Shown: piece after piece, positions 1-64,000 of the stretch | How positions within the stretch are numbered: the first letter of the stretch is position 1 | Layout of the letters: each line of letters starts with the position of its first letter | IMG/VR virus record: IMGVR_UViG_3300032770_000005 | Coordinates: 88,858-152,857 of that record | Source: a virus | Strand: one strand, 5' to 3' | DNA: 64,000 nt | Notes under the pieces: model-generated | Databases searched by the model: none | What the model was told of the DNA's origin: nothing | Seen by the model: the letters and a program-made list of their open reading frames with translations, nothing else | Made by a program: the position numbers and the translations under genes

Positions 1-172
1 GCGCTCTCGGCCCCGCCGCGCCGCCCTCGTCTCACGCCGAGGTGGTGGCGAGGATCGTGGCGAACCTGCGGGAACGAGCAGAGGAATGGAGCCGTGCCCA
101 GAGCGAGAGCGGGTACATCGCGCTTGTTGCTGCGGCAGACGCCATCGAGCGCGAGGAGAGCGGGCGGAAGCC

Positions 173-436
173 GTGAGCCCGTACCGAGAACCAGCGCCGA
201 AGGAGAAGGCCAAGATGTGGAGCAAGGTCAGTGTGTTCTGGCGCATCACCGGCGCCGCGTGGATGGCGTGGCTCTCGTTCGGCGTCGCGTTCGACTCGCT
301 CCCGACGCTGGACGAGGTGGTGCGCTGGATCGCCATCGGCATGGCCGTGACTTGGTCGTGCGTCGTATTCGCGCTGGTGGCACGCTGGATCGCCGCGGAG
401 GCGGACAAGCATGGGCGGCACGGAGACGGCACATGA
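173..436 (+). CDS. small two-TM membrane protein
   Basis: GTG start overlapping the upstream stop; two hydrophobic segments; coupled to next gene. Confidence 0.6.
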   Translation: MSPYREPAPKEKAKMWSKVSVFWRITGAAWMAWLSFGVAFDSLPTLDEVVRWIAIGMAVTWSCVVFALVARWIAAEADKHGRHGDGT

Positions 437-963
437 CTGATCTCAGGGAGATCGCCCAACGTTCGGGGCGCACCGCCATCGACCGCGGCTTCGAGCCGCC
501 TTCGTGGACGAACTACCCCGTGAAGATGATGGGCGTGGTGACCGAGATCGAAGAGGCCATCGCGGCGCTGGAGGCCGAGAGCCTCACGGATGCAGGCGAA
601 GAACTCGCCGACATCGTGCTGCGCGCCACCGACATGCTCGAAACGGTCTGGGGTGCCGACTGGAGCGCGTCGCGCATCGAAGATCGTGAGCCCATGACCA
701 GGCTGCTCATGTGCGAGCCGCGCATGGCCTTCGCGCCGCACATGAAGATGGTGTGGAAGAGCATCCAGTACTGGCGGCAGACGCTCGATCCGCGAGATCC
801 GGCTCGCGGCGTGGACACGCGCATCGCGCTGGAGCTGATCGTACTGGAGACGTTCCGTCTCGCAGACCGGCTCGGCGTCGACCTCATGCTCGTGATGTCC
901 GCGAAGCTCGACTACAATGCGCAGCGGCCGAAGCTGCACGGCAAGGTCCAGGCGTCGTTCTAG
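433..963 (+). CDS. MazG-like nucleotide pyrophosphohydrolase
   Basis: VVTEIEEA...EELADIVLR motif and C-terminal AKLDYNAQRPKLHGK typical of phage MazG-like proteins. Confidence 0.7.
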   Translation: MTDLREIAQRSGRTAIDRGFEPPSWTNYPVKMMGVVTEIEEAIAALEAESLTDAGEELADIVLRATDMLETVWGADWSASRIEDREPMTRLLMCEPRMAFAPHMKMVWKSIQYWRQTLDPRDPARGVDTRIALELIVLETFRLADRLGVDLMLVMSAKLDYNAQRPKLHGKVQASF

Positions 964-980
964 CATCCAGAGAGGCGATC

Positions 981-2066
981 GTGACCAAGCTCTCCAAGAA
1001 GCCCACGTATCTAGGATGTAAACAGGGTCCCACACTCAGTCACGTTCGTACGGAGCCATGGGTATGCCGGCGGTGTGGAAAACAGGCATGCGCGCGCTGT
1101 GTCAAGCACTTTTGGAAGAGTTTAGGCGGTCACACCGAGCCAGAAGCCTCCGGGGGTTGGAGATTCGTGGGCCAACGAGTGGCCACATGCGCAACGTGTT
1201 CGCATGAGCTTGCGCAGACCAAGAAGACGATACGTAGCAACGTGCTCCTCGCCAAGCCGCCGAGAGTCGTCCATCGCCTCATCGACACGCGCGGCTTCCG
1301 ACGTCTGTTCGGCCGAGCACCACGCGACTCCGACTACGAGGGCGTGCACACGACGGGCAGTCGGCTGATCGCCGGCGCGTACGCGATGAGCAGCTGGCAC
1401 GACCCCCGCAGCTATCCCCGCGGCTACCCAGTCATCGTCACGCTCGACGTGAGCGGGCTCAAGCCGCTGCCCGACGTCGACGCCCTGCTCTTCGGCGCCC
1501 AGGCCGTCGCCGACCTCTTGCCGCAGTACCGCGAACGCGCCGCCGCCGGTGAGACCTTCTACGCGATGCTGAACGACGACGACTTCTCCGAGGCCGAGGT
1601 CCAGGTCGGCGACGATCCCGCCGCCTTCATCTTCGAGGACGTCGGTACGCATGTGCTGAACGCTATCGATGGGGAGCGAGACCCAGAAGCGGTGTTCCGG
1701 GAGTTCCTCAAGACCGGCGCGCTGCCCGACAGCGTGCTCACGCGTCTGGTCGATCAGCAGCGCTATCTCGACGACTTCGACCTCGACCGCGTCGTACGCG
1801 TCGAAGCGCTGCGTCCGTGGTGGCACGAGGTGCTGCACGCTGATGACGAGATGATTCCGGCGATCGAACGGAGCGGCTACACGGTCTTCACGATCGATGA
1901 CTGGCCGTTCACCGCTGTCGGCCCGACCAAGACGGTGTGGCAGGCGCCGGACGCCGAGGCGCGCGAGGACGTCGAGTACCACGGAACGACGAGCATCGTG
2001 ATCTCGCTGGCGTTCCCTGGGCTCATCCCCGAGAAGTCGCCGTTTCCGATCGAGCAAGACGAATGA
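981..2066 (+). CDS. Cys-rich N-terminal domain fused to a possible ADP-ribosyltransferase-like domain
   Basis: CxxC pairs N-terminally; GVHTTGSRLIAGAYA, PVIVTLDV and C-terminal YHGT elements resemble ART-fold motifs. Confidence 0.4.
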   Translation: MTKLSKKPTYLGCKQGPTLSHVRTEPWVCRRCGKQACARCVKHFWKSLGGHTEPEASGGWRFVGQRVATCATCSHELAQTKKTIRSNVLLAKPPRVVHRLIDTRGFRRLFGRAPRDSDYEGVHTTGSRLIAGAYAMSSWHDPRSYPRGYPVIVTLDVSGLKPLPDVDALLFGAQAVADLLPQYRERAAAGETFYAMLNDDDFSEAEVQVGDDPAAFIFEDVGTHVLNAIDGERDPEAVFREFLKTGALPDSVLTRLVDQQRYLDDFDLDRVVRVEALRPWWHEVLHADDEMIPAIERSGYTVFTIDDWPFTAVGPTKTVWQAPDAEAREDVEYHGTTSIVISLAFPGLIPEKSPFPIEQDE

Positions 2067-2623
2067 CCGGGCGACGAGGCGACCCGTCGTACACGCCGCC
2101 GACCGACGAGGAGCGACGCCTCGGCTACTACCTCGACTGCGTCAGCTGCGGCCGCCCGTGGGCGCTGCGCAGCTGCGTGCCGCACTTGCATCGCTGCCGC
2201 TCCTGCGCTCGCTCGTGGTGGCGCGACTACCGCCAGGCGGCGCGCCAAGGGCTGCCGCGGCCGAGCCTGCTAGGGCAGATCGCGCCGCATCCCTTCGCCT
2301 CGAAGGCGCTGAACCGCACGGTCGATCTGAACGCTCCGGGGCTCCTCGACCTGGTCGAGCAGGACCCGAAGTTCGCGAAGGAGCTGGACGCGTACATCGC
2401 CAGCCTGCGGCACGCCGACAGCAGCAAGCCGCCGCTGCGCGGCGCGGCCCTGAGCCTATCGGGACGGCCGCGTCGCCGCGCCGTGCGCGTGCCGCTCGAT
2501 GAAGACCCTACGCCCGAGCCGCCCATCTCCCGAGCGGCAGCCAAGGAGGTCGAGCGCCTGGTCGACGAGGTGCTCGTCGGCGACGTGATCGATGCCGGAG
2601 CGGTGCCGCGTCGGCGCGCGTGA
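2063..2623 (+). CDS. Zn-ribbon hypothetical protein
   Basis: CVSC...CRSC; ATGA coupling to upstream gene. Confidence 0.55.
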   Translation: MTGRRGDPSYTPPTDEERRLGYYLDCVSCGRPWALRSCVPHLHRCRSCARSWWRDYRQAARQGLPRPSLLGQIAPHPFASKALNRTVDLNAPGLLDLVEQDPKFAKELDAYIASLRHADSSKPPLRGAALSLSGRPRRRAVRVPLDEDPTPEPPISRAAAKEVERLVDEVLVGDVIDAGAVPRRRA

Positions 2624-2848
2624 GAGGCCTGCGCGGGGGCATGGTGCTCGCGACGCGCTCGCGACGAACCACGAGAGCCGGCGACGCGCCCATCCCGAAG
2701 CCAGCGCGGGGGCTTCGTGCCTGCGACTCGTGACGGAAGTTTCTCGTGGCTGACCTGTTGCATTCTGTCGAAAGGCCAGCGCGGAGGCTCTCATGTCCGC
2801 GACATGCAGTTCCACGACTGAGCCAGCGCGAGGGCTTGTGCTCGCGAC
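2619..2848 (+). CRISPR. mini-array A: 4 degenerate copies of the 36-bp CRISPR-like repeat
   Basis: copies at ~2619-2654, 2692-2727, 2767-2803, ~2813-2848 matching GTCGCGAGGCCAGCGCGGGGGCCGTGTGCCTGCGAC; spacers ~37, 39, ~9 nt. Confidence 0.75.
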
Positions 2849-2921
2849 GGTGTCACGTTCACTGGCGCTTCTGCGACGCGATGCCCGCTAGCCGACGTCC
2901 GGCGCCCATGCGACGATCGCG

Positions 2922-3335
2922 GTGATGTTGTCCAACGGCAGCAGCTCCTCCTACGGGTCCAACGCGTACAACACCGCGTCCAACGCGCCGTACACGACTG
3001 GCACATGGTCCCGGTTCTACGACAACGGCGGCACGACCTGGTCTCGACAGCCGCCTCGCGTGGCCGACCGCAGGCTGAGCAAGGTCGGCGAGCGCATCCA
3101 CCAGCGCCTCACGGAGATGGCCCGCCAGCTCGACCTGACCATCGACGAAACCGCCGTGCTCATGGAGGCCGAGGTCGCACGTCAGCATCGCGCGCTCCAG
3201 CTCCGCACGCTCGGCGTCGAGTGCCAGAGCACGCAGGCCCGGGCGACCGCTCGCCGACACCAGCGCCCAGCCGCGCCCACGGCCCAGGCACAGGCCGCGC
3301 TCTCCGTCAGGCGGTTCGCGCAGAGGGTGCGCTGA
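2922..3335 (+). CDS. hypothetical protein
   Basis: ORF coupled (TGATG) to next gene. Confidence 0.5.
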   Translation: MMLSNGSSSSYGSNAYNTASNAPYTTGTWSRFYDNGGTTWSRQPPRVADRRLSKVGERIHQRLTEMARQLDLTIDETAVLMEAEVARQHRALQLRTLGVECQSTQARATARRHQRPAAPTAQAQAALSVRRFAQRVR

Positions 3336-4276
3336 TGCGCAAGAACCCGCGGCCGCCCCTCGCTCCCGACTTCGACGAGCTGGTGCGCATCTGGTTGCAG
3401 CGCCGCGACGACTTCAAGCTGTGCGCCGAGCTGTCGAACGTCGCGCCGCCACACTTGAGGATCTGGCCCGAGAAGCGCGGCTACGGATGCTTCGCAGAGG
3501 TCAGCCCGACACACAAGCGCGTCGTCATGTACCGGCGCGGCTTCCTCGACCGGCCCACCGACATCGCGGCGATGGCCTTGGTCGCCGAGACGGGGCTGCT
3601 GGACGACTACGAGATCTTCGAGACCGACGAGGTGACCAACGAGCTGGTGCCCGTAGGGCTCACGATGCGCTCGCTGCTCTCTGCGATCCACGAGGTGCAG
3701 GAAGAGAGCATCGTCCGACACGATCCTCGAAGCGATCTGCCCGACGAGCCGCGCACGTTCAAGTACCTCGCGCGGTACAGCCCGCAGGAGATGGAGTGGT
3801 ACCACGCGACGCTCGCCTCCCGCGTGCCTTCAATCTTGAAGCACGGCCTGTTGCCGTCCTCGCTCCAGGAAGGGCGGGTCGAAGGCTGGTCGCCTAGCTG
3901 GAACTTCGGCCTCCAGCCGGCCGTGTACCTCACGGCCTACGAGGACCGAGCCGCGAGGATTGCCGAGACGCTGGCGCTGCGCAACGCGGAGCCCGCGACC
4001 CTGCTGGTCGTCGACGGTGCGGGCCTGATCGACACCAAGCTCCTCACCTACGACGAAGATGCTCTACGCAACGAGTTCTCGTCGTACCCGTACTACGAGC
4101 ACTACGACCAAGCCTTCCCGCAGTGGGTCACGAGCGCCGAGCATCGCGGCACCGAGTCCATCGCCTACCTCGGCCGCATCGGGCCTTCCGCAATCCACCC
4201 GCTCGCCACCGTGCGCCTGGTCGAGCACGATGGCGAGGTCGATCTGGAGTGGGACGATGAGCAAGACCGAGACTGA
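3335..4276 (+). CDS. ADP-ribosyltransferase-fold protein (Tpt1/KptA-like)
   Basis: WYHAT..SILKHGLLP, AVYLT, LLVVD, YLGRIGPSAI follow the H-x-T ART pattern; starts MRKNP. Confidence 0.65.
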   Translation: MRKNPRPPLAPDFDELVRIWLQRRDDFKLCAELSNVAPPHLRIWPEKRGYGCFAEVSPTHKRVVMYRRGFLDRPTDIAAMALVAETGLLDDYEIFETDEVTNELVPVGLTMRSLLSAIHEVQEESIVRHDPRSDLPDEPRTFKYLARYSPQEMEWYHATLASRVPSILKHGLLPSSLQEGRVEGWSPSWNFGLQPAVYLTAYEDRAARIAETLALRNAEPATLLVVDGAGLIDTKLLTYDEDALRNEFSSYPYYEHYDQAFPQWVTSAEHRGTESIAYLGRIGPSAIHPLATVRLVEHDGEVDLEWDDEQDRD

Positions 4277-5597
4277 GGACGCGCAGCTGCAACTCGTGGG
4301 CGATGCCCTCCTCCGGTTCGCGGCGGAGTTCCCTGGTCGCGTCTTCACGAACGCGTACACATGGGTCTGGGGCGCCGGCAGATACGTCTCCATCCATGGC
4401 GCGCTCGTGGGCAGCGCACGCAAGGTCGCCGCCTACTTCGGTCACATGGCGACCATGAACGAGGAGCACGAGTTCGGCATGAGCGGCCAGGTGCTCGATC
4501 ACATCGCTCGCCGCGTGTTCGGCGCCGACGCCGACATCTTCCGGTACGAGCGCCGTGTGCACCTAGCAGAGTTCCTCCAGCGCCTGGCGAACCTGATGCC
4601 GGAGGAGGCGACGCTGACCTTCATCCCCGACGGCGGCTACCCGTGGCCCGTCGATCGGTACTGGAACGCACGGCTTGAGCGGTTCGTGCGGCCCAAGGAG
4701 CCCGCGGGGCTGATCCACGTGCCGTCGCGCGAAAACCCGACCAAGACCGAGCTGGGGCTCGATCCGTGCACGGTGTTCGAGGCAGATCGCGATACGCCGG
4801 TCTCTCCGTACGACCCGGTGATGGGCAGCCTTGGCGGCGATCCTCTCATGGCCGCGCACTCGATGGACCTCCACGAAGGGCCCACCATGGCCAACGCACC
4901 GAAGATTCGGCAATGCGGTGGTCTGCTGTTCCCGTCGCTCTCGGTCGGTCCGGTCCCGGCCTCGAACTTCGGCCACGCATGCCTCGTGGCTCGCCTCAGC
5001 CTGGTGCTCGACGGCCTCAAGCCCTACCGCAAGCGCGGGACTGAAGAGCAGGTCTGGATCTACCCGACCGACGTGTGGACTGGCACCGTGACGCAGTTCA
5101 TGACCTCGATGGCCAGCGACCTGTTCGACGAGCTGCACGGTCACGCCGACTACGTCTACGGGCATGGCCTGACGGTGCTGGGGATCCCGGCGGTCGAGTA
5201 CGGCGGTCCTTCCGGCGGTGCGGAGGCGTTCGACTCGACGAGCCAGCTCAAGCGGACCCTCAAGAAGCGCATGGTGCGATGGATGCGGGTCTGCAACGAG
5301 CGCGAGTTCGAGGAACTGGCGCACGAACTCGGCGGCACGGGGGCGTACTACGCCTACTGCGAGGCGAAGGGGCGAACGGTCGTCTCGCTGAGCGAGTTCC
5401 CGTACCTGATCGTACCGGACTGGATGCGCGACAAGGCGGAGCACTGGGCGCAAGCGGCGGGGTTCGAGGGGCAGATCGTAGCGCCGCAGTGGCCGTACAC
5501 GCTCGACAGGGGCGGCGGAAGCTGGGACATGTGGCAGTGGGCTCTGAAGGTGAGCGAGACCGTCGCCGGTCTACGCCCGGTCGTGGAGGTGCGCTGA
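4257..5597 (+). CDS. two-domain protein; C-terminal domain resembles a large-polyvalent-protein domain
   Basis: LMAAHS..GGLLFPSLSV..NFGHACLV..IYPTDVWT pattern recalled from MGE polyvalent proteins; apparent boundary at SRENP. Confidence 0.45.
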   Translation: MSKTETEDAQLQLVGDALLRFAAEFPGRVFTNAYTWVWGAGRYVSIHGALVGSARKVAAYFGHMATMNEEHEFGMSGQVLDHIARRVFGADADIFRYERRVHLAEFLQRLANLMPEEATLTFIPDGGYPWPVDRYWNARLERFVRPKEPAGLIHVPSRENPTKTELGLDPCTVFEADRDTPVSPYDPVMGSLGGDPLMAAHSMDLHEGPTMANAPKIRQCGGLLFPSLSVGPVPASNFGHACLVARLSLVLDGLKPYRKRGTEEQVWIYPTDVWTGTVTQFMTSMASDLFDELHGHADYVYGHGLTVLGIPAVEYGGPSGGAEAFDSTSQLKRTLKKRMVRWMRVCNEREFEELAHELGGTGAYYAYCEAKGRTVVSLSEFPYLIVPDWMRDKAEHWAQAAGFEGQIVAPQWPYTLDRGGGSWDMWQWALKVSETVAGLRPVVEVR

Positions 5598-7033
5598 TGT
5601 TGCTGCAAGACGCTACGTCGGAACGGGAGGTCGAGGAAGTGCTGGCCGGCGCGCGTGGCGACGAGGAAGCCGCCGAGCTGCGGACCGACATCGAGACCGA
5701 GCTGGACTACGCCATGCGGCGGTTCGACGAGCACTTCTACAAGTACGTCGAGCCATCTGAGCCGACGGAGCTGCGGGACTTCGTGCAAGACAACGATGGA
5801 TTCATCGACGAGCTAATCAGCGACAGCGCGCAGACCACGTACGACCTATCGATCGTCCCGCGTGAGGACGTGGTCACCGCGGTGCGCTGGGAGGTGACGT
5901 CGCGACGGTCCTCATACAAGCATAGGTTTGGGATCTTCGAGTTGGGCGAGCCGCGAGACGTCGACGCATCGGGCTTCAGCTACGACATGCCCACCGAAGC
6001 GAACGTCGTCTTTCCCGACAGGCTCCTGCCGACCAACTACGAGTTCGTGCCACGCGAGATGGCGACGGAGTTCTGGAAGGGCATTGCGCATGACCACGAC
6101 ATCGAGTGGTACGGCGACACGGACCGGTTGGGTGACAACCAGGGCTCGATGCCGGGCGAGCCGCTCCGTATCGGCGTCGCGGAAGATCGCTTCGAGGAGT
6201 GGTGCCGCGACCTGATCGCCGAGCACGCGAACAAGATCGCAGAGCAGCATCCGGACCAGCTCATCGAGATGTTCTGGACTCGGCTCCGTCAATCCGATGT
6301 CCGGATGGCAGCCGAGTTCAAGGCGATGCAGCCGCGGCGGGAGGACGTGCTCGACCTGGCCGTGCAGTGGATCAGCGGCAACCACGACGATGTCGCCGAG
6401 GAGATCGCGCAGTACCTCGACTCGGCCAAGGAGCGCGGGGAGGCAGAGAAAGCGGAGTACGAGCCCGTCGACTCGCTCCTGACCGGCGAGCCCATCGTGC
6501 TCAACGACGACGTGCTGCGGCAGCTGGGCGTCACGAGCGGCGTGTTCTGGGAGGAGCGCCCGTGGCACCTCGTGAGGCTCGAAGCGCGTGACCTAGGTCG
6601 CGAGGGCCGGCAGATGCGGCACTGCGTCGGCGACAAGGGCATGGGCTACATCCGTGCGCTCAACAACGGCGAGATCGAAGTCTGGTCTCTGCGCTCCCGC
6701 GACGACAAGCCGCGGTTCACGCTCCAGGTCGACGCGTCGTTCTTCGCGAAGGGCGCGACGCCAGAGACGCGCGGCAAGGCGATCCAACAGGTCAAGGGCA
6801 AGGCGAACCGGGTGCCGGGCTATGCCGACGCGTACGGCCGCTCGGGGAACGTGAAGTTCCCGGAGGAGATCGTCATCTGGAGCTGGATCTTCGAGCAGCT
6901 CATGGTCGATCCGCTCGTCGTCGAAGACTTCAAGGGCTACAAGGCGCTTCCCTCGCGTGCTACGCCGCTCGCGTCGAACATGACTGGCCAGCAGTGCGTG
7001 GGCTTCGATCTGCCGTACCGACCGCTGCGATGA
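5597..7033 (+). CDS. PcfJ-like domain protein
   Basis: LGREGRQMRHCVG..YI..VWSLR..PRFTLQV..IQQVKGKAN PcfJ signature. Confidence 0.7.
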   Translation: MLLQDATSEREVEEVLAGARGDEEAAELRTDIETELDYAMRRFDEHFYKYVEPSEPTELRDFVQDNDGFIDELISDSAQTTYDLSIVPREDVVTAVRWEVTSRRSSYKHRFGIFELGEPRDVDASGFSYDMPTEANVVFPDRLLPTNYEFVPREMATEFWKGIAHDHDIEWYGDTDRLGDNQGSMPGEPLRIGVAEDRFEEWCRDLIAEHANKIAEQHPDQLIEMFWTRLRQSDVRMAAEFKAMQPRREDVLDLAVQWISGNHDDVAEEIAQYLDSAKERGEAEKAEYEPVDSLLTGEPIVLNDDVLRQLGVTSGVFWEERPWHLVRLEARDLGREGRQMRHCVGDKGMGYIRALNNGEIEVWSLRSRDDKPRFTLQVDASFFAKGATPETRGKAIQQVKGKANRVPGYADAYGRSGNVKFPEEIVIWSWIFEQLMVDPLVVEDFKGYKALPSRATPLASNMTGQQCVGFDLPYRPLR

Positions 7034-7068
7034 CGGCCGTTGGCATGTGAGCAGTGCAGGTGCTATCG

Positions 7069-7375
7069 CAGCATGCGCCAGCGCGAGGGCCTGGTGCTCG
7101 CGACCAGGCCTGAAGAGCCCTGCGGTCACGAAGCCTGCGCAGGGGTCTCATGCCTGCGACGAGGAGTGCCATGCCATCCATCATCTGCGGGACCTGCTTC
7201 TGGTTGCAGGGCCAGCGCGGGGGTCTCATACCTGCAACGAGAGCATCGAACGATGGAACGCTCGGAGGCGTGAACGTCCGAGGCCGGCGCGAGGGCCTGG
7301 TGCCTGCGACCTGTTCTTCCGCTGGTGGAGAACCGCATCGTCGCGAGCACCAAGCCCCCGCGCCGGCCTTTCGAC
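7069..7375. CRISPR. mini-array B: 4 repeat copies in + orientation and 1 in - orientation at the convergence of two operons
   Basis: + copies 7069-7104, 7125-7160, 7203-7238, 7275-7310 (spacers 20, 42, 36 nt); inverted copy 7340-7375. Confidence 0.75.
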
Positions 7376-7396
7376 CGAAGTACCCGAGAGCACGGC

Positions 7397-8170
7397 TCAG
7401 CGCGTCATGACCTCTGCGGTCTTGGCCAACGCGCCGTCGATGTCGTCGAGCAGCTTCGCGAGGTGCTCTCGTTTCGACCGCAGGGCGCGTAGCTCCGCAT
7501 CAACCCGACCATCCGCCGCCAACAGCGCCAGGGCACGGCGCACGCTGTACGGTTCGTACATGAGCGTCGCGGGCTCGACGTCGAGCGCCAGCGCCAGCGC
7601 ATCGAACGCATCGGCCTTCCTGAGCCGCTCTTGGACCTCAGCCATCTTCACGCGTACTCGCGCTTCGATCTCCGCTTCTCGCCGACGCGCCTCCTCCTCA
7701 TCGATCTCCGCCTGCGGCCGCGGCTGGTGCGCTTGCTCCAGGGCGCGGCGCAAGAGGTTGATGACGATCTCCCGCGGCAGCGGCTCGGCCTTTCGTTTCG
7801 CCGCCTGCACCGTGACCTTCAGGCCGCGAGGGCCGAGCACCATGAGCCCCCAGCCATCGGGCAGCTCGTCGCGGCGCACGACCTCGTCGCTGCCGGCTAC
7901 GATCCACCAGCGCTCGCAGTAGATGGCCATCGCCTCGGCTTTAGCGGGGTCCGCCAGCTCGCGCAGCCAGTCGCTCCGGCTCGCCTTGATCTCGAACCCC
8001 TGCATCCCGTGCCCACGGCTCTTCCAGATGCCGAGCGCGACCGCGTCGCAGCTGCGCGTCGCGTAGAAGCTGGTCCGGTCACGCACCTCTTCCAGGAAGG
8101 CCCAGCTCGGCCACGAGTACTTCTTCCGTAGCGCGTCGACGATCGGCGAGTTGCTGATGTAGTACTTCAT
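7397..8170 (-). CDS. PD-(D/E)xK nuclease (MmcB-like) with coiled-coil tail
   Basis: EEV..CDAVA..GFEIKASRSDWLREL. Confidence 0.7.
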   Translation of the reverse strand: MKYYISNSPIVDALRKKYSWPSWAFLEEVRDRTSFYATRSCDAVALGIWKSRGHGMQGFEIKASRSDWLRELADPAKAEAMAIYCERWWIVAGSDEVVRRDELPDGWGLMVLGPRGLKVTVQAAKRKAEPLPREIVINLLRRALEQAHQPRPQAEIDEEEARRREAEIEARVRVKMAEVQERLRKADAFDALALALDVEPATLMYEPYSVRRALALLAADGRVDAELRALRSKREHLAKLLDDIDGALAKTAEVMTR

Positions 8171-8182
8171 GAGCCAGTCCGG

Positions 8183-8443
8183 CTAGTGCCCAACGGCAAG
8201 CAACCAGCCCCATCCGGCCACGTAGAGTCTCGTGCCCGAGTAGAGCACGACCTCGTACCACTCGTAGTCGAGGTGGCCTTGAGGATGTGGGCCACAATCC
8301 GCACGCTCGATGCGACCGAGCTGTCCCGCGTACGGACCGCAAGCAACACGCACCACATCGCCTGTCCGAAACGATGCCCCGGTATCCGCCGGTCCGAGCA
8401 GCTCTCCTGGATCGTACAGATCGAACATCGTCGTAGTGATCAT
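8183..8443 (-). CDS. small KOW/SH3-like protein
   Basis: FRTGDVVRVACGPYAGQLGRI. Confidence 0.5.
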   Translation of the reverse strand: MITTTMFDLYDPGELLGPADTGASFRTGDVVRVACGPYAGQLGRIERADCGPHPQGHLDYEWYEVVLYSGTRLYVAGWGWLLAVGH

Positions 8444-8447
8444 GCCG

Positions 8448-8780
8448 TCACCGCTCGCAGACTTGACGATCTAGAGCCGCACCTACAGCCGCTCGAAGCG
8501 CACGACATGCCTCTTCCAAGGCGCTGGTGTTGGCGTCGCGGTCGTCATCGCCGGTCGTAAACCAAGCCATGGCGGCTCGAACGACCGCGCGCTCCGCATC
8601 GGCCACGCTCAGCAACGGAATGTGCTCGACCCAGCTGACGTGATGAACACGGTAGAGCCTTCCCAGGGCAAGACCTCGCCACTCGATCTCGACCTCGTCT
8701 CCCCGCACGGCCACGACCGTGCCCGTGTAGGACTTCTGCCCCACGTCGCGAACGTCGTCACCGACCTTGAACTGTGTCAT
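8448..8780 (-). CDS. SH3-like hypothetical protein
   Basis: MTQFKVGDDVRD..GTVVAV. Confidence 0.5.
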   Translation of the reverse strand: MTQFKVGDDVRDVGQKSYTGTVVAVRGDEVEIEWRGLALGRLYRVHHVSWVEHIPLLSVADAERAVVRAAMAWFTTGDDDRDANTSALEEACRALRAAVGAALDRQVCER

Positions 8781-8793
8781 CTGCCGGCCCCTT

Positions 8794-9060
8794 CTACTTG
8801 GTGCCGCGCTGGATGGCGACGAGCGCAGCCGCCTTGATGCTCTTGAGCTGCTCGCGCTGCATGAGGCGCACGAGCGCGGCGTAGGTCGCGGCATCGACCT
8901 GCACGCCGATGGTCTTCACGGTACCGACGGCGGGCACCTGGCCCTTCGGCGTCGATGGCTGACGAGCGGGAGCGTGGGTCTCTTCCATGGGCGACTCCTT
9001 GAGCGCGGCACGCTCGGCTTGCAGTTGGGCGAGGTGACGTTGGATCTGTTCGAGCAGCAT
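8794..9060 (-). CDS. possible ribbon-helix-helix DNA-binding protein
   Basis: C-terminal KTIGVQVDAATYAALVRL. Confidence 0.45.
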   Translation of the reverse strand: MLLEQIQRHLAQLQAERAALKESPMEETHAPARQPSTPKGQVPAVGTVKTIGVQVDAATYAALVRLMQREQLKSIKAAALVAIQRGTK

Positions 9061-9062
9061 GG

Positions 9063-9353
9063 TCAGACAGGCGTCCGGCGAGTCACAGCAGCTTCACCAG
9101 CCTCTGCCGGAAGCTCCGTGGCGAGTGTCACCACCTGCCAGTCTTCCGCCAGATAGTCTTCGGGCTTGAAGGCGCTGCGACACGTCACAGAGACCCATGC
9201 CCACTTGGTCCATGGGCTCCGCCCCTGCGAGCGAAAGAAGAACCCGCGCTCGTCGTAGCCGAACGCGTCGAGGCGCTTGAACGTGTTGTCCATCCCCGAA
9301 CGGTTCACCAGCTTGCCCGCGAGCATCTCTCGGACTGCTTCGACAAAGGTCAT
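9063..9353 (-). CDS. Tad2/DUF2829-like protein
   Basis: MTFVEAVREMLAGKLVNR...EDYLAEDWQVV. Confidence 0.55.
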   Translation of the reverse strand: MTFVEAVREMLAGKLVNRSGMDNTFKRLDAFGYDERGFFFRSQGRSPWTKWAWVSVTCRSAFKPEDYLAEDWQVVTLATELPAEAGEAAVTRRTPV

Positions 9354-10192
9354 GGACCTGCCCCCATGCGCACGATGCCTGGCGCAGGCGCTCGGAAATC
9401 GCCGATGGGCACCTCGCAGTGCAGAGGCAGCGCGAGCTGGCGCGACAAGTGCGCGCTCTCCCGCCCCGCATCGAGACGCTGCCACAGCTTTTGACCGAAG
9501 ACCTCGCTCACCGCGGTCTCACCGCGCAGATAGATGTCGTCGAACGAATCGAAGTGCTGGAGCAGCTTGACCGCGGTGTGGTGGCCGATGCCTGGCACGC
9601 CCGGAATGCCGTCGCTGCTGTCGCCGACCAGCGCAAGGTAGTCGACGACGTGATGAGCCGATACGCCCAGGCGCTCACGGCAGACCCGGTTGTTGACCAG
9701 GCGCTTCATGGCCGGGTCATAGACGCCGCGCACGCCGTGCACGCCGATCCACTGCCAGAGGTCCTGGTCGATGCTCACGATGAGCTTCGGCACGTCGCGC
9801 AGGTCGTGGTGGCACACGTAGGCGCCGATGATGTCGTCCGCCTCGTACCCGTCGATGCGCACGACGGACACGTCGAGGTCCGCCAGCGTCTCGTAGAACC
9901 GCGGCGCCTGACGCGCGAAGACCGGCAGGTGAGCCTTGCGCCCCGCCTTGTAGCCGTCCCAGACCTCGCACCGCTTCAGCGGCGCGAACGAGTCGCCGAC
10001 GACCACCATGCGCGTGGTGCGGAGGTCATCCATCGTCCGCGCCAGCATCACCCGAGCGTGCTCGATGAAGCGCGTGTTGTCAGGATCGACCGTCGGCGCT
10101 CGCGCGCCGTAGCAGGCGTACATCGCACGATGCAAGAACGAAGCGACGTCGACCAGATGCAGTTCGTCGGGCACGTGTAGCTCGTCGGACAC
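9350..10192 (-). CDS. 5'-3' exonuclease / flap endonuclease (PolA N-terminal-like)
   Basis: LVD..FLHRA, YKAGR, GYEADDIIG, SIDQDLWQ, LVGDSSDGIPGVPGIG. Confidence 0.9.
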   Translation of the reverse strand: MSDELHVPDELHLVDVASFLHRAMYACYGARAPTVDPDNTRFIEHARVMLARTMDDLRTTRMVVVGDSFAPLKRCEVWDGYKAGRKAHLPVFARQAPRFYETLADLDVSVVRIDGYEADDIIGAYVCHHDLRDVPKLIVSIDQDLWQWIGVHGVRGVYDPAMKRLVNNRVCRERLGVSAHHVVDYLALVGDSSDGIPGVPGIGHHTAVKLLQHFDSFDDIYLRGETAVSEVFGQKLWQRLDAGRESAHLSRQLALPLHCEVPIGDFRAPAPGIVRMGAGP

Positions 10193-10200
10193 GGAGTCTC

Positions 10201-11070
10201 CTACTGCCCGACCGGAGCCGGCGGAAAGAGCGCCGGCCAGCGTGCACGTGCGACCTCCTGCCACTTCCGTGCGAGGCGCTGGAACTCCCCATCCGCCGCC
10301 GGCGAGCACCGCTCCGCGAACAGCTTGTTGAGCGCGATGGGATTGGTCGTCCACAGGAACGACGTGCACGCCTGCATCGGCAGAAGGCCCGCCGCGGCCT
10401 CGTAGATGCGCTTGCGCTCGATGCCCACGGGAGATCGACCATGGGCCTCGAAGAACGCCGTCGTCCTGCCCGTGATGAAGCGGCGGTACGCGTCGTAGAA
10501 GGCCTGACAGTGCTTCTCGTACGGGTCGAGCAGGTCGTGCTCGACGTAGTAGGGCGGCACCGCGAAGTGGCCCGGATGGAACGTGTAGCGGGTGCTCTCC
10601 TGACTCGGCGAGCCCTCCTCGGTGCGGTCCGCGCCCACGTAGTGGCGGATCAGCTCGTGACTGACCCGCCGGCTCACGCCCGCGATGAAGAAGGTCATCT
10701 TCGCGTGGTAGGCCGTGCTCGCATGAGGCAGGGACCCCGCCTCGGCGGGAAAGAGCATGTGCCGCACGTACTCGACGTTCGACTTGCGGCCAGCCCGCAG
10801 ACCGTAGCTGTGGTAACAGCTGCGGCCCGCCAGCTCGACGAGCAGTTCGTTGTCGGTCAGCGCCCGGGCGGCTTCCTTCCCTCCGTGCGGGAACAGCGCC
10901 ATCGCGCGGTCTTCCGCGTCGGCGGGCAGGTCCGTAGGCACGCACTCGGGCCGGTAGTCGCGAACCCAGTCGAGCAGCTGGTTCATGCCCTCGGTGTCGA
11001 GGGCCATGGACGCCACGACGAGCACCGTCGGCTCGGTGATGAGCCGTACGGCGCCCTCCTTCTCCGCCAC
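10201..11070 (-). CDS. thyX: FAD-dependent thymidylate synthase
   Basis: ELAGRSCY, GVSRRVSHELIRH, SQESTRY motifs. Confidence 0.9.
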   Translation of the reverse strand: MAEKEGAVRLITEPTVLVVASMALDTEGMNQLLDWVRDYRPECVPTDLPADAEDRAMALFPHGGKEAARALTDNELLVELAGRSCYHSYGLRAGRKSNVEYVRHMLFPAEAGSLPHASTAYHAKMTFFIAGVSRRVSHELIRHYVGADRTEEGSPSQESTRYTFHPGHFAVPPYYVEHDLLDPYEKHCQAFYDAYRRFITGRTTAFFEAHGRSPVGIERKRIYEAAAGLLPMQACTSFLWTTNPIALNKLFAERCSPAADGEFQRLARKWQEVARARWPALFPPAPVGQ

Positions 11071-11074
11071 GGGC

Positions 11075-11473
11075 TCAGCCCTTCGGATAGTACTTGGTGG
11101 CCCGCTTGACGCCCTTCTTGCCGATCGTCTTGCTGCGGAGCAGCTTCGCGATCGGCAACGTCAGGTCCTTCGTCGGCATCGCGAGGCCCGTGCCGATGGC
11201 CTCGATGCTGGAGCCCGGATGCGCCTTCACGAACGCCGCGACCTTGCTGACCGTCGCCGCGATGACCTTCGGGTCCCGCTTCTGCCCGAACGACGACGAC
11301 TGAGCGCGGGCCTGGACGTGGGCCTTGCCGTTCGTGCCGTTCGCGTGCTTCGGTGCGCTCGCGCTCACGCCGCCGAGGCCCTGGGCCACTGCGTTGAGCA
11401 CCTGATCGCGGATGAGCGCCTCCAGTTCGTTCACGAACTCGTCGAGCTTCTGCTTGATGTTCATCGACTCCAT
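11075..11473 (-). CDS. winged-helix DNA-binding protein (myxobacterial type)
   Basis: KRDP..FVKAHPG..IEAIG..L..TKDLTLPIAKLL..KKGVKRATKYY; AAGGAG RBS. Confidence 0.7.
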   Translation of the reverse strand: MESMNIKQKLDEFVNELEALIRDQVLNAVAQGLGGVSASAPKHANGTNGKAHVQARAQSSSFGQKRDPKVIAATVSKVAAFVKAHPGSSIEAIGTGLAMPTKDLTLPIAKLLRSKTIGKKGVKRATKYYPKG

Positions 11474-11513
11474 GATGTGTCTCTCCTTGACGCGCCCCGG
11501 CGCGGAAGGTGTG

Positions 11514-11542
11514 ACTGTATGGCTGCTTGACTCAGAACGCAA
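11514..11542 (-). promoter_or_regulatory. sigma70-like promoter
   Basis: TTGCGT-17 nt-TACAGT upstream of the 11473 start. Confidence 0.45.
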
Positions 11543-11632
11543 GGCTCAAGAGGCGAAAAACACGCCAACAGGTCGACGACGATGTCACGGTCTTTCAAGG
11601 CGCCGCGCAGCCTCTCCCGCCATCGGGCACTC

Positions 11633-11668
11633 GTCGCAGGCACCAAGCCCACGCGCTGGCCTTGGCGA
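11633..11668 (-). repeat. solo copy of the CRISPR-like repeat
   Basis: gtcgcaggcaccaagcccacgcgctggccttggcga, intergenic, same orientation as the main array. Confidence 0.65.
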
Positions 11669-11734
11669 ACAACACGACCCCTGATCTTCGGTCACCTCGG
11701 CGCGGTCTTCCAAGGCGCCGCACGGCCTCTTCTC

Positions 11735-12253
11735 CTATGCGCGGTAGCGGCGTGTGCCGCCTTGGAGCAGCTGCTGCAACGCAGGATCGTCCGAACGGGC
11801 GATGATCTTGCGCTCACGCGCATCCCGGTTGCGCTTCATGCGACCGCAGATACCGGCCCGGAGATCGCCCACCGCCTCACGCGCACGGACCGTCGCCTCT
11901 GACGTGATCACGACCTCGTCGGCCGGCGGTCGGTTCGCCATCTTCGTGAAGTCGTCGACATCGACCAGCGTGAGGATGCACGGCGAGAACGCATACGAGA
12001 CCACCCAGGTGCGCGCATGGTTCCTCAGTGGCAACGCATTCGCGTCGCCGTAGACGGAGCCCTGGCCCTCGTGCGGCCCAAGCGCCTCGGCGAGCCAGGC
12101 CATCTCGGCGACGACCTGCTCTTCGCCACACGCCCGAAGGCTCACGAGCACGATGGTGCCGTGCTCGAAGAGCCACCACCGTACATTGGCCGCGCGACTC
12201 GGTGCGGCGCTGAAGACCTCCTGCGCGATCGAGATCGCCTTGCTGCTGTCCAT
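11735..12253 (-). CDS. hypothetical protein
   Basis: GAGGAG RBS, in operon. Confidence 0.65.
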   Translation of the reverse strand: MDSSKAISIAQEVFSAAPSRAANVRWWLFEHGTIVLVSLRACGEEQVVAEMAWLAEALGPHEGQGSVYGDANALPLRNHARTWVVSYAFSPCILTLVDVDDFTKMANRPPADEVVITSEATVRAREAVGDLRAGICGRMKRNRDARERKIIARSDDPALQQLLQGGTRRYRA

Positions 12254-12280
12254 GTGTTGTCTCTCCTCGAACTCGGAAGA

Positions 12281-12814
12281 CTAGCGATCGATCAACCAGT
12301 ACCGTTCGCGTAGGCGCGGCGGCGTCTGACCTCGGGGCAGCTCGCGCGCTTCGTCCCATGTCCAGCCGCGAGCCACGCGCGCATGGATGCCCTGCCGCGT
12401 CAGCGTCGTCTTCACGACGGCTTGCTGCGGCGCGAGGGCGCGGCTAGCGCGGTCGTTCTTGACGCAGGTCACGCAGCCCTGAAGACCCGTGCGGCGCCGT
12501 CGTCGCAGGTAGCGCATCGACGCGGTGATCTCGGCACCGCACTTCATGCAGCGCGCGACCACGATGCGGCTACGCTGAGCGAAGTCGTCGGTGTCGCGTA
12601 AGATCTGCCAGCCGTTGTGCTGCTCGCCTGCGTAGCGCCGCCGAGCCCTCGGGCCTGATGCCGCGCAGCTGGCGCATCGCTTCGTCATGTGCGAGCGCAG
12701 GTTGCCGCGCACGACGAGCGTCTCACGGCCGCAGCTGCACCGGCAGAGCGCTCGGGCGCCCGAGGCGTACGGCTGTAACACCGTCCACTGGCCGTACCGC
12801 TCGCCCGCGAGCAC
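12281..12814 (-). CDS. Cys-rich protein resembling N-terminal repeats of phage HNH/AP2 endonucleases
   Basis: GERYGQWTVL..CRCSCG..GNLRS..CASC, partially repeated; no HNH catalytic motif seen. Confidence 0.55.
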   Translation of the reverse strand: MLAGERYGQWTVLQPYASGARALCRCSCGRETLVVRGNLRSHMTKRCASCAASGPRARRRYAGEQHNGWQILRDTDDFAQRSRIVVARCMKCGAEITASMRYLRRRRRTGLQGCVTCVKNDRASRALAPQQAVVKTTLTRQGIHARVARGWTWDEARELPRGQTPPRLRERYWLIDR

Positions 12815-12815
12815 G

Positions 12816-13106
12816 TCAGACCGCGCCGTCGACGCCGTAGCCGTACGGCGTCTTGATCCAACCGTCGTCGCCGTCGAGAACGGCGTACACGACGACCCGC
12901 CGCTCGCTGTCGCGCTCCCAGGCCTGCGCGTGACCATCTTGGCGCCGCACGACGACACGGGGCACGCGCAGCTTGTTCAGTGCGTACTGGGCCGCGGCTT
13001 CCTCGGTCGCAGCGGTCACGAGCAGCACGCTACCGCGCGAGCCCCACGGCGTGGCCTGCCAGGTCGCATGACCCACGCGACTGACCTTCACTCCTCGACG
13101 AGCCAT
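12816..13106 (-). CDS. hypothetical protein
   Basis: GAGGGAG RBS, in operon. Confidence 0.55.
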   Translation of the reverse strand: MARRGVKVSRVGHATWQATPWGSRGSVLLVTAATEEAAAQYALNKLRVPRVVVRRQDGHAQAWERDSERRVVVYAVLDGDDGWIKTPYGYGVDGAV

Positions 13107-13124
13107 ACGCGTCTCCCTCTTTCC

Positions 13125-13712
13125 TCACCACTTCGAGAACGACTCGAAGGGCTGATCGCGGTGCACGTACAGCGGATGCCGAGGGGCGCCACTGTGCACG
13201 CGCCCAAGGCAGAGCACGGGCACGCTGCCGGCTACCAAGCGACGGTGCACGTCGCGCTCGTGCTCGTGGCCGAAGCTCGGCCCGCTCGCGCCCCACGCGC
13301 AGACGATCGCGTGCACAGACGGGTCGTGCAGCACGAGGGTGAACTGCGCGTCGTTCTTGGGGCCGACGACGCGTGAGATCCAGTCGATTCGATCGAGCTG
13401 GCTCCGCTCGACGGTGTGGTGCGGCTCGGGCGGCGGCGAGCGCAGGGCGGTCGGCGATGGCGAGCGCAGGGCGTAGAGGTTCAGGACGATCAGCCCGCCG
13501 CAGCCCTCGCGCTTGGAGAAGCCGATGCAGCGACGGATCGTAGGATCGTCGGTCTCCGCGTCCGCCGTGCTCGGGTTCAGCATCACCCACACGAGCACCT
13601 TCGCGGCAGGCGCCCACATACGCCAGAGGCGATAGCGGTACTCGCCGTCGATGATGGCGCCGGAGAGCGGCGGCGGCACGGTGGGCGCTGGCTCGGTGAC
13701 ATCGAGGCCCAT
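13125..13712 (-). CDS. DUF1643 family protein
   Basis: YRYRLWRMW, VMLNPSTAD..DDPTIRRC, VLNLYALRS, CAWG, PRHPLY. Confidence 0.9.
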   Translation of the reverse strand: MGLDVTEPAPTVPPPLSGAIIDGEYRYRLWRMWAPAAKVLVWVMLNPSTADAETDDPTIRRCIGFSKREGCGGLIVLNLYALRSPSPTALRSPPPEPHHTVERSQLDRIDWISRVVGPKNDAQFTLVLHDPSVHAIVCAWGASGPSFGHEHERDVHRRLVAGSVPVLCLGRVHSGAPRHPLYVHRDQPFESFSKW

Positions 13713-13714
13713 CG

Positions 13715-14149
13715 CTATGCCGCCGCTTCCTGCGTGCCGACCACGCCGTCGACCATCACCAGCGCGCTCGGAGGCGCGAGACGGTCTGCCTGCCGCGCCA
13801 TGAGACGGCGCCAGGCCCAGAGCGGCCACTGCCACGGCACGCGGGGCAAGGGTTCGGACTGAAGTCGCAGCGAGACGTGCAGGTCGGTGCCCGTCGGCAC
13901 CATCATGAACGAGTCGAAGCGCATGAAGCCCATGGTCCGCTCGCCGGACGGGAATACGGCATCGCCCGGAGCCGTGGCGAGCACGATCTCCTCGCCGATC
14001 ATCACCGTGACCTCGATGCGGTCGAACACGCGGTAGCCCTCGCACGACATCCGGACCGCGATCAGCGCCATCGCCTTGTCGGTCAACAGCGAGAACGAAT
14101 GCTCGCGCTCTTCGTCGAAGCTGACGGGGCCGAAGTGCAGCGACGCCAT
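13715..14149 (-). CDS. hypothetical protein
   Basis: ORF in operon; start uncertain (14149 or 14176). Confidence 0.5.
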   Translation of the reverse strand: MASLHFGPVSFDEEREHSFSLLTDKAMALIAVRMSCEGYRVFDRIEVTVMIGEEIVLATAPGDAVFPSGERTMGFMRFDSFMMVPTGTDLHVSLRLQSEPLPRVPWQWPLWAWRRLMARQADRLAPPSALVMVDGVVGTQEAAA

Positions 14150-14172
14150 CCTGCCGAACGTGCGCTGAGCGC

Positions 14173-14727
14173 TCACGGCGTGACCCGCAGCGCTGCTGCC
14201 TGCCGAGCCAGCTTCTCGGCCTCCGCGACCATGTACTCGATGGTCCGGTACTCCTCCGGTCGGCGGCTCGCGCGAAGCCTACCGTAGCCAGGCCGCGTGA
14301 GGTCGAACGGAGATAGATCGAAGGCGTGACATGCATCGAAGCCATGCCACCACACATGCTCCGGCTCGCCCGGTCGCGCGACGTGGCAGATGTGGCCCGC
14401 GCACTCCGCGGAGTACGTGATGCCGCCGTGGACCTTCGGGTGGCCGCCCTCGACCCATTCGGCGTCCACCAGGCTGACGCCGTGCCACGGATGACCGGGC
14501 TCCACGCCGACGTAGCCGCACAGGTGCCAGCTCTCGGCGTGCCTCACGATCAAGCACGGGAAGCCGTGGGCGCGCCACTCGACGCGGTCCGGCTCGTGCG
14601 TCCACGGGCCCGCCGGCATCACGGCCCGCACGGCTGCGGGATCGCGCGATGCCACGGCGCCCTCCGGCAGACGCGGGGACAGGTTCTCGTGGCCAAGGTT
14701 CTGATCGACGGGTAGGCTCTGGGTCAT
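14173..14727 (-). CDS. conserved phage protein (CGYV..VHGGITY..GFD family)
   Basis: HLCGYVGV..HPWHG..VHGGITY..WWHGFDACH; start may be 14619. Confidence 0.7.
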   Translation of the reverse strand: MTQSLPVDQNLGHENLSPRLPEGAVASRDPAAVRAVMPAGPWTHEPDRVEWRAHGFPCLIVRHAESWHLCGYVGVEPGHPWHGVSLVDAEWVEGGHPKVHGGITYSAECAGHICHVARPGEPEHVWWHGFDACHAFDLSPFDLTRPGYGRLRASRRPEEYRTIEYMVAEAEKLARQAAALRVTP

Positions 14728-14865
14728 GACGACTGTCAACGTGGGCTGGAAGTACGCAACGTTCGCGCTCGGTGGTCTCGTGGTGGCGCAGTACTTCTGG
14801 TGGGCGAAGCGATGCCCGCAGGTCCTGCCGTGGAACCAGTAGGCTCTCGCGTGTGTTGATACAAC

Positions 14866-14885
14866 GTGTCCGACACTCACGTCAA
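14866..14885 (-). promoter_or_regulatory. putative -35 box (TTGACG) with adjacent palindromic operator GTGTCGGACAC
   Basis: same arrangement recurs at 19833-19851. Confidence 0.5.
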
Positions 14886-14903
14886 GGGCCACGTCACGCG
14901 TTT

Positions 14904-15165
14904 TTGCGCGAGCCAGCGCGAGGGCTTGGTGCTCGCGACAACGATCAGGTCGCACAAAAGCCCTCGCCGGGGCTTCGTGCCGGCGACGTCGAGGAGGTTG
15001 GCGCGTTGATCGCGAAGGGCCGCTCAGTGCGAGGCCAGCGCGGGGGCCGTTGTGCCTGCGACGATTCCCTCGGCGCGCTCTCGGCGTCAAGCCAACGCAG
15101 GGGCCTGGTGCCTGCGACGCGCGGCGTCTCCGCGAGGGCCTGTGCGAGGGCTTTGTGCTCGCGAC
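14904..15165 (+). CRISPR. mini-array D: 5 degenerate repeat copies
   Basis: copies ~14904-14939, 14952-14987, 15026-15062, 15083-15118, 15130-15165; irregular spacers ~11-38 nt. Confidence 0.7.
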
Positions 15166-15224
15166 CGAGGATGCTCGCGATCGAAAACAAGCCTCTTAGC
15201 CGGCCAACGAAGGGAGCCTGAACC

Positions 15225-15509
15225 ATGCTGATCGTCCACTATGGAGCCCCCAGCCCGGACACCGAATACCCGCGCATCCCGCCCATTCTGACCGACCCGC
15301 GGCCAAACACCGTGACGCCGGGACCAGCGACGCCGGAGCCCGTGGCGCCGAAGCCGGACCAGATGCTCGCGGCGCTGACGAAGCGGCGCGTGCGGGTCGC
15401 GGTGAGGATCGACGAGGCCGGCCGCGTGCACGTGCGGGTCGACGGTCCATTCGGTCTGGCCGCCGACGTCTCGGGCGAGAAGTCGATCACGATCGAGACC
15501 GAGGTCTGA
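15225..15509 (+). CDS. hypothetical protein between repeat clusters
   Basis: AGGGAG RBS, 94 aa ORF. Confidence 0.6.
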   Translation: MLIVHYGAPSPDTEYPRIPPILTDPRPNTVTPGPATPEPVAPKPDQMLAALTKRRVRVAVRIDEAGRVHVRVDGPFGLAADVSGEKSITIETEV

Positions 15510-15695
15510 GCCGTGGCCCGCGCAGGGGCCTCGTGCCTGCGACCATACCGAGCACCGGCACTCGTGCAGCCGCAGGGTCGGTTGCGAAGCCTGCGCAGGG
15601 GCCAGGTGCCTGCGACAAGTTGTACGACACGTACTTCCCGCGCGAAGTCGGGACGTGTTGTTGCGAAGCCGGCGCGAGGGCTTCGTGCTCGCGAC
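15508..15695 (+). CRISPR. mini-array E: 3 repeat copies
   Basis: 15508-15543, 15581-15616, 15660-15695; spacers 37 and 43 nt. Confidence 0.75.
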
Positions 15696-15765
15696 CGCGG
15701 CTGCCGGGGTAGGCGCATGGCGTCGGCCAGCTGCCAGCCGTGACTGGCTCTGTTAGGCTGCGCTC

Positions 15766-16506
15766 ATGACGTACGCGTGTGGAGCGGTGCTCGATCCGGT
15801 CTGCGACCCCTGGACCGGCGAGATGTACCCGAACCCCTGCGAGGCCGAGGCCGCCGGTGTCTTCGACTGGCAGCGCTCGTGCGACGGCGGCTTCGACGTC
15901 GACGTCTGGGGCCCCGGAACTATCGACTGGGGCTGGTCAGGCGCACCGGGGCTCGTCCGACGGCAGCGGCGGCGGCGGCGGCACGGCGGAGGACGCCCTG
16001 GCCGCCCAGGCGGCAAGCAGGCGACGCTGACGCCCGGTACGCTGACGCCCGGTACGCCGATCGGCGGACCGAAGACCGGCTCAGGCCGCGGCTTGCAGCT
16101 CTCGGCCGGGCCTGCGTCTGCTCCGCGGTCTGCTGGCCCACTGGCGCCGCTGTTCGAGGGCTCCGACCTCACGCCGAGCGCAGCGCTCGCGCCCGCGCCG
16201 ATGCGGCTCTCTGCGACGCGTGGTGCCGCGCCCATGGCGCCCGGTTCCAAGCCGATGAGCTTCAGCGGTCTACGCCGCAGCGCCGGCACTCTGCGCGGAC
16301 CGCTGTCGGCGGGGGCGCGGTACGCCAGCGCCAGTCGCAGCCTCCGGCCGGCCTCGCTCGTCAGTCGTGGCGGGCGCGTCGCCGCCCGCGGCATGCGCGG
16401 GCTCGGCCAGAACACGACCACGACGCTCGCGCTCGGTGGTGCCGGCATCGGAACGTTCGCGGCGCTGTGGCTCGCCGCCATCTACCTCTTCGGCCGGAAC
16501 CGGTGA
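15766..16506 (+). CDS. membrane protein with N-terminal Kazal-like motif, GLGQ motif and C-terminal TM
   Basis: CGAVLDPVCDPWTGEMYPNPCEA; RGLGQN; TM then GRNR. Confidence 0.6.
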   Translation: MTYACGAVLDPVCDPWTGEMYPNPCEAEAAGVFDWQRSCDGGFDVDVWGPGTIDWGWSGAPGLVRRQRRRRRHGGGRPGRPGGKQATLTPGTLTPGTPIGGPKTGSGRGLQLSAGPASAPRSAGPLAPLFEGSDLTPSAALAPAPMRLSATRGAAPMAPGSKPMSFSGLRRSAGTLRGPLSAGARYASASRSLRPASLVSRGGRVAARGMRGLGQNTTTTLALGGAGIGTFAALWLAAIYLFGRNR

Positions 16507-16528
16507 GCCAGGCCAGGAGGCGCTCGTC

Positions 16529-16933
16529 ATGACCATCAACAGGCTCGCGGTCCGACCGGCGGCAGCGTCCCTCACGAAAGAGCTGCTGGAGCAGCTCGAC
16601 GACGGCCTGCTGATCGCGTGGCGCATCTCGAACAGCCGGCTCGACTGGTCGATCATGAACCGGCCTCCGTCGATCCAGGACCACGCGCTCGCGACGGCGC
16701 TCGTGTTCGCGATGCCGAACTACAAGCTCGTCATCGACAAGAAGATCATGCGGCCCGAGAAGATCCTGCGCAGCGATGGCCGCGAGGTCACGTACAACGA
16801 GTACATCGACGTCGACTTCACGGATGGACGGATCCGCTCGTCGCGCAAGCGGGACATGACTCAGAAAGTGCTGGCTGCCATCGTCCACCAGCTCATGCAG
16901 AGCACAGCGCCGATGCCTGGCGTTCGCGGCTGA
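16529..16933 (+). CDS. hypothetical protein
   Basis: AGGAG RBS; converges on the array. Confidence 0.65.
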   Translation: MTINRLAVRPAAASLTKELLEQLDDGLLIAWRISNSRLDWSIMNRPPSIQDHALATALVFAMPNYKLVIDKKIMRPEKILRSDGREVTYNEYIDVDFTDGRIRSSRKRDMTQKVLAAIVHQLMQSTAPMPGVRG

Positions 16934-16966
16934 TTCGGCCGAGCTGCGTGCCGGCATCGACGTGAA

Positions 16967-18352
16967 GTCGCGGGCATTCGGCCCCCACGCTGGCCTGACG
17001 GCGACGGCGATGACCCACTGCTGCGCCATGTCGCAGGCACGATGCCCCCACGCTGGCCCTGCAACGCGCACAACGCGCAGTACAAGCCGATGGCGCTCGG
17101 CGTGGCTCGGCGTGTCGCGAGCACCAAGCCCCCGCGCTGGCCTCGCCTGCATGACGATCTGCACCGAGTGCTTCTGCGTCCATCCGTCGCGGGCACTCGG
17201 CCCCCGCGCTGGCCTCGTAACAAGGGCTCTAGCTGACCGGTCAGCAGGACGACGCGCAGTCGCAGGCACGATGCCCCCGCGCTGGCTCTTCGAGACGCCG
17301 TCTCGGCCTTCCGGTCGCAGGCACCAGGCCCCTGCGCAGGCCTCGCAACAACTACACGCGAACCGAGCGCCTTCGCATATGCGTCGCGAGCACAAGCCCT
17401 CGCGCTGGCTCAGTCGTGGAACTGCATGTCGCGGACACCAGAGCCTCCGCGCAGGCTCGATCGTGGTCGCTCGGCTTGAGCGCGAGCCGGGCCTTCTCGC
17501 TCACTTCGCGAGCACCAAGCCCCCGCGCTGGCTTCGCGACTACGTGGATGCGGCCGCTTCCCCTTGGTCCAGCGCCAGGTGCAGGCACGAGGCCCCTGCG
17601 CAGGCCTCGCGACGTCCTCGTCATGAACACCAATCTCGCGGACACGCAGTCGCAGGCACACGGCCCCCGCGCTGGCCTCGCGACGCATATGATCGGCGCT
17701 GGTACGCGTGCGGCGACCTCCAGTCGCAGGCACTCGGCCCCCGCGCTGGCCTCGCGACGCTCCGGCGCGCCGCGTGAGCATCACGACGTCGCGCTTCATG
17801 TCGCGAGCACTCGGCCCCCGCGCTGGCCTCGCGACCGGCAGACCCGGGCGATGGTAGTGCTGCACGATGACGTCGCAGGCACACGGCCCCCGCGCTGGCC
17901 CCGCGACCAATGAACGGTGCCTTGTGGGCGGCCACGGGTCCCAGAGTCGCAGGCACACGGCCCCCGCGCTGGCCTCGCGACCCGCACAGCAGCGCGTTGA
18001 ACGCGCCGCCCGCGAGAAAGTCGCAGGCACACGGCCCCCGCGCTGGCCTCGCGACGGCACTGCTCCGGCGCATGGGCTTCTGCGAGGAGCGCGGTCGCAG
18101 GCACACGGCCCCCGCGCTGGCCTCGCGACCGCGTCGCTGGCCACCCGACACGCATGTATGTGCCTCCCGGTCGCAGGCACACGGCCCCCGCGCTGGCCTC
18201 GCGACGCACGTCGTGCACGGTCGGCGTTGTCGTAGTTCTCCTGTCGCAGGCACCAGGCCCCCGCGCCGGCCTCGCGACTAGAGGATCTGCGTGCGAGGAA
18301 CGTTGTCGAAGAAGGAGTCGCAGGCACACGGCCCCCGCGCTGGCCTCGCGAC
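16967..18352 (-). CRISPR. CRISPR-like array, 20 repeats / 19 spacers, no cas genes in window
   Basis: 36-bp repeat (+ strand GTCGCAGGCACACGGCCCCCGCGCTGGCCTCGCGAC) at 17649, 17723, 17800, 17872, 17946, 18020, 18094, 18170, 18243, 18317 with unique 36-41 nt spacers; more degenerate copies at 16967-17613, suggesting a leader on the right and - strand transcription. Confidence 0.9.
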
Positions 18353-18371
18353 GGACTGCTCGCATCGGCCG

Positions 18372-18770
18372 TCATTCCGCATCACTGGGCGCCGCTTCGC
18401 GAGCGGTCCCCGCTGAGCAAGCCGCACAGCCTTCCTTGCCTTCGCTCGCGCCCATGTCTCGTCGTCTTGCCCAGCGGAATCGTTGACCTCTCGCGGCTCG
18501 CGAGCGACTCCGCCCTCTGCGATAGCACCGGCGTCGCTCGCACATCGATCGAGAAGCTCCAGAAATGGCGTCGGTAGCGGCATCGGCTTCACTTCGAGGA
18601 TCTGCGGCCGCGAGTGCGGCGACTCCATCCACGCCTTCGAGATATCCTCGACGGTGTGCACCGTGTAGGGCACGCCCAGCTTGTCGAGCACCCCGAAGCG
18701 GGAAGTCCGCCGACACTCGCATCGGGACGAGCAGCCCGTCGAGCCTCACCTTGCTGTCCTTCTCGGTCAC
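18372..18770 (-). CDS. hypothetical protein immediately upstream of the array
   Basis: AGGAGG RBS; reading frame of the C-terminal part uncertain. Confidence 0.45.
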   Translation of the reverse strand: MTEKDSKVRLDGLLVPMRVSADFPLRGARQAGRALHGAHRRGYLEGVDGVAALAAADPRSEADAATDAISGASRSMCERRRCYRRGRSRSRAARGQRFRWARRRDMGASEGKEGCAACSAGTAREAAPSDAE

Positions 18771-18807
18771 TCAATCCTCCTGGCCACAGGATCGTGCCGC
18801 ACTGCGG

Positions 18808-19389
18808 CTAGCGCCTGTAGAGCCCGCGCAGGACCAGACGGTCTGCGTCGTCGATCCTCGGCGGGAAGCCCTGCGGCTCGGCCAGCGTGCAGCACGCGCC
18901 GCCGCACATGATCGAGCCGGACCAGCAGTCATGAGCCAAGCCGAGGCAGTGACCCAGCTCGTGCTGGAGCACCAGCGCCCGCATCGTCGTGTCGCCCTCG
19001 TTGCGCGTCTCGACCTCACACCGCCGACTGCCAGGCGTGTACGTCGCGTCGCCACCAGGATCGCGCCAGCCAGCCTCGACCGGTGCACCGACCACTACGC
19101 GCACCTGACACGTCGGCACGTTGCTCACGACCAGCACCGTGAGCCCGAGCCGCTCGTTGATGGTCCCGACCACGTCGACCACGGCATCGAACGCCGCCCG
19201 GTTGTCGTCAGGCGCGCCGCCGTACATCGACACGCACACGGCGATCGGCACGTCGGCCGCCGTGAAGCCAGGCCGCGCATCCATCAGCTCGGGCTCGCTG
19301 TGGTGCATGACGCCGTACACGACGAGCGACAGGACCAGGACCACAAGCCCTGCGATCGCAGCGATCATCGCGATGGAGCCAGGCTTCAC
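18808..19389 (-). CDS. matrixin-like (metzincin) metallopeptidase with N-terminal TM
   Basis: HELGHCLGLAH and Met-turn SIM. Confidence 0.8.
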   Translation of the reverse strand: MKPGSIAMIAAIAGLVVLVLSLVVYGVMHHSEPELMDARPGFTAADVPIAVCVSMYGGAPDDNRAAFDAVVDVVGTINERLGLTVLVVSNVPTCQVRVVVGAPVEAGWRDPGGDATYTPGSRRCEVETRNEGDTTMRALVLQHELGHCLGLAHDCWSGSIMCGGACCTLAEPQGFPPRIDDADRLVLRGLYRR

Positions 19390-19574
19390 GCCGCAGCCTT
19401 CCGCTGCCGATCGCCCACGCCACGGATGGTGCGCCGGTCGGTCTCGGACATGCCGGCCCAGAGCGCGTCCAGCTCCACCTGGTAGCGCTCGACCTCCTCC
19501 TCACCACGCAGCCGAGCACTGCGAAGCCGCTCTCGAACCGCTCGGTACCGCTCCACGAACATCGACTCGGACAT
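19386..19574 (-). CDS. small hypothetical protein
   Basis: GAGG RBS, coupled to next gene. Confidence 0.5.
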   Translation of the reverse strand: MSESMFVERYRAVRERLRSARLRGEEEVERYQVELDALWAGMSETDRRTIRGVGDRQRKAAA

Positions 19575-19593
19575 GACCACCTCACTGCGTCCC

Positions 19594-19632
19594 AAAAGGA
19601 ACGAGGGCGCCCCGTTGAGAAGGCGCCCTCGT
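19594..19632 (-). terminator. intrinsic terminator-like hairpin
   Basis: 11-bp stem 19601-19611/19622-19632 followed by TCCTTTT on the - strand. Confidence 0.55.
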
Positions 19633-19820
19633 CAGGTTCTCCGAAGAAGAAGCCTACGCCGGAACGCCGCCCACTTGCCGGTTCTTGCTCTTGCTTTCGC
19701 TGGCCAACCACAGGCCGCCGGGCCGAACGGAAATCGTCGTCGGAACTCCGAGCGACGCGGCGGACCTGAAGCTGGTTCTGCACATGGGCACATCAACTCC
19801 TGCGGGAAGATCTGACACGA
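19594..19820 (-). ncRNA. candidate structured ncRNA (~220 nt)
   Basis: no credible ORF; own -35/operator upstream and terminator downstream; GCGAAAGC and cUUCGg tetraloops. Confidence 0.4.
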
Positions 19821-19832
19821 CCGTTGTCGCAC

Positions 19833-19851
19833 GTGTCCGACACCATGTCAA
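19833..19851 (-). promoter_or_regulatory. putative -35 box (TTGACA) with adjacent palindromic operator GTGTCGGACAC
   Basis: matches 14866-14885. Confidence 0.5.
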
Positions 19852-20246
19852 TGAATCAGCTCGTCGACCGCATCACCGTCGAGCCACAGACGGCGCGGCT
19901 CCAGATACACGTAGGTGGGGATCGGCTTCCTGCGAGCCAGCGAGATCGAATGCATCGTGCCGGCAGACACGCCATCCCAGAGCGCCACCAACTCGTCGGA
20001 TTCGTTCACGATGGCCTGGTTGCGGATGAATCCTGCCGAGCGGCCATGGAGGTGCCACTCGGCAGGAAAGACGATGGGCGCTGTGGAGCAGAGCCTGCGT
20101 GCGGCGCGCTCGGCCAGCGTGTCGGCGCCTTGCGCTCCGCCGCTGACGATGACGACCGACGGGTCGCGCTCCACCAGGCGCTTGACCACGCGCTCGACGA
20201 GCTGCCGATCGAAGAACGTCCTCGACCCGACGATCGCGACCTTCAC
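19848..20246 (-). CDS. SLOG superfamily (YspA/DUF2493-like) protein
   Basis: MKVAIVGSR, IVSGGAQGADTLAE, AGFIRNQAIV, WDGVSAGT. Confidence 0.85.
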   Translation of the reverse strand: MKVAIVGSRTFFDRQLVERVVKRLVERDPSVVIVSGGAQGADTLAERAARRLCSTAPIVFPAEWHLHGRSAGFIRNQAIVNESDELVALWDGVSAGTMHSISLARRKPIPTYVYLEPRRLWLDGDAVDELIH

Positions 20247-20272
20247 TGCTCAGGCCAGGAGCGCGTCGGACT

Positions 20273-21616
20273 TCATCGGCTGCCCGCCAGGTTGGGATGC
20301 CGCGTCTTGAAGTACGGGTAGTAGATGGGCGTCTCCACTTCGAGCCCACGCTTGTTGAACCACTCCACGCTCGTGGAGCTGAGCACGTCGTCGAGATGGC
20401 TCTCCAGCTTGAGCGCGGTGATCATGCTCCGATCGTAGACGCGGACCTCGGCCATCGAGCCGACGTACATGACCGTGTCCTCGCGCTCCGGCTGCTCCCA
20501 GTCGCTCGGCGGCCGGACCTGCCAACCGTGCCGCAGGCGCCCTTCGCAGGCGTTCGCCCAGTCGGAGAGCCACACGCGCGAGCGAGCGCTGACGTCGAAC
20601 CCGAGCGCCTGCGCGGCAGCAGGCTCGGCGCACAGCCAGTCGGCATCGAGCTGCGCTTCGACCACGCCGATCTGCTCGATGTCGATGTCCGCCAGCAGCC
20701 GCGGGCTCGTGTGCATGAAGAGCGGGTTGTACAGCTCGTGCTCCCAGTCGGCGAAGCTCAGCATGTACTTGTAGAACTCGAACCGCTGGTTCGCGGCGTA
20801 GTAGCCGAGGTCGCGCGCACTCAGCTCGCCCATCTCCGCGACGAGCTGTGGTGAGCCCCATGCCTGCGCCGCGTACGGCTTGCTGGCCCCGTGATGATAG
20901 AGGAGCCGCGGATCGACGAGCTGGTCGAGGTGCGCGACCAGCACATCGAGCCGCACCCGATTCAGCCACGCGTGCTCGCCGGCGGTCACGGGCACGAGGC
21001 CCTGGTCGATGCGCACGACGTCATCGGGCGAGAGCCGCATGCTGTCGAGCTGCGACCGGGTCCCCTTCGGTGCGAGGCGGTGGCCTTCGATGATCATCTG
21101 CCCGAGCTGAAGCTCGCCGCGGGCTGCCAAGGCCAGCGCCCGCAGGCCGATGACGATCGCCTCCGCGATGCGCCTGTCGAGCGTGAAGCTCACCGACTCC
21201 GAGGGGCCGCCTCCCGTCGCGTGGATGTCGTCGCCGAGCATGCTGCGCGGCTTGAGGCCCTCGCTGAGCACTCGGTCGAGCGCGAGCGTCGCGTGGTACA
21301 CACGGCGCCCCCGAGGCCAACGGAAGCCGCGTGGCTTCTCGCTGCTGTTCGGCATGAGCGGAGGCGGCAGATCTTCGACCGCCGCCACTGCCTGCTCGAT
21401 CATGTCGGGCGTCAGGTGCAGCGCGCCGTAGGCCGCAGCCGACCGCAGTCGGCTCTCCAGGATGATCCGTACGACGGTGGACACCGGCGCGACGGGATCG
21501 AAGGCGAACGCGCTCGCGACGTTGTTGGCGACCTCGGAGGCCAGATCAAGACCCACGATCGGCGTGAGGCGTGCAGCCACACGCGAAGCGAAGTCGTGCA
21601 GGCTCGCGCGGCTCAT
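20273..21616 (-). CDS. ADP-ribosyltransferase-fold protein with N-terminal extra domain
   Basis: VYHAT..VLSEGLKPRS..SVSFTLDRRIAEAI; late EVRVY. Confidence 0.55.
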   Translation of the reverse strand: MSRASLHDFASRVAARLTPIVGLDLASEVANNVASAFAFDPVAPVSTVVRIILESRLRSAAAYGALHLTPDMIEQAVAAVEDLPPPLMPNSSEKPRGFRWPRGRRVYHATLALDRVLSEGLKPRSMLGDDIHATGGGPSESVSFTLDRRIAEAIVIGLRALALAARGELQLGQMIIEGHRLAPKGTRSQLDSMRLSPDDVVRIDQGLVPVTAGEHAWLNRVRLDVLVAHLDQLVDPRLLYHHGASKPYAAQAWGSPQLVAEMGELSARDLGYYAANQRFEFYKYMLSFADWEHELYNPLFMHTSPRLLADIDIEQIGVVEAQLDADWLCAEPAAAQALGFDVSARSRVWLSDWANACEGRLRHGWQVRPPSDWEQPEREDTVMYVGSMAEVRVYDRSMITALKLESHLDDVLSSTSVEWFNKRGLEVETPIYYPYFKTRHPNLAGSR

Positions 21617-21676
21617 GCAGCGAGGCTAGCACGGAAGTGTGTTGCAAGAACCAGCGTTGCCGGCTACCGTGGGCCC

Positions 21677-21844
21677 ATGCAGCAGAAGCCGATCGAGCAG
21701 CAGCTCGCCGAGGCCCGACGGGAGATCACACGCCTCACCGAGCAGAATGACCTGCTCGTGCACATGATCAAGCGCGCCGCCAGAGAGATGAAGGCCGGCG
21801 GCAAGGACCTGCTCACCGACCTCGAACGCACACTGAAGGAGTGA
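21677..21844 (+). CDS. small coiled-coil protein
   Basis: MQQKPIEQQLAEARREI; coupled to next gene. Confidence 0.5.
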   Translation: MQQKPIEQQLAEARREITRLTEQNDLLVHMIKRAAREMKAGGKDLLTDLERTLKE

Positions 21845-22371
21845 CCACCATGAAGCCGTGGACCCGCTGGCTGCTCTACCCGGCGCTCTTGCCGACAGAC
21901 ATCGTGGGCTGGCTGCTCGTGTGCGTGCTGCGCCTGCTGTTCGGCAAGGCGCTCGGCTGGGAGGACGGCGTGCTCATCGTCGACCTCGACCCCAACTCGT
22001 GGTTCGCCACGACGCTCTTCAAGAACTGGGGCGGCGCGACCATCGGCCATGCGATCATCGTGCACAGCGTCAGTGCCGAGGCACGCAAGCGCATCTTGAC
22101 CCACGAGCGCGTGCACGTGACGCAGCACGAGACGAACGCGCTCGCGGGACTGGTGCTCGCGCTTCCGACGTGCGTCATGCTGGACTTCCCGAGGCTCGCG
22201 GGCCTGGTGCTGCCGCTTGCCGGATTCGTGTGGACGATGACCCCGTGGCTGGTCTACGTCGCCGGCTACATCACCGGCGCCTGCTACGGGCTCAACGCGT
22301 ATCTCGGCAACCCCGCCGAAGAGGCCGCTCGCGACCACACGCAGGTCGTGGACAGCACATCCGATTCGTGA
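21841..22371 (+). CDS. membrane protein with HExxH motif
   Basis: GGATIGH..ILTHERVHVTQ..NPAEEAA; several TM segments. Confidence 0.65.
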   Translation: MTTMKPWTRWLLYPALLPTDIVGWLLVCVLRLLFGKALGWEDGVLIVDLDPNSWFATTLFKNWGGATIGHAIIVHSVSAEARKRILTHERVHVTQHETNALAGLVLALPTCVMLDFPRLAGLVLPLAGFVWTMTPWLVYVAGYITGACYGLNAYLGNPAEEAARDHTQVVDSTSDS

Positions 22372-22372
22372 G

Positions 22373-22600
22373 GTGAGCAGCATGCCCGAGGACGACGCCA
22401 GCAAGAACATGGCAGACAGTTCATTCCGGACTGCCGACGAAGCCGAACTGTGGAAAAGCGTCTACTTGGCGTACCTGAGATCGACAATCACGGTATCTCA
22501 CAACGACAAGGCTATGACCTTGACAGAACTTGCCGACAGCGCCGTCCTGCTCTACCGCAAGCGCCGCAAGCACCTCGACGCGAGCGGCCCGTACCGATGA
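22373..22600 (+). CDS. hypothetical protein
   Basis: 75 aa ORF in operon. Confidence 0.5.
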   Translation: MSSMPEDDASKNMADSSFRTADEAELWKSVYLAYLRSTITVSHNDKAMTLTELADSAVLLYRKRRKHLDASGPYR

Positions 22601-22821
22601 GGCGCTGGGGACCAGCGAAGGGCACGCCGTTCGGGCTGCCTGACAACTTCGTGGTCGGTGACCGGGTTTCGATCCGCCCGCATGGACGGCTCGGCGTCAT
22701 CGCCGCGCTGCCGGTGCGGCTCGACGAGGGCTACCTCGTGCGCATGGACGACGGAACCGACCTGCGCGCGAACTGGTTCATCGTCGACCGCGTGGAGCCG
22801 CTCATGGTCATCCAGAAGCGG

Positions 22822-23193
22822 CTAGCAGCCTTCCCAGCGAAAGCCGAGCAGCTCCATGCAGCAGGTCGCGAGGTCGCGCGCGACCGGGTCGGCGACCGAC
22901 TCGCGTGCGAGCAGCCGCAGGAACAGGTGCAGCACCTGGAGGTCGCTGAAGACGACGGAGACGCCGTCGGGCTCGACGCGGACATCGAGGCGATCTTCGT
23001 ACTGGAGTGAGATCGCAGCCGCGATGCGCGAGGCCACGCGCACGGCTCGTGAGTCGTCGAGCGCGAAGCCGAACACGTAGGGCGGTGCGTGCAGCGCGGT
23101 CTGGCCCCGATCGTTCCTGTAGCGCCAGACGTGGCGCTTGAACTCGTCGAAGGTCGGGACAGATCCAAACGGTAGCTCTGCCGGGACCGTCAT
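22822..23193 (-). CDS. hypothetical protein
   Basis: last gene of the long - strand block. Confidence 0.55.
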   Translation of the reverse strand: MTVPAELPFGSVPTFDEFKRHVWRYRNDRGQTALHAPPYVFGFALDDSRAVRVASRIAAAISLQYEDRLDVRVEPDGVSVVFSDLQVLHLFLRLLARESVADPVARDLATCCMELLGFRWEGC

Positions 23194-23741
23194 CTGTACC
23201 CGTAGACCCCGAGCAGCTTGGCGAGTTCGAGCATCTCGTGGTCGGTGAAGCCTTCGGGAACGAAGTGACGCGATTCACCGTAGTCTTCGCGGGTCTCGAA
23301 GAACCAGCTCGGTACGCCATGGCTCGTGTCCGCTTCCAGCGGTCCGGGCCGCTCATCGCCGATGAACCGCGCCGCCGCCTCGGCCCACGATTCTACGACA
23401 TCGTCGTCGCGCTCACGGTCGTCGTTCCTGATGAGGATGCTTGGCAGCAGCCAGCCACGCTCGGCATCGCCTTCGGCCGCGCTCTCCTCCGTCACGATCT
23501 CATAGGTCATGTTGATCAATCGACAGCAGTCGCCACCGACCCGTGTGATCGTGTGACCGCCTACGGGGTCGTAGAACGACTCGCCTGGTGCGATCTGTGG
23601 CATCAACTGCATAGCGGCTGCACCAGATCCGGGGTCGAGATAGTCGACGATCGTCCACGGAAGATCTACGGGACCAGCCGGCGTTGGCACGGTAGCAACG
23701 AACGGTTCGCCGTCGACGAGGATGTAGTACGGATAGGGCAT
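23190..23741 (-). CDS. hypothetical protein
   Basis: coupled ORF; C-terminal TYEIVTEESAAEGDAERGW. Confidence 0.55.
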   Translation of the reverse strand: MPYPYYILVDGEPFVATVPTPAGPVDLPWTIVDYLDPGSGAAAMQLMPQIAPGESFYDPVGGHTITRVGGDCCRLINMTYEIVTEESAAEGDAERGWLLPSILIRNDDRERDDDVVESWAEAAARFIGDERPGPLEADTSHGVPSWFFETREDYGESRHFVPEGFTDHEMLELAKLLGVYGYR

Positions 23742-24325
23742 CAGGTAGCGGCTTTCCTGACGCGCATCATGACGTTGTAGGCGCGGTCGATCTTCTCGAA
23801 CTCCGCCCGAGCGCGCTCGCGCTCGCCATCGGGAGCGCCAGGGGGCACGCGGTCGGGATGCCACTGCAACGCCAGCGCTCGGTAGGCGCGCTTCACCGTA
23901 TCGGCGTCGGCGTCGCGAGCGACGCCCAAGATCTCCCACGGCATCGGGCCCGGCGGCGGCTTCGGTCGAGCGCCGGCGGCGGCTTGACCAGCGACGTTCT
24001 TCGCGGCCTGCGCGGTCTGACTCCGCAGCGCCTCCAGCTTCTGCGCGAGGTTGTCGTACATGATCTTGAAGCAGCGGCGACAGGTGCCCCAGTGGTGACC
24101 TGCCTGAGGCGGATGAGGCGAGACGAACTCGACGTCGCTGATCGCGAACGACTGCCAGCACACGGCGCACTTGATCTGCGTCGCGTGCGGCAGGCGCGGC
24201 GTTGCATCGCGCTGTCGCTCGAAGAAGCCGTCGAGCATCTTGGTCGCGCGGTCGAAGACGGCGTCGACGCCCACGTCCACAGCGCGGTCGACCAGCTGCT
24301 CTGCTCGCATGCCCCGCTTCGGCAT
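23741..24325 (-). CDS. J-domain (DnaJ-like) co-chaperone with Zn-finger
   Basis: WEILGV..VKRAYRALALQWHPDR..FEKIDRAY; CAVC/CRRC. Confidence 0.85.
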   Translation of the reverse strand: MPKRGMRAEQLVDRAVDVGVDAVFDRATKMLDGFFERQRDATPRLPHATQIKCAVCWQSFAISDVEFVSPHPPQAGHHWGTCRRCFKIMYDNLAQKLEALRSQTAQAAKNVAGQAAAGARPKPPPGPMPWEILGVARDADADTVKRAYRALALQWHPDRVPPGAPDGERERARAEFEKIDRAYNVMMRVRKAAT

Positions 24326-24535
24326 CAGAGCACCACGAGCGCGCCGAGCCCGTCACCGCTGTCGCCCATCGGGAAGTTCGTGACGGGCCGTGGCGCGTGG
24401 TTGGGCATCGTCACGTAGATCGTGGGCGGCGGCGGCCGCGGCCCGACGACGTAGGGCGGCGGCGGCGCAGCGGCGCGGATGAAGAGCGGACGAGCAGGCG
24501 TGCGGTGGTAGCTCATGAGCAAACACTACCAGGCG

Positions 24536-25405
24536 TCAGCGCGGCCGGCGACTGGTTCGCCGGCTGGTCCGACGGTTCGGTGCGGTGTGCCGACCCTTCC
24601 ACAACCGACGCGGTGGCGGCGCCGCCGGCCAGTGATCGTCGAGCGGCTCCAGCAGCCGCAAGAGCGCTTGCGCCCGCACCGGCGCGTACTGCGCAGCGCC
24701 TTGCACGTTCTGCGGCACGGGGAAGACGAGCAACGTCTCCATCGAGTCGTAGTGCGAGTACGGCGCGTTGTACCACCTGATGCGAATGCCAGAGCGCTGG
24801 TCGAGCGACTCGATGACGCCCTTGAAGCCTACCGGCACCTTCTGGTCGGCCGACCTGAACGTGCTCATCGGCTTCAGCGCCTTGACCACGGTGCCGGGAG
24901 CGTACGTCCGGAGAATCCACAACCACTCGTCCGACTCGTCGGTCGTCGGCGGCGGCGGAGCAGGGTTACCTACGATGGGGTTGGCCTCGATGTCCGGATG
25001 GATGGCGAAGTCGGGCACGCGTCCCACCATGTTGAGCAGCTGCGCGACCTCGTCCTGTGCATCTTGCCGCTCACTCAGCGACCAGCGGCCGCCCAGGTCC
25101 CACGCGACACGGGCCAGGCGCTCGTAGAAGAGCATGAGCGCGGCTCTGCTGAACACGACCGCGGTGCCCATGCGCCCTTCCAGCCGCCCCTCCACCTGCC
25201 CGGTCCTGAGCAGCTCGCGCGCGAGCGGCGTCAGCGTGCTCCACTCGACGACCATGCGCTGCGGAAATGCCGGCGTCCGATCGCCGGCCATCTGCACGCG
25301 CAAGCCCGGCTGCGTCTGATCGAGCATCTGCTGAAGCGCTCGCCGCGACGCGAGCGATGCCGCCAGCGCCGGCGAGTACGCGCTCGGTCTGCGACGGCTA
25401 CTCAT
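24536..25405 (-). CDS. hypothetical protein with basic termini
   Basis: IEANPIVGNP linker; ends TAPNRRTSRRTSRRPR. Confidence 0.6.
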   Translation of the reverse strand: MSSRRRPSAYSPALAASLASRRALQQMLDQTQPGLRVQMAGDRTPAFPQRMVVEWSTLTPLARELLRTGQVEGRLEGRMGTAVVFSRAALMLFYERLARVAWDLGGRWSLSERQDAQDEVAQLLNMVGRVPDFAIHPDIEANPIVGNPAPPPPTTDESDEWLWILRTYAPGTVVKALKPMSTFRSADQKVPVGFKGVIESLDQRSGIRIRWYNAPYSHYDSMETLLVFPVPQNVQGAAQYAPVRAQALLRLLEPLDDHWPAAPPPRRLWKGRHTAPNRRTSRRTSRRPR

Positions 25406-25408
25406 GGC

Positions 25409-25990
25409 TCAGTAGTCGTCCTCGTAGTCTTCGGGACGATCGCGCTCGGCGTACTCCCTGTACGCCTCTTCTTCGTTCCAGTGCTCGTACGGACGCATCA
25501 TGCGCCCCCCGAGGTCATGCAGCAGCTCCTCGATGACCTCGCGGCGCAGACGCAGTTCCTCGTCCCGCTCTCGGAGTTCGCCCTGGTGCTTCTTCCCCAG
25601 ATCTTGCTGGATCTTGAGGACGGCCTGTCGTTCGCCACCAAGCGCCTCGATCTGCTCCGGCGACATGGCATCGACCTGCTCGCGGGCTTCGTCTTCAAGA
25701 CGTTCCCAGAGCATCTCCATATCCGCCTCGCGATCTTCGCGCGAGCGGAACGAGCGTTGCTCTCGTTCTTCTTCGACCTGGTTCCACTCGCCGGCGAGCT
25801 TGCGGATCATCTCTTCGCGGATCTGCTGCTTGCGCGGGTCTTCGCCCTCGCGCGGCTCGACCTCGAACCCGCGCTCGTTGTAGTTGCGTCGCAGCGGCCG
25901 GACCGCGACTGGGCGCCGTGACGTCCGCCGCGGACGCGGTGAGTTCCGACGGGGCGACGGTGAATGACGGGGACGAGACGATCGACGCAT
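25409..25990 (-). CDS. Arg-rich leader fused to an acidic coiled-coil body
   Basis: AGGAG RBS; leader shared with 26011-26721. Confidence 0.6.
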   Translation of the reverse strand: MRRSSRPRHSPSPRRNSPRPRRTSRRPVAVRPLRRNYNERGFEVEPREGEDPRKQQIREEMIRKLAGEWNQVEEEREQRSFRSREDREADMEMLWERLEDEAREQVDAMSPEQIEALGGERQAVLKIQQDLGKKHQGELRERDEELRLRREVIEELLHDLGGRMMRPYEHWNEEEAYREYAERDRPEDYEDDY

Positions 25991-26010
25991 GGTGCACTCC
26001 TTCTACGAGG

Positions 26011-26721
26011 TCAGCTCTTCACCTTCGCACACTCGTACTCCATGGCCGCAAGCATGCGGTCGACCGTCTCCTCATTCGTTTTCGCCTGATCGAGCCCGAT
26101 CAGGTCGTACACGCGCGACGGCGCACGGAAGAACTCTTCCAGCGCGTGCTCTGCGGCGCCCACCGACGCGCTGGTCGAGGCTGCCGCAACGCGGGCGGCC
26201 CAGTCCAACAAGAACAGCAACAGCACGTCCGCGTGCTGAAGGTGCTTCGCGATGACCGCATCAGGACGAGCGGGGAACTCCAGTCCCATCGCTGCTTCGC
26301 CGAACTCTCTGCTGCTGACTACGCGCCCGGCTGCCCCGCGCTCAAGCAACTTCAGGACACGCTTGATCGCGCGTACCTCAGCCGTATGTTTTCGCGACGC
26401 TCCGCCAGTCCGTCGCAGTCCCATCGACACGAGCGCCAGCGCGACCCCCACTACGATCGCACGACACTGGTAGTCCAGCCGACCACGGATGCGCCGGGGC
26501 ACAAGCGGCAACCCGCGGCGCAACGATGCTACGCGCTGGCGGATCTCCGCCGGATGATAGCGGTAGCCCCTGTGTTGCTGGATCTCGTCCAGCAGATAGT
26601 CCAGAGCACGCAGTTCAACCGCAGCGGTGCTCGTCGGGCGCCGTGACGTCCGCCGCGGTCGCGGTGAGTTCCGGCGCAGGGAGCGAGAGTGGTGGCGAGT
26701 GGGACGCGACGATCGGCGCAT
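26011..26721 (-). CDS. Arg-rich leader fused to an unrelated body
   Basis: AGGAG RBS; leader shared with 25409-25990. Confidence 0.55.
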   Translation of the reverse strand: MRRSSRPTRHHSRSLRRNSPRPRRTSRRPTSTAAVELRALDYLLDEIQQHRGYRYHPAEIRQRVASLRRGLPLVPRRIRGRLDYQCRAIVVGVALALVSMGLRRTGGASRKHTAEVRAIKRVLKLLERGAAGRVVSSREFGEAAMGLEFPARPDAVIAKHLQHADVLLLFLLDWAARVAAASTSASVGAAEHALEEFFRAPSRVYDLIGLDQAKTNEETVDRMLAAMEYECAKVKS

Positions 26722-26733
26722 GGTGCACTCCTG

Positions 26734-26913
26734 TCAGCTGCCAGGCTCAGCGGGACCGCCCAAGATCTTGTTGATGCCGATCGGCCCGCCGCTGAGCGGC
26801 CAGATGGCCCACCTGAGCTGGTTCACGGCGACCGCTGCGACGAAGCCGCATGCGAAGATGACCGCGGCAGTGCTGCCGCGACGGTTGCGTCGCATGCGGC
26901 GCGGCAGGCTCAT
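26734..26913 (-). CDS. small TM protein (59 aa, not in ORF track)
   Basis: MSLPRRMRRNRRGSTAAVIFACGFVAAVAV...; ATGA coupling. Confidence 0.55.
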   Translation of the reverse strand: MSLPRRMRRNRRGSTAAVIFACGFVAAVAVNQLRWAIWPLSGGPIGINKILGGPAEPGS

Positions 26914-27401
26914 GATTGCGCCTTGCGCGCTTCCTGACCGCGCTTGTGGCCGTCGAGGTAGGGGCTACCGCCCCACTCGTTTCGGCGCTTGCGCTTGCCA
27001 GTAAACCCGTCGGTGAAGCCGGCGCGGAAGTCATCGAAGTCCGCAAGCGACTCGGCTGTTGGCTGCTCAGCGAGAGCATATTCGTGGAGCTGGGACGTTG
27101 TGTACGGATCGCCCAAGATGAGGTACAGACGCTTGTCGTCACCACGCACAATAGTCCCTGGTCCGCGATACTCGCCAGTGGCCGGAGTCCCGTCCAGGTT
27201 GCTGACGGGGATTTTTACATGGTATGTGCCGTACTCGTATGGCGCATGCGCCGCAGGACCGCTGACCGGACGCGCGTCAACGGTCTGCCACATGAAACCG
27301 TCAGCGACGAACACGCGACTCGGCGGATTGCGCCGCATGCGACGCCGGGGTGTCCGCTTCTTGCGTGAACTGCGCTTCGGCTTGCGTGATGTTCGCTTCA
27401 C
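26910..27401 (-). CDS. Arg-rich leader (MRRNP) plus globular domain
   Basis: GTG start after GGAGG. Confidence 0.6.
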   Translation of the reverse strand: MKRTSRKPKRSSRKKRTPRRRMRRNPPSRVFVADGFMWQTVDARPVSGPAAHAPYEYGTYHVKIPVSNLDGTPATGEYRGPGTIVRGDDKRLYLILGDPYTTSQLHEYALAEQPTAESLADFDDFRAGFTDGFTGKRKRRNEWGGSPYLDGHKRGQEARKAQS

Positions 27402-28288
27402 GCCGCCTCCAGACCCGCGCGACGCAGTGCTTCCTCGACGCGGTACACGACACGACCGTGCGACCCGTAGCGCCTCAGCACCACCGGCCACTCGCCGTCC
27501 CAGTCGATGATGGTCGGCTCGCCGCCACGCTTGCCCGTCTCCTGGCCGTCGGCCATCGCCGCACAGAGGTCGGGCTTGCGTTCGAGGCGCGCTCCATGCG
27601 CGAGATAGATGCCGCTCGGCAGCGACGCCAGCGCTCGCCTCGCGCCCGCCGGTAGACGCTGCGGCAGTTCCTGCTCGCGCGCGACCCTGCCAGCCGCGAG
27701 CACCCTGCCAGCCGCCGCGGGCGACGTCTCGCTCTGCACGTACTGCCGCTCGTCCTCGTCCTCAATCTCCGGCTCGGGCTCCGGTTCGGGAGCCGGCGCC
27801 GGCAAGACCGCCGGCGGCACGTGCACGCCGCCGACCCAGGGAGCCGCCGCCGACATCGGCGCGAGCGGCGGCGGGAGGGAGATCGACGGCACCGCCGGCG
27901 CCGCACGCGTAGCCGCGCGACGCTTGAGCATCGCGTCCGTCTTTCCGATCCACTCATCGAGCCTGCGCTCGGCGATCTGCTGCTCGCGTTCGAGCTGCCG
28001 CAGGTCGTGCGCGCCCCAGGCCGCGACGTCGTCCGTGATCGAGGCGAGGTGTGCGCTCGCATCGAGCATCGCCTCGGCGCAGAGCGTCTCCGCGATCAAC
28101 CGCCGCAGCTCGTCGCCCGCGTAGTGCACGCGGAGATCGACGTCCGCGAGCGCGGCCGACCGCACGATCTCCTCGGGCATCGGCACGTCCGCGAGCGTGA
28201 CCACGAAGAACACGCCGTTCGGGAAGCCGTGGATGCTGCTGTGGAACCGGCACCGGTTGCCGACGTACCGCAGCGTCATGGCGCCCAT
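27398..28288 (-). CDS. hypothetical protein; C-terminal domain paralogous to 37444-38334
   Basis: LPSGIY..IIDWDGEWPVVLRRY..VYRVEEA; start uncertain. Confidence 0.55.
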   Translation of the reverse strand: MGAMTLRYVGNRCRFHSSIHGFPNGVFFVVTLADVPMPEEIVRSAALADVDLRVHYAGDELRRLIAETLCAEAMLDASAHLASITDDVAAWGAHDLRQLEREQQIAERRLDEWIGKTDAMLKRRAATRAAPAVPSISLPPPLAPMSAAAPWVGGVHVPPAVLPAPAPEPEPEPEIEDEDERQYVQSETSPAAAGRVLAAGRVAREQELPQRLPAGARRALASLPSGIYLAHGARLERKPDLCAAMADGQETGKRGGEPTIIDWDGEWPVVLRRYGSHGRVVYRVEEALRRAGLEAA

Positions 28289-28512
28289 CGCGCGGTCGAA
28301 AGATCTGCGGATGTCGGTCCGATACAGCTGCCGCACGAGGACCTCCTGAACGTGAGCCCGAAGCGAGGCGGGGCGTCCTGCTCTCAGGTTAGTTGGGGCA
28401 CGCCTGGACCGGGGAAACACCCTTTGTGGGGTCCGCGATCAAGACGCACCGCCCCGCTTCCGGCTCACGTTCTACCAAGATTTCGTCCCTTCGCCCACAT
28501 CGGGCCCGACCC

Positions 28513-29214
28513 TCACCGCTGCGGCCTGCTCACGATCTTGTCCAAGATCTCCTTCAGGTCCCCTTGGCCCATGTGGTAGCCGGAGATGCGCACGGAGAAC
28601 ATGCGGATCTCGAACTGCGGCGGCCGCAAGATCCAAGCGGTCGCGTTCACCTGCTGGCCGCTCACGGCGTACGTCGCGAACGCCTCGCCGAGCGGCTCCA
28701 AGGGACCCGCGAACGGGAAGATGGTGCCCTGCATCGGCAGCGGCGCGATCGACGTGCCGCGCGAGCCCTTGGTCGGGTCGTACTGGATGACCTGCCCGCG
28801 CATCGAGACGTTCGTGTTGTAGTCGAGCGGGCTGCGGTTCCCGATGCTGATCTGAAAGCCGACGTACGTGGCGACGCGCGCCTGCGGCACGAGCGTCATG
28901 TCGTCGACGCCGATGCCGCTCGCCTCGTACGCCTCGAACTCGAAGCTCTTCAGCACGAAGGCCATGTTGTTCGGCACTTCGAGGTTGACCAGCGGCACCG
29001 GCACCGGGTACGGCGGCAGGTTGCCGACGAACAGCGGCCGCGGGTAGTTCGCGAAGTACACGCGGTCGAGGAACGTCGTCGATCTGGACGGCAGGAACTG
29101 CCAGAAGCCGTTCAAGATCTGCGTGTTGACCACGCGCGTCGCGCTCTCGACGTCGGGCAGCATGGACGGCGACTGCGAGAGCGTTGCCGCGCCTCGTCGG
29201 ATCGAGCCGCTCAT
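28513..29214 (-). CDS. putative virion (capsid-associated, beta-rich) protein
   Basis: beta-strand-rich; follows the capsid candidates. Confidence 0.45.
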   Translation of the reverse strand: MSGSIRRGAATLSQSPSMLPDVESATRVVNTQILNGFWQFLPSRSTTFLDRVYFANYPRPLFVGNLPPYPVPVPLVNLEVPNNMAFVLKSFEFEAYEASGIGVDDMTLVPQARVATYVGFQISIGNRSPLDYNTNVSMRGQVIQYDPTKGSRGTSIAPLPMQGTIFPFAGPLEPLGEAFATYAVSGQQVNATAWILRPPQFEIRMFSVRISGYHMGQGDLKEILDKIVSRPQR

Positions 29215-29254
29215 GGTGACCTCCGCTGTGCGGGCGTGCCCATCCCGCTGTGTC

Positions 29255-30193
29255 TCAGACCGCCGGCGACTGCGCCTGGAGGATCTTGTATCCGAGCATC
29301 GTGAAGTAGAGGACGCCGCCGACCGCGAGCACCTGCCGGCCGATGTTGCCCGACACCGTGGGGTCGGGCGGCGGCTGCGCATCGCCCTCGGCGAAGCCGT
29401 TCGGGAGCGCGGCGTAGTTGTTCTCGACGAAGCCGAGGTCGCGCGTCAGCGTCACGTTCAGCGTGATCACCGAGTTCTGCGTGAAGAAGTCGGACGCCGG
29501 CAGGTACGCCGGCCGGTCGAACTCCGTGAACAGGTAGCGCGACGAGGAGGGGATCTCGTTCTGGCGCGTACGGTTGCTGCCGCTGTCCATGATCTCGAAC
29601 AGGAAGTCGATGGTGCCCGGCCGGAACGTCTGCACGGCCTGCGCATCGGCGACCGTGTCGGGGCCGAGGCCCACGCCGATGTACGCGCCCGAGAACGGGT
29701 CGGCAGTGCTCGCGATCGGCCGCCACCGCCCGGTGAAGGGCGAGATGACCTCGGTGCCAATCGGCGGGTCTCCAGGTCGACCGTCCGGCGGATCGATCGT
29801 GCCGTACGGGCCGATCGAGTACGTCTTCATCAGGAACGCCGCCATGAGCGACGTCGCGACGAAAGGACCGTCGGTGCTGATGGTCTGCGTCGCCGGCAGC
29901 CGCGACCCCGCGAGCGACACGCTCGGGTTCGAGGGGCCGGGGATCGGGACGTTGAAGTTCAGGAAGTAGGGCACCCGCTTGCCCGGGATGTCCTCGATGT
30001 AGCGGATGCGCTCCGCCGCCTTCTTCACCGCGTCCCGCAGCTGTCCGATGACGAGCTGGTTGTCGCTGTTCTGCTGCGCGAGCTGCTTGTACGCCTTCAG
30101 GAGCGACTTCATCTGAGTCGCCATGCGCTGCTCGCGGTCCATCAGGCCGCGGAGATAGGCAGCAACCTGGGGATCATCGGTGATCGAGGGCAT
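29255..30193 (-). CDS. putative second capsid protein (coiled-coil N-terminus plus beta-rich domain)
   Basis: beta-rich, ends LYFTMLGYKI; adjacent to the MCP candidate. Confidence 0.45.
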   Translation of the reverse strand: MPSITDDPQVAAYLRGLMDREQRMATQMKSLLKAYKQLAQQNSDNQLVIGQLRDAVKKAAERIRYIEDIPGKRVPYFLNFNVPIPGPSNPSVSLAGSRLPATQTISTDGPFVATSLMAAFLMKTYSIGPYGTIDPPDGRPGDPPIGTEVISPFTGRWRPIASTADPFSGAYIGVGLGPDTVADAQAVQTFRPGTIDFLFEIMDSGSNRTRQNEIPSSSRYLFTEFDRPAYLPASDFFTQNSVITLNVTLTRDLGFVENNYAALPNGFAEGDAQPPPDPTVSGNIGRQVLAVGGVLYFTMLGYKILQAQSPAV

Positions 30194-30389
30194 CTGGGAT
30201 CCGCCTTCCTCTTCCGCGTCTTTCAGCGGCGTTGGTTGGTGACCAGGCGCCTCCTCAGCGCGAGGTCATGTGTCTCGTGAGAGACTGGCCGGGGATGGCC
30301 GCCGCAGGGACTGATGTCCTGCGACCTCCGCTTACGACGCGAGCGGCGCAAGCAGAGGTCGCAGGGCGCCGAAGCGCCCCGCGATGCGT

Positions 30390-31163
30390 TCAGAGGACGT
30401 CGCGGCTGTGGACGCCATCGATCAGGTACTTGACGTCCTTCTCGATGTTGTCGATGCCGTTGACCGTCAGGTCGCCGGTGACCGGCTGGGTCACGCCGGG
30501 GCTGATCGCCGCCGCGGGACCCACCGTGCCGTCGATCTGGCCGGCGAGCTGGTCGATCATGTTCGCACCGGTCGACGGGCCGATCGGGCTCGCCGTGACG
30601 ATGCACTGGAAGCCCTGACGCGGCGGGATGAGGATCGGCCGCGCGAGCCGCATGAGGGCCGACGAGGTCGGCACGCCGTTGTTGAACCGCGGCAGCCGCG
30701 AGTCCGAGCTGAAGCCGTCGAGACCACCGGCGAACGGCGTGTACGCCGTGAACGTGGTGAGCTGCGGCTTGTCACCGGCCTGGAACTGCCAGAACAGCTG
30801 GTTCTCGGCCTGCATGTACAGCTTGTAGACGCGCTGCACACGATCCGGGAACACGCCTGCCACCGAGCCCACCGACGTCTGCACCTGGTTGACCAGGAAC
30901 TGCGCCTCCGGGTTGAACCGGAAGTACGTCCAGACGCGCACCGCGAGGGTGATGAACGTCTGGTCCGACGGCAGGAAGCCGCCGGTGGTGAGGTTGGTGA
31001 TGGCGATGTCGCCACCGCCCTTGAGGAACAGCTGGGTGCGCGGCTGGGGCACGCTGAACGTGTTCAGCGGGTTGAGCCGCAGGTCGGTGGACCCGTCGAC
31101 GCGGATGAGCGAGTCGTAGAACGGCTGATGGACGCGCTCGCGCGTCCCCACGATCTTGGGCAT
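30390..31163 (-). CDS. putative major capsid protein (single jelly-roll-like)
   Basis: strong AAGGAG RBS; QPFYDSL..LF..TNL..GGFLP pattern; flanked by structured UTRs; fold is inferred only. Confidence 0.5.
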   Translation of the reverse strand: MPKIVGTRERVHQPFYDSLIRVDGSTDLRLNPLNTFSVPQPRTQLFLKGGGDIAITNLTTGGFLPSDQTFITLAVRVWTYFRFNPEAQFLVNQVQTSVGSVAGVFPDRVQRVYKLYMQAENQLFWQFQAGDKPQLTTFTAYTPFAGGLDGFSSDSRLPRFNNGVPTSSALMRLARPILIPPRQGFQCIVTASPIGPSTGANMIDQLAGQIDGTVGPAAAISPGVTQPVTGDLTVNGIDNIEKDVKYLIDGVHSRDVL

Positions 31164-31200
31164 GTCGTTCTCCTTCGAGACACCGTCCCGCGCCATAATT

Positions 31201-31335
31201 GGCTTGCGACGATGTTCGCTGTTCCACCACGACAGCACTTCCCACTGTGCACAAGCCCTCACCATTGAGGACCTATCTGCGACCCGGAACCTCCCAGTGG
31301 TAGGAGGCTTTCACCCGTCGGCTACCGGGTCACAG
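31201..31335 (-). promoter_or_regulatory. structured 5' UTR of the putative MCP gene
   Basis: stems 31277-31287/31325-31335 and 31201-31208/31250-31257, each with one mismatch that becomes G.U on the - strand. Confidence 0.45.
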
Positions 31336-31348
31336 CTAGCTGGTCAGT

Positions 31349-32077
31349 TCAGCCGGAAGCTCCGCTGAACAACATCCGAGAGAACATGCCGCCGGCCCAT
31401 CCTCGGCCGTCCGGCGTCGCCATCTGCTCGCGGACCCTGCGGACCGCTCTCTTCTTCACCACGGGGAACGCGAGGTCGATGGGGCTCACGGTCGAGATCG
31501 GCTCGTCCGAGTGCCGCACGTCGTTGATGACCGACTCGTCGTACCCGTCGAGGCCGAACATGCCGCGGTACGGCGCGCCGGCGTGGCTGATGTCGATCAT
31601 GTAGTTCGCGCCCATCCCCGAGACGGGCCCGGGCCCCATCGGCACCATGGCCACGGGCGCGACCGGCGCGGGTGCGGGGGTCGGCGTCGGCAGCACGGTG
31701 TCCTGGATGAGCTGGAGCGGCAGCCACGGCTTCAGACCGCTCACGCCAGCGCCGGCCGCGATGGACATCTGCGTCTCGGGCGAGAGACCGAGCGGCTGCC
31801 CCACCGCGTACGCCGCGATGGCGCTCGCGAGCGAGGCGCCGGTCGCGACGATGCGAGGATCCATGGTCGGCAGGTACGAGCCGCCGACCATGGAGCCCAG
31901 CCACTGCGCGAGGATCATGCCGCCCGTCGCCCCGAGAGCCGGCACCACGACCTTGTCGACCAGGTCGGCGCTCCCGAGGTTGCGAGCGAGGCGCCGAACC
32001 GAGCTGAAGCCGCGCACGCGGCGGTTGTGCACCACCGCGTACGCGTTTCTGCTGACTCGGCGCCTTCGCTTGCTCAT
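31349..32077 (-). CDS. membrane virion protein with basic N-terminus and ~3 TM segments
   Basis: C-terminus GRGWAGGMFSRMLFSG paralogous to 32087-34546. Confidence 0.7.
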   Translation of the reverse strand: MSKRRRRVSRNAYAVVHNRRVRGFSSVRRLARNLGSADLVDKVVVPALGATGGMILAQWLGSMVGGSYLPTMDPRIVATGASLASAIAAYAVGQPLGLSPETQMSIAAGAGVSGLKPWLPLQLIQDTVLPTPTPAPAPVAPVAMVPMGPGPVSGMGANYMIDISHAGAPYRGMFGLDGYDESVINDVRHSDEPISTVSPIDLAFPVVKKRAVRRVREQMATPDGRGWAGGMFSRMLFSGASG

Positions 32078-32086
32078 GACTGCTCC

Positions 32087-34546
32087 TCAGGCCTGCATCC
32101 CGGAGAACAGGGTGCGACCGAAGATGCCGCCCGCGAACCCGCGCCCCTCGTCGGTGGCGTAGTTCCGCTTCTGGACCTTCGTGTCGCGGTGCATCACGCC
32201 CGTGACGTCGGTGGCGATGTCCGCCGGCGTCTCGGTCGAGACGAACGGCGGCTGCGGGAGCGCCGGCGGCATGCCCGGCGGTCCGACCGGCGCCGGCGTC
32301 ACCGCGCCCGTCACGACGGGCTGGATGGGCGGCGCCGCCGCAGCGGCCGCAGCCGTCGCGTCGTCACCGAAGCCCGCCGCAGCGTAGTACGTGCCCAGAC
32401 CCGCCGCGGCCTCGTAGGGCCCACCGGCCGTCGCCTCCATGACGTCCATCAGGCCGTCGATCGAGGAGTGGTCGGCGGGATCGATGCCCTCCTGGTAGCC
32501 CGCGGCCGCGTAGAACGTGCCCATGCCGCTGAGCGGCTGCTGCACGTACTCGCCGACGCCGCTGAGCGGCTGCTGCACGTACTCGCCCATGCTCGGGTCC
32601 TGGACGTACGCGCCGACGCCGCTGAGCGGCTGCTGCACGTACTCGCCCATCCCCGCCGTGGCGTAGTAGGTCCCGAGGTACGGCGCCGCCTGCGTGCCGC
32701 GGAGGAGCCGCGCCATGAAGGCCGCACCCTCGCCGGCGACGATCGCCGTGAGGTTCTGCCGGAGCATCGGGAACCGCGCCGCCGCGACGATGGTCGCCAG
32801 CGCGACCGCCAGGTTCGTGACCGACTTCGTCACGATGGCCTGATCGGGCGTCTGACCCGCATCGAGCACGTTGCGCACCTGGTCGATGTTGGCGACCGCG
32901 TTCGCCGCACCGTTCGACGCCATGAGGCCACCGATCGCCCAGACCGACGGCATGGCGACGTCGTTCATGAGATCGATCTGCGTCCCCATGATGCTGAGGT
33001 TCCGGCGCAGGTGGCGACGACGACGGTGGTTCGACCGCATGCTGTGGCGCTTGCTGTGGCGCTTGCTGTTGCGGCGCATCCGCCGATGATGTCGGTTGCG
33101 CACGACGATGTACTTGTTGGCGCTCACCCGCCGGCTCGACCGACGCGACCGACGACGCTTGTTCCGACGCATGCCCATGGAGGTCCTCCTGTTCCTTCTG
33201 TTCGACGCGAGCGACTTGCGGCGACGCGAGCGCGCGTAGCCCTCGCGAAGCGCTCGCTCGTGAGCGCGCTTCGCTGCACCTCCGAACGTGAAGCGGCGCG
33301 TGTAGCTCCGCTCCGAGACGAACCCCGGCACGTACGTCGCGTAGCCGCGACGACGCGAGCGAGGTCCGAACTGGACCAGCTGGATGCGCTGGCCCGCTGC
33401 ACGACCGCCACGCTGGGACGTGCGGCCGAGCAGGTTCGCTGCCATGCGGATCCCCGCCGCGCCGTGCGCGTGCCGGGTCGTCGCGTGGATGTACGGCGGG
33501 TTGAAGAGCCGGCCCGTGTAGAACGGCGAGGCCGAGTAGCCCTTCACGCGCTTGTACCCGCGCACCTTCGTCGTGTAGTGGAACTTGCCCTGCTTCTTGC
33601 TGATCCGACCACGACGCTGCATGCCACGCGACACCGCTCGCGCGTGCGACTCCGCGCTCGCCGCGGCCGCCGCCGCCTTCGAGGCCTCGCGCTTCGCAGC
33701 GCTGGCTGCCTTCGAGGCAGCTCTCTTCGAGGTGGCCTTCGCCTTCTTGGCCTTCGAGACGGCCTTCTTGGCGTCCTTCTTCGCCTTCGAGGCCGCCTTG
33801 CGCGCCGACTTCGCCGCGGCCTTGGCCGCCTTCGGCGTCGAGGCGTGCTTCGCCTTCGATGCCGCCTTCTTCGCCCTGGACGCCGCCTTCTTCGACGCCC
33901 GAGCCGCGCTCTGCGCGCCCTTCGCCGTGACGCGACCACCCTTCACGGTGGGAGTGCTGTGGCGGCGGTGGTGCGAGCCGTGGCTCCGGCTGAGCCCGCG
34001 CGAGATGCGCCGGCGCTGGCGCGGCGTCAGCGACCCCATCGCCATCGCGATCGGCGTCCCCGACACGCGACGGCTACGCCGCTTGCGGCTGTGGCTGCTG
34101 CCCGTGTCGACGGCGCGCGAAGCGGCCTTGATCGCTGCGCGATCTTCCTCGGACATGTTCCGACGCATCGCGCGCTTGAGCGATTGCACGTTGTAGCCCA
34201 TCGGTCGTCTCCCTCGTGCGTTTCTGCTGAGCACCTGTTTGCGGCTGAGCGGATGGGACAGCAGCGTCCCGTACTCGTCGACGGGGTAGAGCCGACCATG
34301 GCCCAACTCCGAGGCGTGCTTCTCGGCCCACCGCTTCGCACCGCGCACCGTTCGGTACGCGGGGCTCAGATGGTGATGGCTGCGCCCACGACCGCTGATC
34401 CACTGGAACGGGTTCCGACTCGGCGCACGACCGGGATTGATCACGGTCATGTGCGTGACGCCGCCGCCCACGTTCGGCTCCATGCCGGGGCTGCGCTCGT
34501 ACTTCCGAGCGACGTTCCGTGTCGTCTTGCGGTAGATCAGGGCCAC
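32087..34546 (-). CDS. large basic core/membrane protein: H1-like AK repeats, Arg-rich region, ~3 TM segments, GEYVQQPLSG repeats
   Basis: KKAASKAKK tracts; many RRN motifs; C-terminus GRGFAGGIFGRTLFSG. Confidence 0.7.
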   Translation of the reverse strand: MALIYRKTTRNVARKYERSPGMEPNVGGGVTHMTVINPGRAPSRNPFQWISGRGRSHHHLSPAYRTVRGAKRWAEKHASELGHGRLYPVDEYGTLLSHPLSRKQVLSRNARGRRPMGYNVQSLKRAMRRNMSEEDRAAIKAASRAVDTGSSHSRKRRSRRVSGTPIAMAMGSLTPRQRRRISRGLSRSHGSHHRRHSTPTVKGGRVTAKGAQSAARASKKAASRAKKAASKAKHASTPKAAKAAAKSARKAASKAKKDAKKAVSKAKKAKATSKRAASKAASAAKREASKAAAAAASAESHARAVSRGMQRRGRISKKQGKFHYTTKVRGYKRVKGYSASPFYTGRLFNPPYIHATTRHAHGAAGIRMAANLLGRTSQRGGRAAGQRIQLVQFGPRSRRRGYATYVPGFVSERSYTRRFTFGGAAKRAHERALREGYARSRRRKSLASNRRNRRTSMGMRRNKRRRSRRSSRRVSANKYIVVRNRHHRRMRRNSKRHSKRHSMRSNHRRRRHLRRNLSIMGTQIDLMNDVAMPSVWAIGGLMASNGAANAVANIDQVRNVLDAGQTPDQAIVTKSVTNLAVALATIVAAARFPMLRQNLTAIVAGEGAAFMARLLRGTQAAPYLGTYYATAGMGEYVQQPLSGVGAYVQDPSMGEYVQQPLSGVGEYVQQPLSGMGTFYAAAGYQEGIDPADHSSIDGLMDVMEATAGGPYEAAAGLGTYYAAAGFGDDATAAAAAAAPPIQPVVTGAVTPAPVGPPGMPPALPQPPFVSTETPADIATDVTGVMHRDTKVQKRNYATDEGRGFAGGIFGRTLFSGMQA
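32525..32647 (-). repeat. 3 x 30-bp intragenic repeat (GEYVQQPLSG)
   Basis: gccgctgagcggctgctgcacgtactcgcc x3. Confidence 0.85.
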
Positions 34547-34657
34547 TTGGACGCAACTCGCCTGCTCGACCCCTGAGAGCAGGCGAGGCGCAAGGCCCCA
34601 GGTCTTCGGAGAGAACGCTACACGCGAGAGATCATCGGCGCAAGAAGAATCGCACGC

Positions 34658-34846
34658 TCACGCGGGCGCCGGTTTCTTCTCGGTCGTCGCATCCTGCGCA
34701 AGTTCGCGCAGCTCCTTGGGAATCGCGAACCCGCGGCTCGACTGCCGCGCCTTGCGTACTTCTCGCTGGAACTCGCCGACCGCCTGCTTCATCTGCTGCA
34801 CGGCTGTCGGTTCGTCGTCTCGCTTGCGGTCTTCCTCGTCGCTCAT
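34658..34846 (-). CDS. small hypothetical protein
   Basis: GGAGG RBS. Confidence 0.5.
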   Translation of the reverse strand: MSDEEDRKRDDEPTAVQQMKQAVGEFQREVRKARQSSRGFAIPKELRELAQDATTEKKPAPA

Positions 34847-35202
34847 CTTGGCCTCCCCGGCGGAGATCGATCTCCGCGTGAGATCATCTCGAACCGCGCG
34901 TCCATCGCGCTGACCTTCGACTCCAAGCTGATCACCTTCTCGCGCAGGTCGACGAGGATCTCCATGATCTGCTCGTCCACCTGCCGCGTGGCGCCCGTCT
35001 CCCTGAGCGCCTGCGAGAACTCCTTCGTCGACTCCACGACCGTCGCCGTCACGGCTCGCGCGTCGTCCACGCGCGACTGCTGCACCTGGTTGAGGCGCTC
35101 GTATAGGCCGCGCGTGAAGACCGCGAGCGGCACGAGGATGAGCAGAAAGACGGCGCCGAATGCGCCCCACTGCTGCGTGATCTGCTCGGTGCCCGGCGGC
35201 AT
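34843..35202 (-). CDS. TM plus coiled-coil protein (holin-like architecture)
   Basis: WGAFGAVFLLILVPLAVF followed by a coiled coil. Confidence 0.5.
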   Translation of the reverse strand: MPPGTEQITQQWGAFGAVFLLILVPLAVFTRGLYERLNQVQQSRVDDARAVTATVVESTKEFSQALRETGATRQVDEQIMEILVDLREKVISLESKVSAMDARFEMISRGDRSPPGRPR

Positions 35203-35203
35203 G

Positions 35204-35905
35204 TCAGCCGTCGATCCCGTCCTTGAGCACGCGGAGCCGCCCACCCTGGATGAAGCCCAAGAAGCCGACGTCACCGTTGCGCAGCTTGTGCGGCGCGTAG
35301 ATGGCGAGCATGTGTCCGTCCGGCGCGGTGAGGAGCCACGCGTTGCGTGGGTTCACCGTGTGCCGCAGATCGTCGCTCGGATCGTCATCATCGTCGCGCC
35401 GCACGAACCAACCGAGGCACTTGCCGAGGCGCGCCCACGCCTTCGGGTACTTCAGCTTGGTCGTGCCGAAGCGCGCTCGATCTTCCGGCTCCAGGTCGGC
35501 GTTGGAGTAGAAGCGCGTGCCGGCCCCGGGCTCGTACTCCAGCTCCTCGCTCTTGCCGTGCAGGTGCTTGTAGTCGACGTCCTGCCCGTCCTCGTACCAC
35601 TTGTCGCAGCGGTACATGACGCTCACGCAATCGCCGACCGGCACGACGAGCTTCGGAGGCTCGTGGTCGATCTCGACGATGTCGATGGGCTGCTTCTGAT
35701 GGAACAGCCGGTAGCGTGCGAGCGCGGCGTCGAGGTCGCGCCCCTCGGAACCGGCGATGCGCATCGGATCTTCGATGGAGCGCCCGTAGCGCTGCCCCAT
35801 CGCACCCTCGGAGCCTCGCGGCGCCATCTCGCTCGACGGCGCGTTCGGGCGTAGGCGCCGGCTTGCTCTGCGGCTGCTGCTGCCACGACTGCTGCGCCTG
35901 GTCAT
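35204..35905 (-). CDS. putative virion core protein with Arg-rich leader
   Basis: MTRRSSRG..LRPN then YRLFHQ..VMYRCDKW..YKHLH domain. Confidence 0.6.
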   Translation of the reverse strand: MTRRSSRGSSSRRASRRLRPNAPSSEMAPRGSEGAMGQRYGRSIEDPMRIAGSEGRDLDAALARYRLFHQKQPIDIVEIDHEPPKLVVPVGDCVSVMYRCDKWYEDGQDVDYKHLHGKSEELEYEPGAGTRFYSNADLEPEDRARFGTTKLKYPKAWARLGKCLGWFVRRDDDDDPSDDLRHTVNPRNAWLLTAPDGHMLAIYAPHKLRNGDVGFLGFIQGGRLRVLKDGIDG

Positions 35906-36225
35906 CGCTGACTCCAGAGCCAGTATAGACCGACGCCGATCGCCGCGCCGATCAGATACTTCTGCATGTCGGCAGCGGCCGGCAGGTCGAGGCCGAGGCC
36001 TGAGCCCGCCACGCGTCGACGAACCTCGCCGCGGCACATCGTGTCGTAGCCGACGAATCTGGCGCTCGGCGGGAGCGGGTTGCACTGCGTGTCTGGGTCC
36101 GCGCCGAGGAAGTTGACGTCCGTCGGCCGTGGCGGCACCGGGTCGTCGCCGACGCTCACGGGCCGCGAGTCGCGGTACACCGCCCACGCGTTGTGATCCC
36201 AGTCCCAGACGGAGTACAAGGCCAT
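35902..36225 (-). CDS. small C-terminal TM protein
   Basis: SGLGLD then TM. Confidence 0.6.
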   Translation of the reverse strand: MALYSVWDWDHNAWAVYRDSRPVSVGDDPVPPRPTDVNFLGADPDTQCNPLPPSARFVGYDTMCRGEVRRRVAGSGLGLDLPAAADMQKYLIGAAIGVGLYWLWSQR

Positions 36226-36238
36226 CGGTACCACCAGC

Positions 36239-37441
36239 CTACACGTCGAGCCCATGCCGCCGCAGCAGCGATCGGAGGTTGCGGGTTGCGCGGACGTCCG
36301 ATGGCGTCGAGCCCGTCACGATGGGCGGCACGCGCACGTCGGGCGACATGAACCGCACGTGGTTGCCCGGCGTCTTCTCGACGCGCCACCCCTGCGCCTC
36401 AGCCGCCGCAATCAGCGTCCGCAGCTCGGGACTCTGCGTGAGGCGACGACTGCCCGAGGTGTTGGGCCGTGGTCGGGCCCATCGCGGACGCGGCGATGCC
36501 CAGTTGTCGTCGAGCGCCACGAGCCTCTTGTCGAGGCTCATGATGTGCTCGCGCACGATGTGCTGCCGCGACGCGATCGGACCGTGCAGGATGTACTCCA
36601 GCGCCTGCCGTTCCCGACCGTAGGGCATGTACGCCGTCGGGTCTTGCAGACGAATCGCGAGATAGGCAGGCCGTCCCATGTTGTCCGGGTGCCAGGCCAC
36701 CACCACACCGCGAGCTTCCGGCGGCACAGCAGCGGTCGCCGCGGCACCGTGGCTTCCCAGCGGCACGGACACGTTCGCCCAAGCGATCCACTTCACGTGC
36801 GTGCCGGGCGCGAACGTCCTCGTGGCCCACGTCTCGTAGCTCGCGCCCGCCTGGTGCCACGACTGCGGCACGGGAGCCGGTGGAATCGGGTTCGGTGTGT
36901 ACCGTCCCTTCCACTGACGCCCACGGTACACAGGCTGCTGCGATGCCCAGTTGTCTTGGAGCGGGATGAGCCACTGAAGCATCGATGGCGCGATCGGCCG
37001 CTGAACCGTATTGGTTCCGTAGCTGTCGAGGATCTTCCAGAGGTCATCGATCTCAGCTATCTGCCAACGCGCACTGACTCCAGCTGGACGCGCGGCGTAG
37101 TACGAGTACCCACGTGCATCCTGCACCGTCACCACGATCTGAATCGGATGCCGAAGACGATCGTCGTGGATGACCCCGACCACCTCGCCGCGTGTTCCGT
37201 CCGGAACCGTGACCTCGCGGCGCGCCAGGCTCTCATTGGTCTCGTATGGGTCCAGTGGAGCAGCCCACCACGCCATGCTCTCCTGCTCGAACTTCACCGG
37301 CGTGCCTGGCGCGTAGGTCCTCCGCGCCCAGCTCTCTAGGAGCTGGCTGGTCGGATCTTGCGGCGGCGGCGGGATCACGTTCGCATGAACGCGACGCGAA
37401 GTGCGCGCTCGGCCCCGCTTCGGTCGGCTCGTGCGAGCCAT
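36239..37441 (-). CDS. polyprotein-like: Arg leader, two paralogous domains, C-terminal HicA-like domain
   Basis: W..RT[YF]APGT.VK repeated; ELRTLIAAAEAQGWRVEKTPGNHVRF..STPSD..NLRSLLRRHG. Confidence 0.65.
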   Translation of the reverse strand: MARTSRPKRGRARTSRRVHANVIPPPPQDPTSQLLESWARRTYAPGTPVKFEQESMAWWAAPLDPYETNESLARREVTVPDGTRGEVVGVIHDDRLRHPIQIVVTVQDARGYSYYAARPAGVSARWQIAEIDDLWKILDSYGTNTVQRPIAPSMLQWLIPLQDNWASQQPVYRGRQWKGRYTPNPIPPAPVPQSWHQAGASYETWATRTFAPGTHVKWIAWANVSVPLGSHGAAATAAVPPEARGVVVAWHPDNMGRPAYLAIRLQDPTAYMPYGRERQALEYILHGPIASRQHIVREHIMSLDKRLVALDDNWASPRPRWARPRPNTSGSRRLTQSPELRTLIAAAEAQGWRVEKTPGNHVRFMSPDVRVPPIVTGSTPSDVRATRNLRSLLRRHGLDV

Positions 37442-37443
37442 GG

Positions 37444-38334
37444 CTATCGCGACGCCGCTCGCCGACGCTCCACCATCGCGGGCACCCGTTCGAGCTTCCG
37501 GGCGTACTCCTCGACGCGGTACACGCTGTGCGACGACTGGTCGACCATCCGCACGACCACGGGGTAGCCGCCTCGATTGTCGATGAGCCAGTGCATCTCG
37601 CCACCGTAGCGTGCGGCGATGCGCGTGTTCGCGAGAGCGCCGGCGAGGTCGGTCGAGATCCGCTGGAGCACGTTCTCACGCTTCTTGCCCGAGCCGTAGC
37701 GGTAGAGCCCCGGCGGCATCGAGCGCAAGCGCGACCACACGCTCGCGGGCATGAAGTGCTTCTGCTCGGACGGCCGCAGATCTCGCACGATCGCGATGCC
37801 CTCCTCGATCGCCAGCTCCGTCTTCGCGCCGATGTGCACGTTCGGCTCGACGCTCTCCTGCCACGCATCGAGCCCAGCGCGCCTGAGGGCCGCGGCGAGA
37901 GAGCGGATCTCCGTACGCTGCGCGGGCGTGGCGAAGTCCTGGAGCGCCTGCACGTGCGCGAACGCATCCTGGGCGCGCCACGTGTCGCCGCCGTTGAGCG
38001 CGTTCCAGGCCGTGGTCAGCTCGTGCTCGACCTCGTGCTCCAGCACGTCGAGCTGCTCGCCGCCGCGGTTCGACATGAGGCGCTTCCGGTCGCGCGGCTC
38101 CAGCGACAGGTACGCGTGCCCGCGGCGATCGACGACGTAAGCGCTTCGGAGGCTCGGATCACCGAGCCAGCTCGCCATCGCCGTGTCGCGCATGCGCGCA
38201 AGGGGACCCGTGCCGAGGTCGACCTTGCCGCCGCGCTCGTCCACGCCCACCGCGTGGTACAGCGGCGGCGGCGAGTTCGCGCGAATGCGCTTGCTCGTGC
38301 GTCTTCGCTGACGCGATGTCCGCTTGGCGGCCAT
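37444..38334 (-). CDS. polyprotein-like: Arg leader plus three segments
   Basis: IRAN, LMSN, VEPN boundaries; last domain paralogous to 27398-28288. Confidence 0.6.
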   Translation of the reverse strand: MAAKRTSRQRRRTSKRIRANSPPPLYHAVGVDERGGKVDLGTGPLARMRDTAMASWLGDPSLRSAYVVDRRGHAYLSLEPRDRKRLMSNRGGEQLDVLEHEVEHELTTAWNALNGGDTWRAQDAFAHVQALQDFATPAQRTEIRSLAAALRRAGLDAWQESVEPNVHIGAKTELAIEEGIAIVRDLRPSEQKHFMPASVWSRLRSMPPGLYRYGSGKKRENVLQRISTDLAGALANTRIAARYGGEMHWLIDNRGGYPVVVRMVDQSSHSVYRVEEYARKLERVPAMVERRRAASR

Positions 38335-38336
38335 CG

Positions 38337-39602
38337 TCAGGCCGCCCTCGACGTCCTGCGATGCTTCCGACGAGAGACGGCTCGGCGCCGGCGCGCCGCC
38401 TCCGCCTTCGGCCACGAGACGAGGCCGCGGTACTGGCGCCACACGCCGGGATAGCGACGCTGGATGGCGTTGGAGATCTTCAGATAGTCCCCCGCCGACC
38501 GGACGCGGCCCATGTGCAGCGCCTGCATCGCCTCATAGGCGCGCTCGGGTGTGTCGAGCGGCCATGCACGCCGCTCCGGGAAGACGAAGTCACGCGCGGG
38601 GATCCTCTCCCGCTCGCGAGCGCTGAGCCGGTTCCGGCTGACGCGCCGATGGTGACGGCGGCGGTTGGCGGCGTACCGACTCGCGTACCGCGTGCCATGC
38701 GGGTAGCGGCGGCGACGAGTCGCGATGCCCTTCCGCTTCGCTGCCGACGTCCGCGGCCAGCTGAGCATGTGCTTGTACTGCTTCCACACGCCAGGGTACC
38801 GACGCTGGATGGCGTTGGAGATCTTGAGGTAGTCGCTCGCGCTCCGCACGCGTCCGAGGTGCATCGCACGCATCGCATCGTACGCGCGCTTGGGCGTGTC
38901 GAGCGGCCAAGCACGACGCTCGGGGAAGACGAACTTGCTCGCGGGGATCTTCGCGCGCTCCCGAGCGCTGAGCCGGTTCCGGCTGATGCGCCGACCGCGA
39001 CGGTTCTGGGCGATGCCCTCGCCCCGTCGGTACCGCGCGATCGCCGCCGCCTGCGATCGCGCGCGTACGACGCGAAGACCACTCGCGCTCGGATGGATGA
39101 AATCCTTCGTGGCTGATGCCGAAATCACGCTGCGGTGCGCGTAGGGCGAGCCGGCCCCCGGCCAGTACCGGAACACGTAGTACACGCGCTCGTGTCCGCT
39201 GTGCCGCCGCGAGTTGCGCCGCATGTGGCGTCGCCGGTTCTTGGCAACCGCAGTCGCCGGCTTCTTGTGCGCAGAGGTCAGCACGAACGCGACGCCGCCG
39301 AGCATCACGAGCCCCGTGCCGATGATCACCGGCCAGTACCAGGACGGCGCGGCCGACGCGGCAGGAGGCACCGTGGTCGTCGGAGTCGTCGTGATGCCGG
39401 TGGTGGTGAGCGAGGTCGAGGTCGCGCCGCCGCCCTGCGTGGCGCTGATGATGCTGGGCACGAGGCTCGCCGCGGCCGTCACGGCCTGGAGCACGTCTTG
39501 CGCGGTCTGATCGCCACCGCTCGACGATGGCTTCGTGGTGGTGCTCGTCTGACCGAGACCGCCCACTCCTCTCCACCGCCTGTCGACCATCCTGTAGCTC
39601 AT
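38337..39602 (-). CDS. GLGQ/TM protein with two tandem DUF6582-like domains
   Basis: RLSARER.KIP...FVFPERRAWPLDTP.RAY.A twice. Confidence 0.65.
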   Translation of the reverse strand: MSYRMVDRRWRGVGGLGQTSTTTKPSSSGGDQTAQDVLQAVTAAASLVPSIISATQGGGATSTSLTTTGITTTPTTTVPPAASAAPSWYWPVIIGTGLVMLGGVAFVLTSAHKKPATAVAKNRRRHMRRNSRRHSGHERVYYVFRYWPGAGSPYAHRSVISASATKDFIHPSASGLRVVRARSQAAAIARYRRGEGIAQNRRGRRISRNRLSARERAKIPASKFVFPERRAWPLDTPKRAYDAMRAMHLGRVRSASDYLKISNAIQRRYPGVWKQYKHMLSWPRTSAAKRKGIATRRRRYPHGTRYASRYAANRRRHHRRVSRNRLSARERERIPARDFVFPERRAWPLDTPERAYEAMQALHMGRVRSAGDYLKISNAIQRRYPGVWRQYRGLVSWPKAEAARRRRAVSRRKHRRTSRAA

Positions 39603-39650
39603 GTCCGCCTTCTTCCTAGCGTCGGCGGCGTGCCCGTCGACGATCGTAGC

Positions 39651-40379
39651 TCATCTCCGATAGGACCGCGCTCTCGTCCGGCGGCGGCGCAGTCGGTTCT
39701 GCCGCAGCCGGTTCTGCCGCAGTCGCGATCTGCGCCACGCGAGCGCGGCTCCGACCACGCCGAGCAACGCGACGCCGGCCACGCCCATCGCGAACATGCC
39801 CGTCGGGCTCTCGACTTCCTGTAGCAGCGATCCGCCGCCCGAGGTCGTCGCGACCGCCTTCCCGTTGCCCGACGAGTCGTCAGACGATGGCGCCGATGGC
39901 GCCGTGCTGGCGTCGGAAGACGACACGGGCAGACTGCCCGTCGGGTACGCGTACAGGTTCTCGCGTCCTGCCGGCATGTTGATCCGGTAGCGCGGCATGA
40001 TGATCTGCACGTTCGGTCCGAGCGCGTGCCCACCGTTGAAGAGCGCATCGCGCACGGTGGTCGCGTAGTCGATCGCCGGATGCTCGGACGTCGGCCTGAA
40101 CGTCACGTGCACGTAGCCGCCGGCAACCCAGCCGGCGTCCTGCACCTGCGCACCGGCCTGCTGGAGCGAGGCCGTGATGTTCGGGATCACCTCGCGGGCG
40201 GCCTGATCTGCGGTCACGCCCTGCACGGTGAGCTGCGCATCGAGCCAGGGGATCTCCGCGTACCCGAAGCCGAGCACGTAGGAGCCGACCGTGAACGTCG
40301 ACATGTCCGGTGTGTTCGCCGGCGGAATCGGGTCTGGGTCGGACCCCTGGAGATCGTGTGCTGCGGCCAGGTAGCTCAT
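39651..40379 (-). CDS. C-terminal TM virion protein
   Basis: TM plus LRQNRLRQNRLRRRR tail. Confidence 0.7.
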   Translation of the reverse strand: MSYLAAAHDLQGSDPDPIPPANTPDMSTFTVGSYVLGFGYAEIPWLDAQLTVQGVTADQAAREVIPNITASLQQAGAQVQDAGWVAGGYVHVTFRPTSEHPAIDYATTVRDALFNGGHALGPNVQIIMPRYRINMPAGRENLYAYPTGSLPVSSSDASTAPSAPSSDDSSGNGKAVATTSGGGSLLQEVESPTGMFAMGVAGVALLGVVGAALAWRRSRLRQNRLRQNRLRRRRTRARSYRR

Positions 40380-40975
40380 GCGCGTCTCCTACGACGGCGA
40401 TGACGGCGGTTGCTCGCGAGCGCGCCTGCGACCGCCGCCCTCCGCAGCTCGCTCGCCGTGCCTCGCACAGACATGAAGATCCACCCGATCAGGCCGAGGC
40501 CCGCCACGCCGAGCCCGGCCCAGGCCCAGATTGGAAGCCCCGCGACCTGAGGCGACGGCGTCGCCTGCTGCTGCACCGTCGCGATGGCGCCGGGCGTCGG
40601 AGCCTCGCCCGTGAGCGTCGTGTACCGCGTCAAGAGCGCGTTGAAGCGACCGGCCATCTGCTGCGCAGTGGTCACGGGCGTGGAGCTGGAGATCGCAGGC
40701 CAGCTGTCGTGGTACTGCGACCACGCGGACAGGAAGTCGCTCTTGAAGTTCTCGAAGTCGGTGTGGAGCTGACTGCCGTCGGCGCTGCTCGTGTCGACGT
40801 TGTGGCTGATGTCGGTCTCCAGGGCGGAGACCCGGTCCAAGATCACGTTCCAGAACGAGCTGATGTCGCCGCTCGACCAGATGGTGTAGTTCGGAATCGT
40901 GATGGCCTGACCGAGGCCGCCGACGAACGTCGGCGCCACACCGTGGTGCTCGATGGTCGGCAGCAGGTACGGCAT
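40376..40975 (-). CDS. GLGQ/TM virion protein
   Basis: GGLGQA; TM; LASNRRHRRRR. Confidence 0.7.
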   Translation of the reverse strand: MPYLLPTIEHHGVAPTFVGGLGQAITIPNYTIWSSGDISSFWNVILDRVSALETDISHNVDTSSADGSQLHTDFENFKSDFLSAWSQYHDSWPAISSSTPVTTAQQMAGRFNALLTRYTTLTGEAPTPGAIATVQQQATPSPQVAGLPIWAWAGLGVAGLGLIGWIFMSVRGTASELRRAAVAGALASNRRHRRRRRRA

Positions 40976-41577
40976 CAGCGACGACGCGAGTTGCGGCGCA
41001 CCCGGCGACGGCGGTTCTTGGCGACCGCGGCCGCGGGTGCAGCGGCGGCCGCGGTCGAGCGCGGCTTCGACGGTGCGGGCGGCATCATCAAGAAGACGAT
41101 GCCTCCGATGAGCAGCACGCCTGCGCCAGCGAGCGCCGCGTACTCCCAGGTCGTGAGCTGGAGGCCCGTCGTCGTCGTCGGTGGCGGCGTCAGGATGCTC
41201 GGTCCGACCGACGCGGACGACGAGCTGCCGCTCGACGAACTGCTGCTCGACGTGGTCGGTGGTGCCGGCGCGCTGCCCAAGATCGCAGTCAGCGCGGCCT
41301 GCGTCTGTGGCCCGTAGAGACCGTCGACCGAGATGCCCTGGCCGTACGCCGCCTGGAACGTGCGCACCGCCGCGTTCGCGGTGTGAGCGTCGAACCCGGA
41401 TGCGTTGATCGCCGCGAGCGCCGCCTGCGCGGCCTGCACCACGGTCGTCGGGCTCGCGCTGGACGTGACCCCTGACGGAACGGCAGTTTTGTCCGGCGTG
41501 CTGTCCGCCGCTGCTCCGAACCCGAGGTGATGCACCGTCCGAAGACCACCACCATGCCTGACCGTTGTCGCGTACAT
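40975..41577 (-). CDS. peptidoglycan-binding (PG_binding_1) TM virion protein
   Basis: AVRTFQAAYG..ISVDGLYGPQTQAAL; LGFGA; VAKNRRRRVRRNSRRR. Confidence 0.75.
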   Translation of the reverse strand: MYATTVRHGGGLRTVHHLGFGAAADSTPDKTAVPSGVTSSASPTTVVQAAQAALAAINASGFDAHTANAAVRTFQAAYGQGISVDGLYGPQTQAALTAILGSAPAPPTTSSSSSSSGSSSSASVGPSILTPPPTTTTGLQLTTWEYAALAGAGVLLIGGIVFLMMPPAPSKPRSTAAAAAPAAAVAKNRRRRVRRNSRRR

Positions 41578-41597
41578 GCCGTGCTCCCTACTTCGTG

Positions 41598-42314
41598 TCA
41601 GACGGTCTGCCCATCATCGCGCAGCGCGTCGACGTACTCCTCCCAGGCCTTGCCCTTGCGGCCACCGCCCGGGTAGAACCCCACGATGTCCGACTCGTGC
41701 TCGACGGCGGACAGCCCCTCCCGCTTCGCGAAGCGGTCGAGGTCGGCGAGCTTCAGGCGCCCGCCCTTGCACTGCATCGTCACGAGCGGCGAGACGTGCT
41801 TGAGCTTGTGCTTCTTCGCGTCGTCTGCATCGCCGTAGATGACGATGCTGCCCGTGCGGCGCGGGTCCTTCGGATCGAACACGACCGCGTCCGCGTGCCC
41901 GTTCTTCTGGAGGTAGCCGCGCAGCTTCGACGCGAAGCCGCTGCGGCTCGTCTCGAACCGACCGCCACCGTCGCTGCTGCCGTTGGGCGAGACGTACCCG
42001 GTGCCGCTGCCATCCCCGTCGTTCTTCGAGACCTTCGAGGACTTGGAGTACAGGTACCAGGCGCCGCCGCCGAGCAGCGCGATCGCGCCCCAGCCCCAGA
42101 GCGGCAGAGGTCCGATCGGCATCGTCAGCAGCGACGAAGGCGCCGGTGTCGGAACGGCAGGGGGCTGGGTCGCCGGTACCTGCGCCAGCGGATGAGTCGC
42201 GTACGACAGCGGGTAGAGCTGCGCCTGCTGCGCCTCCGCTTCCTGCTGCGCGTGCGCCTCGCGCATGCGCATGTTGTCCAGTGCGTCCTGGTCCATCTGA
42301 TCGAGTTCGTCCAT
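41598..42314 (-). CDS. single-TM protein with C-terminal globular domain
   Basis: TM then VSKN. Confidence 0.65.
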   Translation of the reverse strand: MDELDQMDQDALDNMRMREAHAQQEAEAQQAQLYPLSYATHPLAQVPATQPPAVPTPAPSSLLTMPIGPLPLWGWGAIALLGGGAWYLYSKSSKVSKNDGDGSGTGYVSPNGSSDGGGRFETSRSGFASKLRGYLQKNGHADAVVFDPKDPRRTGSIVIYGDADDAKKHKLKHVSPLVTMQCKGGRLKLADLDRFAKREGLSAVEHESDIVGFYPGGGRKGKAWEEYVDALRDDGQTV

Positions 42315-42378
42315 GCGTGCCCCGTGCTCCTTTTCCGGTCGTTCTACCGTGCCGGCCGCAGCCGCCGGCCAGCACGAA

Positions 42379-42789
42379 TCACCTTCGCCGCCTGTTCCGG
42401 CGCGGGCGGCGGTTCGCCGCTACCCTACCACGGCCGCCCATCATGAGCGCGGCGACACCAAGCAGCGACACCAACGCCACGCCGCCGATGATGTACGGCG
42501 TGTAGTTGGTCGTGGTGCTGGACGTCGTCGTGGTGAGGGTCGAGGGCATGACCGTCGGCAGCGTCGATGCCTTCTGCGCGGCCGTCTGCGTCGCCGTCTT
42601 CGGCGCCGTGCTCGTCACAGCGGTCGTCGGAGCGATCGGGGCAGGCGCGGTGGTCGCGGTGGTCGTCGTGGGCGCGGTCGTGTCCGTCGAGTCGTCTTCG
42701 AGGTCCTCGAACGCGTCCTGACCCATGCCGCCGCGTCTGCTGCCCGACATGCCGCCGAACAGGTTCGCCGAGAAGATACCCTTGCTCAT
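42379..42789 (-). CDS. GMGQ/Thr-rich/TM virion protein
   Basis: GGMGQD; TM; VAANRRPRRNRRRR. Confidence 0.7.
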   Translation of the reverse strand: MSKGIFSANLFGGMSGSRRGGMGQDAFEDLEDDSTDTTAPTTTTATTAPAPIAPTTAVTSTAPKTATQTAAQKASTLPTVMPSTLTTTTSSTTTNYTPYIIGGVALVSLLGVAALMMGGRGRVAANRRPRRNRRRR

Positions 42790-43055
42790 GATCGCCTTCG
42801 CTTTCTGTTGGGCGAGACCGCCTTCTTCCGTTTCCTCATCACGAACCACACGCTGCCCGCGACGAGCGCGATGCTTGCGATCCCCCCGACCCACACCACC
42901 GGCTGTGACCACACCGAAGCCGCGGTGGTAGTCGTTGCCGGCGCCGGAGCCAAGCTCGGGACCGTGGACGGTAGCAGCGATTGGATCTCTGGCAGTGCCG
43001 CCGAGACCAGCGGCAGCGATGTGGTGGTCAGCTGACCGAGACCCCGTCGCATCAT
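42786..43055 (-). CDS. GLGQ/TM small virion protein
   Basis: MMRRGLGQL; TM; VSPNRKRRRS. Confidence 0.7.
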   Translation of the reverse strand: MMRRGLGQLTTTSLPLVSAALPEIQSLLPSTVPSLAPAPATTTTAASVWSQPVVWVGGIASIALVAGSVWFVMRKRKKAVSPNRKRRRS

Positions 43056-44269
43056 CGGCGCCGTCTCCTTCCTCGGTTCGCGCTCACCGGCCGCTCGTGG
43101 CCGAACACCAGCCAGGCGCCGAGGCCGAGCGCGATGGCGGCGCCTCCGATCCACAGCCACGTGTTGTCCGAGGCCGGCGCAGGCGTCACGACAGGAGCAG
43201 GAGCAGGAGCCACCGCCGTGGTGGGCGGGGTCTGCATGGTCTGGTCGGTGACGTAGCTGCCGGGCTGCGTGGTGAGCGAGGTGGTGTCGGTGGACGCGCC
43301 CTGCGTGACGTCGGTCCCCGTCACGACCGTCCCGTCGGGCATCACCGTCGTCTGGGTTGGTGGCGGCGGCGGAGGCGGCGGCGGAGGCGGAGGCGGCGGT
43401 GGAGGGGGCGGAGGAGGCGGCACCGGCGCTGTGATCCGCAACGCGCTGTTCAACGTCACCTGTCCCGAAGGTGGCGGTGGCGGAGGCGGCGCCGGGCTGT
43501 AGCGGCCCGAGCTGATGTCCGCGAGCACGTTCACGATCGACTGCGTCTGGCCCACCAGCCAGTTGCCCGACGCGTCCTGGACGCCCTGGGCCATCAGGCT
43601 GCCGATGTACGGCTGGATCGACGTGGGGACGAGGCTGAGCGCTCCCTGGACCGCCGAGGCATCGTTCCGCCCGTTCGCGTTGACGCGCAGCCTGTTGAGC
43701 GCCCCGCTGGCTGCCAGGAGCGGCGCCCGGTTCGGGTCACTGGTGTTGAACGTCGACGCGATGGCCGTCAGCGACGCCGCGAGCGCCTTGCTGTAACCGA
43801 CCGGGATGCCGTACGGGCTCGGCGCGGGGATCGGCACCGGCGGCGGTGGGCTGTACCGGCCCGCCGTGATGTCTGCGAGCACCTGCGGGATGGACTGGAT
43901 CGGACCGCGGAGCCAGTTGCCCGACGCGTCCCGAACGCCGCCCGTCATGATGCCGGCGATCGAGGCCTGCACATCCGGCGGCACGTTGTTCAGCGCAGTT
44001 GCCACGGCAGAGGCGTCGTACCGGCCGTTGCCGTTCGGCTGGAGCGCTCCGAGCGCCGCGCTCGCGGCCAAGATCGCATCCCGCCCCGGCTCACCGGGGC
44101 GCATGGTAGACGCGATGGCGCTCAGCGTGGCCTGGAGCGCAGCCGCATAGCCAGTCGGGATCCCGAACTGGCTTCGTGACGGCACCGGCACGGCGGGCAG
44201 AGCCGTCGTGCTCTGCCCGAGCCCGGACAGATGACGACGACGACCGGATGCTCTCTGGTGGTAGCTCAT
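43052..44269 (-). CDS. GLGQ/TM protein with two ~95-aa repeats and a polyproline stalk
   Basis: GIP.GY..AL.A.L.AIAST..G..DASAV..AL..VP..Q twice; long Pro tract; VSANRGRRRRR. Confidence 0.75.
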   Translation of the reverse strand: MSYHQRASGRRRHLSGLGQSTTALPAVPVPSRSQFGIPTGYAAALQATLSAIASTMRPGEPGRDAILAASAALGALQPNGNGRYDASAVATALNNVPPDVQASIAGIMTGGVRDASGNWLRGPIQSIPQVLADITAGRYSPPPPVPIPAPSPYGIPVGYSKALAASLTAIASTFNTSDPNRAPLLAASGALNRLRVNANGRNDASAVQGALSLVPTSIQPYIGSLMAQGVQDASGNWLVGQTQSIVNVLADISSGRYSPAPPPPPPPSGQVTLNSALRITAPVPPPPPPPPPPPPPPPPPPPPPTQTTVMPDGTVVTGTDVTQGASTDTTSLTTQPGSYVTDQTMQTPPTTAVAPAPAPVVTPAPASDNTWLWIGGAAIALGLGAWLVFGHERPVSANRGRRRRR

Positions 44270-44281
44270 GACGAACCTTCC

Positions 44282-44821
44282 TCAGCGATGGCGACGAACC
44301 CCACGCCGACTGTTGCGACGCACGCGCCGGTAGCGTCGGTTCGCGGCGACCGAGCTGCTGCGACCCGAGAACATCAGCCACGCTGCACCGGCGCCGACGC
44401 CCCACCAGAGCCACGGCAGCCCGAGCGGGCCCGGCGACATCAGCAGCGATGGCGCCGACGTGACGACGGGCACCGGCACCACGACCGGAGCCGGAGCCAT
44501 CACCGGAGCCAGCGACGTGTCGGGCACGTAGGGCGTGCTGAGGGGCGAGACCACAGGCGCGATCGCGCTCGCGTCACCGCCCGAGCTGTCGATGGGCTTG
44601 ACCGTGCCGTCCGGCGCGATCGTGACGGCCGCCGCATCGGGCACCGCCTTCACCACCGACACCGTCGAGTCGTCCGGCATGACCGCGGGCATGTTCTGCC
44701 CGCTCCCATCGTCGACCATGACGACGGGCGCCGACGACGCGTCGACCGACGCATCGGTCGGAGCATCGCCTGCACCGAGACCGAATCGACGACGACGCAC
44801 TGGGCTTCTTCGGTAGCTCAT
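44282..44821 (-). CDS. GLGA/TM virion protein
   Basis: RRFGLGA; TM; VAANRRYRRVRRNSRR. Confidence 0.7.
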   Translation of the reverse strand: MSYRRSPVRRRRFGLGAGDAPTDASVDASSAPVVMVDDGSGQNMPAVMPDDSTVSVVKAVPDAAAVTIAPDGTVKPIDSSGGDASAIAPVVSPLSTPYVPDTSLAPVMAPAPVVVPVPVVTSAPSLLMSPGPLGLPWLWWGVGAGAAWLMFSGRSSSVAANRRYRRVRRNSRRGVRRHR

Positions 44822-44833
44822 GGACCTCTCCTC

Positions 44834-45988
44834 TCAGCTCTTGAGAACGTTCCGTAGTGCAGAAAGCACTGTCGGAGCCAACTGCGCCGAGACCTGCGTC
44901 GCCGCTGGCAACGTGATCGCGAGCTTCGGTGCTGTGCCGGCGTCGGACGGCATGCCGAAGATCGGAGGCCGGATGTCGGCCCCCTTGAACGTCGCCTGCA
45001 CGTTGCCGATGGCCTGCGCCATGCCTCGCGACGACCAGCCGTTGAGCACGGCCCAGATCAGCTCCGGCGGCAGCCGCGCCTCGTAGCCGTCGCACGCGTC
45101 CGGCCCCGTGTTCGGGCCGAAGTTGTAGCCGCTCGGCCACGTACCGTAGACGAACAGCTGCGAGCCCATCGCCGTGTCCGCAGCCACACCGTCGTCGAAG
45201 AACGCCTTGAGGGCGCCGATGACGGCACCGTCCTCGTTCGTGTTGATGTCGTCCTGCGCCGAGAGATAGCCGGCCTGCACCAGCTCCTGCACGAGCACCG
45301 TGTTCCAGAAGAAGTCCTGGTTGTTCAGGTACGTGTAGCCGCCGCTGTTGACCCACAGCGGCGTCTGCGGATTGGCCAGACGCTCGTACAGACCCTGCGC
45401 GATGTGCAGGTCCTTCGAGCTGTTGGTGTTGGGCCCGAAGTTGAACGAGCCGCAGGTCCACAGCGACGGGTCACGCCCCATGCGCACCCAGTAGCACTTG
45501 AGCGCGGTGATGAACGGCGCGTCTTCTCGGATCTCGTAGTTGCGACCCGCCGGCCACGAGATGTAAGGGCGCCGCGCCGAGAAGTTGCCGGTGTCCGGGT
45601 CCGTCGTGGCCAGCGGCGACTGCGCGTACACCTCCACCAACCGGTGTTGCAGGAGGTTCAGGACGCCGTCGTCACTGATGGTGCCCCAGTTGACGCTGTT
45701 GTTCTGAAACAGCGCACCGCCGGTCGCCACGCTGAAGTCGGGCAGCGCCGTCACGGTCGCCGGCTGTGGATAGCCGATGAACCCGCTCGCTGGCTGATTC
45801 GCATAGAGCGTGTTGGTACGCGCTGCCGGCGTCAGCTGCTGCATCTGCGCAGCGAGTGAGGCTTGGATCTGCGCCACACGCGACGTCGACAGCGACTGCT
45901 GCCACAGGTTCGTGTCGGGCTGAACGTTCTGACCGAGGCCATAGCTCCGGCCGCGACGCACGAGACGCTTCCGCACGGAGTAGCTCAC
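44834..45988 (-). CDS. GLGQ-leader protein without TM (putative spike/surface protein)
   Basis: MSYSVRKRLVRRGRSYGLGQN; internal NFGPNT repeat. Confidence 0.7.
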   Translation of the reverse strand: MSYSVRKRLVRRGRSYGLGQNVQPDTNLWQQSLSTSRVAQIQASLAAQMQQLTPAARTNTLYANQPASGFIGYPQPATVTALPDFSVATGGALFQNNSVNWGTISDDGVLNLLQHRLVEVYAQSPLATTDPDTGNFSARRPYISWPAGRNYEIREDAPFITALKCYWVRMGRDPSLWTCGSFNFGPNTNSSKDLHIAQGLYERLANPQTPLWVNSGGYTYLNNQDFFWNTVLVQELVQAGYLSAQDDINTNEDGAVIGALKAFFDDGVAADTAMGSQLFVYGTWPSGYNFGPNTGPDACDGYEARLPPELIWAVLNGWSSRGMAQAIGNVQATFKGADIRPPIFGMPSDAGTAPKLAITLPAATQVSAQLAPTVLSALRNVLKS

Positions 45989-47589
45989 GCGTACCTCCGT
46001 TCACGGAACGACGTGCGTCGACGACTGCGCCGGCTACGGTTCTTCGCCACCGCCTGTCCGCTCGCCGCCGACGTCGCAGCGGGGAGCTTCGTGCGCTCTG
46101 CCTCTTTGCGATGGCGGCGACGGACCTTCAGGATGATGAGGCCGCCGAGCACGAGCGTGCCGCCACCGACGAGCCACGTCCACGCAGGCGCCGGGCCCCA
46201 GTTCTTCAGGTACCACGCGAGGCACGACTGCTGGATGGCCGTGTTGAGCTGCGTGCTCGCCGTGTCGATCGCCGTCAGCGTCTGGTTGAGCAGATCGCGG
46301 TTCGTGCTGAGCACCGATGCGTTCTGCCCGGCCTGCGACAACAGCTGCGGGATCTGCTGCAACTGCCGTGCAACGCTTGCCTGAGCATTCGCAAAGAACT
46401 CACACGTAAAGTAGTTCTTGCCCACCGCCATCTTGGTCAGCGGGCTCGTCGACACCGCGTTGTTCGCGGCGGCGAGCATCTGCGCTCGCACCTGAGCCGA
46501 GATAGGGCCACCGCCTGGCTGGCTCTCTTGTGCAACCAACTGCTGAATCGCAGTGACGTTTCCGAGGCCCGCGCTGATCTGCGCTCTGGCCGCTTGCAGC
46601 TGAGCGATTGCCTGCTGAGCGGCCGCCACGGCTGGTCCGCAGGTATCGGGCGTCGCCGAAGTTACCTGGGTCACGAGCGCGGGAACCTGCGGCAGCAGTG
46701 CAGCAGGCAGCGGCGCTGCTGCGACTGCGGCGGCAACGCTAGACGTCAGTTGCGTCACAGCATCGGTGATGCCTGCATTGCCAGTGACCGCCCCGAGCTG
46801 GGTAGTGGTGGCACCAAGCAAAAAGACCTCGGTCAGGGCGAGCAAGACCTGGAGCATGGCGACCGCCGAAGCGATCGCCGCGTTCTGAAGGTCCGAGTCC
46901 GCCTTGCCGCTCGCGATCTTCGGGATGACGCCGACGCCGATGGTCTTGCCTCCGGGATTCAGCGCGTCGTAGACGCCGCCGACGCCGTTGCGCGGGTCGA
47001 CCCCTGTCCCCGCCTTCACCACGGCGTTCACGTAGTTGACGAAGTTCGCGGCGCTGACGGTGGCCTGCCAGCCTCCGAACGCGAACCACAGCGTCCCCCT
47101 CGTCTGCACGCCCGCACCGGGGTCCGGCATCCAGCCCGATGCGACGAACATCGGCGCCGAGGGAATCCACTTGTTCGTCGGGGAGATCGCCAGCAGCGTC
47201 GCCTGCACGAGCACGTCGCCCGCACCGCCGCCGCCGTACACGCCGCTCAGGAGAGACTGAATCTGGTCGTCGGTGAGCTTGATGTACGGGAATGCGAGCA
47301 CGCCGATCTGCCCCGCCGCCACGCCCGCGGGCGTCGCATCAGGCGTTGGCGGGAGCCGCTTGCACCACGACGGCACGAAGTCGAGGCTGGTGACCTGCGC
47401 CGGCTGCACTGCCACCTGGTTGGGCAGACTCGACAGCTGCTGCGCGGTCCCCTGCGAGATGGTCGGAGGCACGGCCTGGCCTCCGGCCGGCACCACGCCT
47501 TGCTGAGCGGCCGCCTGCTGGGCAGACGTCTGCGCGTCAGACACCGTCTGACCCAGATGTCCACGTGCTGGCAGCCGCCGGTAGCTCAT
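45985..47589 (-). CDS. large helical TM virion protein
   Basis: GHLGQT; A/Q-rich helices; TM; VAKNRSRR. Confidence 0.7.
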   Translation of the reverse strand: MSYRRLPARGHLGQTVSDAQTSAQQAAAQQGVVPAGGQAVPPTISQGTAQQLSSLPNQVAVQPAQVTSLDFVPSWCKRLPPTPDATPAGVAAGQIGVLAFPYIKLTDDQIQSLLSGVYGGGGAGDVLVQATLLAISPTNKWIPSAPMFVASGWMPDPGAGVQTRGTLWFAFGGWQATVSAANFVNYVNAVVKAGTGVDPRNGVGGVYDALNPGGKTIGVGVIPKIASGKADSDLQNAAIASAVAMLQVLLALTEVFLLGATTTQLGAVTGNAGITDAVTQLTSSVAAAVAAAPLPAALLPQVPALVTQVTSATPDTCGPAVAAAQQAIAQLQAARAQISAGLGNVTAIQQLVAQESQPGGGPISAQVRAQMLAAANNAVSTSPLTKMAVGKNYFTCEFFANAQASVARQLQQIPQLLSQAGQNASVLSTNRDLLNQTLTAIDTASTQLNTAIQQSCLAWYLKNWGPAPAWTWLVGGGTLVLGGLIILKVRRRHRKEAERTKLPAATSAASGQAVAKNRSRRSRRRTSFRERRYA

Positions 47590-47945
47590 CGCCGCCGCCG
47601 GTTCCTCCGCACGCGCTTTCCTCGCCCCCTGTTCCTCCCCATCCGGTTCTCACGGAGCGTCGGACGACGCAGCGAGTACCAGACGAGGAACATGAGGCTC
47701 GATGCGGAGATCGCGAGCCCGAGGATGGTGTACTGCTCCATCCGCGCGGCGTAGTCGTCGACGGTCGTGGTGCTCGTGCTGGTCTGGCCGAGCGGATGCT
47801 GACGCAGCATCGGCGTATGCGTCTGCCACACGACCGGGCTCACGGGGCCGCGGTAGCGCTGCGGTTGGCTGAGGTCGGCGAAGACCCACGGGTTCGTGAC
47901 GCCCCACGGAGCGTAGCCGAGCCTTCTGTCGACCTTGTAGCTCAC
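47586..47945 (-). CDS. small TM virion protein
   Basis: PLGQT; TM; LRENRMGRN..VRRNRRRR. Confidence 0.7.
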   Translation of the reverse strand: MSYKVDRRLGYAPWGVTNPWVFADLSQPQRYRGPVSPVVWQTHTPMLRQHPLGQTSTSTTTVDDYAARMEQYTILGLAISASSLMFLVWYSLRRPTLRENRMGRNRGRGKRVRRNRRRR

Positions 47946-47958
47946 CCTGGTCTCTCCT

Positions 47959-48633
47959 TCAGGACGCGAGCGACTTGAGGAAGTTCAGCAGCGCTTCGCC
48001 GCCGTTCGCGTTCGCGGCGTTGATCGCTCCCTGCGCAGCCGTCACGAGCTGGTCGCGACTGGCGTACGGCATGTTGAGCCAGGCCGCCGCACCGCTCTGG
48101 GCGAGGCCGCGGATCCTCGTCATGAGGTCCGCCTCCTGCTGCGGCGTGCCGGGGCTGCTGTACATGCCGCCCGCAGCACGGACCGCAACCGCGGTGGGCA
48201 CAGCGACCGCGGCACCGCCACCAGGTCCCTGCGTCTGCGCCGACGACGCACCCGCGGGCGCGAGCGCGGCCGACGCCGCACCGCCAGGAGCGACCGCGAC
48301 CGCGGGCTGCACCATCGGCGCGACCCGTGGCTGCGGCAGCGTCAACGCGTACGCCACCAGCCGCACCCGCGAGATCTGATTCGCCGGCGCGCTGTACGGG
48401 AACGTGTTGAAGCGTCGCGTCTGGAGCTGCTGCTGCATGCCGCGCAGCGCGGGCACGAGCGACAGCAGCGCCTGCACGACCCGACCGGAGCCCGCGTTGT
48501 GCATCTGCGCGAGCAGCGCTGCCTCCTGCGCGGGCGTACCACGCATGACGACCGTCGTGCTCACCGGATAGCTCACCGCGGGCGCAGCGATCTGCGCCAC
48601 CGTCTGGCCCATTCCGTACCTGCGTCTCATCAT
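47959..48633 (-). CDS. GMGQ-leader Ala-rich protein
   Basis: MMRRRYGMGQT; GTP.QEA.L repeated. Confidence 0.65.
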   Translation of the reverse strand: MMRRRYGMGQTVAQIAAPAVSYPVSTTVVMRGTPAQEAALLAQMHNAGSGRVVQALLSLVPALRGMQQQLQTRRFNTFPYSAPANQISRVRLVAYALTLPQPRVAPMVQPAVAVAPGGAASAALAPAGASSAQTQGPGGGAAVAVPTAVAVRAAGGMYSSPGTPQQEADLMTRIRGLAQSGAAAWLNMPYASRDQLVTAAQGAINAANANGGEALLNFLKSLAS

Positions 48634-48642
48634 CGCGTCCTC

Positions 48643-48936
48643 CTACTCTTCGTCGTCCTTGTCTCGATCTCGGGCCCGTCGGTTCCGGGTCGTCCGCGCT
48701 TCACGCTGCTGGCGCGGTAGCCACCAGGCGAAGTAGAGCCACGCGGCGCCCACGACCGCGGCGCCCGCACCGAAGCACACGAGCGGCTGCCGATAGAACG
48801 GCACCGTCTCCTCGGTGGTCGTCTGCCCCATGGGGTAGGACGGCACGCCATAGAGGGGATACGGCGCCATGCCTGCCGAGGCGTGCGCCTCGCTCATCTC
48901 GGCAGCCTGCTCTTGGTACGGGTCGCTGAACGGCAT
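48643..48936 (-). CDS. small TM virion protein
   Basis: PMGQT; TM; TTRNRRAR. Confidence 0.65.
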   Translation of the reverse strand: MPFSDPYQEQAAEMSEAHASAGMAPYPLYGVPSYPMGQTTTEETVPFYRQPLVCFGAGAAVVGAAWLYFAWWLPRQQREARTTRNRRARDRDKDDEE

Positions 48937-48973
48937 GATGTCCTCCTGCCCTACACTTCAGGGCCGACCACGC

Positions 48974-49597
48974 TCAGCGACGGTTGCGCGAGACGCGACG
49001 GGGGTGACGGCGCGAGGGCGGACGTGGAGTGAGGAGCGTGTGCCACCCGTGGCGCGTCCGGACGTGGATGGCGGGGCGGTACGGGCCGGACGTGCGCTTC
49101 GGGTACGACTTCCACTGACCCGTTGCTGTGCGTGATCGCTTCGGCCGGCTCGCGCCGCCGTTGCGCGAGACCCGACGGCGCCCGTTGCGCGAGACGCGGC
49201 GGTGCGAACGGCGATGGCCGTTGCGCGAGACGCGGCGGTGGTTGCGCGAGACGCGGCGGTGCGAACGGCGGCTGTGGTTGCGCGAGACGCGGCGATGGTT
49301 GCGCGAGACGCGGCGATGATGACGCCGGTGGTTCGCGGTGACCGAGGTCCGGTGGCTTCTGCGCCGGCCGAGCCCGACCGCGTAGCGCTTGCTGCCGCGT
49401 CGGATGACGACGTGCTTCTCGCCACGGTTCACGAGTGAACGCGCCTTGCCTCGCGCCACGCTGAGCGTGCGTGCGTGCGCGACCACGCGGTGCGCCCGGC
49501 CGCTCATGATCTCGTAGAGCTTCCGGCCGCTCATCATCTCGTAGAACTGCTTCCGGATCTTGCGAGCGGACCGATGCTTTTTCCGACGACGGGTCAT
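48974..49597 (-). CDS. protamine-like DNA-condensing protein with RRVSRN repeats
   Basis: extremely Arg/His-rich; RRVSRN about 7 times. Confidence 0.7.
   Translation of the reverse strand: MTRRRKKHRSARKIRKQFYEMMSGRKLYEIMSGRAHRVVAHARTLSVARGKARSLVNRGEKHVVIRRGSKRYAVGLGRRRSHRTSVTANHRRHHRRVSRNHRRVSRNHSRRSHRRVSRNHRRVSRNGHRRSHRRVSRNGRRRVSRNGGASRPKRSRTATGQWKSYPKRTSGPYRPAIHVRTRHGWHTLLTPRPPSRRHPRRVSRNRR
49160..49317 (-). repeat. tandem gttgcgcgagacgcggcg units encoding RRVSRN
   Basis: six near-identical copies, plus one at ~48982. Confidence 0.8.
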
Positions 49598-51015
49598 CGC
49601 ACTCCTACTTTCCGCGCCAACCGGCGCATTCGTCGACGCGCATTCCGCTGCATGCTGCGTCCCTCGTTCGTACCGTTCATGAGCACATAGCCAGCTCCCA
49701 GCACCGCAGCGGCGATGAGGAGATTCATTCCGATCGACGACCCGCTCGTGGGCGCCGGGGTCGCGGTCGTCTGATCGGGCACGACCTGCCCCATGCCCAT
49801 CGCAGCGGGGCTCTTGGTCAACTTGGTGACGTCGCTCTGCATCGCGCTCGCGTCGGTCGCGATCGGCGCGAGGTGCTGCGCCGCAGCGTTCCGGAGAGTC
49901 TGCGCGCCGATCTTCACCTTCGCGCCCATCTTGTCGATGCGCGGAAGGCCACGTGCGCCACGACGACGGTCCATGAGGTCGTTCATCGTCGCGTGCATCA
50001 CGCAGTGCGCGAGCGTGTCTTCGAGCGCCGTGTCCGGGCGCCAGCCCATCTGAACGAGACGCTCCGAGACCTGACGGCACTTCGCCGTCATGCCCGGACC
50101 GAGCGCCTCGGTCGCGGCGCTGATGAAGGCGCTCCGAGCCGGGACCGAGCCGATGGCCTTCGCCTCGTCGACCACGACCTTCGCTGCCTTGCGGCCGAAC
50201 GCCTCGATGTGCGAGTGCGGCCCGACGGCATCGGCGTGCATCGAGGGCATGGCGCCGGTCGCCACGAAGGGCGAGATCTCCGGCTTCAGCTTGGCGACCC
50301 GCCGCATGAGCGAGACGCCGCTCGCGTTCGGCTGCACGACGCGCCACTCGTTCGCCGTCGAGTCCCACATCTCCGACTGCGCCGTGTCCATCTCGCCCTC
50401 GTGCGCGATGTACGCCGGCAGCGCGAAGCCGTGCTGGAAGATCCCATCACGCGCTCGCCACGTGACGCCCTCCTCCATGTCGAAGATTCCGTCGCCGATG
50501 ACGTTCTGCGGGTCGTCGTCGTACTCGAATGAACTGCGGTCGTAGAGCGTCGCAGGATCGATGTCCGCGTTCGACGGCTCCTGGTTGAACTGCTGCTGTC
50601 GAGCGGGACGCACGGGCACACGCTGGTCGGCCACGCGACGCGCGATCTCCTTCGACGGCGACTCGCTGCCGCCCGAGAGGCCGGTGTTCATCGAGTACGG
50701 GCGATACCCGCCGCCGCTCCCCGGGCCCCACGGATGGCTGCCGTACTGCGTGACGAGCATGTCCGGCGACTCGGCATCGTTCGGGTTGAACAGCGCCTGA
50801 TCGAGCCCGTCGACGTCGAACGCCGGAGCCGGACCGTCCTGCGGACGCGAGGGCGTGTCCTCCTGGAGATCGTCGTCCAGGATGGAACTGTTCGGAACGC
50901 CGGGGATGTTCGTGTAGTCCTCCGCATCGAGATTCGCGTCGCCGCGCATCGTCGGGGGGATCAGCGCGCCCGCGTCGCCGTCCAGGTCCAGTAGGAAGTC
51001 GAGTTCGTCGTCCAT
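49594..51015 (-). CDS. acidic N-terminus, helical domain and C-terminal TM
   Basis: MGMGQV before TM; MQRNARRR tail; domain related to the two upstream genes. Confidence 0.7.
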   Translation of the reverse strand: MDDELDFLLDLDGDAGALIPPTMRGDANLDAEDYTNIPGVPNSSILDDDLQEDTPSRPQDGPAPAFDVDGLDQALFNPNDAESPDMLVTQYGSHPWGPGSGGGYRPYSMNTGLSGGSESPSKEIARRVADQRVPVRPARQQQFNQEPSNADIDPATLYDRSSFEYDDDPQNVIGDGIFDMEEGVTWRARDGIFQHGFALPAYIAHEGEMDTAQSEMWDSTANEWRVVQPNASGVSLMRRVAKLKPEISPFVATGAMPSMHADAVGPHSHIEAFGRKAAKVVVDEAKAIGSVPARSAFISAATEALGPGMTAKCRQVSERLVQMGWRPDTALEDTLAHCVMHATMNDLMDRRRGARGLPRIDKMGAKVKIGAQTLRNAAAQHLAPIATDASAMQSDVTKLTKSPAAMGMGQVVPDQTTATPAPTSGSSIGMNLLIAAAVLGAGYVLMNGTNEGRSMQRNARRRMRRLARKVGVR

Positions 51016-51036
51016 TCTCGTGCTCCGCGCCCGAGG

Positions 51037-51768
51037 TTAGTCCAGAAGCCAGTTGAACGCGAGAAGGCCGAGGATCACCGCTCCCCCGATCTCCGCTGCC
51101 CTGATGTACGTCTGCTCGCGCTGCTGCTGCGCTTGCGCCGCCGCCGCTGCCTGCTCGTTGATCGCCGCCGCCTGCGCCGCCTGCGCTTGTGCGGTCTGCT
51201 GTTGCAGCGCTTGCTGCCCCGCGTTGCAGTTGAGCGCACCCGACGCGACCGAACTGCCGATGCTCAAGGCCGCGCCGATGATCGTGCCGTACACCGGGAT
51301 GATCGACACGACTCCGCCGGCGACCGAGCCGGCCGACGCGGCGACGCATGCGGCCTGCTGCGTGTTCGGGTCGATGTCGCCGAGCGGCGTGTCGACGAGC
51401 TGATCCCAGCCACGCTGCGCCCCCTGCGTGTGCCGAATGAGCGTCAGGTCGCGCTCCATCATGTCGTTGGCGAACACGACCCGCATCGCGTCGTACGCGG
51501 CCTGATCTGGCGTCTTGCCCTTCTTGAGCAGCGCCTGCATCTGCGCAGCGACCGCGGGGGTGTAGCTCGCATCGAGCTGATTCAGCGCCGACTCCATGAC
51601 ATTCAGTCGCGAGGCCGCCGGCGCCTGCGCCATCTTGAGCATGATCTTCGAGGCCAGTAGAGAGGCCCGCGCCACGTAAGGGTCCTTGTAGGCCGAGGCA
51701 CCCACCGACACGGTGGAAACCGCACCTAGCGAGTGACGCTGACTACGGTGGTAGCTCACCTCCATCAT
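51037..51768 (-). CDS. membrane virion protein, paralog of 51765-52526
   Basis: DP...AS..AS..MLKMA..P...RL..M..ALN...DQA..DA.R...AN. Confidence 0.7.
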   Translation of the reverse strand: MMEVSYHRSQRHSLGAVSTVSVGASAYKDPYVARASLLASKIMLKMAQAPAASRLNVMESALNQLDASYTPAVAAQMQALLKKGKTPDQAAYDAMRVVFANDMMERDLTLIRHTQGAQRGWDQLVDTPLGDIDPNTQQAACVAASAGSVAGGVVSIIPVYGTIIGAALSIGSSVASGALNCNAGQQALQQQTAQAQAAQAAAINEQAAAAAQAQQQREQTYIRAAEIGGAVILGLLAFNWLLD

Positions 51769-52526
51769 GCCTTCTTGACAATCACGTAGATGACGCCGAG
51801 AACGCCGATAAGACCTGCTCCGATCAGCGTGTACTGCATGACCTGCGCGCTCTGCTGCTGCTGGAGCGCGAGCGTCTGCACGGCGCCGTTCTGCGCGATC
51901 TGCGCTTGCGCGGTGGCCGTCTGCGCTTGGATGAGCAGCTGTCCGGCGTTGCAGCCAGCGATCGAGGCGCCCTGTCCCACGCTACCGCCGATGGCTCCGG
52001 AGCTGTTCACCGTGCCTGTCGACTGAAGAAACCCGCCGACCACGCCGGCTACCGGCAGAACGGTCGAGCACATGACCGCGTTGGCGTCGTTCACGCTCTG
52101 GCTCGTCTGCCCGAGAATCTCGGACACAGTCTGACCCATGCCCGACGTCCCTGGCGACGCCTGCGCCTTCAGCGCCAAGAGCCGTGGGACGAGCGCGTTC
52201 GCGACGGCGATGCGAATCGCGTCGAACATCGCCTGGTCCTTCTGGTTCGCCGCGTACTTCGGAAGGCTGGCGAGGTAGGCCGCCTTCGTCTGATCTCCGA
52301 GACCGGCCTGGGCCCGGTTCAGCGCCGTGACCATCGTCGCGAGGCGCTGGGCCTGCGGCACCGAGGCCATCTTCAGCATCACGTGCGAGGCGATGACCGA
52401 CGCCGAGGACATGATCGGATCGGTAAGCGCTGCCTGACCGACCTGTACCGGCGCTTGGTCACCGGTGTCGATGGCCTGCCCGAGCCCCATGAGCCCAGGC
52501 CCCATGCCGCGTCTCCGACGTCGCAT
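51765..52526 (-). CDS. membrane virion protein, paralog of 51037-51768
   Basis: GMG/GLGQ leader; shared helical domain; C-terminal TM. Confidence 0.7.
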   Translation of the reverse strand: MRRRRRGMGPGLMGLGQAIDTGDQAPVQVGQAALTDPIMSSASVIASHVMLKMASVPQAQRLATMVTALNRAQAGLGDQTKAAYLASLPKYAANQKDQAMFDAIRIAVANALVPRLLALKAQASPGTSGMGQTVSEILGQTSQSVNDANAVMCSTVLPVAGVVGGFLQSTGTVNSSGAIGGSVGQGASIAGCNAGQLLIQAQTATAQAQIAQNGAVQTLALQQQQSAQVMQYTLIGAGLIGVLGVIYVIVKKA

Positions 52527-52870
52527 CACCATCTCCTTCGTCGGCGGTTCCGCGCGACGCGCTGCGCCGGCTGACCGAAGCCCTGAGCAAACGCGATCGG
52601 CAGCGCGAACGGCCACGCTGCTCCGCCCAGCACGCCCCAGACGAGCGCCCAGCCAACGGACTGCGTGCGCCGGTACCCGTGGTAGGTCAGAGCCGCCGAG
52701 GCGATGAGCCCGCCGACGTAGAGCAGCCCGCGCAGCGGGTTCGGTCCGCTCGACCCTCCGTTCGACGACGTGTCGGTCGTGACGGCGGACGTGGTGGCTG
52801 GCGCGATGGGCGCCGGCGCCGGTGTCGTCTGACCCAGCGGCGCACGCGCGTAGTAGGGGATGGCCGTCAT
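52526..52870 (-). CDS. small two-TM virion protein
   Basis: PLGQT; YHGYRR..SVGWALVWG; VARNRRRRRW. Confidence 0.7.
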   Translation of the reverse strand: MTAIPYYARAPLGQTTPAPAPIAPATTSAVTTDTSSNGGSSGPNPLRGLLYVGGLIASAALTYHGYRRTQSVGWALVWGVLGGAAWPFALPIAFAQGFGQPAQRVARNRRRRRW

Positions 52871-53430
52871 TGGACGTCGAAGATCGAGTACTGCTTGACG
52901 CGGTTCAGCATGGACGCCGTTCGACGTCCTGCGACCGGGTCGAGCACCCACCAGATCTTCGTGCGCGGATCTTGTGCGCGCACGAAGACGTGCGTGTGTC
53001 GCTTGCTCTGGAACGGGCGGCGCGGCTCGAAGCCGACGGTCACGAACTGGACCGGCGCGCCCACGACGAGGCAGTCGGTGCCGATGCCCAGGCTCTGCTC
53101 GTCGCAGTCGATCGTGAGACGCCCGGCATCGGCGTCGTCGATCATCTTCTCCGGATCCTTCATCATCTCCACGTGGAGCGGGTCGCGGGCGTAGCGCCCG
53201 GCGTTCGTCCACCAGCGGAGGATCGCGAACATCTCGCTCGTGTAGTCCTTCGGACGGACGTTCGCGATGATCTGCTCGGCGTGTCGCCTCACCCGGATGC
53301 TGCGCTCGCCACGCGGGCCGAGCGCGAGCTGCACCATGCGCTGAACCGTGTGGTCAGTGCCACGGTACGGCTCGATGGTCCCGACCGCATGGTTGTACGC
53401 CGGGTCGTAGCTGTGGGCGCGTAGGTGCAT
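52867..53430 (-). CDS. transglutaminase-like cysteine protease
   Basis: YARDP..E, IDCDE, HTHVF, WWVLDP form a Cys-His-Asp triad. Confidence 0.75.
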   Translation of the reverse strand: MHLRAHSYDPAYNHAVGTIEPYRGTDHTVQRMVQLALGPRGERSIRVRRHAEQIIANVRPKDYTSEMFAILRWWTNAGRYARDPLHVEMMKDPEKMIDDADAGRLTIDCDEQSLGIGTDCLVVGAPVQFVTVGFEPRRPFQSKRHTHVFVRAQDPRTKIWWVLDPVAGRRTASMLNRVKQYSIFDVQ

Positions 53431-53570
53431 GACGAGGAGCAGATCCTCGTCCAAGCGTGCCCGACGGCAGTCTCGCACGCCGGCGCACCGGGGCGCAACC
53501 CGGTCTTGGTCACGGTAGTGGTCGGTCTCGGCGCAGCGACGATCTTAGCGCGGTCAGTGCCGCGAACAGG

Positions 53571-54008
53571 TCATCGACCTCGCTTCTTCGACGCTTCGAC
53601 GCGCGCCGGCTTCGCGCTCGCGGCAGCGCTCTTCTCCGAGCGCGGAACACGGCCGGCCCGCGTGGTCGTCGGGGCCTTCTTCGTCTTCGCCGCTCGCACG
53701 GCGGCAACCCGCTTCGCGCGCTCCTTGGCCTCACGCATCTCGTGCGCCGCGTAGATCTTCATCATGAAGGTCGGATGCTGCACCAGCTTGGCGCAGTGCT
53801 GCATCAGCGCCTCTCTCGTCTCCAGCGGCGCAAGCCGTCGCAGCGCGGCGCGCAACGGCTCGCCGATGCGCATCATCTCGACGGTGTCGAAGTTGTCCGG
53901 GTCGTCGATCGACATCAGCCAGCGCCAGAGGTCGAGCATCGACTGCACGATGGCCACTGCCTCGTCCTTCTTGACCCGGATCGGCAACCCCTTCAGCGCT
54001 GTCTTCAT
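53571..54008 (-). CDS. hypothetical protein with basic C-terminus
   Basis: coupled ORF. Confidence 0.6.
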   Translation of the reverse strand: MKTALKGLPIRVKKDEAVAIVQSMLDLWRWLMSIDDPDNFDTVEMMRIGEPLRAALRRLAPLETREALMQHCAKLVQHPTFMMKIYAAHEMREAKERAKRVAAVRAAKTKKAPTTTRAGRVPRSEKSAAASAKPARVEASKKRGR

Positions 54009-54322
54009 GTCTTCCTCGTAGTGATCTTGATGCCGTCTCTCACGTACACCTTTGCACGAGGCCGCGCGCCACTCGGCGCATTCGGCCGTGCCGTCGGCTC
54101 GATCTTCACGTCGAGCACCTTCTTGCCTTGATACCGCGTCACGAGCGCGAAGGTGTCTCCGGGCTTGATGCCGAGAGCCGCGAGCGGGGCCAAGGGCATC
54201 GTGTACATCGTGCCGTCGATGAAGCGAATCGACGCCCTCGGGCCGTGAACCAGCGCCAACTGCGCGACGCGACGCTCGACTGTCGTGCGTGGCAGCTCAC
54301 GGTAGTTCCCGATGCCCTTCAC
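54005..54322 (-). CDS. small beta-rich hypothetical protein
   Basis: coupled ORF. Confidence 0.55.
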   Translation of the reverse strand: MKGIGNYRELPRTTVERRVAQLALVHGPRASIRFIDGTMYTMPLAPLAALGIKPGDTFALVTRYQGKKVLDVKIEPTARPNAPSGARPRAKVYVRDGIKITTRKT

Positions 54323-54335
54323 GCGTCGAAGGGTA

Positions 54336-56564
54336 TCAGACGGCCTGCCGGAGCGCTCTCAGCGCCTTGTGCACGAACTCGTGCCCGAACGGTGTCGTGC
54401 CCGCACTGTTGGGCTGCGCCTGCTTGATCCACGCCAGCACCTGCTCGGGCTCCATCGAGGCGATCGCCTTCACGACCACGGGCGGGTACTTGCCGCTCAA
54501 GATCTTCTCGACGAACTCCTCGGGCTCGTCACCTTCGTCGATGGACTTGTGGACCATGATCGCGACCTGGTTCGCGATCGCCCGCTGCGTCTTCTCGTTC
54601 ACCTGCTGCCCGTCGACCACCGGCGCGAGCGGTGCGGCGGCCGGCGGCGGCTGCGGAGGGGCGGCAGCCGGTCGCGACACCGGCCGCGGTTGCTGTTGCT
54701 GCTGCTGAGCCGGCGGCTGCTGCGGCTGCGGCGGAGTCGGCTCCCACGGCGCGGCGGGCTTCGGCAGGCCGTCCGCCATGTTCGGCACCGGCAGACCGCC
54801 GCTGTCACGGCGGCGAGACGACGGACCGAAGATGCCTCTCGGCGCGGGCCCTCGTCGGCCACTGGGCGCCTGCTGCTGAGGCATGAGCCCGAGCTGTCCG
54901 TTCGGAGCCTGGACGACGACCATCGGGCCCCGCGGCGTCTGCATGACGTCGCCGACCTTCGGCTGCTGCGGCGGCGGCGGACGCTGCGTGATGACCTGCG
55001 GCTGCTGACCTCCGCCGCTGCTCCCCAGGCCTCCGCCCTGTCCACCGCCGCCGCGCATCGCGTCGATGACGTCCGGCAGGTTCGTCATCGCCGTCTTGAG
55101 CATGTCGCCCCAGTCGATCTGCCCGTTCTCGCTGATGCCGATGCCGCCCCCCGTCGGCGGCGGCAGTGCCGGCGGCTCGACGAGCCCGAGGCCCTTGAGC
55201 GCGTCGGTCGCCTCCTTGATGCGGCCGAGCTGCGAGACCAGGTCTCCCTTGTCCTGCTGCTTGCCCTCCAGCTCGTTCACCTTTGCCTGGAGCCGGTCCA
55301 TCTCCGACTGCATCCAGCCGATCCTGCTGTCGGCCATGTTCTGGTTGGTCGCGATCCTCGACTCGTAGAGCGTCTTCAGGCGCTCCTCCTGCTGAGCCAT
55401 GCGCTCCTGCCACGCCTTGTCGCGCGCATCGGCCTCACGCCGCAGGGCCTCCGCATCACGACGGCGCTCCTCACGCTCGGTCTTGAGCTGCTCCTCGTGC
55501 CGCTGCTCGCGCATGCGAGAGGCCTCCCGCTCGGCGCCCAGCTCACGCATGTGCGCGTCGCGCACCGCCGCGATCTCGCCGGCGTGCGTCGAGCGCAGCG
55601 AGTCGACGAGCGCCAGGTGCTGCTTGCTGATGGTCTCCAACTCCTGCCGGTGACGTTCGAGGATCGCCGTCGTGATGCTCTCGTTGGCCTTGGTCGCGGC
55701 GGCCACGACCTCCTGGCTCGGCCCGAACAGCTTCTGCATGTCGCGCATCTCGTCTGCGATCCGTGGGCGCTGCTGGTCCATCTGCGAGATCCTCTCTTCG
55801 AGCTTCTGCTGCGCATCGCGCGCATCGCTGATCTGACGAAGCAAGAACTCTCGCTCGGTCTTCGCGCGCTCGCGCTCGGCATCGAGCATCTCCTTGCCGA
55901 GCTGCTGGGCCTGCGTGAACAGCGGCAGCGATGCCTCTCGTGCACGCTCGACCTCCACCTTGGCCTCCTTCTCGGCGCGGATGCGGTCCTCGCGATCTTT
56001 CGCCGAGACCTCGGCCATCGTCTTCAGGGCGGTAGACGCGAGCCCGGGCTGTTCTTGCTGCATGATCATCGGCATGCCGGGTGCCGCTGCTGGCGTAGCA
56101 TCAGCGCGACCGGCGTTCGGGTTGGGAGGTCCTGCGATCTCGAACGAGAACTGCGCGTACGGGCGAGTCGCGTTCGGGGACCTCTTTGGATCTGGACCCA
56201 TGATGATGACCCGGTACGTGCCGCCGCCGTACTCGGAGCGGATCGTCTCCTGATCGAACACCTGATCGAGCCGGGCGAGAAAGCCGGCGGCCGGAACGTT
56301 GCCTGCGAAGAACTTCGGCCAGAGCCGATGCAGGATGGCGTGGTACGTCGGCTTCACGCCGACCTCGTACTTCGCGAGAAGCGAGTCGAGCGTGCGGATG
56401 CCGTTGCCGTCGGGGTCCGGCTCGACGTCTTCGAGGCTGGGAACCGCGTCGGCCACTGCGTCGGCGGCGGCGTCCTCGCGCCGCTTCCCACGGCGGCGGC
56501 GCGACGGCGCCGGAGGGCCCATCTCCGGATCGTCGATCTCGATCTGCTCGACGTCCTCGCTCAC
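54336..56564 (-). CDS. large coiled-coil protein
   Basis: YGGGTY N-terminal domain, long E/R/Q coiled coil, Pro/Gln linker. Confidence 0.75.
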   Translation of the reverse strand: MSEDVEQIEIDDPEMGPPAPSRRRRGKRREDAAADAVADAVPSLEDVEPDPDGNGIRTLDSLLAKYEVGVKPTYHAILHRLWPKFFAGNVPAAGFLARLDQVFDQETIRSEYGGGTYRVIIMGPDPKRSPNATRPYAQFSFEIAGPPNPNAGRADATPAAAPGMPMIMQQEQPGLASTALKTMAEVSAKDREDRIRAEKEAKVEVERAREASLPLFTQAQQLGKEMLDAERERAKTEREFLLRQISDARDAQQKLEERISQMDQQRPRIADEMRDMQKLFGPSQEVVAAATKANESITTAILERHRQELETISKQHLALVDSLRSTHAGEIAAVRDAHMRELGAEREASRMREQRHEEQLKTEREERRRDAEALRREADARDKAWQERMAQQEERLKTLYESRIATNQNMADSRIGWMQSEMDRLQAKVNELEGKQQDKGDLVSQLGRIKEATDALKGLGLVEPPALPPPTGGGIGISENGQIDWGDMLKTAMTNLPDVIDAMRGGGGQGGGLGSSGGGQQPQVITQRPPPPQQPKVGDVMQTPRGPMVVVQAPNGQLGLMPQQQAPSGRRGPAPRGIFGPSSRRRDSGGLPVPNMADGLPKPAAPWEPTPPQPQQPPAQQQQQQPRPVSRPAAAPPQPPPAAAPLAPVVDGQQVNEKTQRAIANQVAIMVHKSIDEGDEPEEFVEKILSGKYPPVVVKAIASMEPEQVLAWIKQAQPNSAGTTPFGHEFVHKALRALRQAV

Positions 56565-57169
56565 GTGGTCGCTCCGTCGGGCGCGGGAGTCGGATCGTCG
56601 GCGATGACCGCGCTGACCTCCTCTTCCTCCGCCTCCTCTTCCTCTTCCTCGCCCTCGTCCGGCTCTTGTTCGGAGCCCAGCATCTCGTCGGGCACGCTCT
56701 GGTTGCCCATGACGGCCATCACGAGCTTGTCGTACGCCGCGGCCACGCGGTTGAACGTGCGCTCCATCTCCTTGTCCTCCGGGAGCTTCTTCTGAAGCAT
56801 CGAGCCCAGCGCGAAGAACGCCTGGCCGAACTCGTTCAGCTCCGTGGTCCCGATGCCGGGGAACGGGTCGCCGTCGTTCACCTGCGCGCCGAGCGATCTG
56901 AGGTGCTCGGCCGTCCACCGACGCATGCGCATGAGCTGGTTCGCGTTCGAGACGCCGAGGTACCGAGTGTCGACCGCGGTGACGCCCAGCATCTCGATCG
57001 CTTGGATCAAGCGCGACATCAGCGTCATTGCGACGAACTTCCGCAGTTCGTCGGCGTTCGAGAACGCCTTGTTCTTGCGGAGGTTGTTCTGCTCCTCCTT
57101 CATCGACTGGATGAGTTCGACGAGCTGGGGCGGTAGCTCGATCTCCATCTCGGTCTGTTGGCTCATCAC
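56561..57169 (-). CDS. helical protein with acidic tail
   Basis: AGGAGAG RBS. Confidence 0.7.
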   Translation of the reverse strand: MMSQQTEMEIELPPQLVELIQSMKEEQNNLRKNKAFSNADELRKFVAMTLMSRLIQAIEMLGVTAVDTRYLGVSNANQLMRMRRWTAEHLRSLGAQVNDGDPFPGIGTTELNEFGQAFFALGSMLQKKLPEDKEMERTFNRVAAAYDKLVMAVMGNQSVPDEMLGSEQEPDEGEEEEEEAEEEEVSAVIADDPTPAPDGATT

Positions 57170-57178
57170 GCTCTCCTG

Positions 57179-57655
57179 TTAGAGGACGAACTCGTCACGC
57201 TTCTGGTTCTGCTCCGCGGTCGCAGCGCGCTGACGCCGCTCGAACGCCAAGATCCTCTCCAGCGAGACGATGTCGACCGGCTCTCGCGCCGTACAGGCGA
57301 AGATCGCCGCCTCGCCGATCTCCATCATCTCCATCGCGGGGGACAAGCGTCGGCAGAAGCGGCGGATCTGCCGAGGCTGCTCCTCGACGCCCTTCGTGTA
57401 GCCCTCGGCCTCGGTGAGGATCGCAGTGTAGTGCGAGCACTGGGGCCGCGTGTCGGTCGCGATGCACACCAGGTTGTCCTCGTCGAGCCCCAGTGCCGCG
57501 GGCGGCGGCGATCCGCCTCCGATCATCACGCCGCCATCAGGCGCACGGACGACCGGCACGCCCCCGAGTTCGACGTAGTCAGACGAGCGCACCGCGAGCG
57601 GCTTCTGCCCCCGCGTACCTCCGCCCCCAACTTCGGCGCCAGCGTCGTCCGACAT
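57179..57655 (-). CDS. Cys-containing hypothetical protein, first gene of the - strand block
   Basis: VC..C.HY..RFC..FACTAR. Confidence 0.65.
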   Translation of the reverse strand: MSDDAGAEVGGGGTRGQKPLAVRSSDYVELGGVPVVRAPDGGVMIGGGSPPPAALGLDEDNLVCIATDTRPQCSHYTAILTEAEGYTKGVEEQPRQIRRFCRRLSPAMEMMEIGEAAIFACTAREPVDIVSLERILAFERRQRAATAEQNQKRDEFVL

Positions 57656-58080
57656 CGAGGCGACCCTACGCGCTGCGCATGCCACGCGGCAAGCGCCGGG
57701 GAGCTTATCACTGCTGCTTTTGCAGCAAAAAGCTGGCGCCGCATAACAGCAGAACGAGGTCCAGACATGAACTTAGTGGGCCTCCAGTCCGGCTCCGGCC
57801 CGGTCGTCCCGGATGTTCACTCGGCAGCCGACGAGAGATCGCGCCCCATCTCGCCATGCCACCGCCGCGACGCAGCCGGCCGCTGGGGGCTGCGCGGCAG
57901 CCGCGCGGTAGACGCCGGCCGCGACGCGGAGGCGTGCGGCTCGCTCGGGCCGGCCGGCCGAGACGAGCGGAGGCGCGGAGACTCGGCGAGCGGCGAACCG
58001 GCCGGGCCGTCGCCACGGTCCCGGCGCCTCCCGGGAGAGAGGAGAGAGCTGCCGCGGTGTGAGAATGCTCACGCTTAGCC

Positions 58081-58109
58081 TTGCATTCGCCGCGCGGCGG
58101 TTGTATGCT
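58081..58109 (+). promoter_or_regulatory. sigma70-like promoter for the rightward operon
   Basis: TTGCAT-17 nt-TATGCT. Confidence 0.6.
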
Positions 58110-58451
58110 GTGTCCGGTCAACCTAAGGACCTCTCCCGAGGTGCCCTGGGGTGACTGCGGCTCACCGTGACCCTTCGGGGCTGGTCGGCCGGTGTCGTGG
58201 AGCGGATCCCGTGACCAGCCGTCGGCACGCTAGCATGCCGCCAGCTGTAGGAACACCCTCCCCGTCACCGACCGGCTGCCCCTGGCAATAGCCGGGGTCT
58301 CCTGCCTGCGTCCGCGGGCATGGGCAGGGACGGTGAGAGGCTAAGAGGCACGGGCGTCCACGCCTGCGTGCTCGGACTTGGTCCCCCGAGGAACCATGGC
58401 CGAGCACGGAGTCGTGGAACCGCGGATGCGAGGCGTCCGGGAGGTGTGCCC

Positions 58452-58892
58452 ATGAAGATCGAGATCGAGGAGACGCCGGAGACGATCGCGGCGGACGAGC
58501 GTCTGGCCGAGACGCGTCGGGCGTGGGCTGCTCTGAGCGCCGACGAGCGCCGCAACCGCATCGCGGAAGCGGCGGCACTCGGACGCCTCGACGCGATCAA
58601 GGCGTACCGCGCTACGAGCGGCGCCGAGCTGGGCGAGGCGGTGCGCACGATCGACGCCGCGATCGCGGCGGCGGCGGCGGCGGCGCCCCTCACGCTCGGA
58701 CAGCGCTTGCGGCTGCCAGCCGGGCACAAGGTGGGCATGGGACGCCTACGTCACGCGGTCGAGGCGACGATCTCCCGCGTCGACACCGACGATCACGGTC
58801 GCCCGTTCTACGCCGTGCGCTACATGTCGACGAAGGAGACGGAGCGCTCGACGTGGCTCACGCATGTGGAGGCGATCGCCTATGCGCGCTGA
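58452..58892 (+). CDS. hypothetical protein with ribosomal L7/L12-like motif
   Basis: GGAGG RBS; LDAIKAYRATSGAELGEAVRTID. Confidence 0.55.
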   Translation: MKIEIEETPETIAADERLAETRRAWAALSADERRNRIAEAAALGRLDAIKAYRATSGAELGEAVRTIDAAIAAAAAAAPLTLGQRLRLPAGHKVGMGRLRHAVEATISRVDTDDHGRPFYAVRYMSTKETERSTWLTHVEAIAYAR

Positions 58893-58926
58893 GGGCGGCG
58901 GCAGGGTGGCTCGCCCCGCCCGGCGC

Positions 58927-59109
58927 ATGCTCTATGTCGCCTCGCACACGCGTGCAGGCGTCCACGCTGTCGAGCGGTGTGCGACTCACGCGCAAGCGGA
59001 AGAGGTGTACGCGCGCCTCGACCCTCAGAGCTACGCCAAGCGCGCGATGCTGTACGCGACATCGACGCGTGAGGCGCTGCGCATCGTGGCGCGCGCGTGG
59101 GGGCCCTGA
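58927..59109 (+). CDS. small hypothetical protein
   Basis: coupled ORF. Confidence 0.45.
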   Translation: MLYVASHTRAGVHAVERCATHAQAEEVYARLDPQSYAKRAMLYATSTREALRIVARAWGP

Positions 59110-59321
59110 TGAGCAAGAGCAGCAAGAGCCTGCATCACGCCGTCGGCAAGACCGTCGCGTGCATCGACGTCGAGCGGGTGCACCTCACGACGTACGACGC
59201 GCGGCGCACTCCCTCGATCACGGCGATCGTGTTCACCGACGGCTCGCGCATCGCGTTCGGTGCGATGGAAGTCGAGCACGGCGACCCGGTTCCCACCGCG
59301 ACGTACTATCCGGAGCGATGA
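59109..59321 (+). CDS. small hypothetical protein
   Basis: coupled ORF. Confidence 0.55.
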   Translation: MSKSSKSLHHAVGKTVACIDVERVHLTTYDARRTPSITAIVFTDGSRIAFGAMEVEHGDPVPTATYYPER

Positions 59322-59620
59322 CCATGGACGCGAAGCCGAAGCAGGCTCGGACAAGGTGCGGCCCGATCGAGGGCATCCTGCGGCGCGAGCCGCTCCGGCT
59401 CGCCATGAGCCAGGCGCCCCAGATTGGGCGCCTCTACGTCTGCCGTAACACGGCGCCGCCAGGATGGGCGGGCGACACCGTGCGCGTGCTCGGCGTGTGC
59501 GTCGAGAAGAAGACCGCGCGCGTCGAGGAGATGGACGGGCGCTACAAGACCGAGGGCGAACCTCTGTACACCACCGTCGTGCACTGGGACGACCTGATCC
59601 TCGATCCGAGGGCGTCGTGA
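59318..59620 (+). CDS. small hypothetical protein
   Basis: coupled ORF. Confidence 0.5.
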   Translation: MTMDAKPKQARTRCGPIEGILRREPLRLAMSQAPQIGRLYVCRNTAPPGWAGDTVRVLGVCVEKKTARVEEMDGRYKTEGEPLYTTVVHWDDLILDPRAS

Positions 59621-60033
59621 ACCGACGCAGCCCGCTTGAGAGCATCCTCCGCCGCGCCTACACGGGCGAGTCGATCGAGATGACCGAGCGGCGGCGGCGG
59701 GCGATCAGGCGCATGGTCTCGCTCGGCTGGCTCACGAGTCGAGGGGCCGGTGCCTACGGCATCACGCATGCTGGCCGGCTCGCGCACGAGCGTGGCGAGG
59801 CGCTCGCCGCGAAGCAGCGGCATGCGTGCTCGATCGAGCACGTGCGGACGGGCATCGTGGCCGGCACGGGGACGACGGCCGATGCGGCCTGGCTGAGCGC
59901 CGCGTCGCGCGGCGTCACCGGCGGCGCGGACTGGCAGATCGTGCCTTGGCGCCCCGAGCATGCTCATCGCCTGATGCAACGACCGTGCGCCGAGCATGGG
60001 CGCGTGCCCTGCTCGACGTGCCTGGACACCTAG
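59617..60033 (+). CDS. winged-helix-like hypothetical protein
   Basis: RRMVSLGWL..AYGITHAGR. Confidence 0.45.
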   Translation: MNRRSPLESILRRAYTGESIEMTERRRRAIRRMVSLGWLTSRGAGAYGITHAGRLAHERGEALAAKQRHACSIEHVRTGIVAGTGTTADAAWLSAASRGVTGGADWQIVPWRPEHAHRLMQRPCAEHGRVPCSTCLDT

Positions 60034-60119
60034 TCGTTCGTTGGTGCCCTTCGAGGCCCTGGCACGCCGGACCTCGTAGGGTGACGATGACCGCCACCAC
60101 CACCACCACGGAGATCCAC

Positions 60120-60530
60120 ATGACCGAGACCACCGAGACCACGCGCAAGACCATCACCATCACCATGAGCGAGCGGCGTCCGCTCCGGATCGTGGACGAC
60201 GAATGGCCCGTGATCGCCAGCGCCCGCGACTGGAATGGCGAGCACGAATTCCAGGCAAACCGCATCGACACGGTGCGTGTGCGCGAGCACGCCGATGGGC
60301 GACGCATCGTCACTGCGACGCATCTCGCTGGCGGCGGCGGCATGCGACGCGAGGAGCGCGAGATCCGCGCCGGATTCCTCGTCCCCGCGTCGAACGAGGA
60401 TGCGGCCGACGGCACGAAGATGCCCGACGAGGACGAGACGATTCGCGCGATCCGTCGTGCGGCGGGCGTGATCGGTCGCGACGACCTCGCCGCCGAGTGC
60501 ATCGGCGATCTTCCCGCCGAGGAGATCTGA
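60120..60530 (+). CDS. conserved phage hypothetical protein
   Basis: ITMSERRPLRI..EWPVIA..VREHADGRRIV..ECIGDLPAEEI. Confidence 0.7.
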   Translation: MTETTETTRKTITITMSERRPLRIVDDEWPVIASARDWNGEHEFQANRIDTVRVREHADGRRIVTATHLAGGGGMRREEREIRAGFLVPASNEDAADGTKMPDEDETIRAIRRAAGVIGRDDLAAECIGDLPAEEI

Positions 60531-60612
60531 CGTCACACGCGCGGCTCGCCCGCGCGCCGCTCTCGACTCGTCGAGGCCGGCGCGGGCGCGAGGCGCTCAG
60601 AGGAGAGGAACG

Positions 60613-60831
60613 GTGATCGAAGTGCGAGACGAGAACGGCGACCCGCATCAGTACGACCCGGACGGGTCGCTCGCAGAGATCGCCGCGGAGCTGGCCGCGT
60701 CGGGGTGGAGCGGCAAGCTGCGCGTCCTCGACAGTCACGGCTTCACCCGCGGGTGGATCGCGGTCGGTGAGTACCTCGCCGGCTCGATCCCCGACGGCCG
60801 CGATCCCGTGATCGATTGGCGGAGCGCCTGA
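60613..60831 (+). CDS. small hypothetical protein
   Basis: AGGAGAGG RBS. Confidence 0.6.
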   Translation: MIEVRDENGDPHQYDPDGSLAEIAAELAASGWSGKLRVLDSHGFTRGWIAVGEYLAGSIPDGRDPVIDWRSA

Positions 60832-61280
60832 TGGCTGCCGCCACAACGCCCGGCCCCGGGAAGCTGTACGGGCCATGCGTCGAGCCGTGCGCACACATCG
60901 ACTGCGCGTGTGCTCGTCGCGAAGCTGCCGCGCTGTGCATCGTGTGCGGCGAGCCGATCGGCTACGACCGGCTCTGGTACCAGACGGACGAAGGAGCGGC
61001 GCACGCGCCGTGCCTCGAAGCGCGCGAAGCGGAGCGTCGCTCGACGGTCGATCTGTGGATCGGGAAGTGCTACGACGGCGGCCTCACAGCCGAGCGCGCG
61101 CTGGAGCTGGTCGCGCGAGCGGAGCCGGGCGAGACCGTCCGCGTCGAGCGGGGCGGCGTCGAGCTGGCTGTCTCGGCCGATCTCGACATGGGGTGCCTCG
61201 TGATGCGAGCGCCCGACGGCGAGATCGTGGCGATCGGCGAGCCGGTCGACGTCGACACGCTCGATCGGTGGGTGGAATGA
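60831..61280 (+). CDS. Cys/His-rich hypothetical protein
   Basis: GPC..C.H.DC..C..CGEPIG..H..C. Confidence 0.6.
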   Translation: MAAATTPGPGKLYGPCVEPCAHIDCACARREAAALCIVCGEPIGYDRLWYQTDEGAAHAPCLEAREAERRSTVDLWIGKCYDGGLTAERALELVARAEPGETVRVERGGVELAVSADLDMGCLVMRAPDGEIVAIGEPVDVDTLDRWVE

Positions 61281-61504
61281 CCGGCGACGCGGCGCGAGCG
61301 ATGGTCGCGACGGCACGCGTCGCGGCCGACACGGGCGACGTCGATAGGGCGATCCGACTGCTGTGGTCTCTCGCCGACGAAGATCGGAGAGCGAGCTTGC
61401 CGTACGACGTAGGCATGCGCTTCGACGAGACCGTCGGCGCCATCGAGCGACACGGCGGAGGCGACAGGCTGAGGGCGTACTTTCGCGAAAGGGTCGAGTC
61501 ATGA
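61277..61504 (+). CDS. small hypothetical protein
   Basis: coupled ORF. Confidence 0.5.
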   Translation: MTGDAARAMVATARVAADTGDVDRAIRLLWSLADEDRRASLPYDVGMRFDETVGAIERHGGGDRLRAYFRERVES

Positions 61505-61890
61505 CGGACATCAAGAAGGCACGCGAGACGATGGACATGATCGAGCGCATCCATGGGATCGGCTTCGCGTCCGGCGCGCAGCGGGCGCTGGACAAGTACG
61601 ACGATCTCGTACTCACTCACCGGCACGACGGCGTTCTGGTCGACGCGCTGCGCGCCGGCTTCCGCGACGGCTTCGTCAGTGGCGTGCGCTACGCACTCCA
61701 CCGGTGCGGCTCCGAGCTGCAAGCGCTGCGCCACGTGCTGTCCATCGAGCGGGCCGGCGCTCGTGACGATGACGACGAGACGCGGCGGCGCATCGCGGCC
61801 AGCATCACCGAGTGGGAGCGGGCCGAAGCCTGCGTCCATGCGCTTCTGAACGACTTCGACGACTGGGTGAAGGCCAAGGAAGGTCGCTAG
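61501..61890 (+). CDS. hypothetical protein
   Basis: coupled ORF. Confidence 0.6.
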   Translation: MTDIKKARETMDMIERIHGIGFASGAQRALDKYDDLVLTHRHDGVLVDALRAGFRDGFVSGVRYALHRCGSELQALRHVLSIERAGARDDDDETRRRIAASITEWERAEACVHALLNDFDDWVKAKEGR

Positions 61891-61994
61891 AACAGCCGGC
61901 GCGCATGGCGCCGTCTGCCGCCGATCTCCCCTCGGCGGCAGACGGGGCCATGAGCCTCCGCTGCACAGTGCAGCGGTACACCTGGAGCAAGAGC

Positions 61995-63191
61995 ATGCAG
62001 CACACCGAACAAACCAACCACGCACGGCCGGCTCCGGAGCCTCCGCTCCGGACGCTGCCGGACCAGACCGCCGAGTGGCGTCCCTGCGGCGCCAATCCGC
62101 TGAGCTGGGACGAGGCGCGGCAGGCCATCGCGGAGGCCGACGCGAAGGATGGCGCCCGCACCGACATCGGCGTCGGCGATCTCTCGTCGTGGGTCCTCGG
62201 GCCCGGTCCGGGCGGCGTCGCCAGTCTCGTCGCGGTGCCGGTGCCCGGCCGGCCGCGGAGCGCGCCCGTGCCGATGCGCCGAGCCGCGTTCGGGCAGTTG
62301 GCCGAGGCGATCGGCGCGCCGTCCGCGTACCTGCTCAAGCTGCCGGCCCGGACGGCGGTGGCGTGCATCGCGCACGGCATGCAGCAGATCCCCCAGCGCC
62401 AGGCGGCGCGCTTGCTGCGCATGGCTCGCGGCGAGGTCAGGGCGGTCGCGTCCGACAGCTACGCGCCGCTCGACAACGAGCTGGTCATGGACACCCTGGA
62501 GTCGACGCTCCGCGCGCAGGGCATCCTGCGCGACGTGCGCGTGACGGATCTGTCGCTCGGCCCGACGACCGGCATGCGGCTGACGCTGCCCAGCCGCGAC
62601 AAGGCCGTGCGCGTCGGCGACGTCGTGGCGCTCGGGCTCGACGTGCTCAACGGGGAGATCCTCAACCGGTCGCTGAGCATCACGCCGGCCACCTACCGGC
62701 TCGTCTGCCTCAACGGCATGCGGTCGGCGGACGTCCAGGGGATCCGTCGCTTCCGCCACGTCGGCGACCCGCGGCGCCTGGCCGAGGCGTTCGCCGACGC
62801 GGTGCCCGTCGCCCTCGCGGAGGCGGAAGGGCTGCGCACCCGGATGGCGCGAGCGGTGGACGTGCTGGTCGACGACATCCTCGCCGACATCGACGGGCTC
62901 GATGCGTTCGGGCTCACGCAGACGGACGCGGACGCGGCGGCGCGAGATCTGTTCAGCGAGCGCGGCGTAGCGCTGCCCGAGGATCGTTCCGAGTGGGGCG
63001 CGCTGCCCGAGGTGCACGAGGCCCGCGTGAGCGTGTGGGACGTGGCGAACGCGATCACCCACTCGGCGCAGCGGCACACGCGCGAGGTCATCGACGTCAC
63101 GACGGGCGAGCGCTCGCAGCTGCCCGGCACCGACCGCCGGCTCGCGCTGGAGAGCGCGGCGGGCGCCTACCTGATGAGGCGCACGCGCTGA
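61995..63191 (+). CDS. DUF932/DUF945-like protein
   Basis: RAVASDSYAPLDN..NGEI..YRLVCLNGM..RHVG..WDVANAITH. Confidence 0.75.
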   Translation: MQHTEQTNHARPAPEPPLRTLPDQTAEWRPCGANPLSWDEARQAIAEADAKDGARTDIGVGDLSSWVLGPGPGGVASLVAVPVPGRPRSAPVPMRRAAFGQLAEAIGAPSAYLLKLPARTAVACIAHGMQQIPQRQAARLLRMARGEVRAVASDSYAPLDNELVMDTLESTLRAQGILRDVRVTDLSLGPTTGMRLTLPSRDKAVRVGDVVALGLDVLNGEILNRSLSITPATYRLVCLNGMRSADVQGIRRFRHVGDPRRLAEAFADAVPVALAEAEGLRTRMARAVDVLVDDILADIDGLDAFGLTQTDADAAARDLFSERGVALPEDRSEWGALPEVHEARVSVWDVANAITHSAQRHTREVIDVTTGERSQLPGTDRRLALESAAGAYLMRRTR

Positions 63192-63286
63192 TCGCAGTGC
63201 GTCCGACCCTCGGGTCGGGCGCACCCTCGGACGGTCGAGCGGTCGAGCGTCCGAGGGTGCGAGGCACCGGAAGAGAGACACTGAGC

Positions 63287-64000
63287 ATGAGTTTCCAACT
63301 GCCGAAGGGCCGCGCGCTCATGCTGCGCACGTGCGACATTGACATGTGCGGGCATGGTGGCTTCGCGTGGCCCGCCGCGGGTCTCGTGGAGGCGCCGGAC
63401 TGGAATCCCGAGCCCGCATGCGGCGGGGGCCTGCACGGTCTGCTGTGGGGCGACGGAGACGCGTCGCAGCTCAAGCACGAGGACGCGACGCGTCGCTGGC
63501 TCGTGTGCGAGGTCGTGGAGAGCGAGGTCGTTCAGATCCGGCGTAAGGTCAAGGTCCCGCGCGCGTGGGTCGTGTACGTGGGTGACCGCGACGGCGCGAT
63601 CGCGATGATCCAGGCGCACGCGCCTGTGGGGACGCCAGTCGTGTTCGCGAAGGCCACGGCCGGCTGCGCGGGCACGGCCACGGCCGGCGACTGGGGCACG
63701 GCCACGGCCGGCTACGCGGGCACGGCCACGGCCGGCTGCGCGGGCACGGCCACGGCCGGCGACTGGGGCACGGCCACGGCCGGCGATCGGGGCACGGCCA
63801 CGGCCGGCTACGCGGGCACGGCCACGGCCGGCGATCGGGGCACGGCCACGGCCGGCTACGCGGGCACGGCCACGGCCGGCGATCGCGGCACGGCCACGGC
63901 CGGCTACGCGGGCACGGCCACGGCCGGCGATCGGGGCACGGCCACGGCCGGCTACGCGGGCACGGCCACGGCCGGCTACGCGGGCACGGCCACGGCCGGC
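63287..64000 (+). CDS. ice-nucleation-protein-like (InaZ-type N-domain plus octapeptide repeats), truncated by window end
   Basis: not in ORF track (no stop); ALMLRTC..M..HGGF.WP..G.VE..DW..GLHGLLWG.G..RWLVCEV..VKVPRA.VV.VGDR then (AG[YA/DR/DW/CA]GTAT)n. Confidence 0.75.
   Translation, partial: MSFQLPKGRALMLRTCDIDMCGHGGFAWPAAGLVEAPDWNPEPACGGGLHGLLWGDGDASQLKHEDATRRWLVCEVVESEVVQIRRKVKVPRAWVVYVGDRDGAIAMIQAHAPVGTPVVFAKATAGCAGTATAGDWGTATAGYAGTATAGCAGTATAGDWGTATAGDRGTATAGYAGTATAGDRGTATAGYAGTATAGDRGTATAGYAGTATAGDRGTATAGYAGTATAGYAGTATAG
63653..64000 (+). repeat. 24-bp in-frame tandem repeat, at least 14 units
   Basis: gccacggccggcNNNNNNggcacg; only the two central codons vary. Confidence 0.95.

Follow-up and report, generated by a model that had tools for sequence, protein, structure and literature searches.

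What do dozens of copies of one CRISPR-like repeat do between the genes of a single virus, and which protein, if any, reads them? The question is raised by the virus record IMGVR_UViG_3300032770_000005, of which a stretch of 64,000 nucleotides (the window, positions 88,858 to 152,857 of the record) was analyzed. The original prediction described a network of 38 intergenic copies of a 36-nt repeat, oriented with local transcription and lacking a cas gene. Repeat finding and an nhmmer profile recover the repeat at every place named, 38 copies in the window, and at up to three mismatches the consensus has 10 real matches there against 0 in 100 window shuffles. The whole 152,857-bp record contains 88 copies grouped into 12 clusters, all of which fall between the genes called by a codon-bias model, and about 4% of the viral genome consists of arrays and lone repeats of its own Cas12m effector. 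In the first 20 kb of the window there is no match to an Rfam family. The features of the window are the following.

2619-2848, plus strand: mini-array of 4 degenerate repeats inside a plus-strand operon, starting where gene 2063-2623 stops, with the following gene beginning at 2922
7069-7310, plus strand: mini-array of 4 degenerate repeats closing a plus-strand operon at a convergent junction; the PcfJ-like gene 5597-7033 stops 35 nt before it
7340-7375, minus strand: solitary repeat at the tail of the opposing minus-strand operon, 21 nt past the stop of gene 7397-8170
11633-11668, minus strand: solitary repeat between the minus-strand genes 11735-12253 (upstream) and 11075-11473 (downstream)
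14904-15165, plus strand: mini-array of 5 degenerate repeats (one weak) in a divergent region, 59 nt upstream of the plus-strand gene 15225-15509
15508-15695, plus strand: mini-array of 3 repeats between the plus-strand genes 15225-15509 and 15766-16506
16967-18352, RNA sense minus: main type V-M CRISPR array of 20 repeats, a count that includes a divergent copy at about 17428-17457
17383-17470, minus strand: duplicated repeat-spacer-repeat unit, found in the same RNA sense at 2767-2848 (plus strand)
17982-18019, minus strand: spacer with a candidate protospacer, a 34/38 match to a bacterial chromosomal ORF
18354-18541, minus strand: remnant of the cas12m-B 3' end with a 19-nt gap to the first repeat (blastn E 1.7e-47)

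A candidate reader of these repeats is encoded on the same contig. The absence of a cas gene holds for intact genes inside the window, but not for the contig, which has two cas12m genes, 29.6 and 78 kb before the window start. Their products, Cas12m-A and Cas12m-B, are type V-M paralogues with 46% identity to each other; both carry a Cas12f1-like TNB domain and match a solved Cas12m chain (E 1e-67 and 9e-67). Cas12m-B is a protein of 621 aa (contig 57349-59214, 29.6 kb before the window), and the RuvC D-E-D residues and a CxxC..CxxC zinc finger are conserved across 14 homologues. Starting 19 nt past the cas12m-B stop, and on its strand, lie 14 copies of the same repeat as in the window. The window copies are CRISPR repeats. 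Cas12m-A has its own repeat family, whose first copy lies at the cas12m-A stop and which flanks a whole 179-aa gene. Neither Cas1 nor Cas2 was found in the record, which is rated 100% complete. Other Cas12m enzymes cut pre-crRNA themselves, inside the repeat and without a tracrRNA, and bind DNA without cleavage; variants with the D-E-D triad likewise failed to cut DNA (PMC11013384), and the present proteins may behave alike.

On the RNA strand, the repeat consists of a variable stretch of about 8 nt followed by a conserved core of about 28 nt, which includes a 6-bp helix and ends in GAC. This sense is the reverse complement of the one originally quoted, and the main array is read on the minus strand. 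In the helix (columns 14-19/30-35), 98.4% of the 447 cells pair and 35 changes are compensatory (double-sided), a level reached by 0 of 500 shuffles, while slid controls give 25-63%. Three stem variants occur: GCGAG/CUCGC, GCAGG/CCUGC and GCGGG/CCUGC. Since about 40 helix cells are G-U pairs, which on the opposite strand would give A-C mismatches, the RNA strand is fixed. Conservation is as strong outside the stem as within it, with G9, C10, C11 and G21 invariant and the GAC end conserved to at least 90%, which indicates a sequence-specific partner. This geometry fits the description of the Cas12m2 crRNA, with its 36-nt scaffold, disordered 5' end, 6-bp helix ending at -3, G.A pair and terminal AC (PMC10442227), except that the helix has its 5' strand shifted by 1 nt, making the loop one base longer. 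A pairing between the two termini of the repeat was rejected in favor of the internal helix, being paired at 66%, which is the shuffle level, and showing no covariation. Across copies that have spread by duplication, covariation can overstate selection.

The two clean arrays on the contig have identical repeats at the leader end and degenerate towards the trailer. In the main array little or nothing separates the first 10 repeats from the leader (18352 down to 17649), and decay follows towards 16967, the mismatches to the first repeat being, in order, 0, 3, 0, 0, 0, 0, 1, 3, 1, 0, 6, 7, 20, 5, 8, 4, 8, 7 and 7. The remnant at 18354-18541 shares 82.6% identity over 190 nt with contig 59044-59233, the 3' end of cas12m-B, and as protein has only the last 11 residues in common with Cas12m-B. 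A 190-nt leader copied from this 3' end is common to both clean arrays, and the remnant is likely the main array's copy of it. The repeat-spacer unit at 17383-17470 is also present in the mini-array (2767-2848), so the small clusters share units with the main array, and its duplication shows that units have moved between arrays. In contigs of the single DNA sequencing run listed, probably the source of the record, the arrays are fragmented and the joints repeat-driven.

The orientation of the repeats tracks the genes around them, as claimed at the outset: all seven sites in the window follow local transcription and 11 of the 12 clusters on the contig are co-oriented with their flanking genes. 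Of 10 convergent junctions 4 hold a cluster, as against 7 of the 161 that are co-directional. The lone exception is a 3-copy cluster (contig 79946-80108) that lies antisense to the flanking genes. Arrays begin 0-35 nt after a co-oriented stop codon or sit between genes of one operon. Promoter and terminator scans gave nothing above shuffles, with no T-tract terminators at the clusters. From this location, near co-oriented stops or inside operons, and with no evident transcription signals of their own, it follows that the arrays are probably transcribed within viral mRNAs. Searches of the flanking and structural genes against Pfam and PHROGs gave mostly no matches.

The explanation that we consider likely is a multi-locus type V-M CRISPR system, whose guides arise in the transcripts of viral operons and are set free by Cas12m; the guide RNAs are probably cut out of the virus's own mRNAs. 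Repeats on the strand of the neighboring genes would fold as the Cas12m crRNA scaffold, in arrays that would be transcribed as part of viral mRNAs. By analogy with other Cas12m enzymes, Cas12m-B would bind each scaffold and cut upstream of it, and the same cut would free the guides and sever the polycistronic RNA. The guides would lead Cas12m to DNA that bears a T-rich PAM on its 5' side. Characterized Cas12m proteins bind such DNA and stop its transcription but leave it uncut. Host genes or rival mobile elements would be the likely targets, and one candidate is at hand. The ten small clusters may be older units that spread by duplication and whose foldability has been kept by selection. The original prediction had listed guides from different transcription units among several possible roles, and this has become the best reading, the repeats being embedded sense-oriented in several units. 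Its further suggestion that a Cas RNase cuts the polycistrons follows from this reading, since self-processing of pre-crRNA by Cas12m enzymes takes place inside the repeat (PMC11013384). Several observations count against the preferred explanation: six spacers shorter than 18 nt together with the irregular spacing of the small clusters, which are odd for guide production; the uniform 37-38-nt spacers despite the absence of adaptation genes; the antisense cluster; and the single candidate target among about 70 spacers.

The spacers are unique and mostly 36-41 nt long, and those of the main array all differ. Among 401 genomes of one phylum, the spacer at 17982-18019 has a 34/38 match to an ORF (L031:976-2364, minus strand) that ends at the spacer borders, and the putative protospacer is preceded on its 5' side, where a type V PAM would be expected, by the T-rich sequence GCTTT. 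This match, significant by an empirical argument only, is the sole candidate target among about 70 spacers. The only domain recognized in the product of the gene is an N-terminal His_Phos_1 domain, and there is no PADLOC or NCBIfam match. No further match was found between the genome of the candidate target and the spacers of two other arrays, and no better protospacer in 107 genomes of the candidate's class or in IMG/VR. The 50,697 GenBank phage records searched and the related Cas12m loci examined gave no spacer matches, and the virus's own record no self-targets beyond one 31/34 near-match and the duplicated unit. Another spacer matches a PilZ-like gene exactly over 25 nt, but this match does not reach the PAM-proximal end and is thus judged to reflect chance or codon bias.

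It is conceivable, if improbable, that small clusters and solitary copies serve chiefly as cis-acting RNA elements, in which Cas12m at the hairpins punctuates operons, sets mRNA ends or stability, or is itself titrated or autoregulated, the sequence between copies being largely irrelevant. This overlaps with the preferred explanation, which already implies cutting, and the difference is which effect was selected. Solitary copies between genes (window 7340 and 11633, contig 85539) are in keeping with cis-acting elements, as are the five single copies that lie 341-2678 nt apart in one operon of another virus, G003, and the Cas12m-A repeat family around the 179-aa gene. Clusters are also enriched at operon tails; at five internal sites a start codon follows the last repeat by 59-76 nt; and the small clusters are irregularly spaced (30-157 nt between repeat starts, plus one 289-nt gap), with some spacers of 10-16 nt. 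However, 62 of 68 spacers have a length of 18 nt or more, which suffices for the 17-bp heteroduplex used by Cas12m2 (PMC10442227), and the small clusters and the main array have repeat-spacer units in common. Nor does complementarity of the guides to the virus's own promoters and genes exceed the reversed control: a 16-nt seed with at most one mismatch gave four off-site matches vs. one, and three of the four are trivial repeat or duplication artefacts.

That cas-less mini-arrays and solitary repeats borrow a host Cas, or act as Racr decoys against host CRISPR, as was first proposed, is very improbable. Mini-arrays and solitary repeat units have been described in viruses (PMC10651486, PMC11656645), and the window has no intact cas gene, but the proposal is left unsupported because the cognate effector, Cas12m-B, lies on the same contig and adjoins an array of the same repeat, and the main array itself has a cas12m 3'-end remnant. 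Among 185,579 prokaryote species genomes (one per species), the repeat core has four isolated weak single matches and never forms an array; it was not found in IMG/VR, and JGI metagenomes gave four isolated weak matches. The copies also retain all the features that a working scaffold has.

There is just as slight a chance that the repeats are independent of Cas, being a MITE- or REP-like mobile hairpin, rho-independent terminators or RNA-stabilizing hairpins that resemble a CRISPR repeat: GC-rich hairpins do occur at operon tails and convergent junctions, dispersed over many sites, but T-tracts are missing, a terminator at the several clusters within operons would shut off the genes that follow, and a MITE or REP identity, which the original prediction had itself named as contrary evidence, disagrees with 74-nt periodic arrays with unique spacers, a repeat identical to that of the cas12m-adjacent array and unpaired bases conserved as strongly as the stem.

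Among known systems, type V-M Cas12m (MmCas12m, Cas12m2, GoCas12m and MsCas12m; PMC10442227, PMC11013384; Wu et al. 2022, as cited in PMC11656645, is a further source) represents the same effector family (PDB Cas12m, E 1e-67 and 1e-27) and shares the 36-nt repeat, the scaffold geometry, the array directly downstream, the lack of adaptation genes and carriage on a mobile element. Unlike these systems, the present one belongs to a 153-kb virus with two orthogonal paralogues and, in place of a single array, has 12 loci with 88 repeats in all, most of these loci being sense-embedded in operons and the repeats having diverged with compensatory changes. A preprint on the myxophage MV-1 reports a type V-M system, called the first phage Cas12m, with one array of eight spacers, for which no tracrRNA and no spacer targets were found (bioRxiv 10.64898/2026.09.14.751636). 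Both viruses encode a Cas12m (about 610 aa in MV-1) with the D-E-D residues and an adjacent array, without cas1/2/4. By contrast, dispersed arrays and solitary repeats are present here and none are mentioned for MV-1, and an alignment query of IMG/VR gives 59 loci encoding relatives of the present Cas12m.

In most of these 59 loci arrays follow cas12m, as judged by position only, and an array lies directly downstream of the effector in L014, L016 and G001 as well. A peptide-pattern search of IMG/VR for Cas12m-B gave no close relatives. Two other Cas12m-type viruses have a like layout: in G001 clusters flank cas12m and three solitary copies are co-oriented with genes, and the five solitary copies of G003 have gene-sized spacing. 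In a 166-kb relative, the 9 kb examined contain densely packed glycosyltransferase genes and show no synteny with the window.

Cas12j/CasPhi and Cas-lambda of huge phages also combine one small self-processing effector with arrays, without Cas1 or Cas2, and are thought to target rival elements. They belong to other Cas12 families and cut DNA, and a genome-wide spread of arrays inside operons is not known for them. Short arrays and single repeats in non-coding viral DNA are likewise shared with viral mini-arrays, SRUs and Racrs (PMC10651486; reviewed in PMC11656645), but these copy the host repeat and depend on or poison the host Cas, whereas the present repeat belongs to the virus's own effector. 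The crRNA-like regulators CreA/CreR and crlRNAs (PMC10120712; bioRxiv 10.1101/2024.10.29.618823) are also degenerate repeat units outside a main array, and for them binding of the Cas effector is known. They act on a promoter near cas or toxin genes to which they are partly complementary. No such complementarity was found here, and the present copies are far more numerous and genome-wide.

A bolder reading, put forward tentatively and possible at best, is that Cas12m and the repeat hairpin form a genome-wide RNA code, in which sense scaffolds in every operon class would have Cas12m cut the polycistronic mRNAs at fixed points, and transcription of the early, middle and late operons would each release a different set of guides. 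Timed DNA silencing, of the host or of rivals, would then be coupled to viral transcription, the ends and fate of the virus's own mRNAs would be set too, and a gene flanked by repeats, like the one in the Cas12m-A family, would be translated from an mRNA bearing a Cas12m handle.

Type V-M CRISPR is already known on plasmids and prophages. A virus with a dozen operon-embedded arrays or lone repeats of its own Cas12m, whose folding is preserved by compensatory changes, and without adaptation genes, is not described in the literature searched. Its copies form a ready natural set of variant scaffolds that shows which bases Cas12m tolerates. If guides are truly cut from viral mRNAs, they would be a natural counterpart of the engineered crRNAs hidden in messenger RNA, and the virus would run a large, hard-wired, binding-only CRISPR silencing program.

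Three methods, a repeat finder, a search allowing mismatches and an nhmmer profile, recover the full list of repeat copies that the original prediction gave for the window, and the consensus does not occur once in 100 shuffles of that sequence.

Repeat copies in the window
16967-18352, RNA sense -: main array, 20 copies
2619-2848, 7069-7375, 11633, 14904-15165 and 15508-15695: a further 18 copies

The window forms the final 64 kb of one contig of 152,857 bp. The whole contig carries 88 copies in 12 clusters, which together fill some 5.8 kb (4% of the genome). Two of these are clean arrays, the main array and one downstream of the effector gene cas12m-B, and both have identical repeats at the RNA-sense 5' end that decay toward the 3' end, the usual leader-to-trailer polarity. 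The spacers are all unique, have a GC content near the genomic value and mostly measure 36-41 nt. Since the heteroduplex of Cas12m2 spans 17 bp (PMC10442227), most are long enough (62 of 68 have at least 18 nt). In the small clusters (degenerate mini-arrays and solitary copies), short periods of 47-59 nt leave a spacer of 19-31 nt if the conserved ~28 nt are the whole repeat. One repeat-spacer-repeat unit is common to window 2767-2848 and 17383-17470 in the same RNA sense, meaning that units have moved between loci.

Two of the contig's ten longest proteins, Cas12m-A and Cas12m-B, contain a Cas12f1-like TNB domain (Pfam), and the contig has no third TNB protein. Both match one solved Cas12m chain (E 1e-67 and 9e-67) as well as Cas12m2 (E about 1e-24 to 1e-27). 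They share 46% identity, and an alignment of 14 homologues shows both the D-E-D residues of RuvC and the CxxC..CxxC finger to be conserved. The two genes lie outside the window, so the earlier statement that there is no cas gene was an effect of the window edge. Neither Cas1 nor Cas2 is found on the contig, an IMG/VR virus record rated 100% complete for which one run, from a wetland metagenome, is listed. Fourteen copies of the window's repeat begin 19 nt downstream of the cas12m-B gene (contig 57349-59214). A separate repeat family, with only three 33-nt copies, belongs to the cas12m-A gene (contig 8790-10550). The first copy begins 3 nt past the stop codon, an entire gene that has a Shine-Dalgarno site (ATG near contig 10607, end 11111) separates it from the second, and the second and third bracket a 54-nt spacer (region contig 8790-11250).

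The main array and the cas12m-B array share a leader and no spacers. The 190 nt adjoining the main array (window 18354-18541) share 82.6% identity (E 2e-47) with a 3' segment of cas12m-B that comprises the last ~170 nt of the gene and the 19-nt gap before its first repeat. A 132-aa ORF (window 18372-18770, -), which has a good ribosome-binding site, stops 19 nt short of the main array; it has only its last 11 residues in common with Cas12m-B and so looks like a chimera built on a cas12m 3' remnant.

Alignment of 85 repeat copies in one sense reveals a helix (columns 14-19/30-35) in which 98.4% of cells are paired, and two of its pairs appear as G-C, A-U and G-U, giving 35 double-sided changes. 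This pairing and covariation is reached by none of 500 shuffles, and slid controls give 25-63%. About 40 helix cells are G-U and would be A-C mismatches on the opposite strand; the RNA is therefore the reverse complement of the repeat as originally quoted. A second short helix (columns 8-11/20-23) fits a pseudoknot, but consists of invariant pairs. Pairing between the two ends of the repeat has no support in the alignment. The Cas12m2 crRNA has a 36-nt scaffold with the first 7 nt disordered and a G.A pair, and its 6-bp helix closes at -3, with AC after it (PMC10442227). The viral repeat agrees in scaffold length, G.A pair, helix and AC, and its first 8 nt are unconserved; it differs in that the 5' helix strand is shifted by one base. 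Relatives add the pair types GCAGA/UCUGC (virus contig G001) and GCAGC/GCUGC (G003).

According to gene calls from a codon-bias model for which the contig itself was the training sequence, all 12 clusters are intergenic. RNA sense follows the flanking genes in 11 of them, upholding the predicted orientation with local transcription; the sole antisense cluster is contig 79946-80108, with 3 copies.

Gene junctions on the contig
Co-directional: 161, of which 7 with cluster
Convergent: 10, of which 4 with cluster
Divergent: 10, of which 1 with cluster

At the convergent junction window 7033-7397, four copies run along the + operon and one along the - operon, so each is the tail of its own operon. 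A co-oriented stop codon lies at most about 35 nt before the start of about half of the clusters, and at five internal sites the last repeat is 59-76 nt from the next start codon. Neither promoter-like nor terminator-like signals at clusters rise above shuffles.

A nucleotide-metabolism and replication cluster occupies window 9350-14176 (-).

Genes of this cluster
9350-10192, -: 5'-3' exonuclease
10201-11070, -: ThyX thymidylate synthase
13125-13712, -: DUF1643, also near cas12m in relatives L016 and L017

Eleven proteins from the - strand block of ~40 genes at window 24500-57700 have no capsid, portal or terminase match in PHROGs; the only matches are a weak one to a tail fibre, for 32087-34657, and one to a PHROGs family of unknown function. 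A 24-nt tandem repeat (14.5 copies, window 63652-64000) lies inside an ORF and reaches the contig end.

Of the 38 positions of the spacer at window 17982-18019, 34 are identical to a bacterial ORF. The match stops at the spacer borders, has the 5' flank GCTTT on the side of type V PAMs, and ranks first in 401 genomes of one phylum (E 7e-7 per genome, ahead of the second hit by a factor of 30). Because the background of GC-rich chance matches is high, this ORF counts only as a candidate protospacer. The matched gene has no counterpart in the virus, and the candidate's genome yields no further matches from two other arrays. A second spacer (contig 37313-37346, cluster 36858-37898) agrees in 31 of 34 nt with window 15392-15425, inside a 94-aa gene of the virus itself (15225-15509) that lies between two repeat clusters. 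This match lacks a T-rich 5' flank and is in part similar to the repeat; the spacer may serve as a guide against the allele of a relative, or may be what is left of a duplication. All other target searches, covering 50,697 GenBank phage records, related loci, IMG/VR and 107 same-class genomes, are blank.

Cas12m-B shares 40-50% identity with over 100 homologues, several of them encoded by contigs 80-220 kb long. Locus L014, part of a 166-kb scaffold, is syntenic with the contig around cas12m-B; its cas12m is followed by a degenerate array of a sister repeat, and that of L016 by at least 29 degenerate, irregularly spaced repeats. In G001 (94 kb), clusters flank cas12m on either side, and the three solitary copies, at distances of 7-59 kb, are each co-oriented with local genes. 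G003 (17.5 kb) has five single copies in one operon, 341-2678 nt apart. Cas12m relatives occur at 59 IMG/VR loci (L035-L093), many on 100-200 kb contigs; the array directly follows the gene in most, and about eight have a second cluster within 10 kb, in a scan whose seed word came from the + strand and is uninformative on strand. The literature already describes type V-M systems from plasmids and from some prophages (PMC11656645). A preprint of 2026 (10.64898/2026.09.14.751636) presents a phage Cas12m with a single array as the first in a bacteriophage. The 59 viral loci indicate that this claim understates how common such proteins are. The operon-embedded, genome-wide spread of repeats is undescribed in the literature searched.

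The repeats probably constitute a multi-locus type V-M CRISPR system whose guides are made within viral mRNAs and released by Cas12m-B. Its pre-crRNAs would be parts of viral mRNAs transcribed by read-through; by analogy with published Cas12m biochemistry, Cas12m-B would free the guides, which may then silence DNA at their presumed targets (PMC11013384). The main rival is that selection acts on the small clusters and solitary copies through an effect in cis on the mRNAs; the single copies of G003 and the Cas12m-A repeats flanking a whole gene speak for it, and we consider it rather unlikely. Borrowing of host Cas proteins and decoying by RNA anti-CRISPRs (Racrs), both proposed originally, give way to a virus that encodes the cognate Cas12m-B beside an array of the same repeat. 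Plain terminators are rejected by the shuffle comparison, and MITE/REP elements by the periodic arrays, the unique spacers and the identity of the repeat with that adjacent to cas12m. Release of guides from viral mRNAs by Cas12m-B would mean that Cas12m also cuts those mRNAs, and, if the + operon reads through contig 79946-80108, its transcript would carry an anti-repeat RNA complementary to every crRNA scaffold.

Follow-up and report, generated by a model that had tools for sequence, protein, structure and literature searches.

A probable type V-M CRISPR array with a duplicated leader in a virus that encodes two Cas12m effectors

Known Cas12m systems and the studied array

Type V-M CRISPR systems, whose effector is Cas12m, are enriched on plasmids and are found in some prophages. 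Their transcripts are processed with Cas12m into crRNAs of 50 to 60 nt, and a T- or C-rich PAM flanks their protospacers. Their lack of adaptation genes is typical of the former V-U subtypes, and D-E-D, H-D-D, and N-D-D variants of Cas12m have been shown to bind without cutting (PMC11013384). The crRNA of Cas12m2 consists of a 36-nt scaffold 5' of the guide, with a disordered 5' end and a 6-bp helix that uses positions -8 to -3 and is followed by A(-2) and C(-1) (PMC10442227). Viruses can carry such systems as well: the myxophage MV-1 encodes Cas12m in a system of one effector and one array with eight spacers, for which its authors, as we did here, found no protospacers (bioRxiv 10.64898/2026.09.14.751636). 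A different kind of virus-borne array, the mini-arrays and solitary repeat units, relies on host Cas proteins and copies the host repeat, and a part in virus-virus competition has been proposed for it (PMC11656645).

In this study, we analyzed a CRISPR array located in the right-hand 64 kb, hereafter the window, of a 152,857-bp IMG/VR virus record that CheckV rates as complete. Virus-borne Cas12m has already been published, and the array is an unexceptional case of a kind that was described recently. New here are a second regular array at a distance from the effector gene, its copy of a leader that overlaps the effector's tail, and a virus with two effectors. At a probability of roughly 0.75, we favor the interpretation that this is a functional type V-M array of the virus's own Cas12m system, with Cas12m-B as its effector and mobile elements as its targets. 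The computed basis of this interpretation comprises the anatomy of the array, its strand, the structure of its handle, the identity of the effector, the duplication of the leader, and the lack of both adaptation genes and self-targets.

Array anatomy, handle structure, and effector

Two repeat finders, a profile scan of the whole record, and an alignment delimit a 36-nt repeat in 20 copies between window positions 16967 and 18352 (Table 1). The profile was built from the good copies and then scanned over the whole 153-kb record. The original prediction of ten near-identical repeats on the right and ten degenerate ones on the left was borne out by both the profile scan and the alignment. Six of the copies R1 to R10 are identical. 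Spacers S1 to S9 are 36 to 41 nt long and S10, after R10, is 35 nt; those of R11 to R20 are irregular (11, 19, 27, 33, 36, 37, 37, 40, and 48 nt). Within the degenerate half, the 28-nt handle part of the repeat is 83% conserved, compared with 59% for the 5' 8 nt outside the handle. No Rfam CRISPR-DR model reached its gathering score within the window. The convergent gene on the left stops 33 bp from the last repeat, so that the array takes up the space between two convergent genes. The array is also not the lone carrier of its handle family, of which about 85 copies are spread over 13 intergenic clusters genome-wide.

Table 1. Coordinates of the array and of associated features (window positions unless marked as genome, which denotes the whole record)
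Feature	Position	Strand	Basis or remark
Second copy of the R13-spacer-R14 unit	2767-2848	+	inside handle cluster 2619-2848
Other handle clusters in the window	7069-7375; 11633-11668; 2619-2848		profile scan
Two degenerate handle clusters (7 copies), just left of the array	14904-15695	+	profile scan
Convergent gene before the last repeat	16529-16933	+	gene call, codon signal
Leader-distal half, R11-R20, degenerate	16967-17613	-	20-32/36 against consensus; stem kept by compensatory changes
R13 + 11-nt spacer + R14 unit	17383-17464	-	near-exact duplicate at 2767-2848
Leader-proximal half, R1-R10 with S1-S9	17649-18352	-	33-36/36 against consensus; start-to-start 72-77
Leader	18354-18541	-	83% identity over 188-190 bp to genome 59044-59232
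Open frame of the original prediction, not a gene	18372-18770	-	codon score -0.29 per codon; GC3 0.57
Further non-coding DNA, upstream gene to leader	18542-18807	-	no frame with coding signal; no gene called
Zinc-metallopeptidase-like gene, last real gene of the upstream minus-strand block	18808-19389	-	Reprolysin_5, 1.5e-6; codon signal
cas12m-A, 586 aa	genome 8790-10550		Cas12u1 profile, Cas12m structure relatives
cas12m-B, 621 aa	genome 57349-59214		Cas12u1 profile, Cas12m structure relatives

Read on the minus strand, repeat positions 14 to 19 pair with positions 29 to 34 in a stem in which 98.9% of the cells are paired over the 20 copies; slid controls reached at most 64%. Three of the six stem pairs are altered on both sides, a result matched by 1 of 500 shuffles. 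Eleven cells form G-U pairs on the minus strand; read from the plus strand, they would turn into A-C mismatches. Six other loci (L016, L021, L026, L028, L029; G001/L049), five from metagenomes or MAGs and one from a second complete virus, have cas12m and, 29 to 190 bp downstream of it, an array that runs in the same sense. Compensatory changes, G-U pairs, and this gene-to-array order all indicate that the predicted crRNA sense is the minus strand of the window. This sense makes the conserved right end the upstream, leader end, and the polarised virus-borne CRISPR array originally described, with its newest end at 18352, is what we found. An end-to-end fold of the repeat from energy minimisation was rejected, its pairing being no better than that of shuffles by covariation. 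The repeat has the layout of the Cas12m2 crRNA, with a stem that uses -8 to -3 and then A-C beside the guide; the other strand of the stem is shifted by one nucleotide compared with Cas12m2.

Among the 20 largest open reading frames near the array and in the window, searches with Pfam, PHROGs, and PADLOC found no cas genes. Most other large frames of the window match no family, and the domains that were recognized, DUF1643 (13125-13712, minus strand), YspA/SLOG (19848-20246, minus), DUF932 (61968-63191, plus), and a PcfJ-like domain (5597-7033, plus), are common on mobile elements. A 379-aa protein at 36239-37378 (minus) ends in about 60 residues that resemble a HicA toxin (PADLOC 4e-8; PHROG 2089 5e-15).

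When genes were called over the whole record with a codon model and scanned with PADLOC and Pfam, two cas12m genes emerged, both outside the window, with Cas12f-like products that match the PADLOC Cas12u1 profile at full length (1e-100 and 1e-98). The closest solved structures are the Cas12m chains 23vw (1.5e-67) and 8hio/8hhl (3e-27). Cas12m-A and Cas12m-B are 46% identical, and the D-E-D RuvC triad is kept in both by alignment; aligned to the solved structures, Cas12m-B retains D313, E469, and D555 together with the zinc-ribbon cysteines. Given the retained triad, DNA cleavage by these proteins is possible. As in other V-M systems, a Cas12m effector is present on the same replicon; the studied array does not adjoin cas12m as V-M arrays do, lying 46.6 kb from cas12m-B. 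A sister array of 14 repeats (array B) starts 19 bp after the cas12m-B stop and has the same handle as the studied array; the repeat that adjoins cas12m-A downstream is different. By its handle sequence, the studied array thus belongs to Cas12m-B, and the pattern of host-dependent mini-arrays, a copied host repeat and no effector of their own, is not the one seen here. Three copies of cas12m-A's own repeat lie at genome 10553-11246, the first two of them 574 bp apart with a 179-aa open reading frame between.

Leader, adaptation genes, and related arrays

The original prediction saw no evident leader and proposed that spacers had been acquired without a conventional one. Its description of the sequence was accurate, in that the 400 bp upstream are not AT-rich (58 to 72% GC in 50-nt steps) and a gap of 19 bp separates the array end from the stop codon of the open reading frame at 18372-18770. 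Its two statements about the leader did not survive: the 188 bp beside the first repeat are an 83% copy of the stretch that precedes the sister array, and a duplicated leader is present directly upstream of R1. The matching genome segment spans the 3' tail of cas12m-B and the junction with the sister array. The genome has no third copy, and only the two arrays with homogeneous repeats carry the leader. The part of cas12m-B that matches the leader encodes residues 566 to 621, beyond the region conserved among Cas12m proteins, and this tail has a GC3 of 0.70 and a codon score of about 0, compared with 0.87 and 0.16 per codon in the core.

What had hidden the leader was the open frame called over it. 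Real genes of the virus have a GC3 of 0.87 to 0.90, compared with 0.57 in this frame, which matched no protein family and whose stop codon and last 11 codons are a vestige of the cas12m-B tail. Its poor codon score and GC3, its only 11 shared residues, and the lack of a family mark it as an accidental open frame over the leader, and the apparent absence of a leader is an artefact of this spurious frame. We also considered the frame as a decayed cas12m and rejected this, as it shares with cas12m-B just the last 11 residues and 188 nt. The non-coding DNA ahead of the array amounts to 455 bp including the leader, and more distant relatives have only short motifs in common in the leader region. 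No sigma-70-like promoter was found in 16700-19500, leader included, where a sigma-70 type may not be the host's, and a terminator scan of the same interval returned one candidate, at chance level. Transcription could start within the 455-bp region or continue into the array from the minus-strand genes, the last of which stops at 18808.

A search of the whole virus record for Cas1, Cas2, and Cas4 detected its positive controls but none of these three proteins, and the virus shares with V-M systems the missing adaptation module. Cas1 was likewise not found in the second complete virus (G001) or in the bacterial MAG G002. Arrays of the Cas12m family are polarised despite the missing Cas1 in the studied virus, in G001, and in the MAG, and such arrays in replicons that lack Cas1-Cas2 sharpen the question of how V-M systems gain spacers. 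Three contigs of sample Ga0187892 (L019, L026, and L037) have a common distal spacer and terminal degenerate repeat with different leader-side spacers, which fits turnover at the leader end or, alternatively, an assembly artefact or bubble; two other samples have the same first three spacers. L019 contains a duplicated spacer whose copies are one base apart.

Several of the related loci deserve description in their own right. G001 (IMGVR_UViG_3300035208_005676; 103.5 kb) has a cas12m of 36% identity, and at L049:966-3252 this gene is followed after 31 nt by an array with homogeneous repeats on the gene side and degenerate, more tightly spaced ones at the distal end; copies of the B-type handle also occur scattered over the G001 genome. 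Contig C37 of G002 (L016; CAZMGG010000037.1) carries a cas12m 44% identical to Cas12m-B and a six-repeat array. G002 is a 6-Mb MAG with a Brocadiaceae label and about 71% GC on every sampled contig, unlike known anammox genomes.

Two observations suggest that repeat-spacer units may have been exchanged between sites. The unit of R13, its 11-nt spacer, and R14 recurs almost exactly elsewhere in the window (Table 1), and R2 departs from the consensus at three positions, all three of which recur in one repeat of the sister array. The duplicated leader, the lack of any spacer common to the two arrays, the duplicated R13-R14 unit, and the R2 variant amid identical repeats raise the further idea that the leader-array module is a self-contained unit copied by the virus, with repeat-spacer units recombining between sites. 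We consider this idea tentative and, on balance, unlikely. If true, guides would be renewed and spread even in a virus that lacks Cas1-Cas2, and this virus would run a set of Cas12m silencing RNAs from across its genome to counter rival viruses.

Spacers, proposed mechanism, and comparison with known systems

The original prediction drew attention to spacers that translate cleanly, and spacers 1, 7, and 9 do translate into the three peptides it quoted. This carries no weight, because at 68% GC most frames are open even after shuffling (4.45 of 6 open frames in shuffled spacers versus 4.9 of 6 in real ones). A different measure is informative. The codon-phase GC periodicity of the spacers is 0.286, versus 0.172 when shuffled (p = 2e-4), with values of 0.366 in the sister array and 0.338 in the virus's own coding DNA. 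This excess over shuffled spacers indicates that many spacers were probably copied from high-GC coding sequence.

The virus itself does not appear to be a target. The absence of self-matches noted originally extends from the window to the whole 153-kb genome, where the longest exact match of a proper spacer is 16 nt; seed-anchored matches reach at most 12 nt, equal to shuffled spacers, and the spacer peptides compared with the six-frame translation of the virus also behave as shuffled spacers do. Searches of the virus itself, GenBank phages, IMG/VR, JGI metagenomes, and 401 bacterial genomes gave no protospacer and hence no PAM: blastn of the array against GenBank phages returned only E values of at least 1, wobble-tolerant patterns had zero matches in IMG/VR (spacers 1, 4, 8, and 10) and in JGI metagenomes (spacer 1), and the other handle-bearing genomes, G001 and G002, gave only repeat-overlapping or short GC-rich matches. 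The 401 genomes represent the phylum of G002, the only cellular genome tied to the handle family, and their best spacer match, 30 of 38, was rejected, as about ten such matches are expected by chance at 71% GC. Neither the exact 28-nt handle nor a close relative of a 447-aa neighbour protein was found in IMG/VR, which left no syntenic array in which growth at the leader end could be compared.

One spacer elsewhere in the family is more informative. Between spacer 0 of the L035 array (contig Ga0172381_10072150) and genome 12317-12351 of the studied virus, 29 of 35 positions agree, including a perfect core of 16 nt, and the match keeps the reading frame of a conserved peptide; the best of its shuffles scored 25, and 0 of 300 reached 29. 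The matched gene (genome 11998-13092) lies outside the window and belongs to no Pfam family. The L035 array thus appears to hold a spacer from a homologue of a gene of the studied virus, which hints at virus-versus-virus targeting in which related viruses may aim at each other's homologues.

The original proposal of guides against competing viruses or host genes is plausible, and its second half is the strongest alternative to our interpretation. In that case, the guides would send Cas12m-B to silence host genes, for example in defence or metabolism, during infection rather than against rival mobile elements. Silencing that involves no cutting would avoid killing the cell prematurely (PMC10442227, PMC11013384), the spacers resemble high-GC coding DNA, and no match was found in the searched virus collections, all of which would suit such regulators. 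The 401 genomes and MAG G002, on the other side, contain no credible match, although this is a weak test, and the sole informative spacer in the family, that of L035, targets a viral gene homologue. We regard host-directed regulation as improbable.

We favor instead a guide array directed at mobile elements, and for its expression, processing, binding without cleavage, and targets we infer the following course. The array would be transcribed right to left on the minus strand, from the 455-bp region or by read-through. Each repeat would fold into the 6-bp stem of positions 14-19 and 29-34, with the terminal A-C directly 5' of the guide, and Cas12m-B would bind this handle and trim the variable 5' part of the repeat. 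The first 17 to 20 nt or so of each spacer would then guide Cas12m-B to PAM-flanked double-stranded DNA, where, by analogy with characterised Cas12m, it would stay bound and block transcription or replication with no cutting. The targets would most likely be other mobile elements, above all related viruses of the same high-GC host. The studied array and its leader would have arisen by duplication of the leader-array module behind cas12m-B.

Such a duplicate could also be a relic, that is, a decaying copy of array B that is no longer expressed or used and owes its polarity to uneven decay. No cas gene lies near the array, ten of its 20 repeats are degenerate, some spacers are as short as 11 nt and too short to guide, and no targets were found. 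Decay sits poorly, however, with the identity of 6 of the 10 leader-side repeats next to a leader that has diverged by 17% from its sister, and with degenerate repeats that keep their stem by compensatory changes and their handle better than the part that would be trimmed. The two arrays also have no spacer in common, so their content has turned over since the duplication. We judge this explanation to be very improbable. Least credible of all, and close to negligible, is a role other than guiding, in which the repeats would mainly act as places where Cas12m processes RNA or would lure away a host Cas12m, with the spacers as incidental filler; it could account for the many dispersed handle copies that are single or have very short spacers and for the gene between two cas12m-A repeats, but the leader-side spacers are as regular (35 to 41 nt) as true guides and the layout equals that of the cas12m-adjacent arrays at the six other loci.

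No CRISPR protein smaller than Cas12m is known to silence DNA through binding alone, and Cas12m is under development for base and epigenome editing. The virus may offer a natural pair of orthogonal handle-effector sets, and its two Cas12m versions together with a remote full array under the same leader speak for viral use beyond a token level. Several arrays with homologous leaders are ordinary in a single bacterial genome, for example in type I-E systems. The studied virus resembles these multi-array genomes in that the cas-distal array has the leader of the cas-proximal one with the same polarity, and differs from them in two respects: its leader and the non-conserved 3' end of the effector gene overlap, and Cas1-Cas2 is missing.

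Collectively, the closest counterparts are the Cas12m systems themselves. With MmCas12m2, GoCas12m, and MsCas12m (PMC10442227, PMC11013384) the system has in common an effector of about 600 aa, no expected tracrRNA, and no adaptation genes, and with bacterial and plasmid V-M systems a 36-nt repeat, a 3' handle ending in A-C, and an array, here the sister array, directly downstream of cas12m. Unlike those systems, it is virus-encoded and has two diverged effectors with a separate handle for each, many degenerate handle clusters, and an array that lies 46.6 kb from its effector and carries a leader copy. Virus mini-arrays (PMC11656645) resemble it as arrays in virus genomes that have no adaptation genes; unlike them, the studied virus has its own effector and a repeat that matches that effector's sister array. 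Like MV-1, it encodes a Cas12m of about 610 aa with D-E-D and an adjacent array, again the sister array, and has no cas1, cas2, or cas4; beyond what is described for MV-1, it has another effector, another regular array at a distance from cas12m, a duplicated leader, and mini-arrays at scattered sites.

Follow-up and report, generated by a model that had tools for sequence, protein, structure and literature searches.

The window analysed here, a stretch of 64,000 nucleotides of viral DNA, raises the question why about 20 proteins encoded in a single virion-gene block (region 24,325-53,430) share the same two short end-tags. These tags probably tell each protein its place in the particle. The virus itself is apparently large, tailless and membrane-containing. 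Many membrane proteins are encoded in the block alongside a jelly-roll capsid candidate, and a terminase, an FtsK/HerA-type ATPase and an HK97 capsid were looked for in the 153-kb genome and none was found. The canonical Walker A motif is present in this genome in a single instance.

A preliminary description had listed 14 genes with a common motif (38337, 40376, 40975, 42379, 42786, 43052, 44282, 44834, 45985, 47586, 47959, 48643, 51765 and 52526). Due to ATGA/GTGA overlaps with the upstream stop in the block, the start codons of the listed genes were corrected. The features of the block are as follows, where phi stands for the variable hydrophobic position:

52867..53430 (-): 187-aa transglutaminase-like Cys-His-Asp enzyme; first of the membrane-protein run, no motif of its own
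52526..52870 (-): 114 aa; P-L-G-Q at residue 11, an H-G-Y-R-R loop flanked by two hydrophobic segments, beyond them G-F-G-Q and V-A-R-N with an Arg run; architecture kept in six relatives
51765..52532 (-): 255-aa membrane protein; Arg leader, G-L-G-Q at residue 16, internal G-M-G-Q at 131
51037..51768 (-): 243 aa; S-Y near the N-terminus, S-L-G-A at residue 13, without Arg tail
49594..51015 (-): 473 aa; internal G-M-G-Q at residue 407, just before a TM helix, then M-Q-R-N and basic tail
48974..49597 (-): 207 aa, core-type, without TM; Arg content 29%, R-R-V-S-R-N repeated in tandem about seven times
48643..48936 (-): 97 aa; P-M-G-Q at residue 35, TM helix, T-T-R-N and basic run
47959..48633 (-): 224 aa, TM-less; leader only, G-M-G-Q at residue 7
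47586..47945 (-): 119 aa; S-Y start, conserved domain, P-L-G-Q at residue 51, TM helix, then L-R-E-N and more x-x-N units with Arg runs
45985..47589 (-): 534 aa; M-S-Y leader, H-L-G-Q at residue 11, C-terminal TM helix, V-A-K-N, Arg tail
44834..45988 (-): 384 aa, TM-less; leader only, S-Y start, G-L-G-Q at residue 17
44282..44821 (-): 179 aa; M-S-Y, G-L-G-A at residue 14, TM helix, V-A-A-N, Arg tail
43052..44269 (-): 405 aa; M-S-Y, G-L-G-Q at residue 16, internal repeats, Pro run, TM helix, V-S-A-N, Arg tail
42786..43055 (-): 89 aa; G-L-G-Q at residue 5, TM helix, V-S-P-N, basic tail
42379..42789 (-): 136 aa; G-I-F...L-F-G-G-M element, G-M-G-Q at residue 21, TM helix, V-A-A-N, Arg tail
41598..42314 (-): 238 aa; N-terminus acidic; TM helix and V-S-K-N, with an acidic linker plus conserved globular domain in place of the Arg tail
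40975..41577 (-): 200 aa; G-F-G-A at residue 19, TM helix, V-A-K-N, Arg tail
40376..40975 (-): 199 aa; M-P-Y, G-L-G-Q at residue 20, TM helix, L-A-S-N, Arg tail
39651..40379 (-): 242 aa; M-S-Y start without G-phi-G, TM helix, two L-R-Q-N units, Arg tail
38337..39602 (-): 421 aa; M-S-Y, G-L-G-Q at residue 15, TM helix, V-A-K-N and Arg, followed by two repeats with x-S-R-N ahead of each
37444-38334, 36239-37441, 35204-35905 (-): soluble; Arg-rich R-T-S-R leader ending in phi-x-x-N
35902-36255 (-): leaderless gene within 35204..38334
31349..34546 (-): two reversed-order proteins (819 and 242 aa); basic x-x-N tracts, hydrophobic segments, repeated G-[VML]-G; shared C-terminal G-R-G-x-A-G-G-phi-F peptide, kept in relatives
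28513..31196 (-): three tandem, highly conserved beta-rich genes
26910, 26011, 25409, in 24325..27401 (-): basic N-terminal leaders
24536-25405 (-): C-terminal T-A-P-N and R-R-T-S-R-R tail
24325-24516 (-): 63-aa M-S-Y protein, ends in G-L-G-A

The number of TM helices in the two proteins of 31349..34546 is uncertain. One of the R-T-S-R-leader proteins in the 35204..38334 span ends in a HicA-like domain; 36239-37441 matched phrog_2089 (E 5.5e-15) and Pfam HicA_toxin (E 0.003). The adjoining genes 51765-52532 and 51037-51768 are paralogues with 37% identity.

With the corrected starts, x-[LMF]-G-[QA] was found at residues 5-51 in all 14 listed genes, ten of which showed the strict form G-phi-G-[QA] and four P/H-phi-G-Q. 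This leader is anchored at the true N-terminus; eight genes start with M-S-Y, and others have M-P-Y or M-x-Y at the start or S-Y a few residues in. At the opposite end, 13 proteins carry a cassette of a Gly-rich TM helix, [V/L/M/I]-x-x-N (phi-x-x-N) and an Arg run, with 8-30 residues between the helix and the motif with its basic run. The recurrence described before was hence reproduced. Compared to within-protein shuffles of the block, G-[LMFV]-G-[QA] was observed 14 times (shuffled 2.2 +/- 1.5, maximum 7 in 500) and phi-x-x-N-[RK][RK] nine times (1.1 +/- 1.0, maximum 4), an excess of about 7-8 fold over the composition-matched background. Elsewhere in the genome, the 127 remaining ORFs showed no enrichment of either motif (9 against 6.4 and 3 against 3.0 shuffled, respectively). 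M-[S/T/P]-Y starts occur in 9 of 42 module proteins and in 3 of 122 elsewhere (p = 3e-4). TM-less proteins, described at the outset as tending to carry only one motif, contain one motif class each and never both: soluble proteins bear a basic tag at either end without a leader, and leader-only soluble proteins are also present.

Both motifs recur in at least eight related viruses, one of them distant and some of lower GC, and the end-tags are kept throughout a clade of uncultured viruses. Conservation extends to relatives with an MCP identity of 45-63% and to L027, in which the enzyme is only 37% identical. In lower-GC relatives Arg is exchanged for Lys in the tails, while the Asn is retained. 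Under a strict filter, Asn stood immediately before the basic run in 20 of 32 tails of relatives, compared to a background of 2.4%. The leader is retained in orthologues while the linkers gain or lose tens of residues, about 60 in the case of 44834-45988. Among the 43 orthologues of 47586..47945, conservation reaches at least 90% at Y3 and L52 and is complete at G53; 39 show phi-x-x-N with a basic run, with V/M/L/I at position -3 in 37 of these 39 and A/P/S at position -1 in 31. The residue after the second Gly of the leader motif varies (Q, A, T, E, D, S), about one third of the sites showing A, T, E, D or S instead of Gln, and the residue after the motif Asn can be R, K, S, A, G, D, E or P. 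Seven orthologues of 49594-51015 align over the G-M-G-Q site, and six of them keep both G-[ML]-G-[QES] and the post-helix phi-x-x-N; in the L025 orthologue only the former is kept. The Asn is conserved in six of seven orthologues of 41598-42314, where no Arg tail follows, which shows that phi-x-x-N is an independent motif. Likewise, orthologues of 48643-48936 retain the Asn even with a Lys-rich or non-basic tail, as in L026, where no basic tail follows. A pure DNA-binding role would not account for this residue, which counts against the explanation favoured below.

Two further gene products bear on the function of the tags. The triad of the enzyme 52867-53430 (C109, H147, D164) is invariant in 20 homologues, 11 of which matched PF01841 (best E 2.6e-6). 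A papain-like cleft accommodates a hydrophobic P2 and a Gly at P1. Foldseek matches of the AF2 model (pLDDT 86) comprised the putative proteases 3kd4 and 3isr, LapG, TgpA and also PeiP; the nearest folds are the putative proteases and LapG, not cross-linking enzymes. The enzyme is thus a candidate leader protease, although it may be unrelated to the motifs, since viral transglutaminase-fold enzymes can be cell-wall lysins (PeiP is among the matches). LapG cuts off an N-terminal module at a small-residue site, Ala108/Ala109 (PMC3032545). The model of 29255-30193 shows a long N-terminal helix and a jelly roll, with viral jelly rolls including SPV1 (Z 7.3) as structural neighbours, which makes it a candidate jelly-roll capsid protein; with a Z of about 7 and a pLDDT of 66 the evidence for this fold is weak. 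There are 212 homologue clusters at 58-68% identity in the 28513..31196 analysis, and hhalign showed no likeness among the three genes of this group. Very Arg-rich core-type proteins are composed of R-R-x-S-R-N units as found in the tails. Such units are common to the 29%-Arg TM-less protein 48974-49597 and the basic tracts of the 819-aa protein 32087-34546, which resemble each other (E 9e-12).

Altogether, we tentatively favour, at somewhat less than an even chance, an explanation in which the Asn-bounded basic peptides act as tags that bind the genome, while the N-terminal leader serves as an assembly signal on the capsid side and is perhaps a propeptide. Both motifs would be portable signals for a particle built around a protein-condensed genome, an idea that fits the jelly-roll candidate and the negative search for a terminase, an FtsK/HerA ATPase and an HK97 capsid. 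Peptides of R-R-x-S-R units bounded by [V/L/M/I]-x-x-N could bind the genome like protamines, as suggested by the same units forming the 29%-Arg and 819-aa tract proteins. At the C-terminus of tail-anchored membrane proteins they would link the DNA to the inner face of the membrane; placed at either terminus of a soluble protein, they would bring cargo into the core, and in tandem they would form core-condensing proteins. The leader, M-[S/T/P]-Y ... G-[L/M/F]-G-[Q/A] with a Thr/Ser/Pro-rich linker, would mark the capsid-facing end and be read by capsid, scaffold or a processing factor. The LapG-like cysteine protease with a transglutaminase fold that heads the operon may cut the leader behind its second Gly, as the triad, the protease-like fold and the conserved L52/G53 before a variable residue suggest. 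Assembly signals are suggested by motifs that are enriched in and confined to the virion block, survive across divergent relatives and occur singly on soluble proteins, and by a leader that persists while linkers vary. Of the virion sorting and maturation system proposed in the preliminary description, conserved, portable, protein-level signals confined to this block were supported, while docking, DNA binding, cutting and the topology are what we infer.

The proposed definition of two membrane faces by the motifs was not supported. For single-pass proteins, opposite faces are an automatic consequence, and the 52526-52870 family is a possible counter-example: owing to its two hydrophobic segments, P-L-G-Q, G-F-G-Q and the V-A-R-N Arg tail may all lie on one side. 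According to the positive-inside rule the Arg tails would stay cytoplasmic, so that N-terminal parts of 40-470 aa would have to cross the membrane without a signal peptide, or the membrane would form around DNA, a difficulty for the explanation favoured above. A leader acting as a new export or insertion signal, by which large N-terminal parts would traverse the host membrane with the Arg tail retained on the inner side, would resolve this puzzle; its position at the exact N-terminus, its frequent richness in twin Arg and a residue 2 that always permits removal of the start Met would fit. Such a function is nevertheless improbable, since no hydrophobic core follows the leader, which is neither a Sec nor a Tat signal, several leaders contain no basic residue, and TM-less proteins carry it too. 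Somewhat less improbable, but still clearly unlikely, is inheritance from one duplicated small membrane protein, whose leader, Gly-zipper helix and positive-inside tail would hold no address beyond ordinary membrane anchoring. The genes are arranged in tandem, and BLAST shows weak homology among the linker-TM-tail cassettes (E 1e-4 to 1e-16), so that the proteins, earlier called otherwise dissimilar, are unrelated in their globular parts only. M-S-Y is encoded by ATG-AGC-TAC in 24 of about 31 cases compared to 35% AGC among Ser codons, with the A at +4 partly explained by the ATGA start-stop overlaps. However, the motifs also occur on unrelated globular parts and TM-less proteins at either terminus, they survive deep divergence while adjoining residues drift, and the Asn is constrained far beyond the needs of a positive-inside tail. 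Moreover, the motif-bearing ends show no DNA-level similarity except for one pair; between the 25409 and 26011 leaders the DNA identity is 94-97%. Both motifs are protein-level signals, not DNA repeats.

That both motifs are cleavage sites and nothing else we consider rather unlikely. G-phi-G would then be cut by the transglutaminase-fold protease and phi-x-x-N after Asn, by autocleavage or an Asn-specific peptidase, freeing Arg peptides (compare adenovirus mu) into the core, domains from anchors and cargo from leaders. Capsids of nodaviruses and reoviruses are known to undergo autocleavage at Asn-Xaa. The restriction of phi-x-x-N conservation to the non-prime side, with a variable residue after a near-invariant Asn, would agree with cutting, as would the Asn at junctions in both directions (end of N-terminal leaders, start of C-terminal tails), at domain borders in 36239-37441 and ahead of the globular domain in 41598-42314. 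The internal G-M-G-Q of 49594-51015 lies between domain and anchor, and besides the conserved protease-like enzyme in the block there is a membrane metzincin-like gene at 18808-19389. Against this, no Asn-specific peptidase was found, cuts at each unit would reduce the 207-aa core protein to heptapeptides, and the two motifs are too unlike for a single enzyme. The Cys-His-Asp transglutaminase core and the Gln in a flexible N-terminal peptide could instead point to coupling of the G-L-G-Q Gln to Lys of capsid or membrane proteins; with Gln replaced in about one third of the sites and proteases as the closest folds, this is very improbable.

Comparing the tags and enzyme with known systems, the enzyme shares fold and C-H-D triad with LapG, which acts on the LapA N-terminal retention module; LapG, however, is periplasmic, calcium-dependent, c-di-GMP-controlled, specific for a single substrate class and non-viral. 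As in LPXTG, PEP-CTERM, MYXO-CTERM and GlyGly-CTERM signals, a C-terminal hydrophobic helix and a basic cluster occur on many unrelated proteins. In those systems a sortase-type enzyme cuts the signature, which precedes the helix, whereas phi-x-x-N is situated 8-30 residues past the helix and also on helix-less proteins; the early exclusion of MYXO-CTERM was therefore correct, and a sortase-type signal is excluded as well. Arg runs interrupted by Ser/Thr are shared with protamines, baculovirus P6.9 and SPKK-type repeats, and R-R-x-S resembles sites with phosphorylation control of DNA condensation (PMC5899202 for P6.9). Unlike these, the units here are Asn-punctuated and fused to membrane anchors and cargo proteins.

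With Sulfolobus polyhedral virus 1 (SPV1, Portogloboviridae), whose capsid protein is among the best structural neighbours, albeit as a weak fold match, this virus would share a jelly-roll shell that encloses a lipid layer and a nucleoprotein core. SPV1, too, is not known to encode a packaging ATPase; it differs in being archaeal and in having a 20-kb genome, and we know of no comparable motif system described for it. In phage T4, the capsid targeting sequence is a short N-terminal leader on unrelated internal proteins, removed by the prohead protease. The common leader directing unrelated proteins into the particle is similar, but T4 is tailed and membrane-less with an HK97 capsid, and its leader differs in sequence (cut after L/I-x-E) and has no second C-terminal tag. 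Adenovirus differs in lacking a membrane, in having a packaging ATPase, and in its protease AVP, which has an adenain fold instead of a transglutaminase fold and the hydrophobic residue at P4, where it would be P2 here. Nevertheless, it also repeats short sites of Gly and hydrophobic residues on many virion precursors (pVI, pVII, pX/mu), sites whose counterparts in the virus described here are putative cleavage sites, and possesses Arg-rich protamine-like core peptides. An N-terminal pVI peptide occupies the hexon cavity, a further likeness. The adenovirus protease acts on DNA-bound substrates (PMC4246237).

The IMG/VR virus record, of which the window is the final 64 kb, comprises 152,857 bp and is rated complete. 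The window has a G+C content of ~68%, and from ~23.7 to 57.7 kb every gene lies on the minus strand; ATGA or GTGA overlaps of start and stop codons couple many of them. Based on these overlaps, 14 start codons were corrected, resulting in a curated list of 42 genes. Pfam and PHROGs searches with 20 module proteins gave next to no matches, and a PDB sequence search returned designed repeat proteins only, which is not meaningful. A ThyX thymidylate synthase (10201-11070; PF02511, E 4e-26) was identified among the non-structural genes of the window, as was a YspA/SLOG-family protein (19848-20246; E 3e-15).

Main features of the minus-strand module and additional tagged ORFs
52867-53430, minus strand, transglutaminase-like Cys-His-Asp enzyme (187 aa)
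48974-49597, minus strand, 207-aa protein
31349-34546, minus strand, 819-aa and 242-aa proteins
29255-30193, minus strand, jelly-roll capsid candidate
Genome 44643, 60237-60959, 60524-60784, 62248-63147, 63795 and 72964-73401, outside the window and the main block, extra small ORFs with an M-S-Y...L-G-Q leader, a V-A-K-N/Arg tail, or both

All 14 genes named in the preliminary description bear x-[L/M/F]-G-[Q/A], located at residues 5-51 of the start-corrected proteins, and 13 window proteins comprise a hydrophobic helix followed 8-30 residues on by [V/L/M/I]-x-x-N (phi-x-x-N) and an Arg run. The supposed enrichment over a composition-matched background was borne out for both motifs by within-protein shuffles: G-[LMFV]-G-[QA] was observed 14 times in the block (2.2 +/- 1.5 expected) and phi-x-x-N-[RK][RK] 9 times (1.1 +/- 1.0 expected). 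The remaining 127 ORFs of the genome showed no motif excess over shuffles, and in the six-frame map the patterns were confined to the minus-strand coding frames. The start M-[S/T/P]-Y was found in 9 of 42 module proteins compared to 3 of 122 elsewhere, and these three likewise carry the L-G-Q element. The anchor point of the leader is the true N-terminus. M-S-Y is mostly encoded as ATG-AGC-TAC, in part because of the ATGA overlaps and because A is preferred at +4; alternative Ser and Thr codons are also found.

In at least eight relatives, the stretches upstream of the capsid genes and those surrounding the enzyme gene were compared, the genomic context of homologues being taken from IMG/VR and the genome loci only. 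Both motifs were present in every relative compared, among them one locus (L027) with an enzyme just 37% identical and two (L031 and L032) with a capsid gene 45-50% identical. The observation is confirmed and applies to a whole clade, which extends over more than 200 capsid-gene clusters on contigs of up to 298 kb. The MAG labels of the relatives conflict (Deltaproteobacteria, Lentisphaeraceae, Planctomycetota, Bifidobacteriaceae), their Atlas taxa are generic only, and literature searches found neither the clade nor the motifs described.

In the ortholog family examined in depth (n=43 sequences), 39 members start with M-[STP]-Y. At the internal L-G-Q site Leu is at least 90% conserved and Gly invariant, while the following residue is variable. 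Phi-x-x-N with a basic run was determined in 39/43 orthologues, of which 37 show V, M, L or I at position -3 and 31 show A, P or S at position -1. Of 32 strictly filtered tails from relatives, 20 have Asn immediately before the basic run, compared to a background of 2.4% Asn. Between motif-bearing gene ends no DNA similarity was found except for the leaders of 25409 and 26011, which indicates that selection acts on the peptides. The genes of this pair (25409-25990 and 26011-26721) are otherwise different but share 94-97% DNA identity over ribosome-binding site and basic leader; this leader module is a recent copy.

The motif Asn is more than a component of Arg runs. Proteins of the 41598-42314 family have it behind the helix, with an acidic linker plus globular domain coming next, and 6/7 orthologues retain it. 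In soluble block proteins the basic peptide is N-terminal and closed by Asn, while in tails Asn opens it; Asn is therefore a junction residue in both orientations. The 207-aa protein (29% Arg) contains R-R-x-S-R-N units in tandem, as do the basic tracts of the 819-aa protein. The expectation that proteins lacking a membrane helix carry one motif proved correct, since soluble proteins bear one tag or the other.

A number of further observations concern the block and other parts of the genome. The C-terminal 80 residues of 36239-37441 are HicA-like (phrog_2089, E 5.5e-15; Pfam HicA_toxin, E 0.003) and are preceded by two paralogous domains ending in T-P-N or R-P-N. A DnaJ-domain protein closes the block (23741-24325; PF00226, E 9e-14), and its counterpart in L032 has an Arg leader ending in A-T-P-N. 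The 202-aa protein 56561-57169 ends in a long Glu/Asp run, an acidic tail kept in the related loci L015, L025 and L026, and could act as chaperone or scaffold for the Arg-rich proteins. A third common element, G-R-G-x-A-G-G-[IM]-F-x-R-x-L-F, sits C-terminally in both the 819-aa and the 242-aa protein and likewise in their relatives, and 42379-42789 has a similar stretch (G-I-F...L-F-G-G-M) at its N-terminus. Two matches outside the window, one dual-specificity-phosphatase-like (genome 40612-40872; E 9.5e-9, barely below the cut-off) and one weak and protein-kinase-like (genome 73976-74122; E 1.9e-4), may matter given the many R-R-x-S sites in the tags.

The capsid candidate 29255-30193 has 212 homologue clusters of 58-68% identity on contigs of up to 259 kb, and relatives were also found on IMG/VR contigs of 62-298 kb. 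Its model, the only one built for the three capsid-like candidates, comprises a long helix and a beta sandwich (pLDDT 66). The structural neighbours were mostly viral jelly rolls (SPV1, HCIV-1, PBCV-1, vaccinia D13, small plant and CRESS virus capsids), with modest top Z values of 7.3-7.4 that were reached by viral and non-viral jelly rolls alike. Since hhalign detected no similarity among the three capsid-like gene families, the fold support applies to just one of them. No family match to FtsK/HerA ATPase (PF01580), terminase or HK97 capsid was found in the 153-kb genome, whose single canonical Walker A belongs to a helicase-like ORF (genome 75184-77478). Judged from the gene content, the virus may do without a packaging motor. 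In contrast, internal-membrane viruses of the Sphaerolipoviridae type, with vertical single jelly-roll capsids, possess a packaging ATPase of the FtsK/HerA type.

The enzyme gene 52867-53430 heads the membrane-protein run and shows 59-76% identity across the clade. Its triad C109, H147 and D164 is invariant in 20 homologues, 11 of which match PF01841 (best E 2.6e-6); the window protein itself scores below E = 1. The model (pLDDT 86) displays a transglutaminase core, and Foldseek assigned a probability of 1.0 to 3kd4, 3isr and LapG (4u65_E/4fgq) with E of 8e-5 to 7e-3. According to the model, the closest solved relatives of the fold are putative proteases and LapG. With LapG/BTLCP-type transglutaminase-like cysteine proteinases the enzyme agrees in Cys-His-Asp triad and fold; its peptidase role is putative. 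LapG cleaves LapA between two Ala residues and thereby removes its N-terminal module (PMC3032545). A complex prediction of the enzyme with residues 1-45 of 43052-44269, run without controls, gave a score of 0.01. The block has a second protease candidate nearby, a 193-aa protein (18808-19389) that carries an H-E-x-x-H-x-x-G-x-x-H metzincin site (Reprolysin_5, E 1.5e-6; Peptidase_M10, E 1e-4) as well as a hydrophobic segment at its N-terminus.

The pattern fits best with portable assembly signals, since membrane proteins bear both tags, soluble ones either, and core proteins tandem basic units. The strongest rival is that both motifs are cleavage sites, and the restriction of conservation to the N-terminal side of each junction speaks for it. 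Plain paralogy is a weaker rival. The preliminary description had called the proteins otherwise dissimilar, and their bodies indeed differ; however, they are not entirely unrelated, because the transmembrane helices resemble one another (aromatic entry of the W-x-W type, Gly-Gly pairs) and the linker-helix-tail cassettes show weak homology. A composition artefact of the high-GC genome is ruled out by the shuffles, the motif-free other frames and the relatives of 60-64% G+C, in which the tails are Lys-rich but retain Asn, so that high G+C did not create the motif. A repeated DNA cassette as motif source applies only to one pair of leaders, those of 25409 and 26011.

The address code proposed for the two sides of the membrane is partly supported; the mechanism, namely the genome-binding, capsid-side and trimming roles, is what we infer. 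As tags, the Asn-bounded basic peptides would bind the genome, which fits a virus apparently without a packaging motor and with protamine-like proteins of its own. The N-terminal leader would be the signal for the opposite, capsid-facing protein end and might be trimmed by the transglutaminase-fold enzyme. Trimming is supported by the hydrophobic residue beside Gly, the variable next residue and the flexible linker behind the site, features that suit a papain-like cleft. The same features recall adenovirus precursors (PMC4246237). By the positive-inside rule the Arg tails would stay cytoplasmic and the large N-terminal parts would then have to reach the other side, which is a difficulty; members of the 52526-52870 family have two hydrophobic segments and may carry both motifs on one membrane side.

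If the portable-signal reading holds, the motifs provide a simple sequence rule by which the virion proteins of a large clade of uncultured viruses can be listed and sorted into membrane, core and capsid-side classes, point to assembly without packaging ATPase, and constitute small portable tags as candidates for loading cargo into such particles. It is rather improbable that all steps apply jointly to a clade of bacterial viruses of 140-300 kb, i.e. that assembly is motorless, that Asn-punctuated Arg peptides condense the genome, that Arg peptides of tail-anchored proteins zip the membrane onto it, and that the M-S-Y...G-L-G-Q leader then docks these proteins beneath the jelly-roll shell and is cut back by the transglutaminase-fold protease. 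Were it true, adenovirus-style core maturation would have a prokaryotic counterpart, combined with a two-sided membrane peptide code.

Compared to known signals, the proteins share with sortase/exosortase-type substrates a hydrophobic helix with a basic cluster behind it at the very C-terminus (13 proteins in the window, about 30-50 in relatives). However, the signature of those signals directly precedes the helix, whereas phi-x-x-N lies 8-30 residues C-terminal to it; a sortase-type signal was rejected due to this wrong side, in line with the earlier statement that the system is not MYXO-CTERM. Tat signal peptides combine R-R, a hydrophobic core and an A-x-A site. Many leaders here have R-R, but a Thr/Ser/Pro/Ala-rich polar linker without hydrophobic core follows, so that a Tat or Sec signal was rejected, and Pro or Lys at position -1 and the Arg run behind the site contradict a signal-peptidase A-x-A site. 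Adenovirus protease sites, (M/I/L)-x-G-G-x or (M/I/L)-x-G-x-G, have the hydrophobic residue at P4, while in G-[LMF]-G-[QA] it adjoins the last Gly; the adenovirus protease has the adenain fold (clan CE), while the block's sole protease-like gene shows the catalytic order C-H-D of the transglutaminase fold. Shared targeting or maturation peptides are known from T4, adenovirus and encapsulins. To our knowledge, none have been described for membrane-containing prokaryotic viruses, and we know of no system that gives each end of a membrane protein its own tag. The T4-type capsid targeting sequence, which the prohead protease removes inside the particle, is a short common N-terminal leader on unrelated virion proteins, and likewise the M-[STP]-Y...G-phi-G leader stands here on proteins with different bodies and is conserved in relatives.
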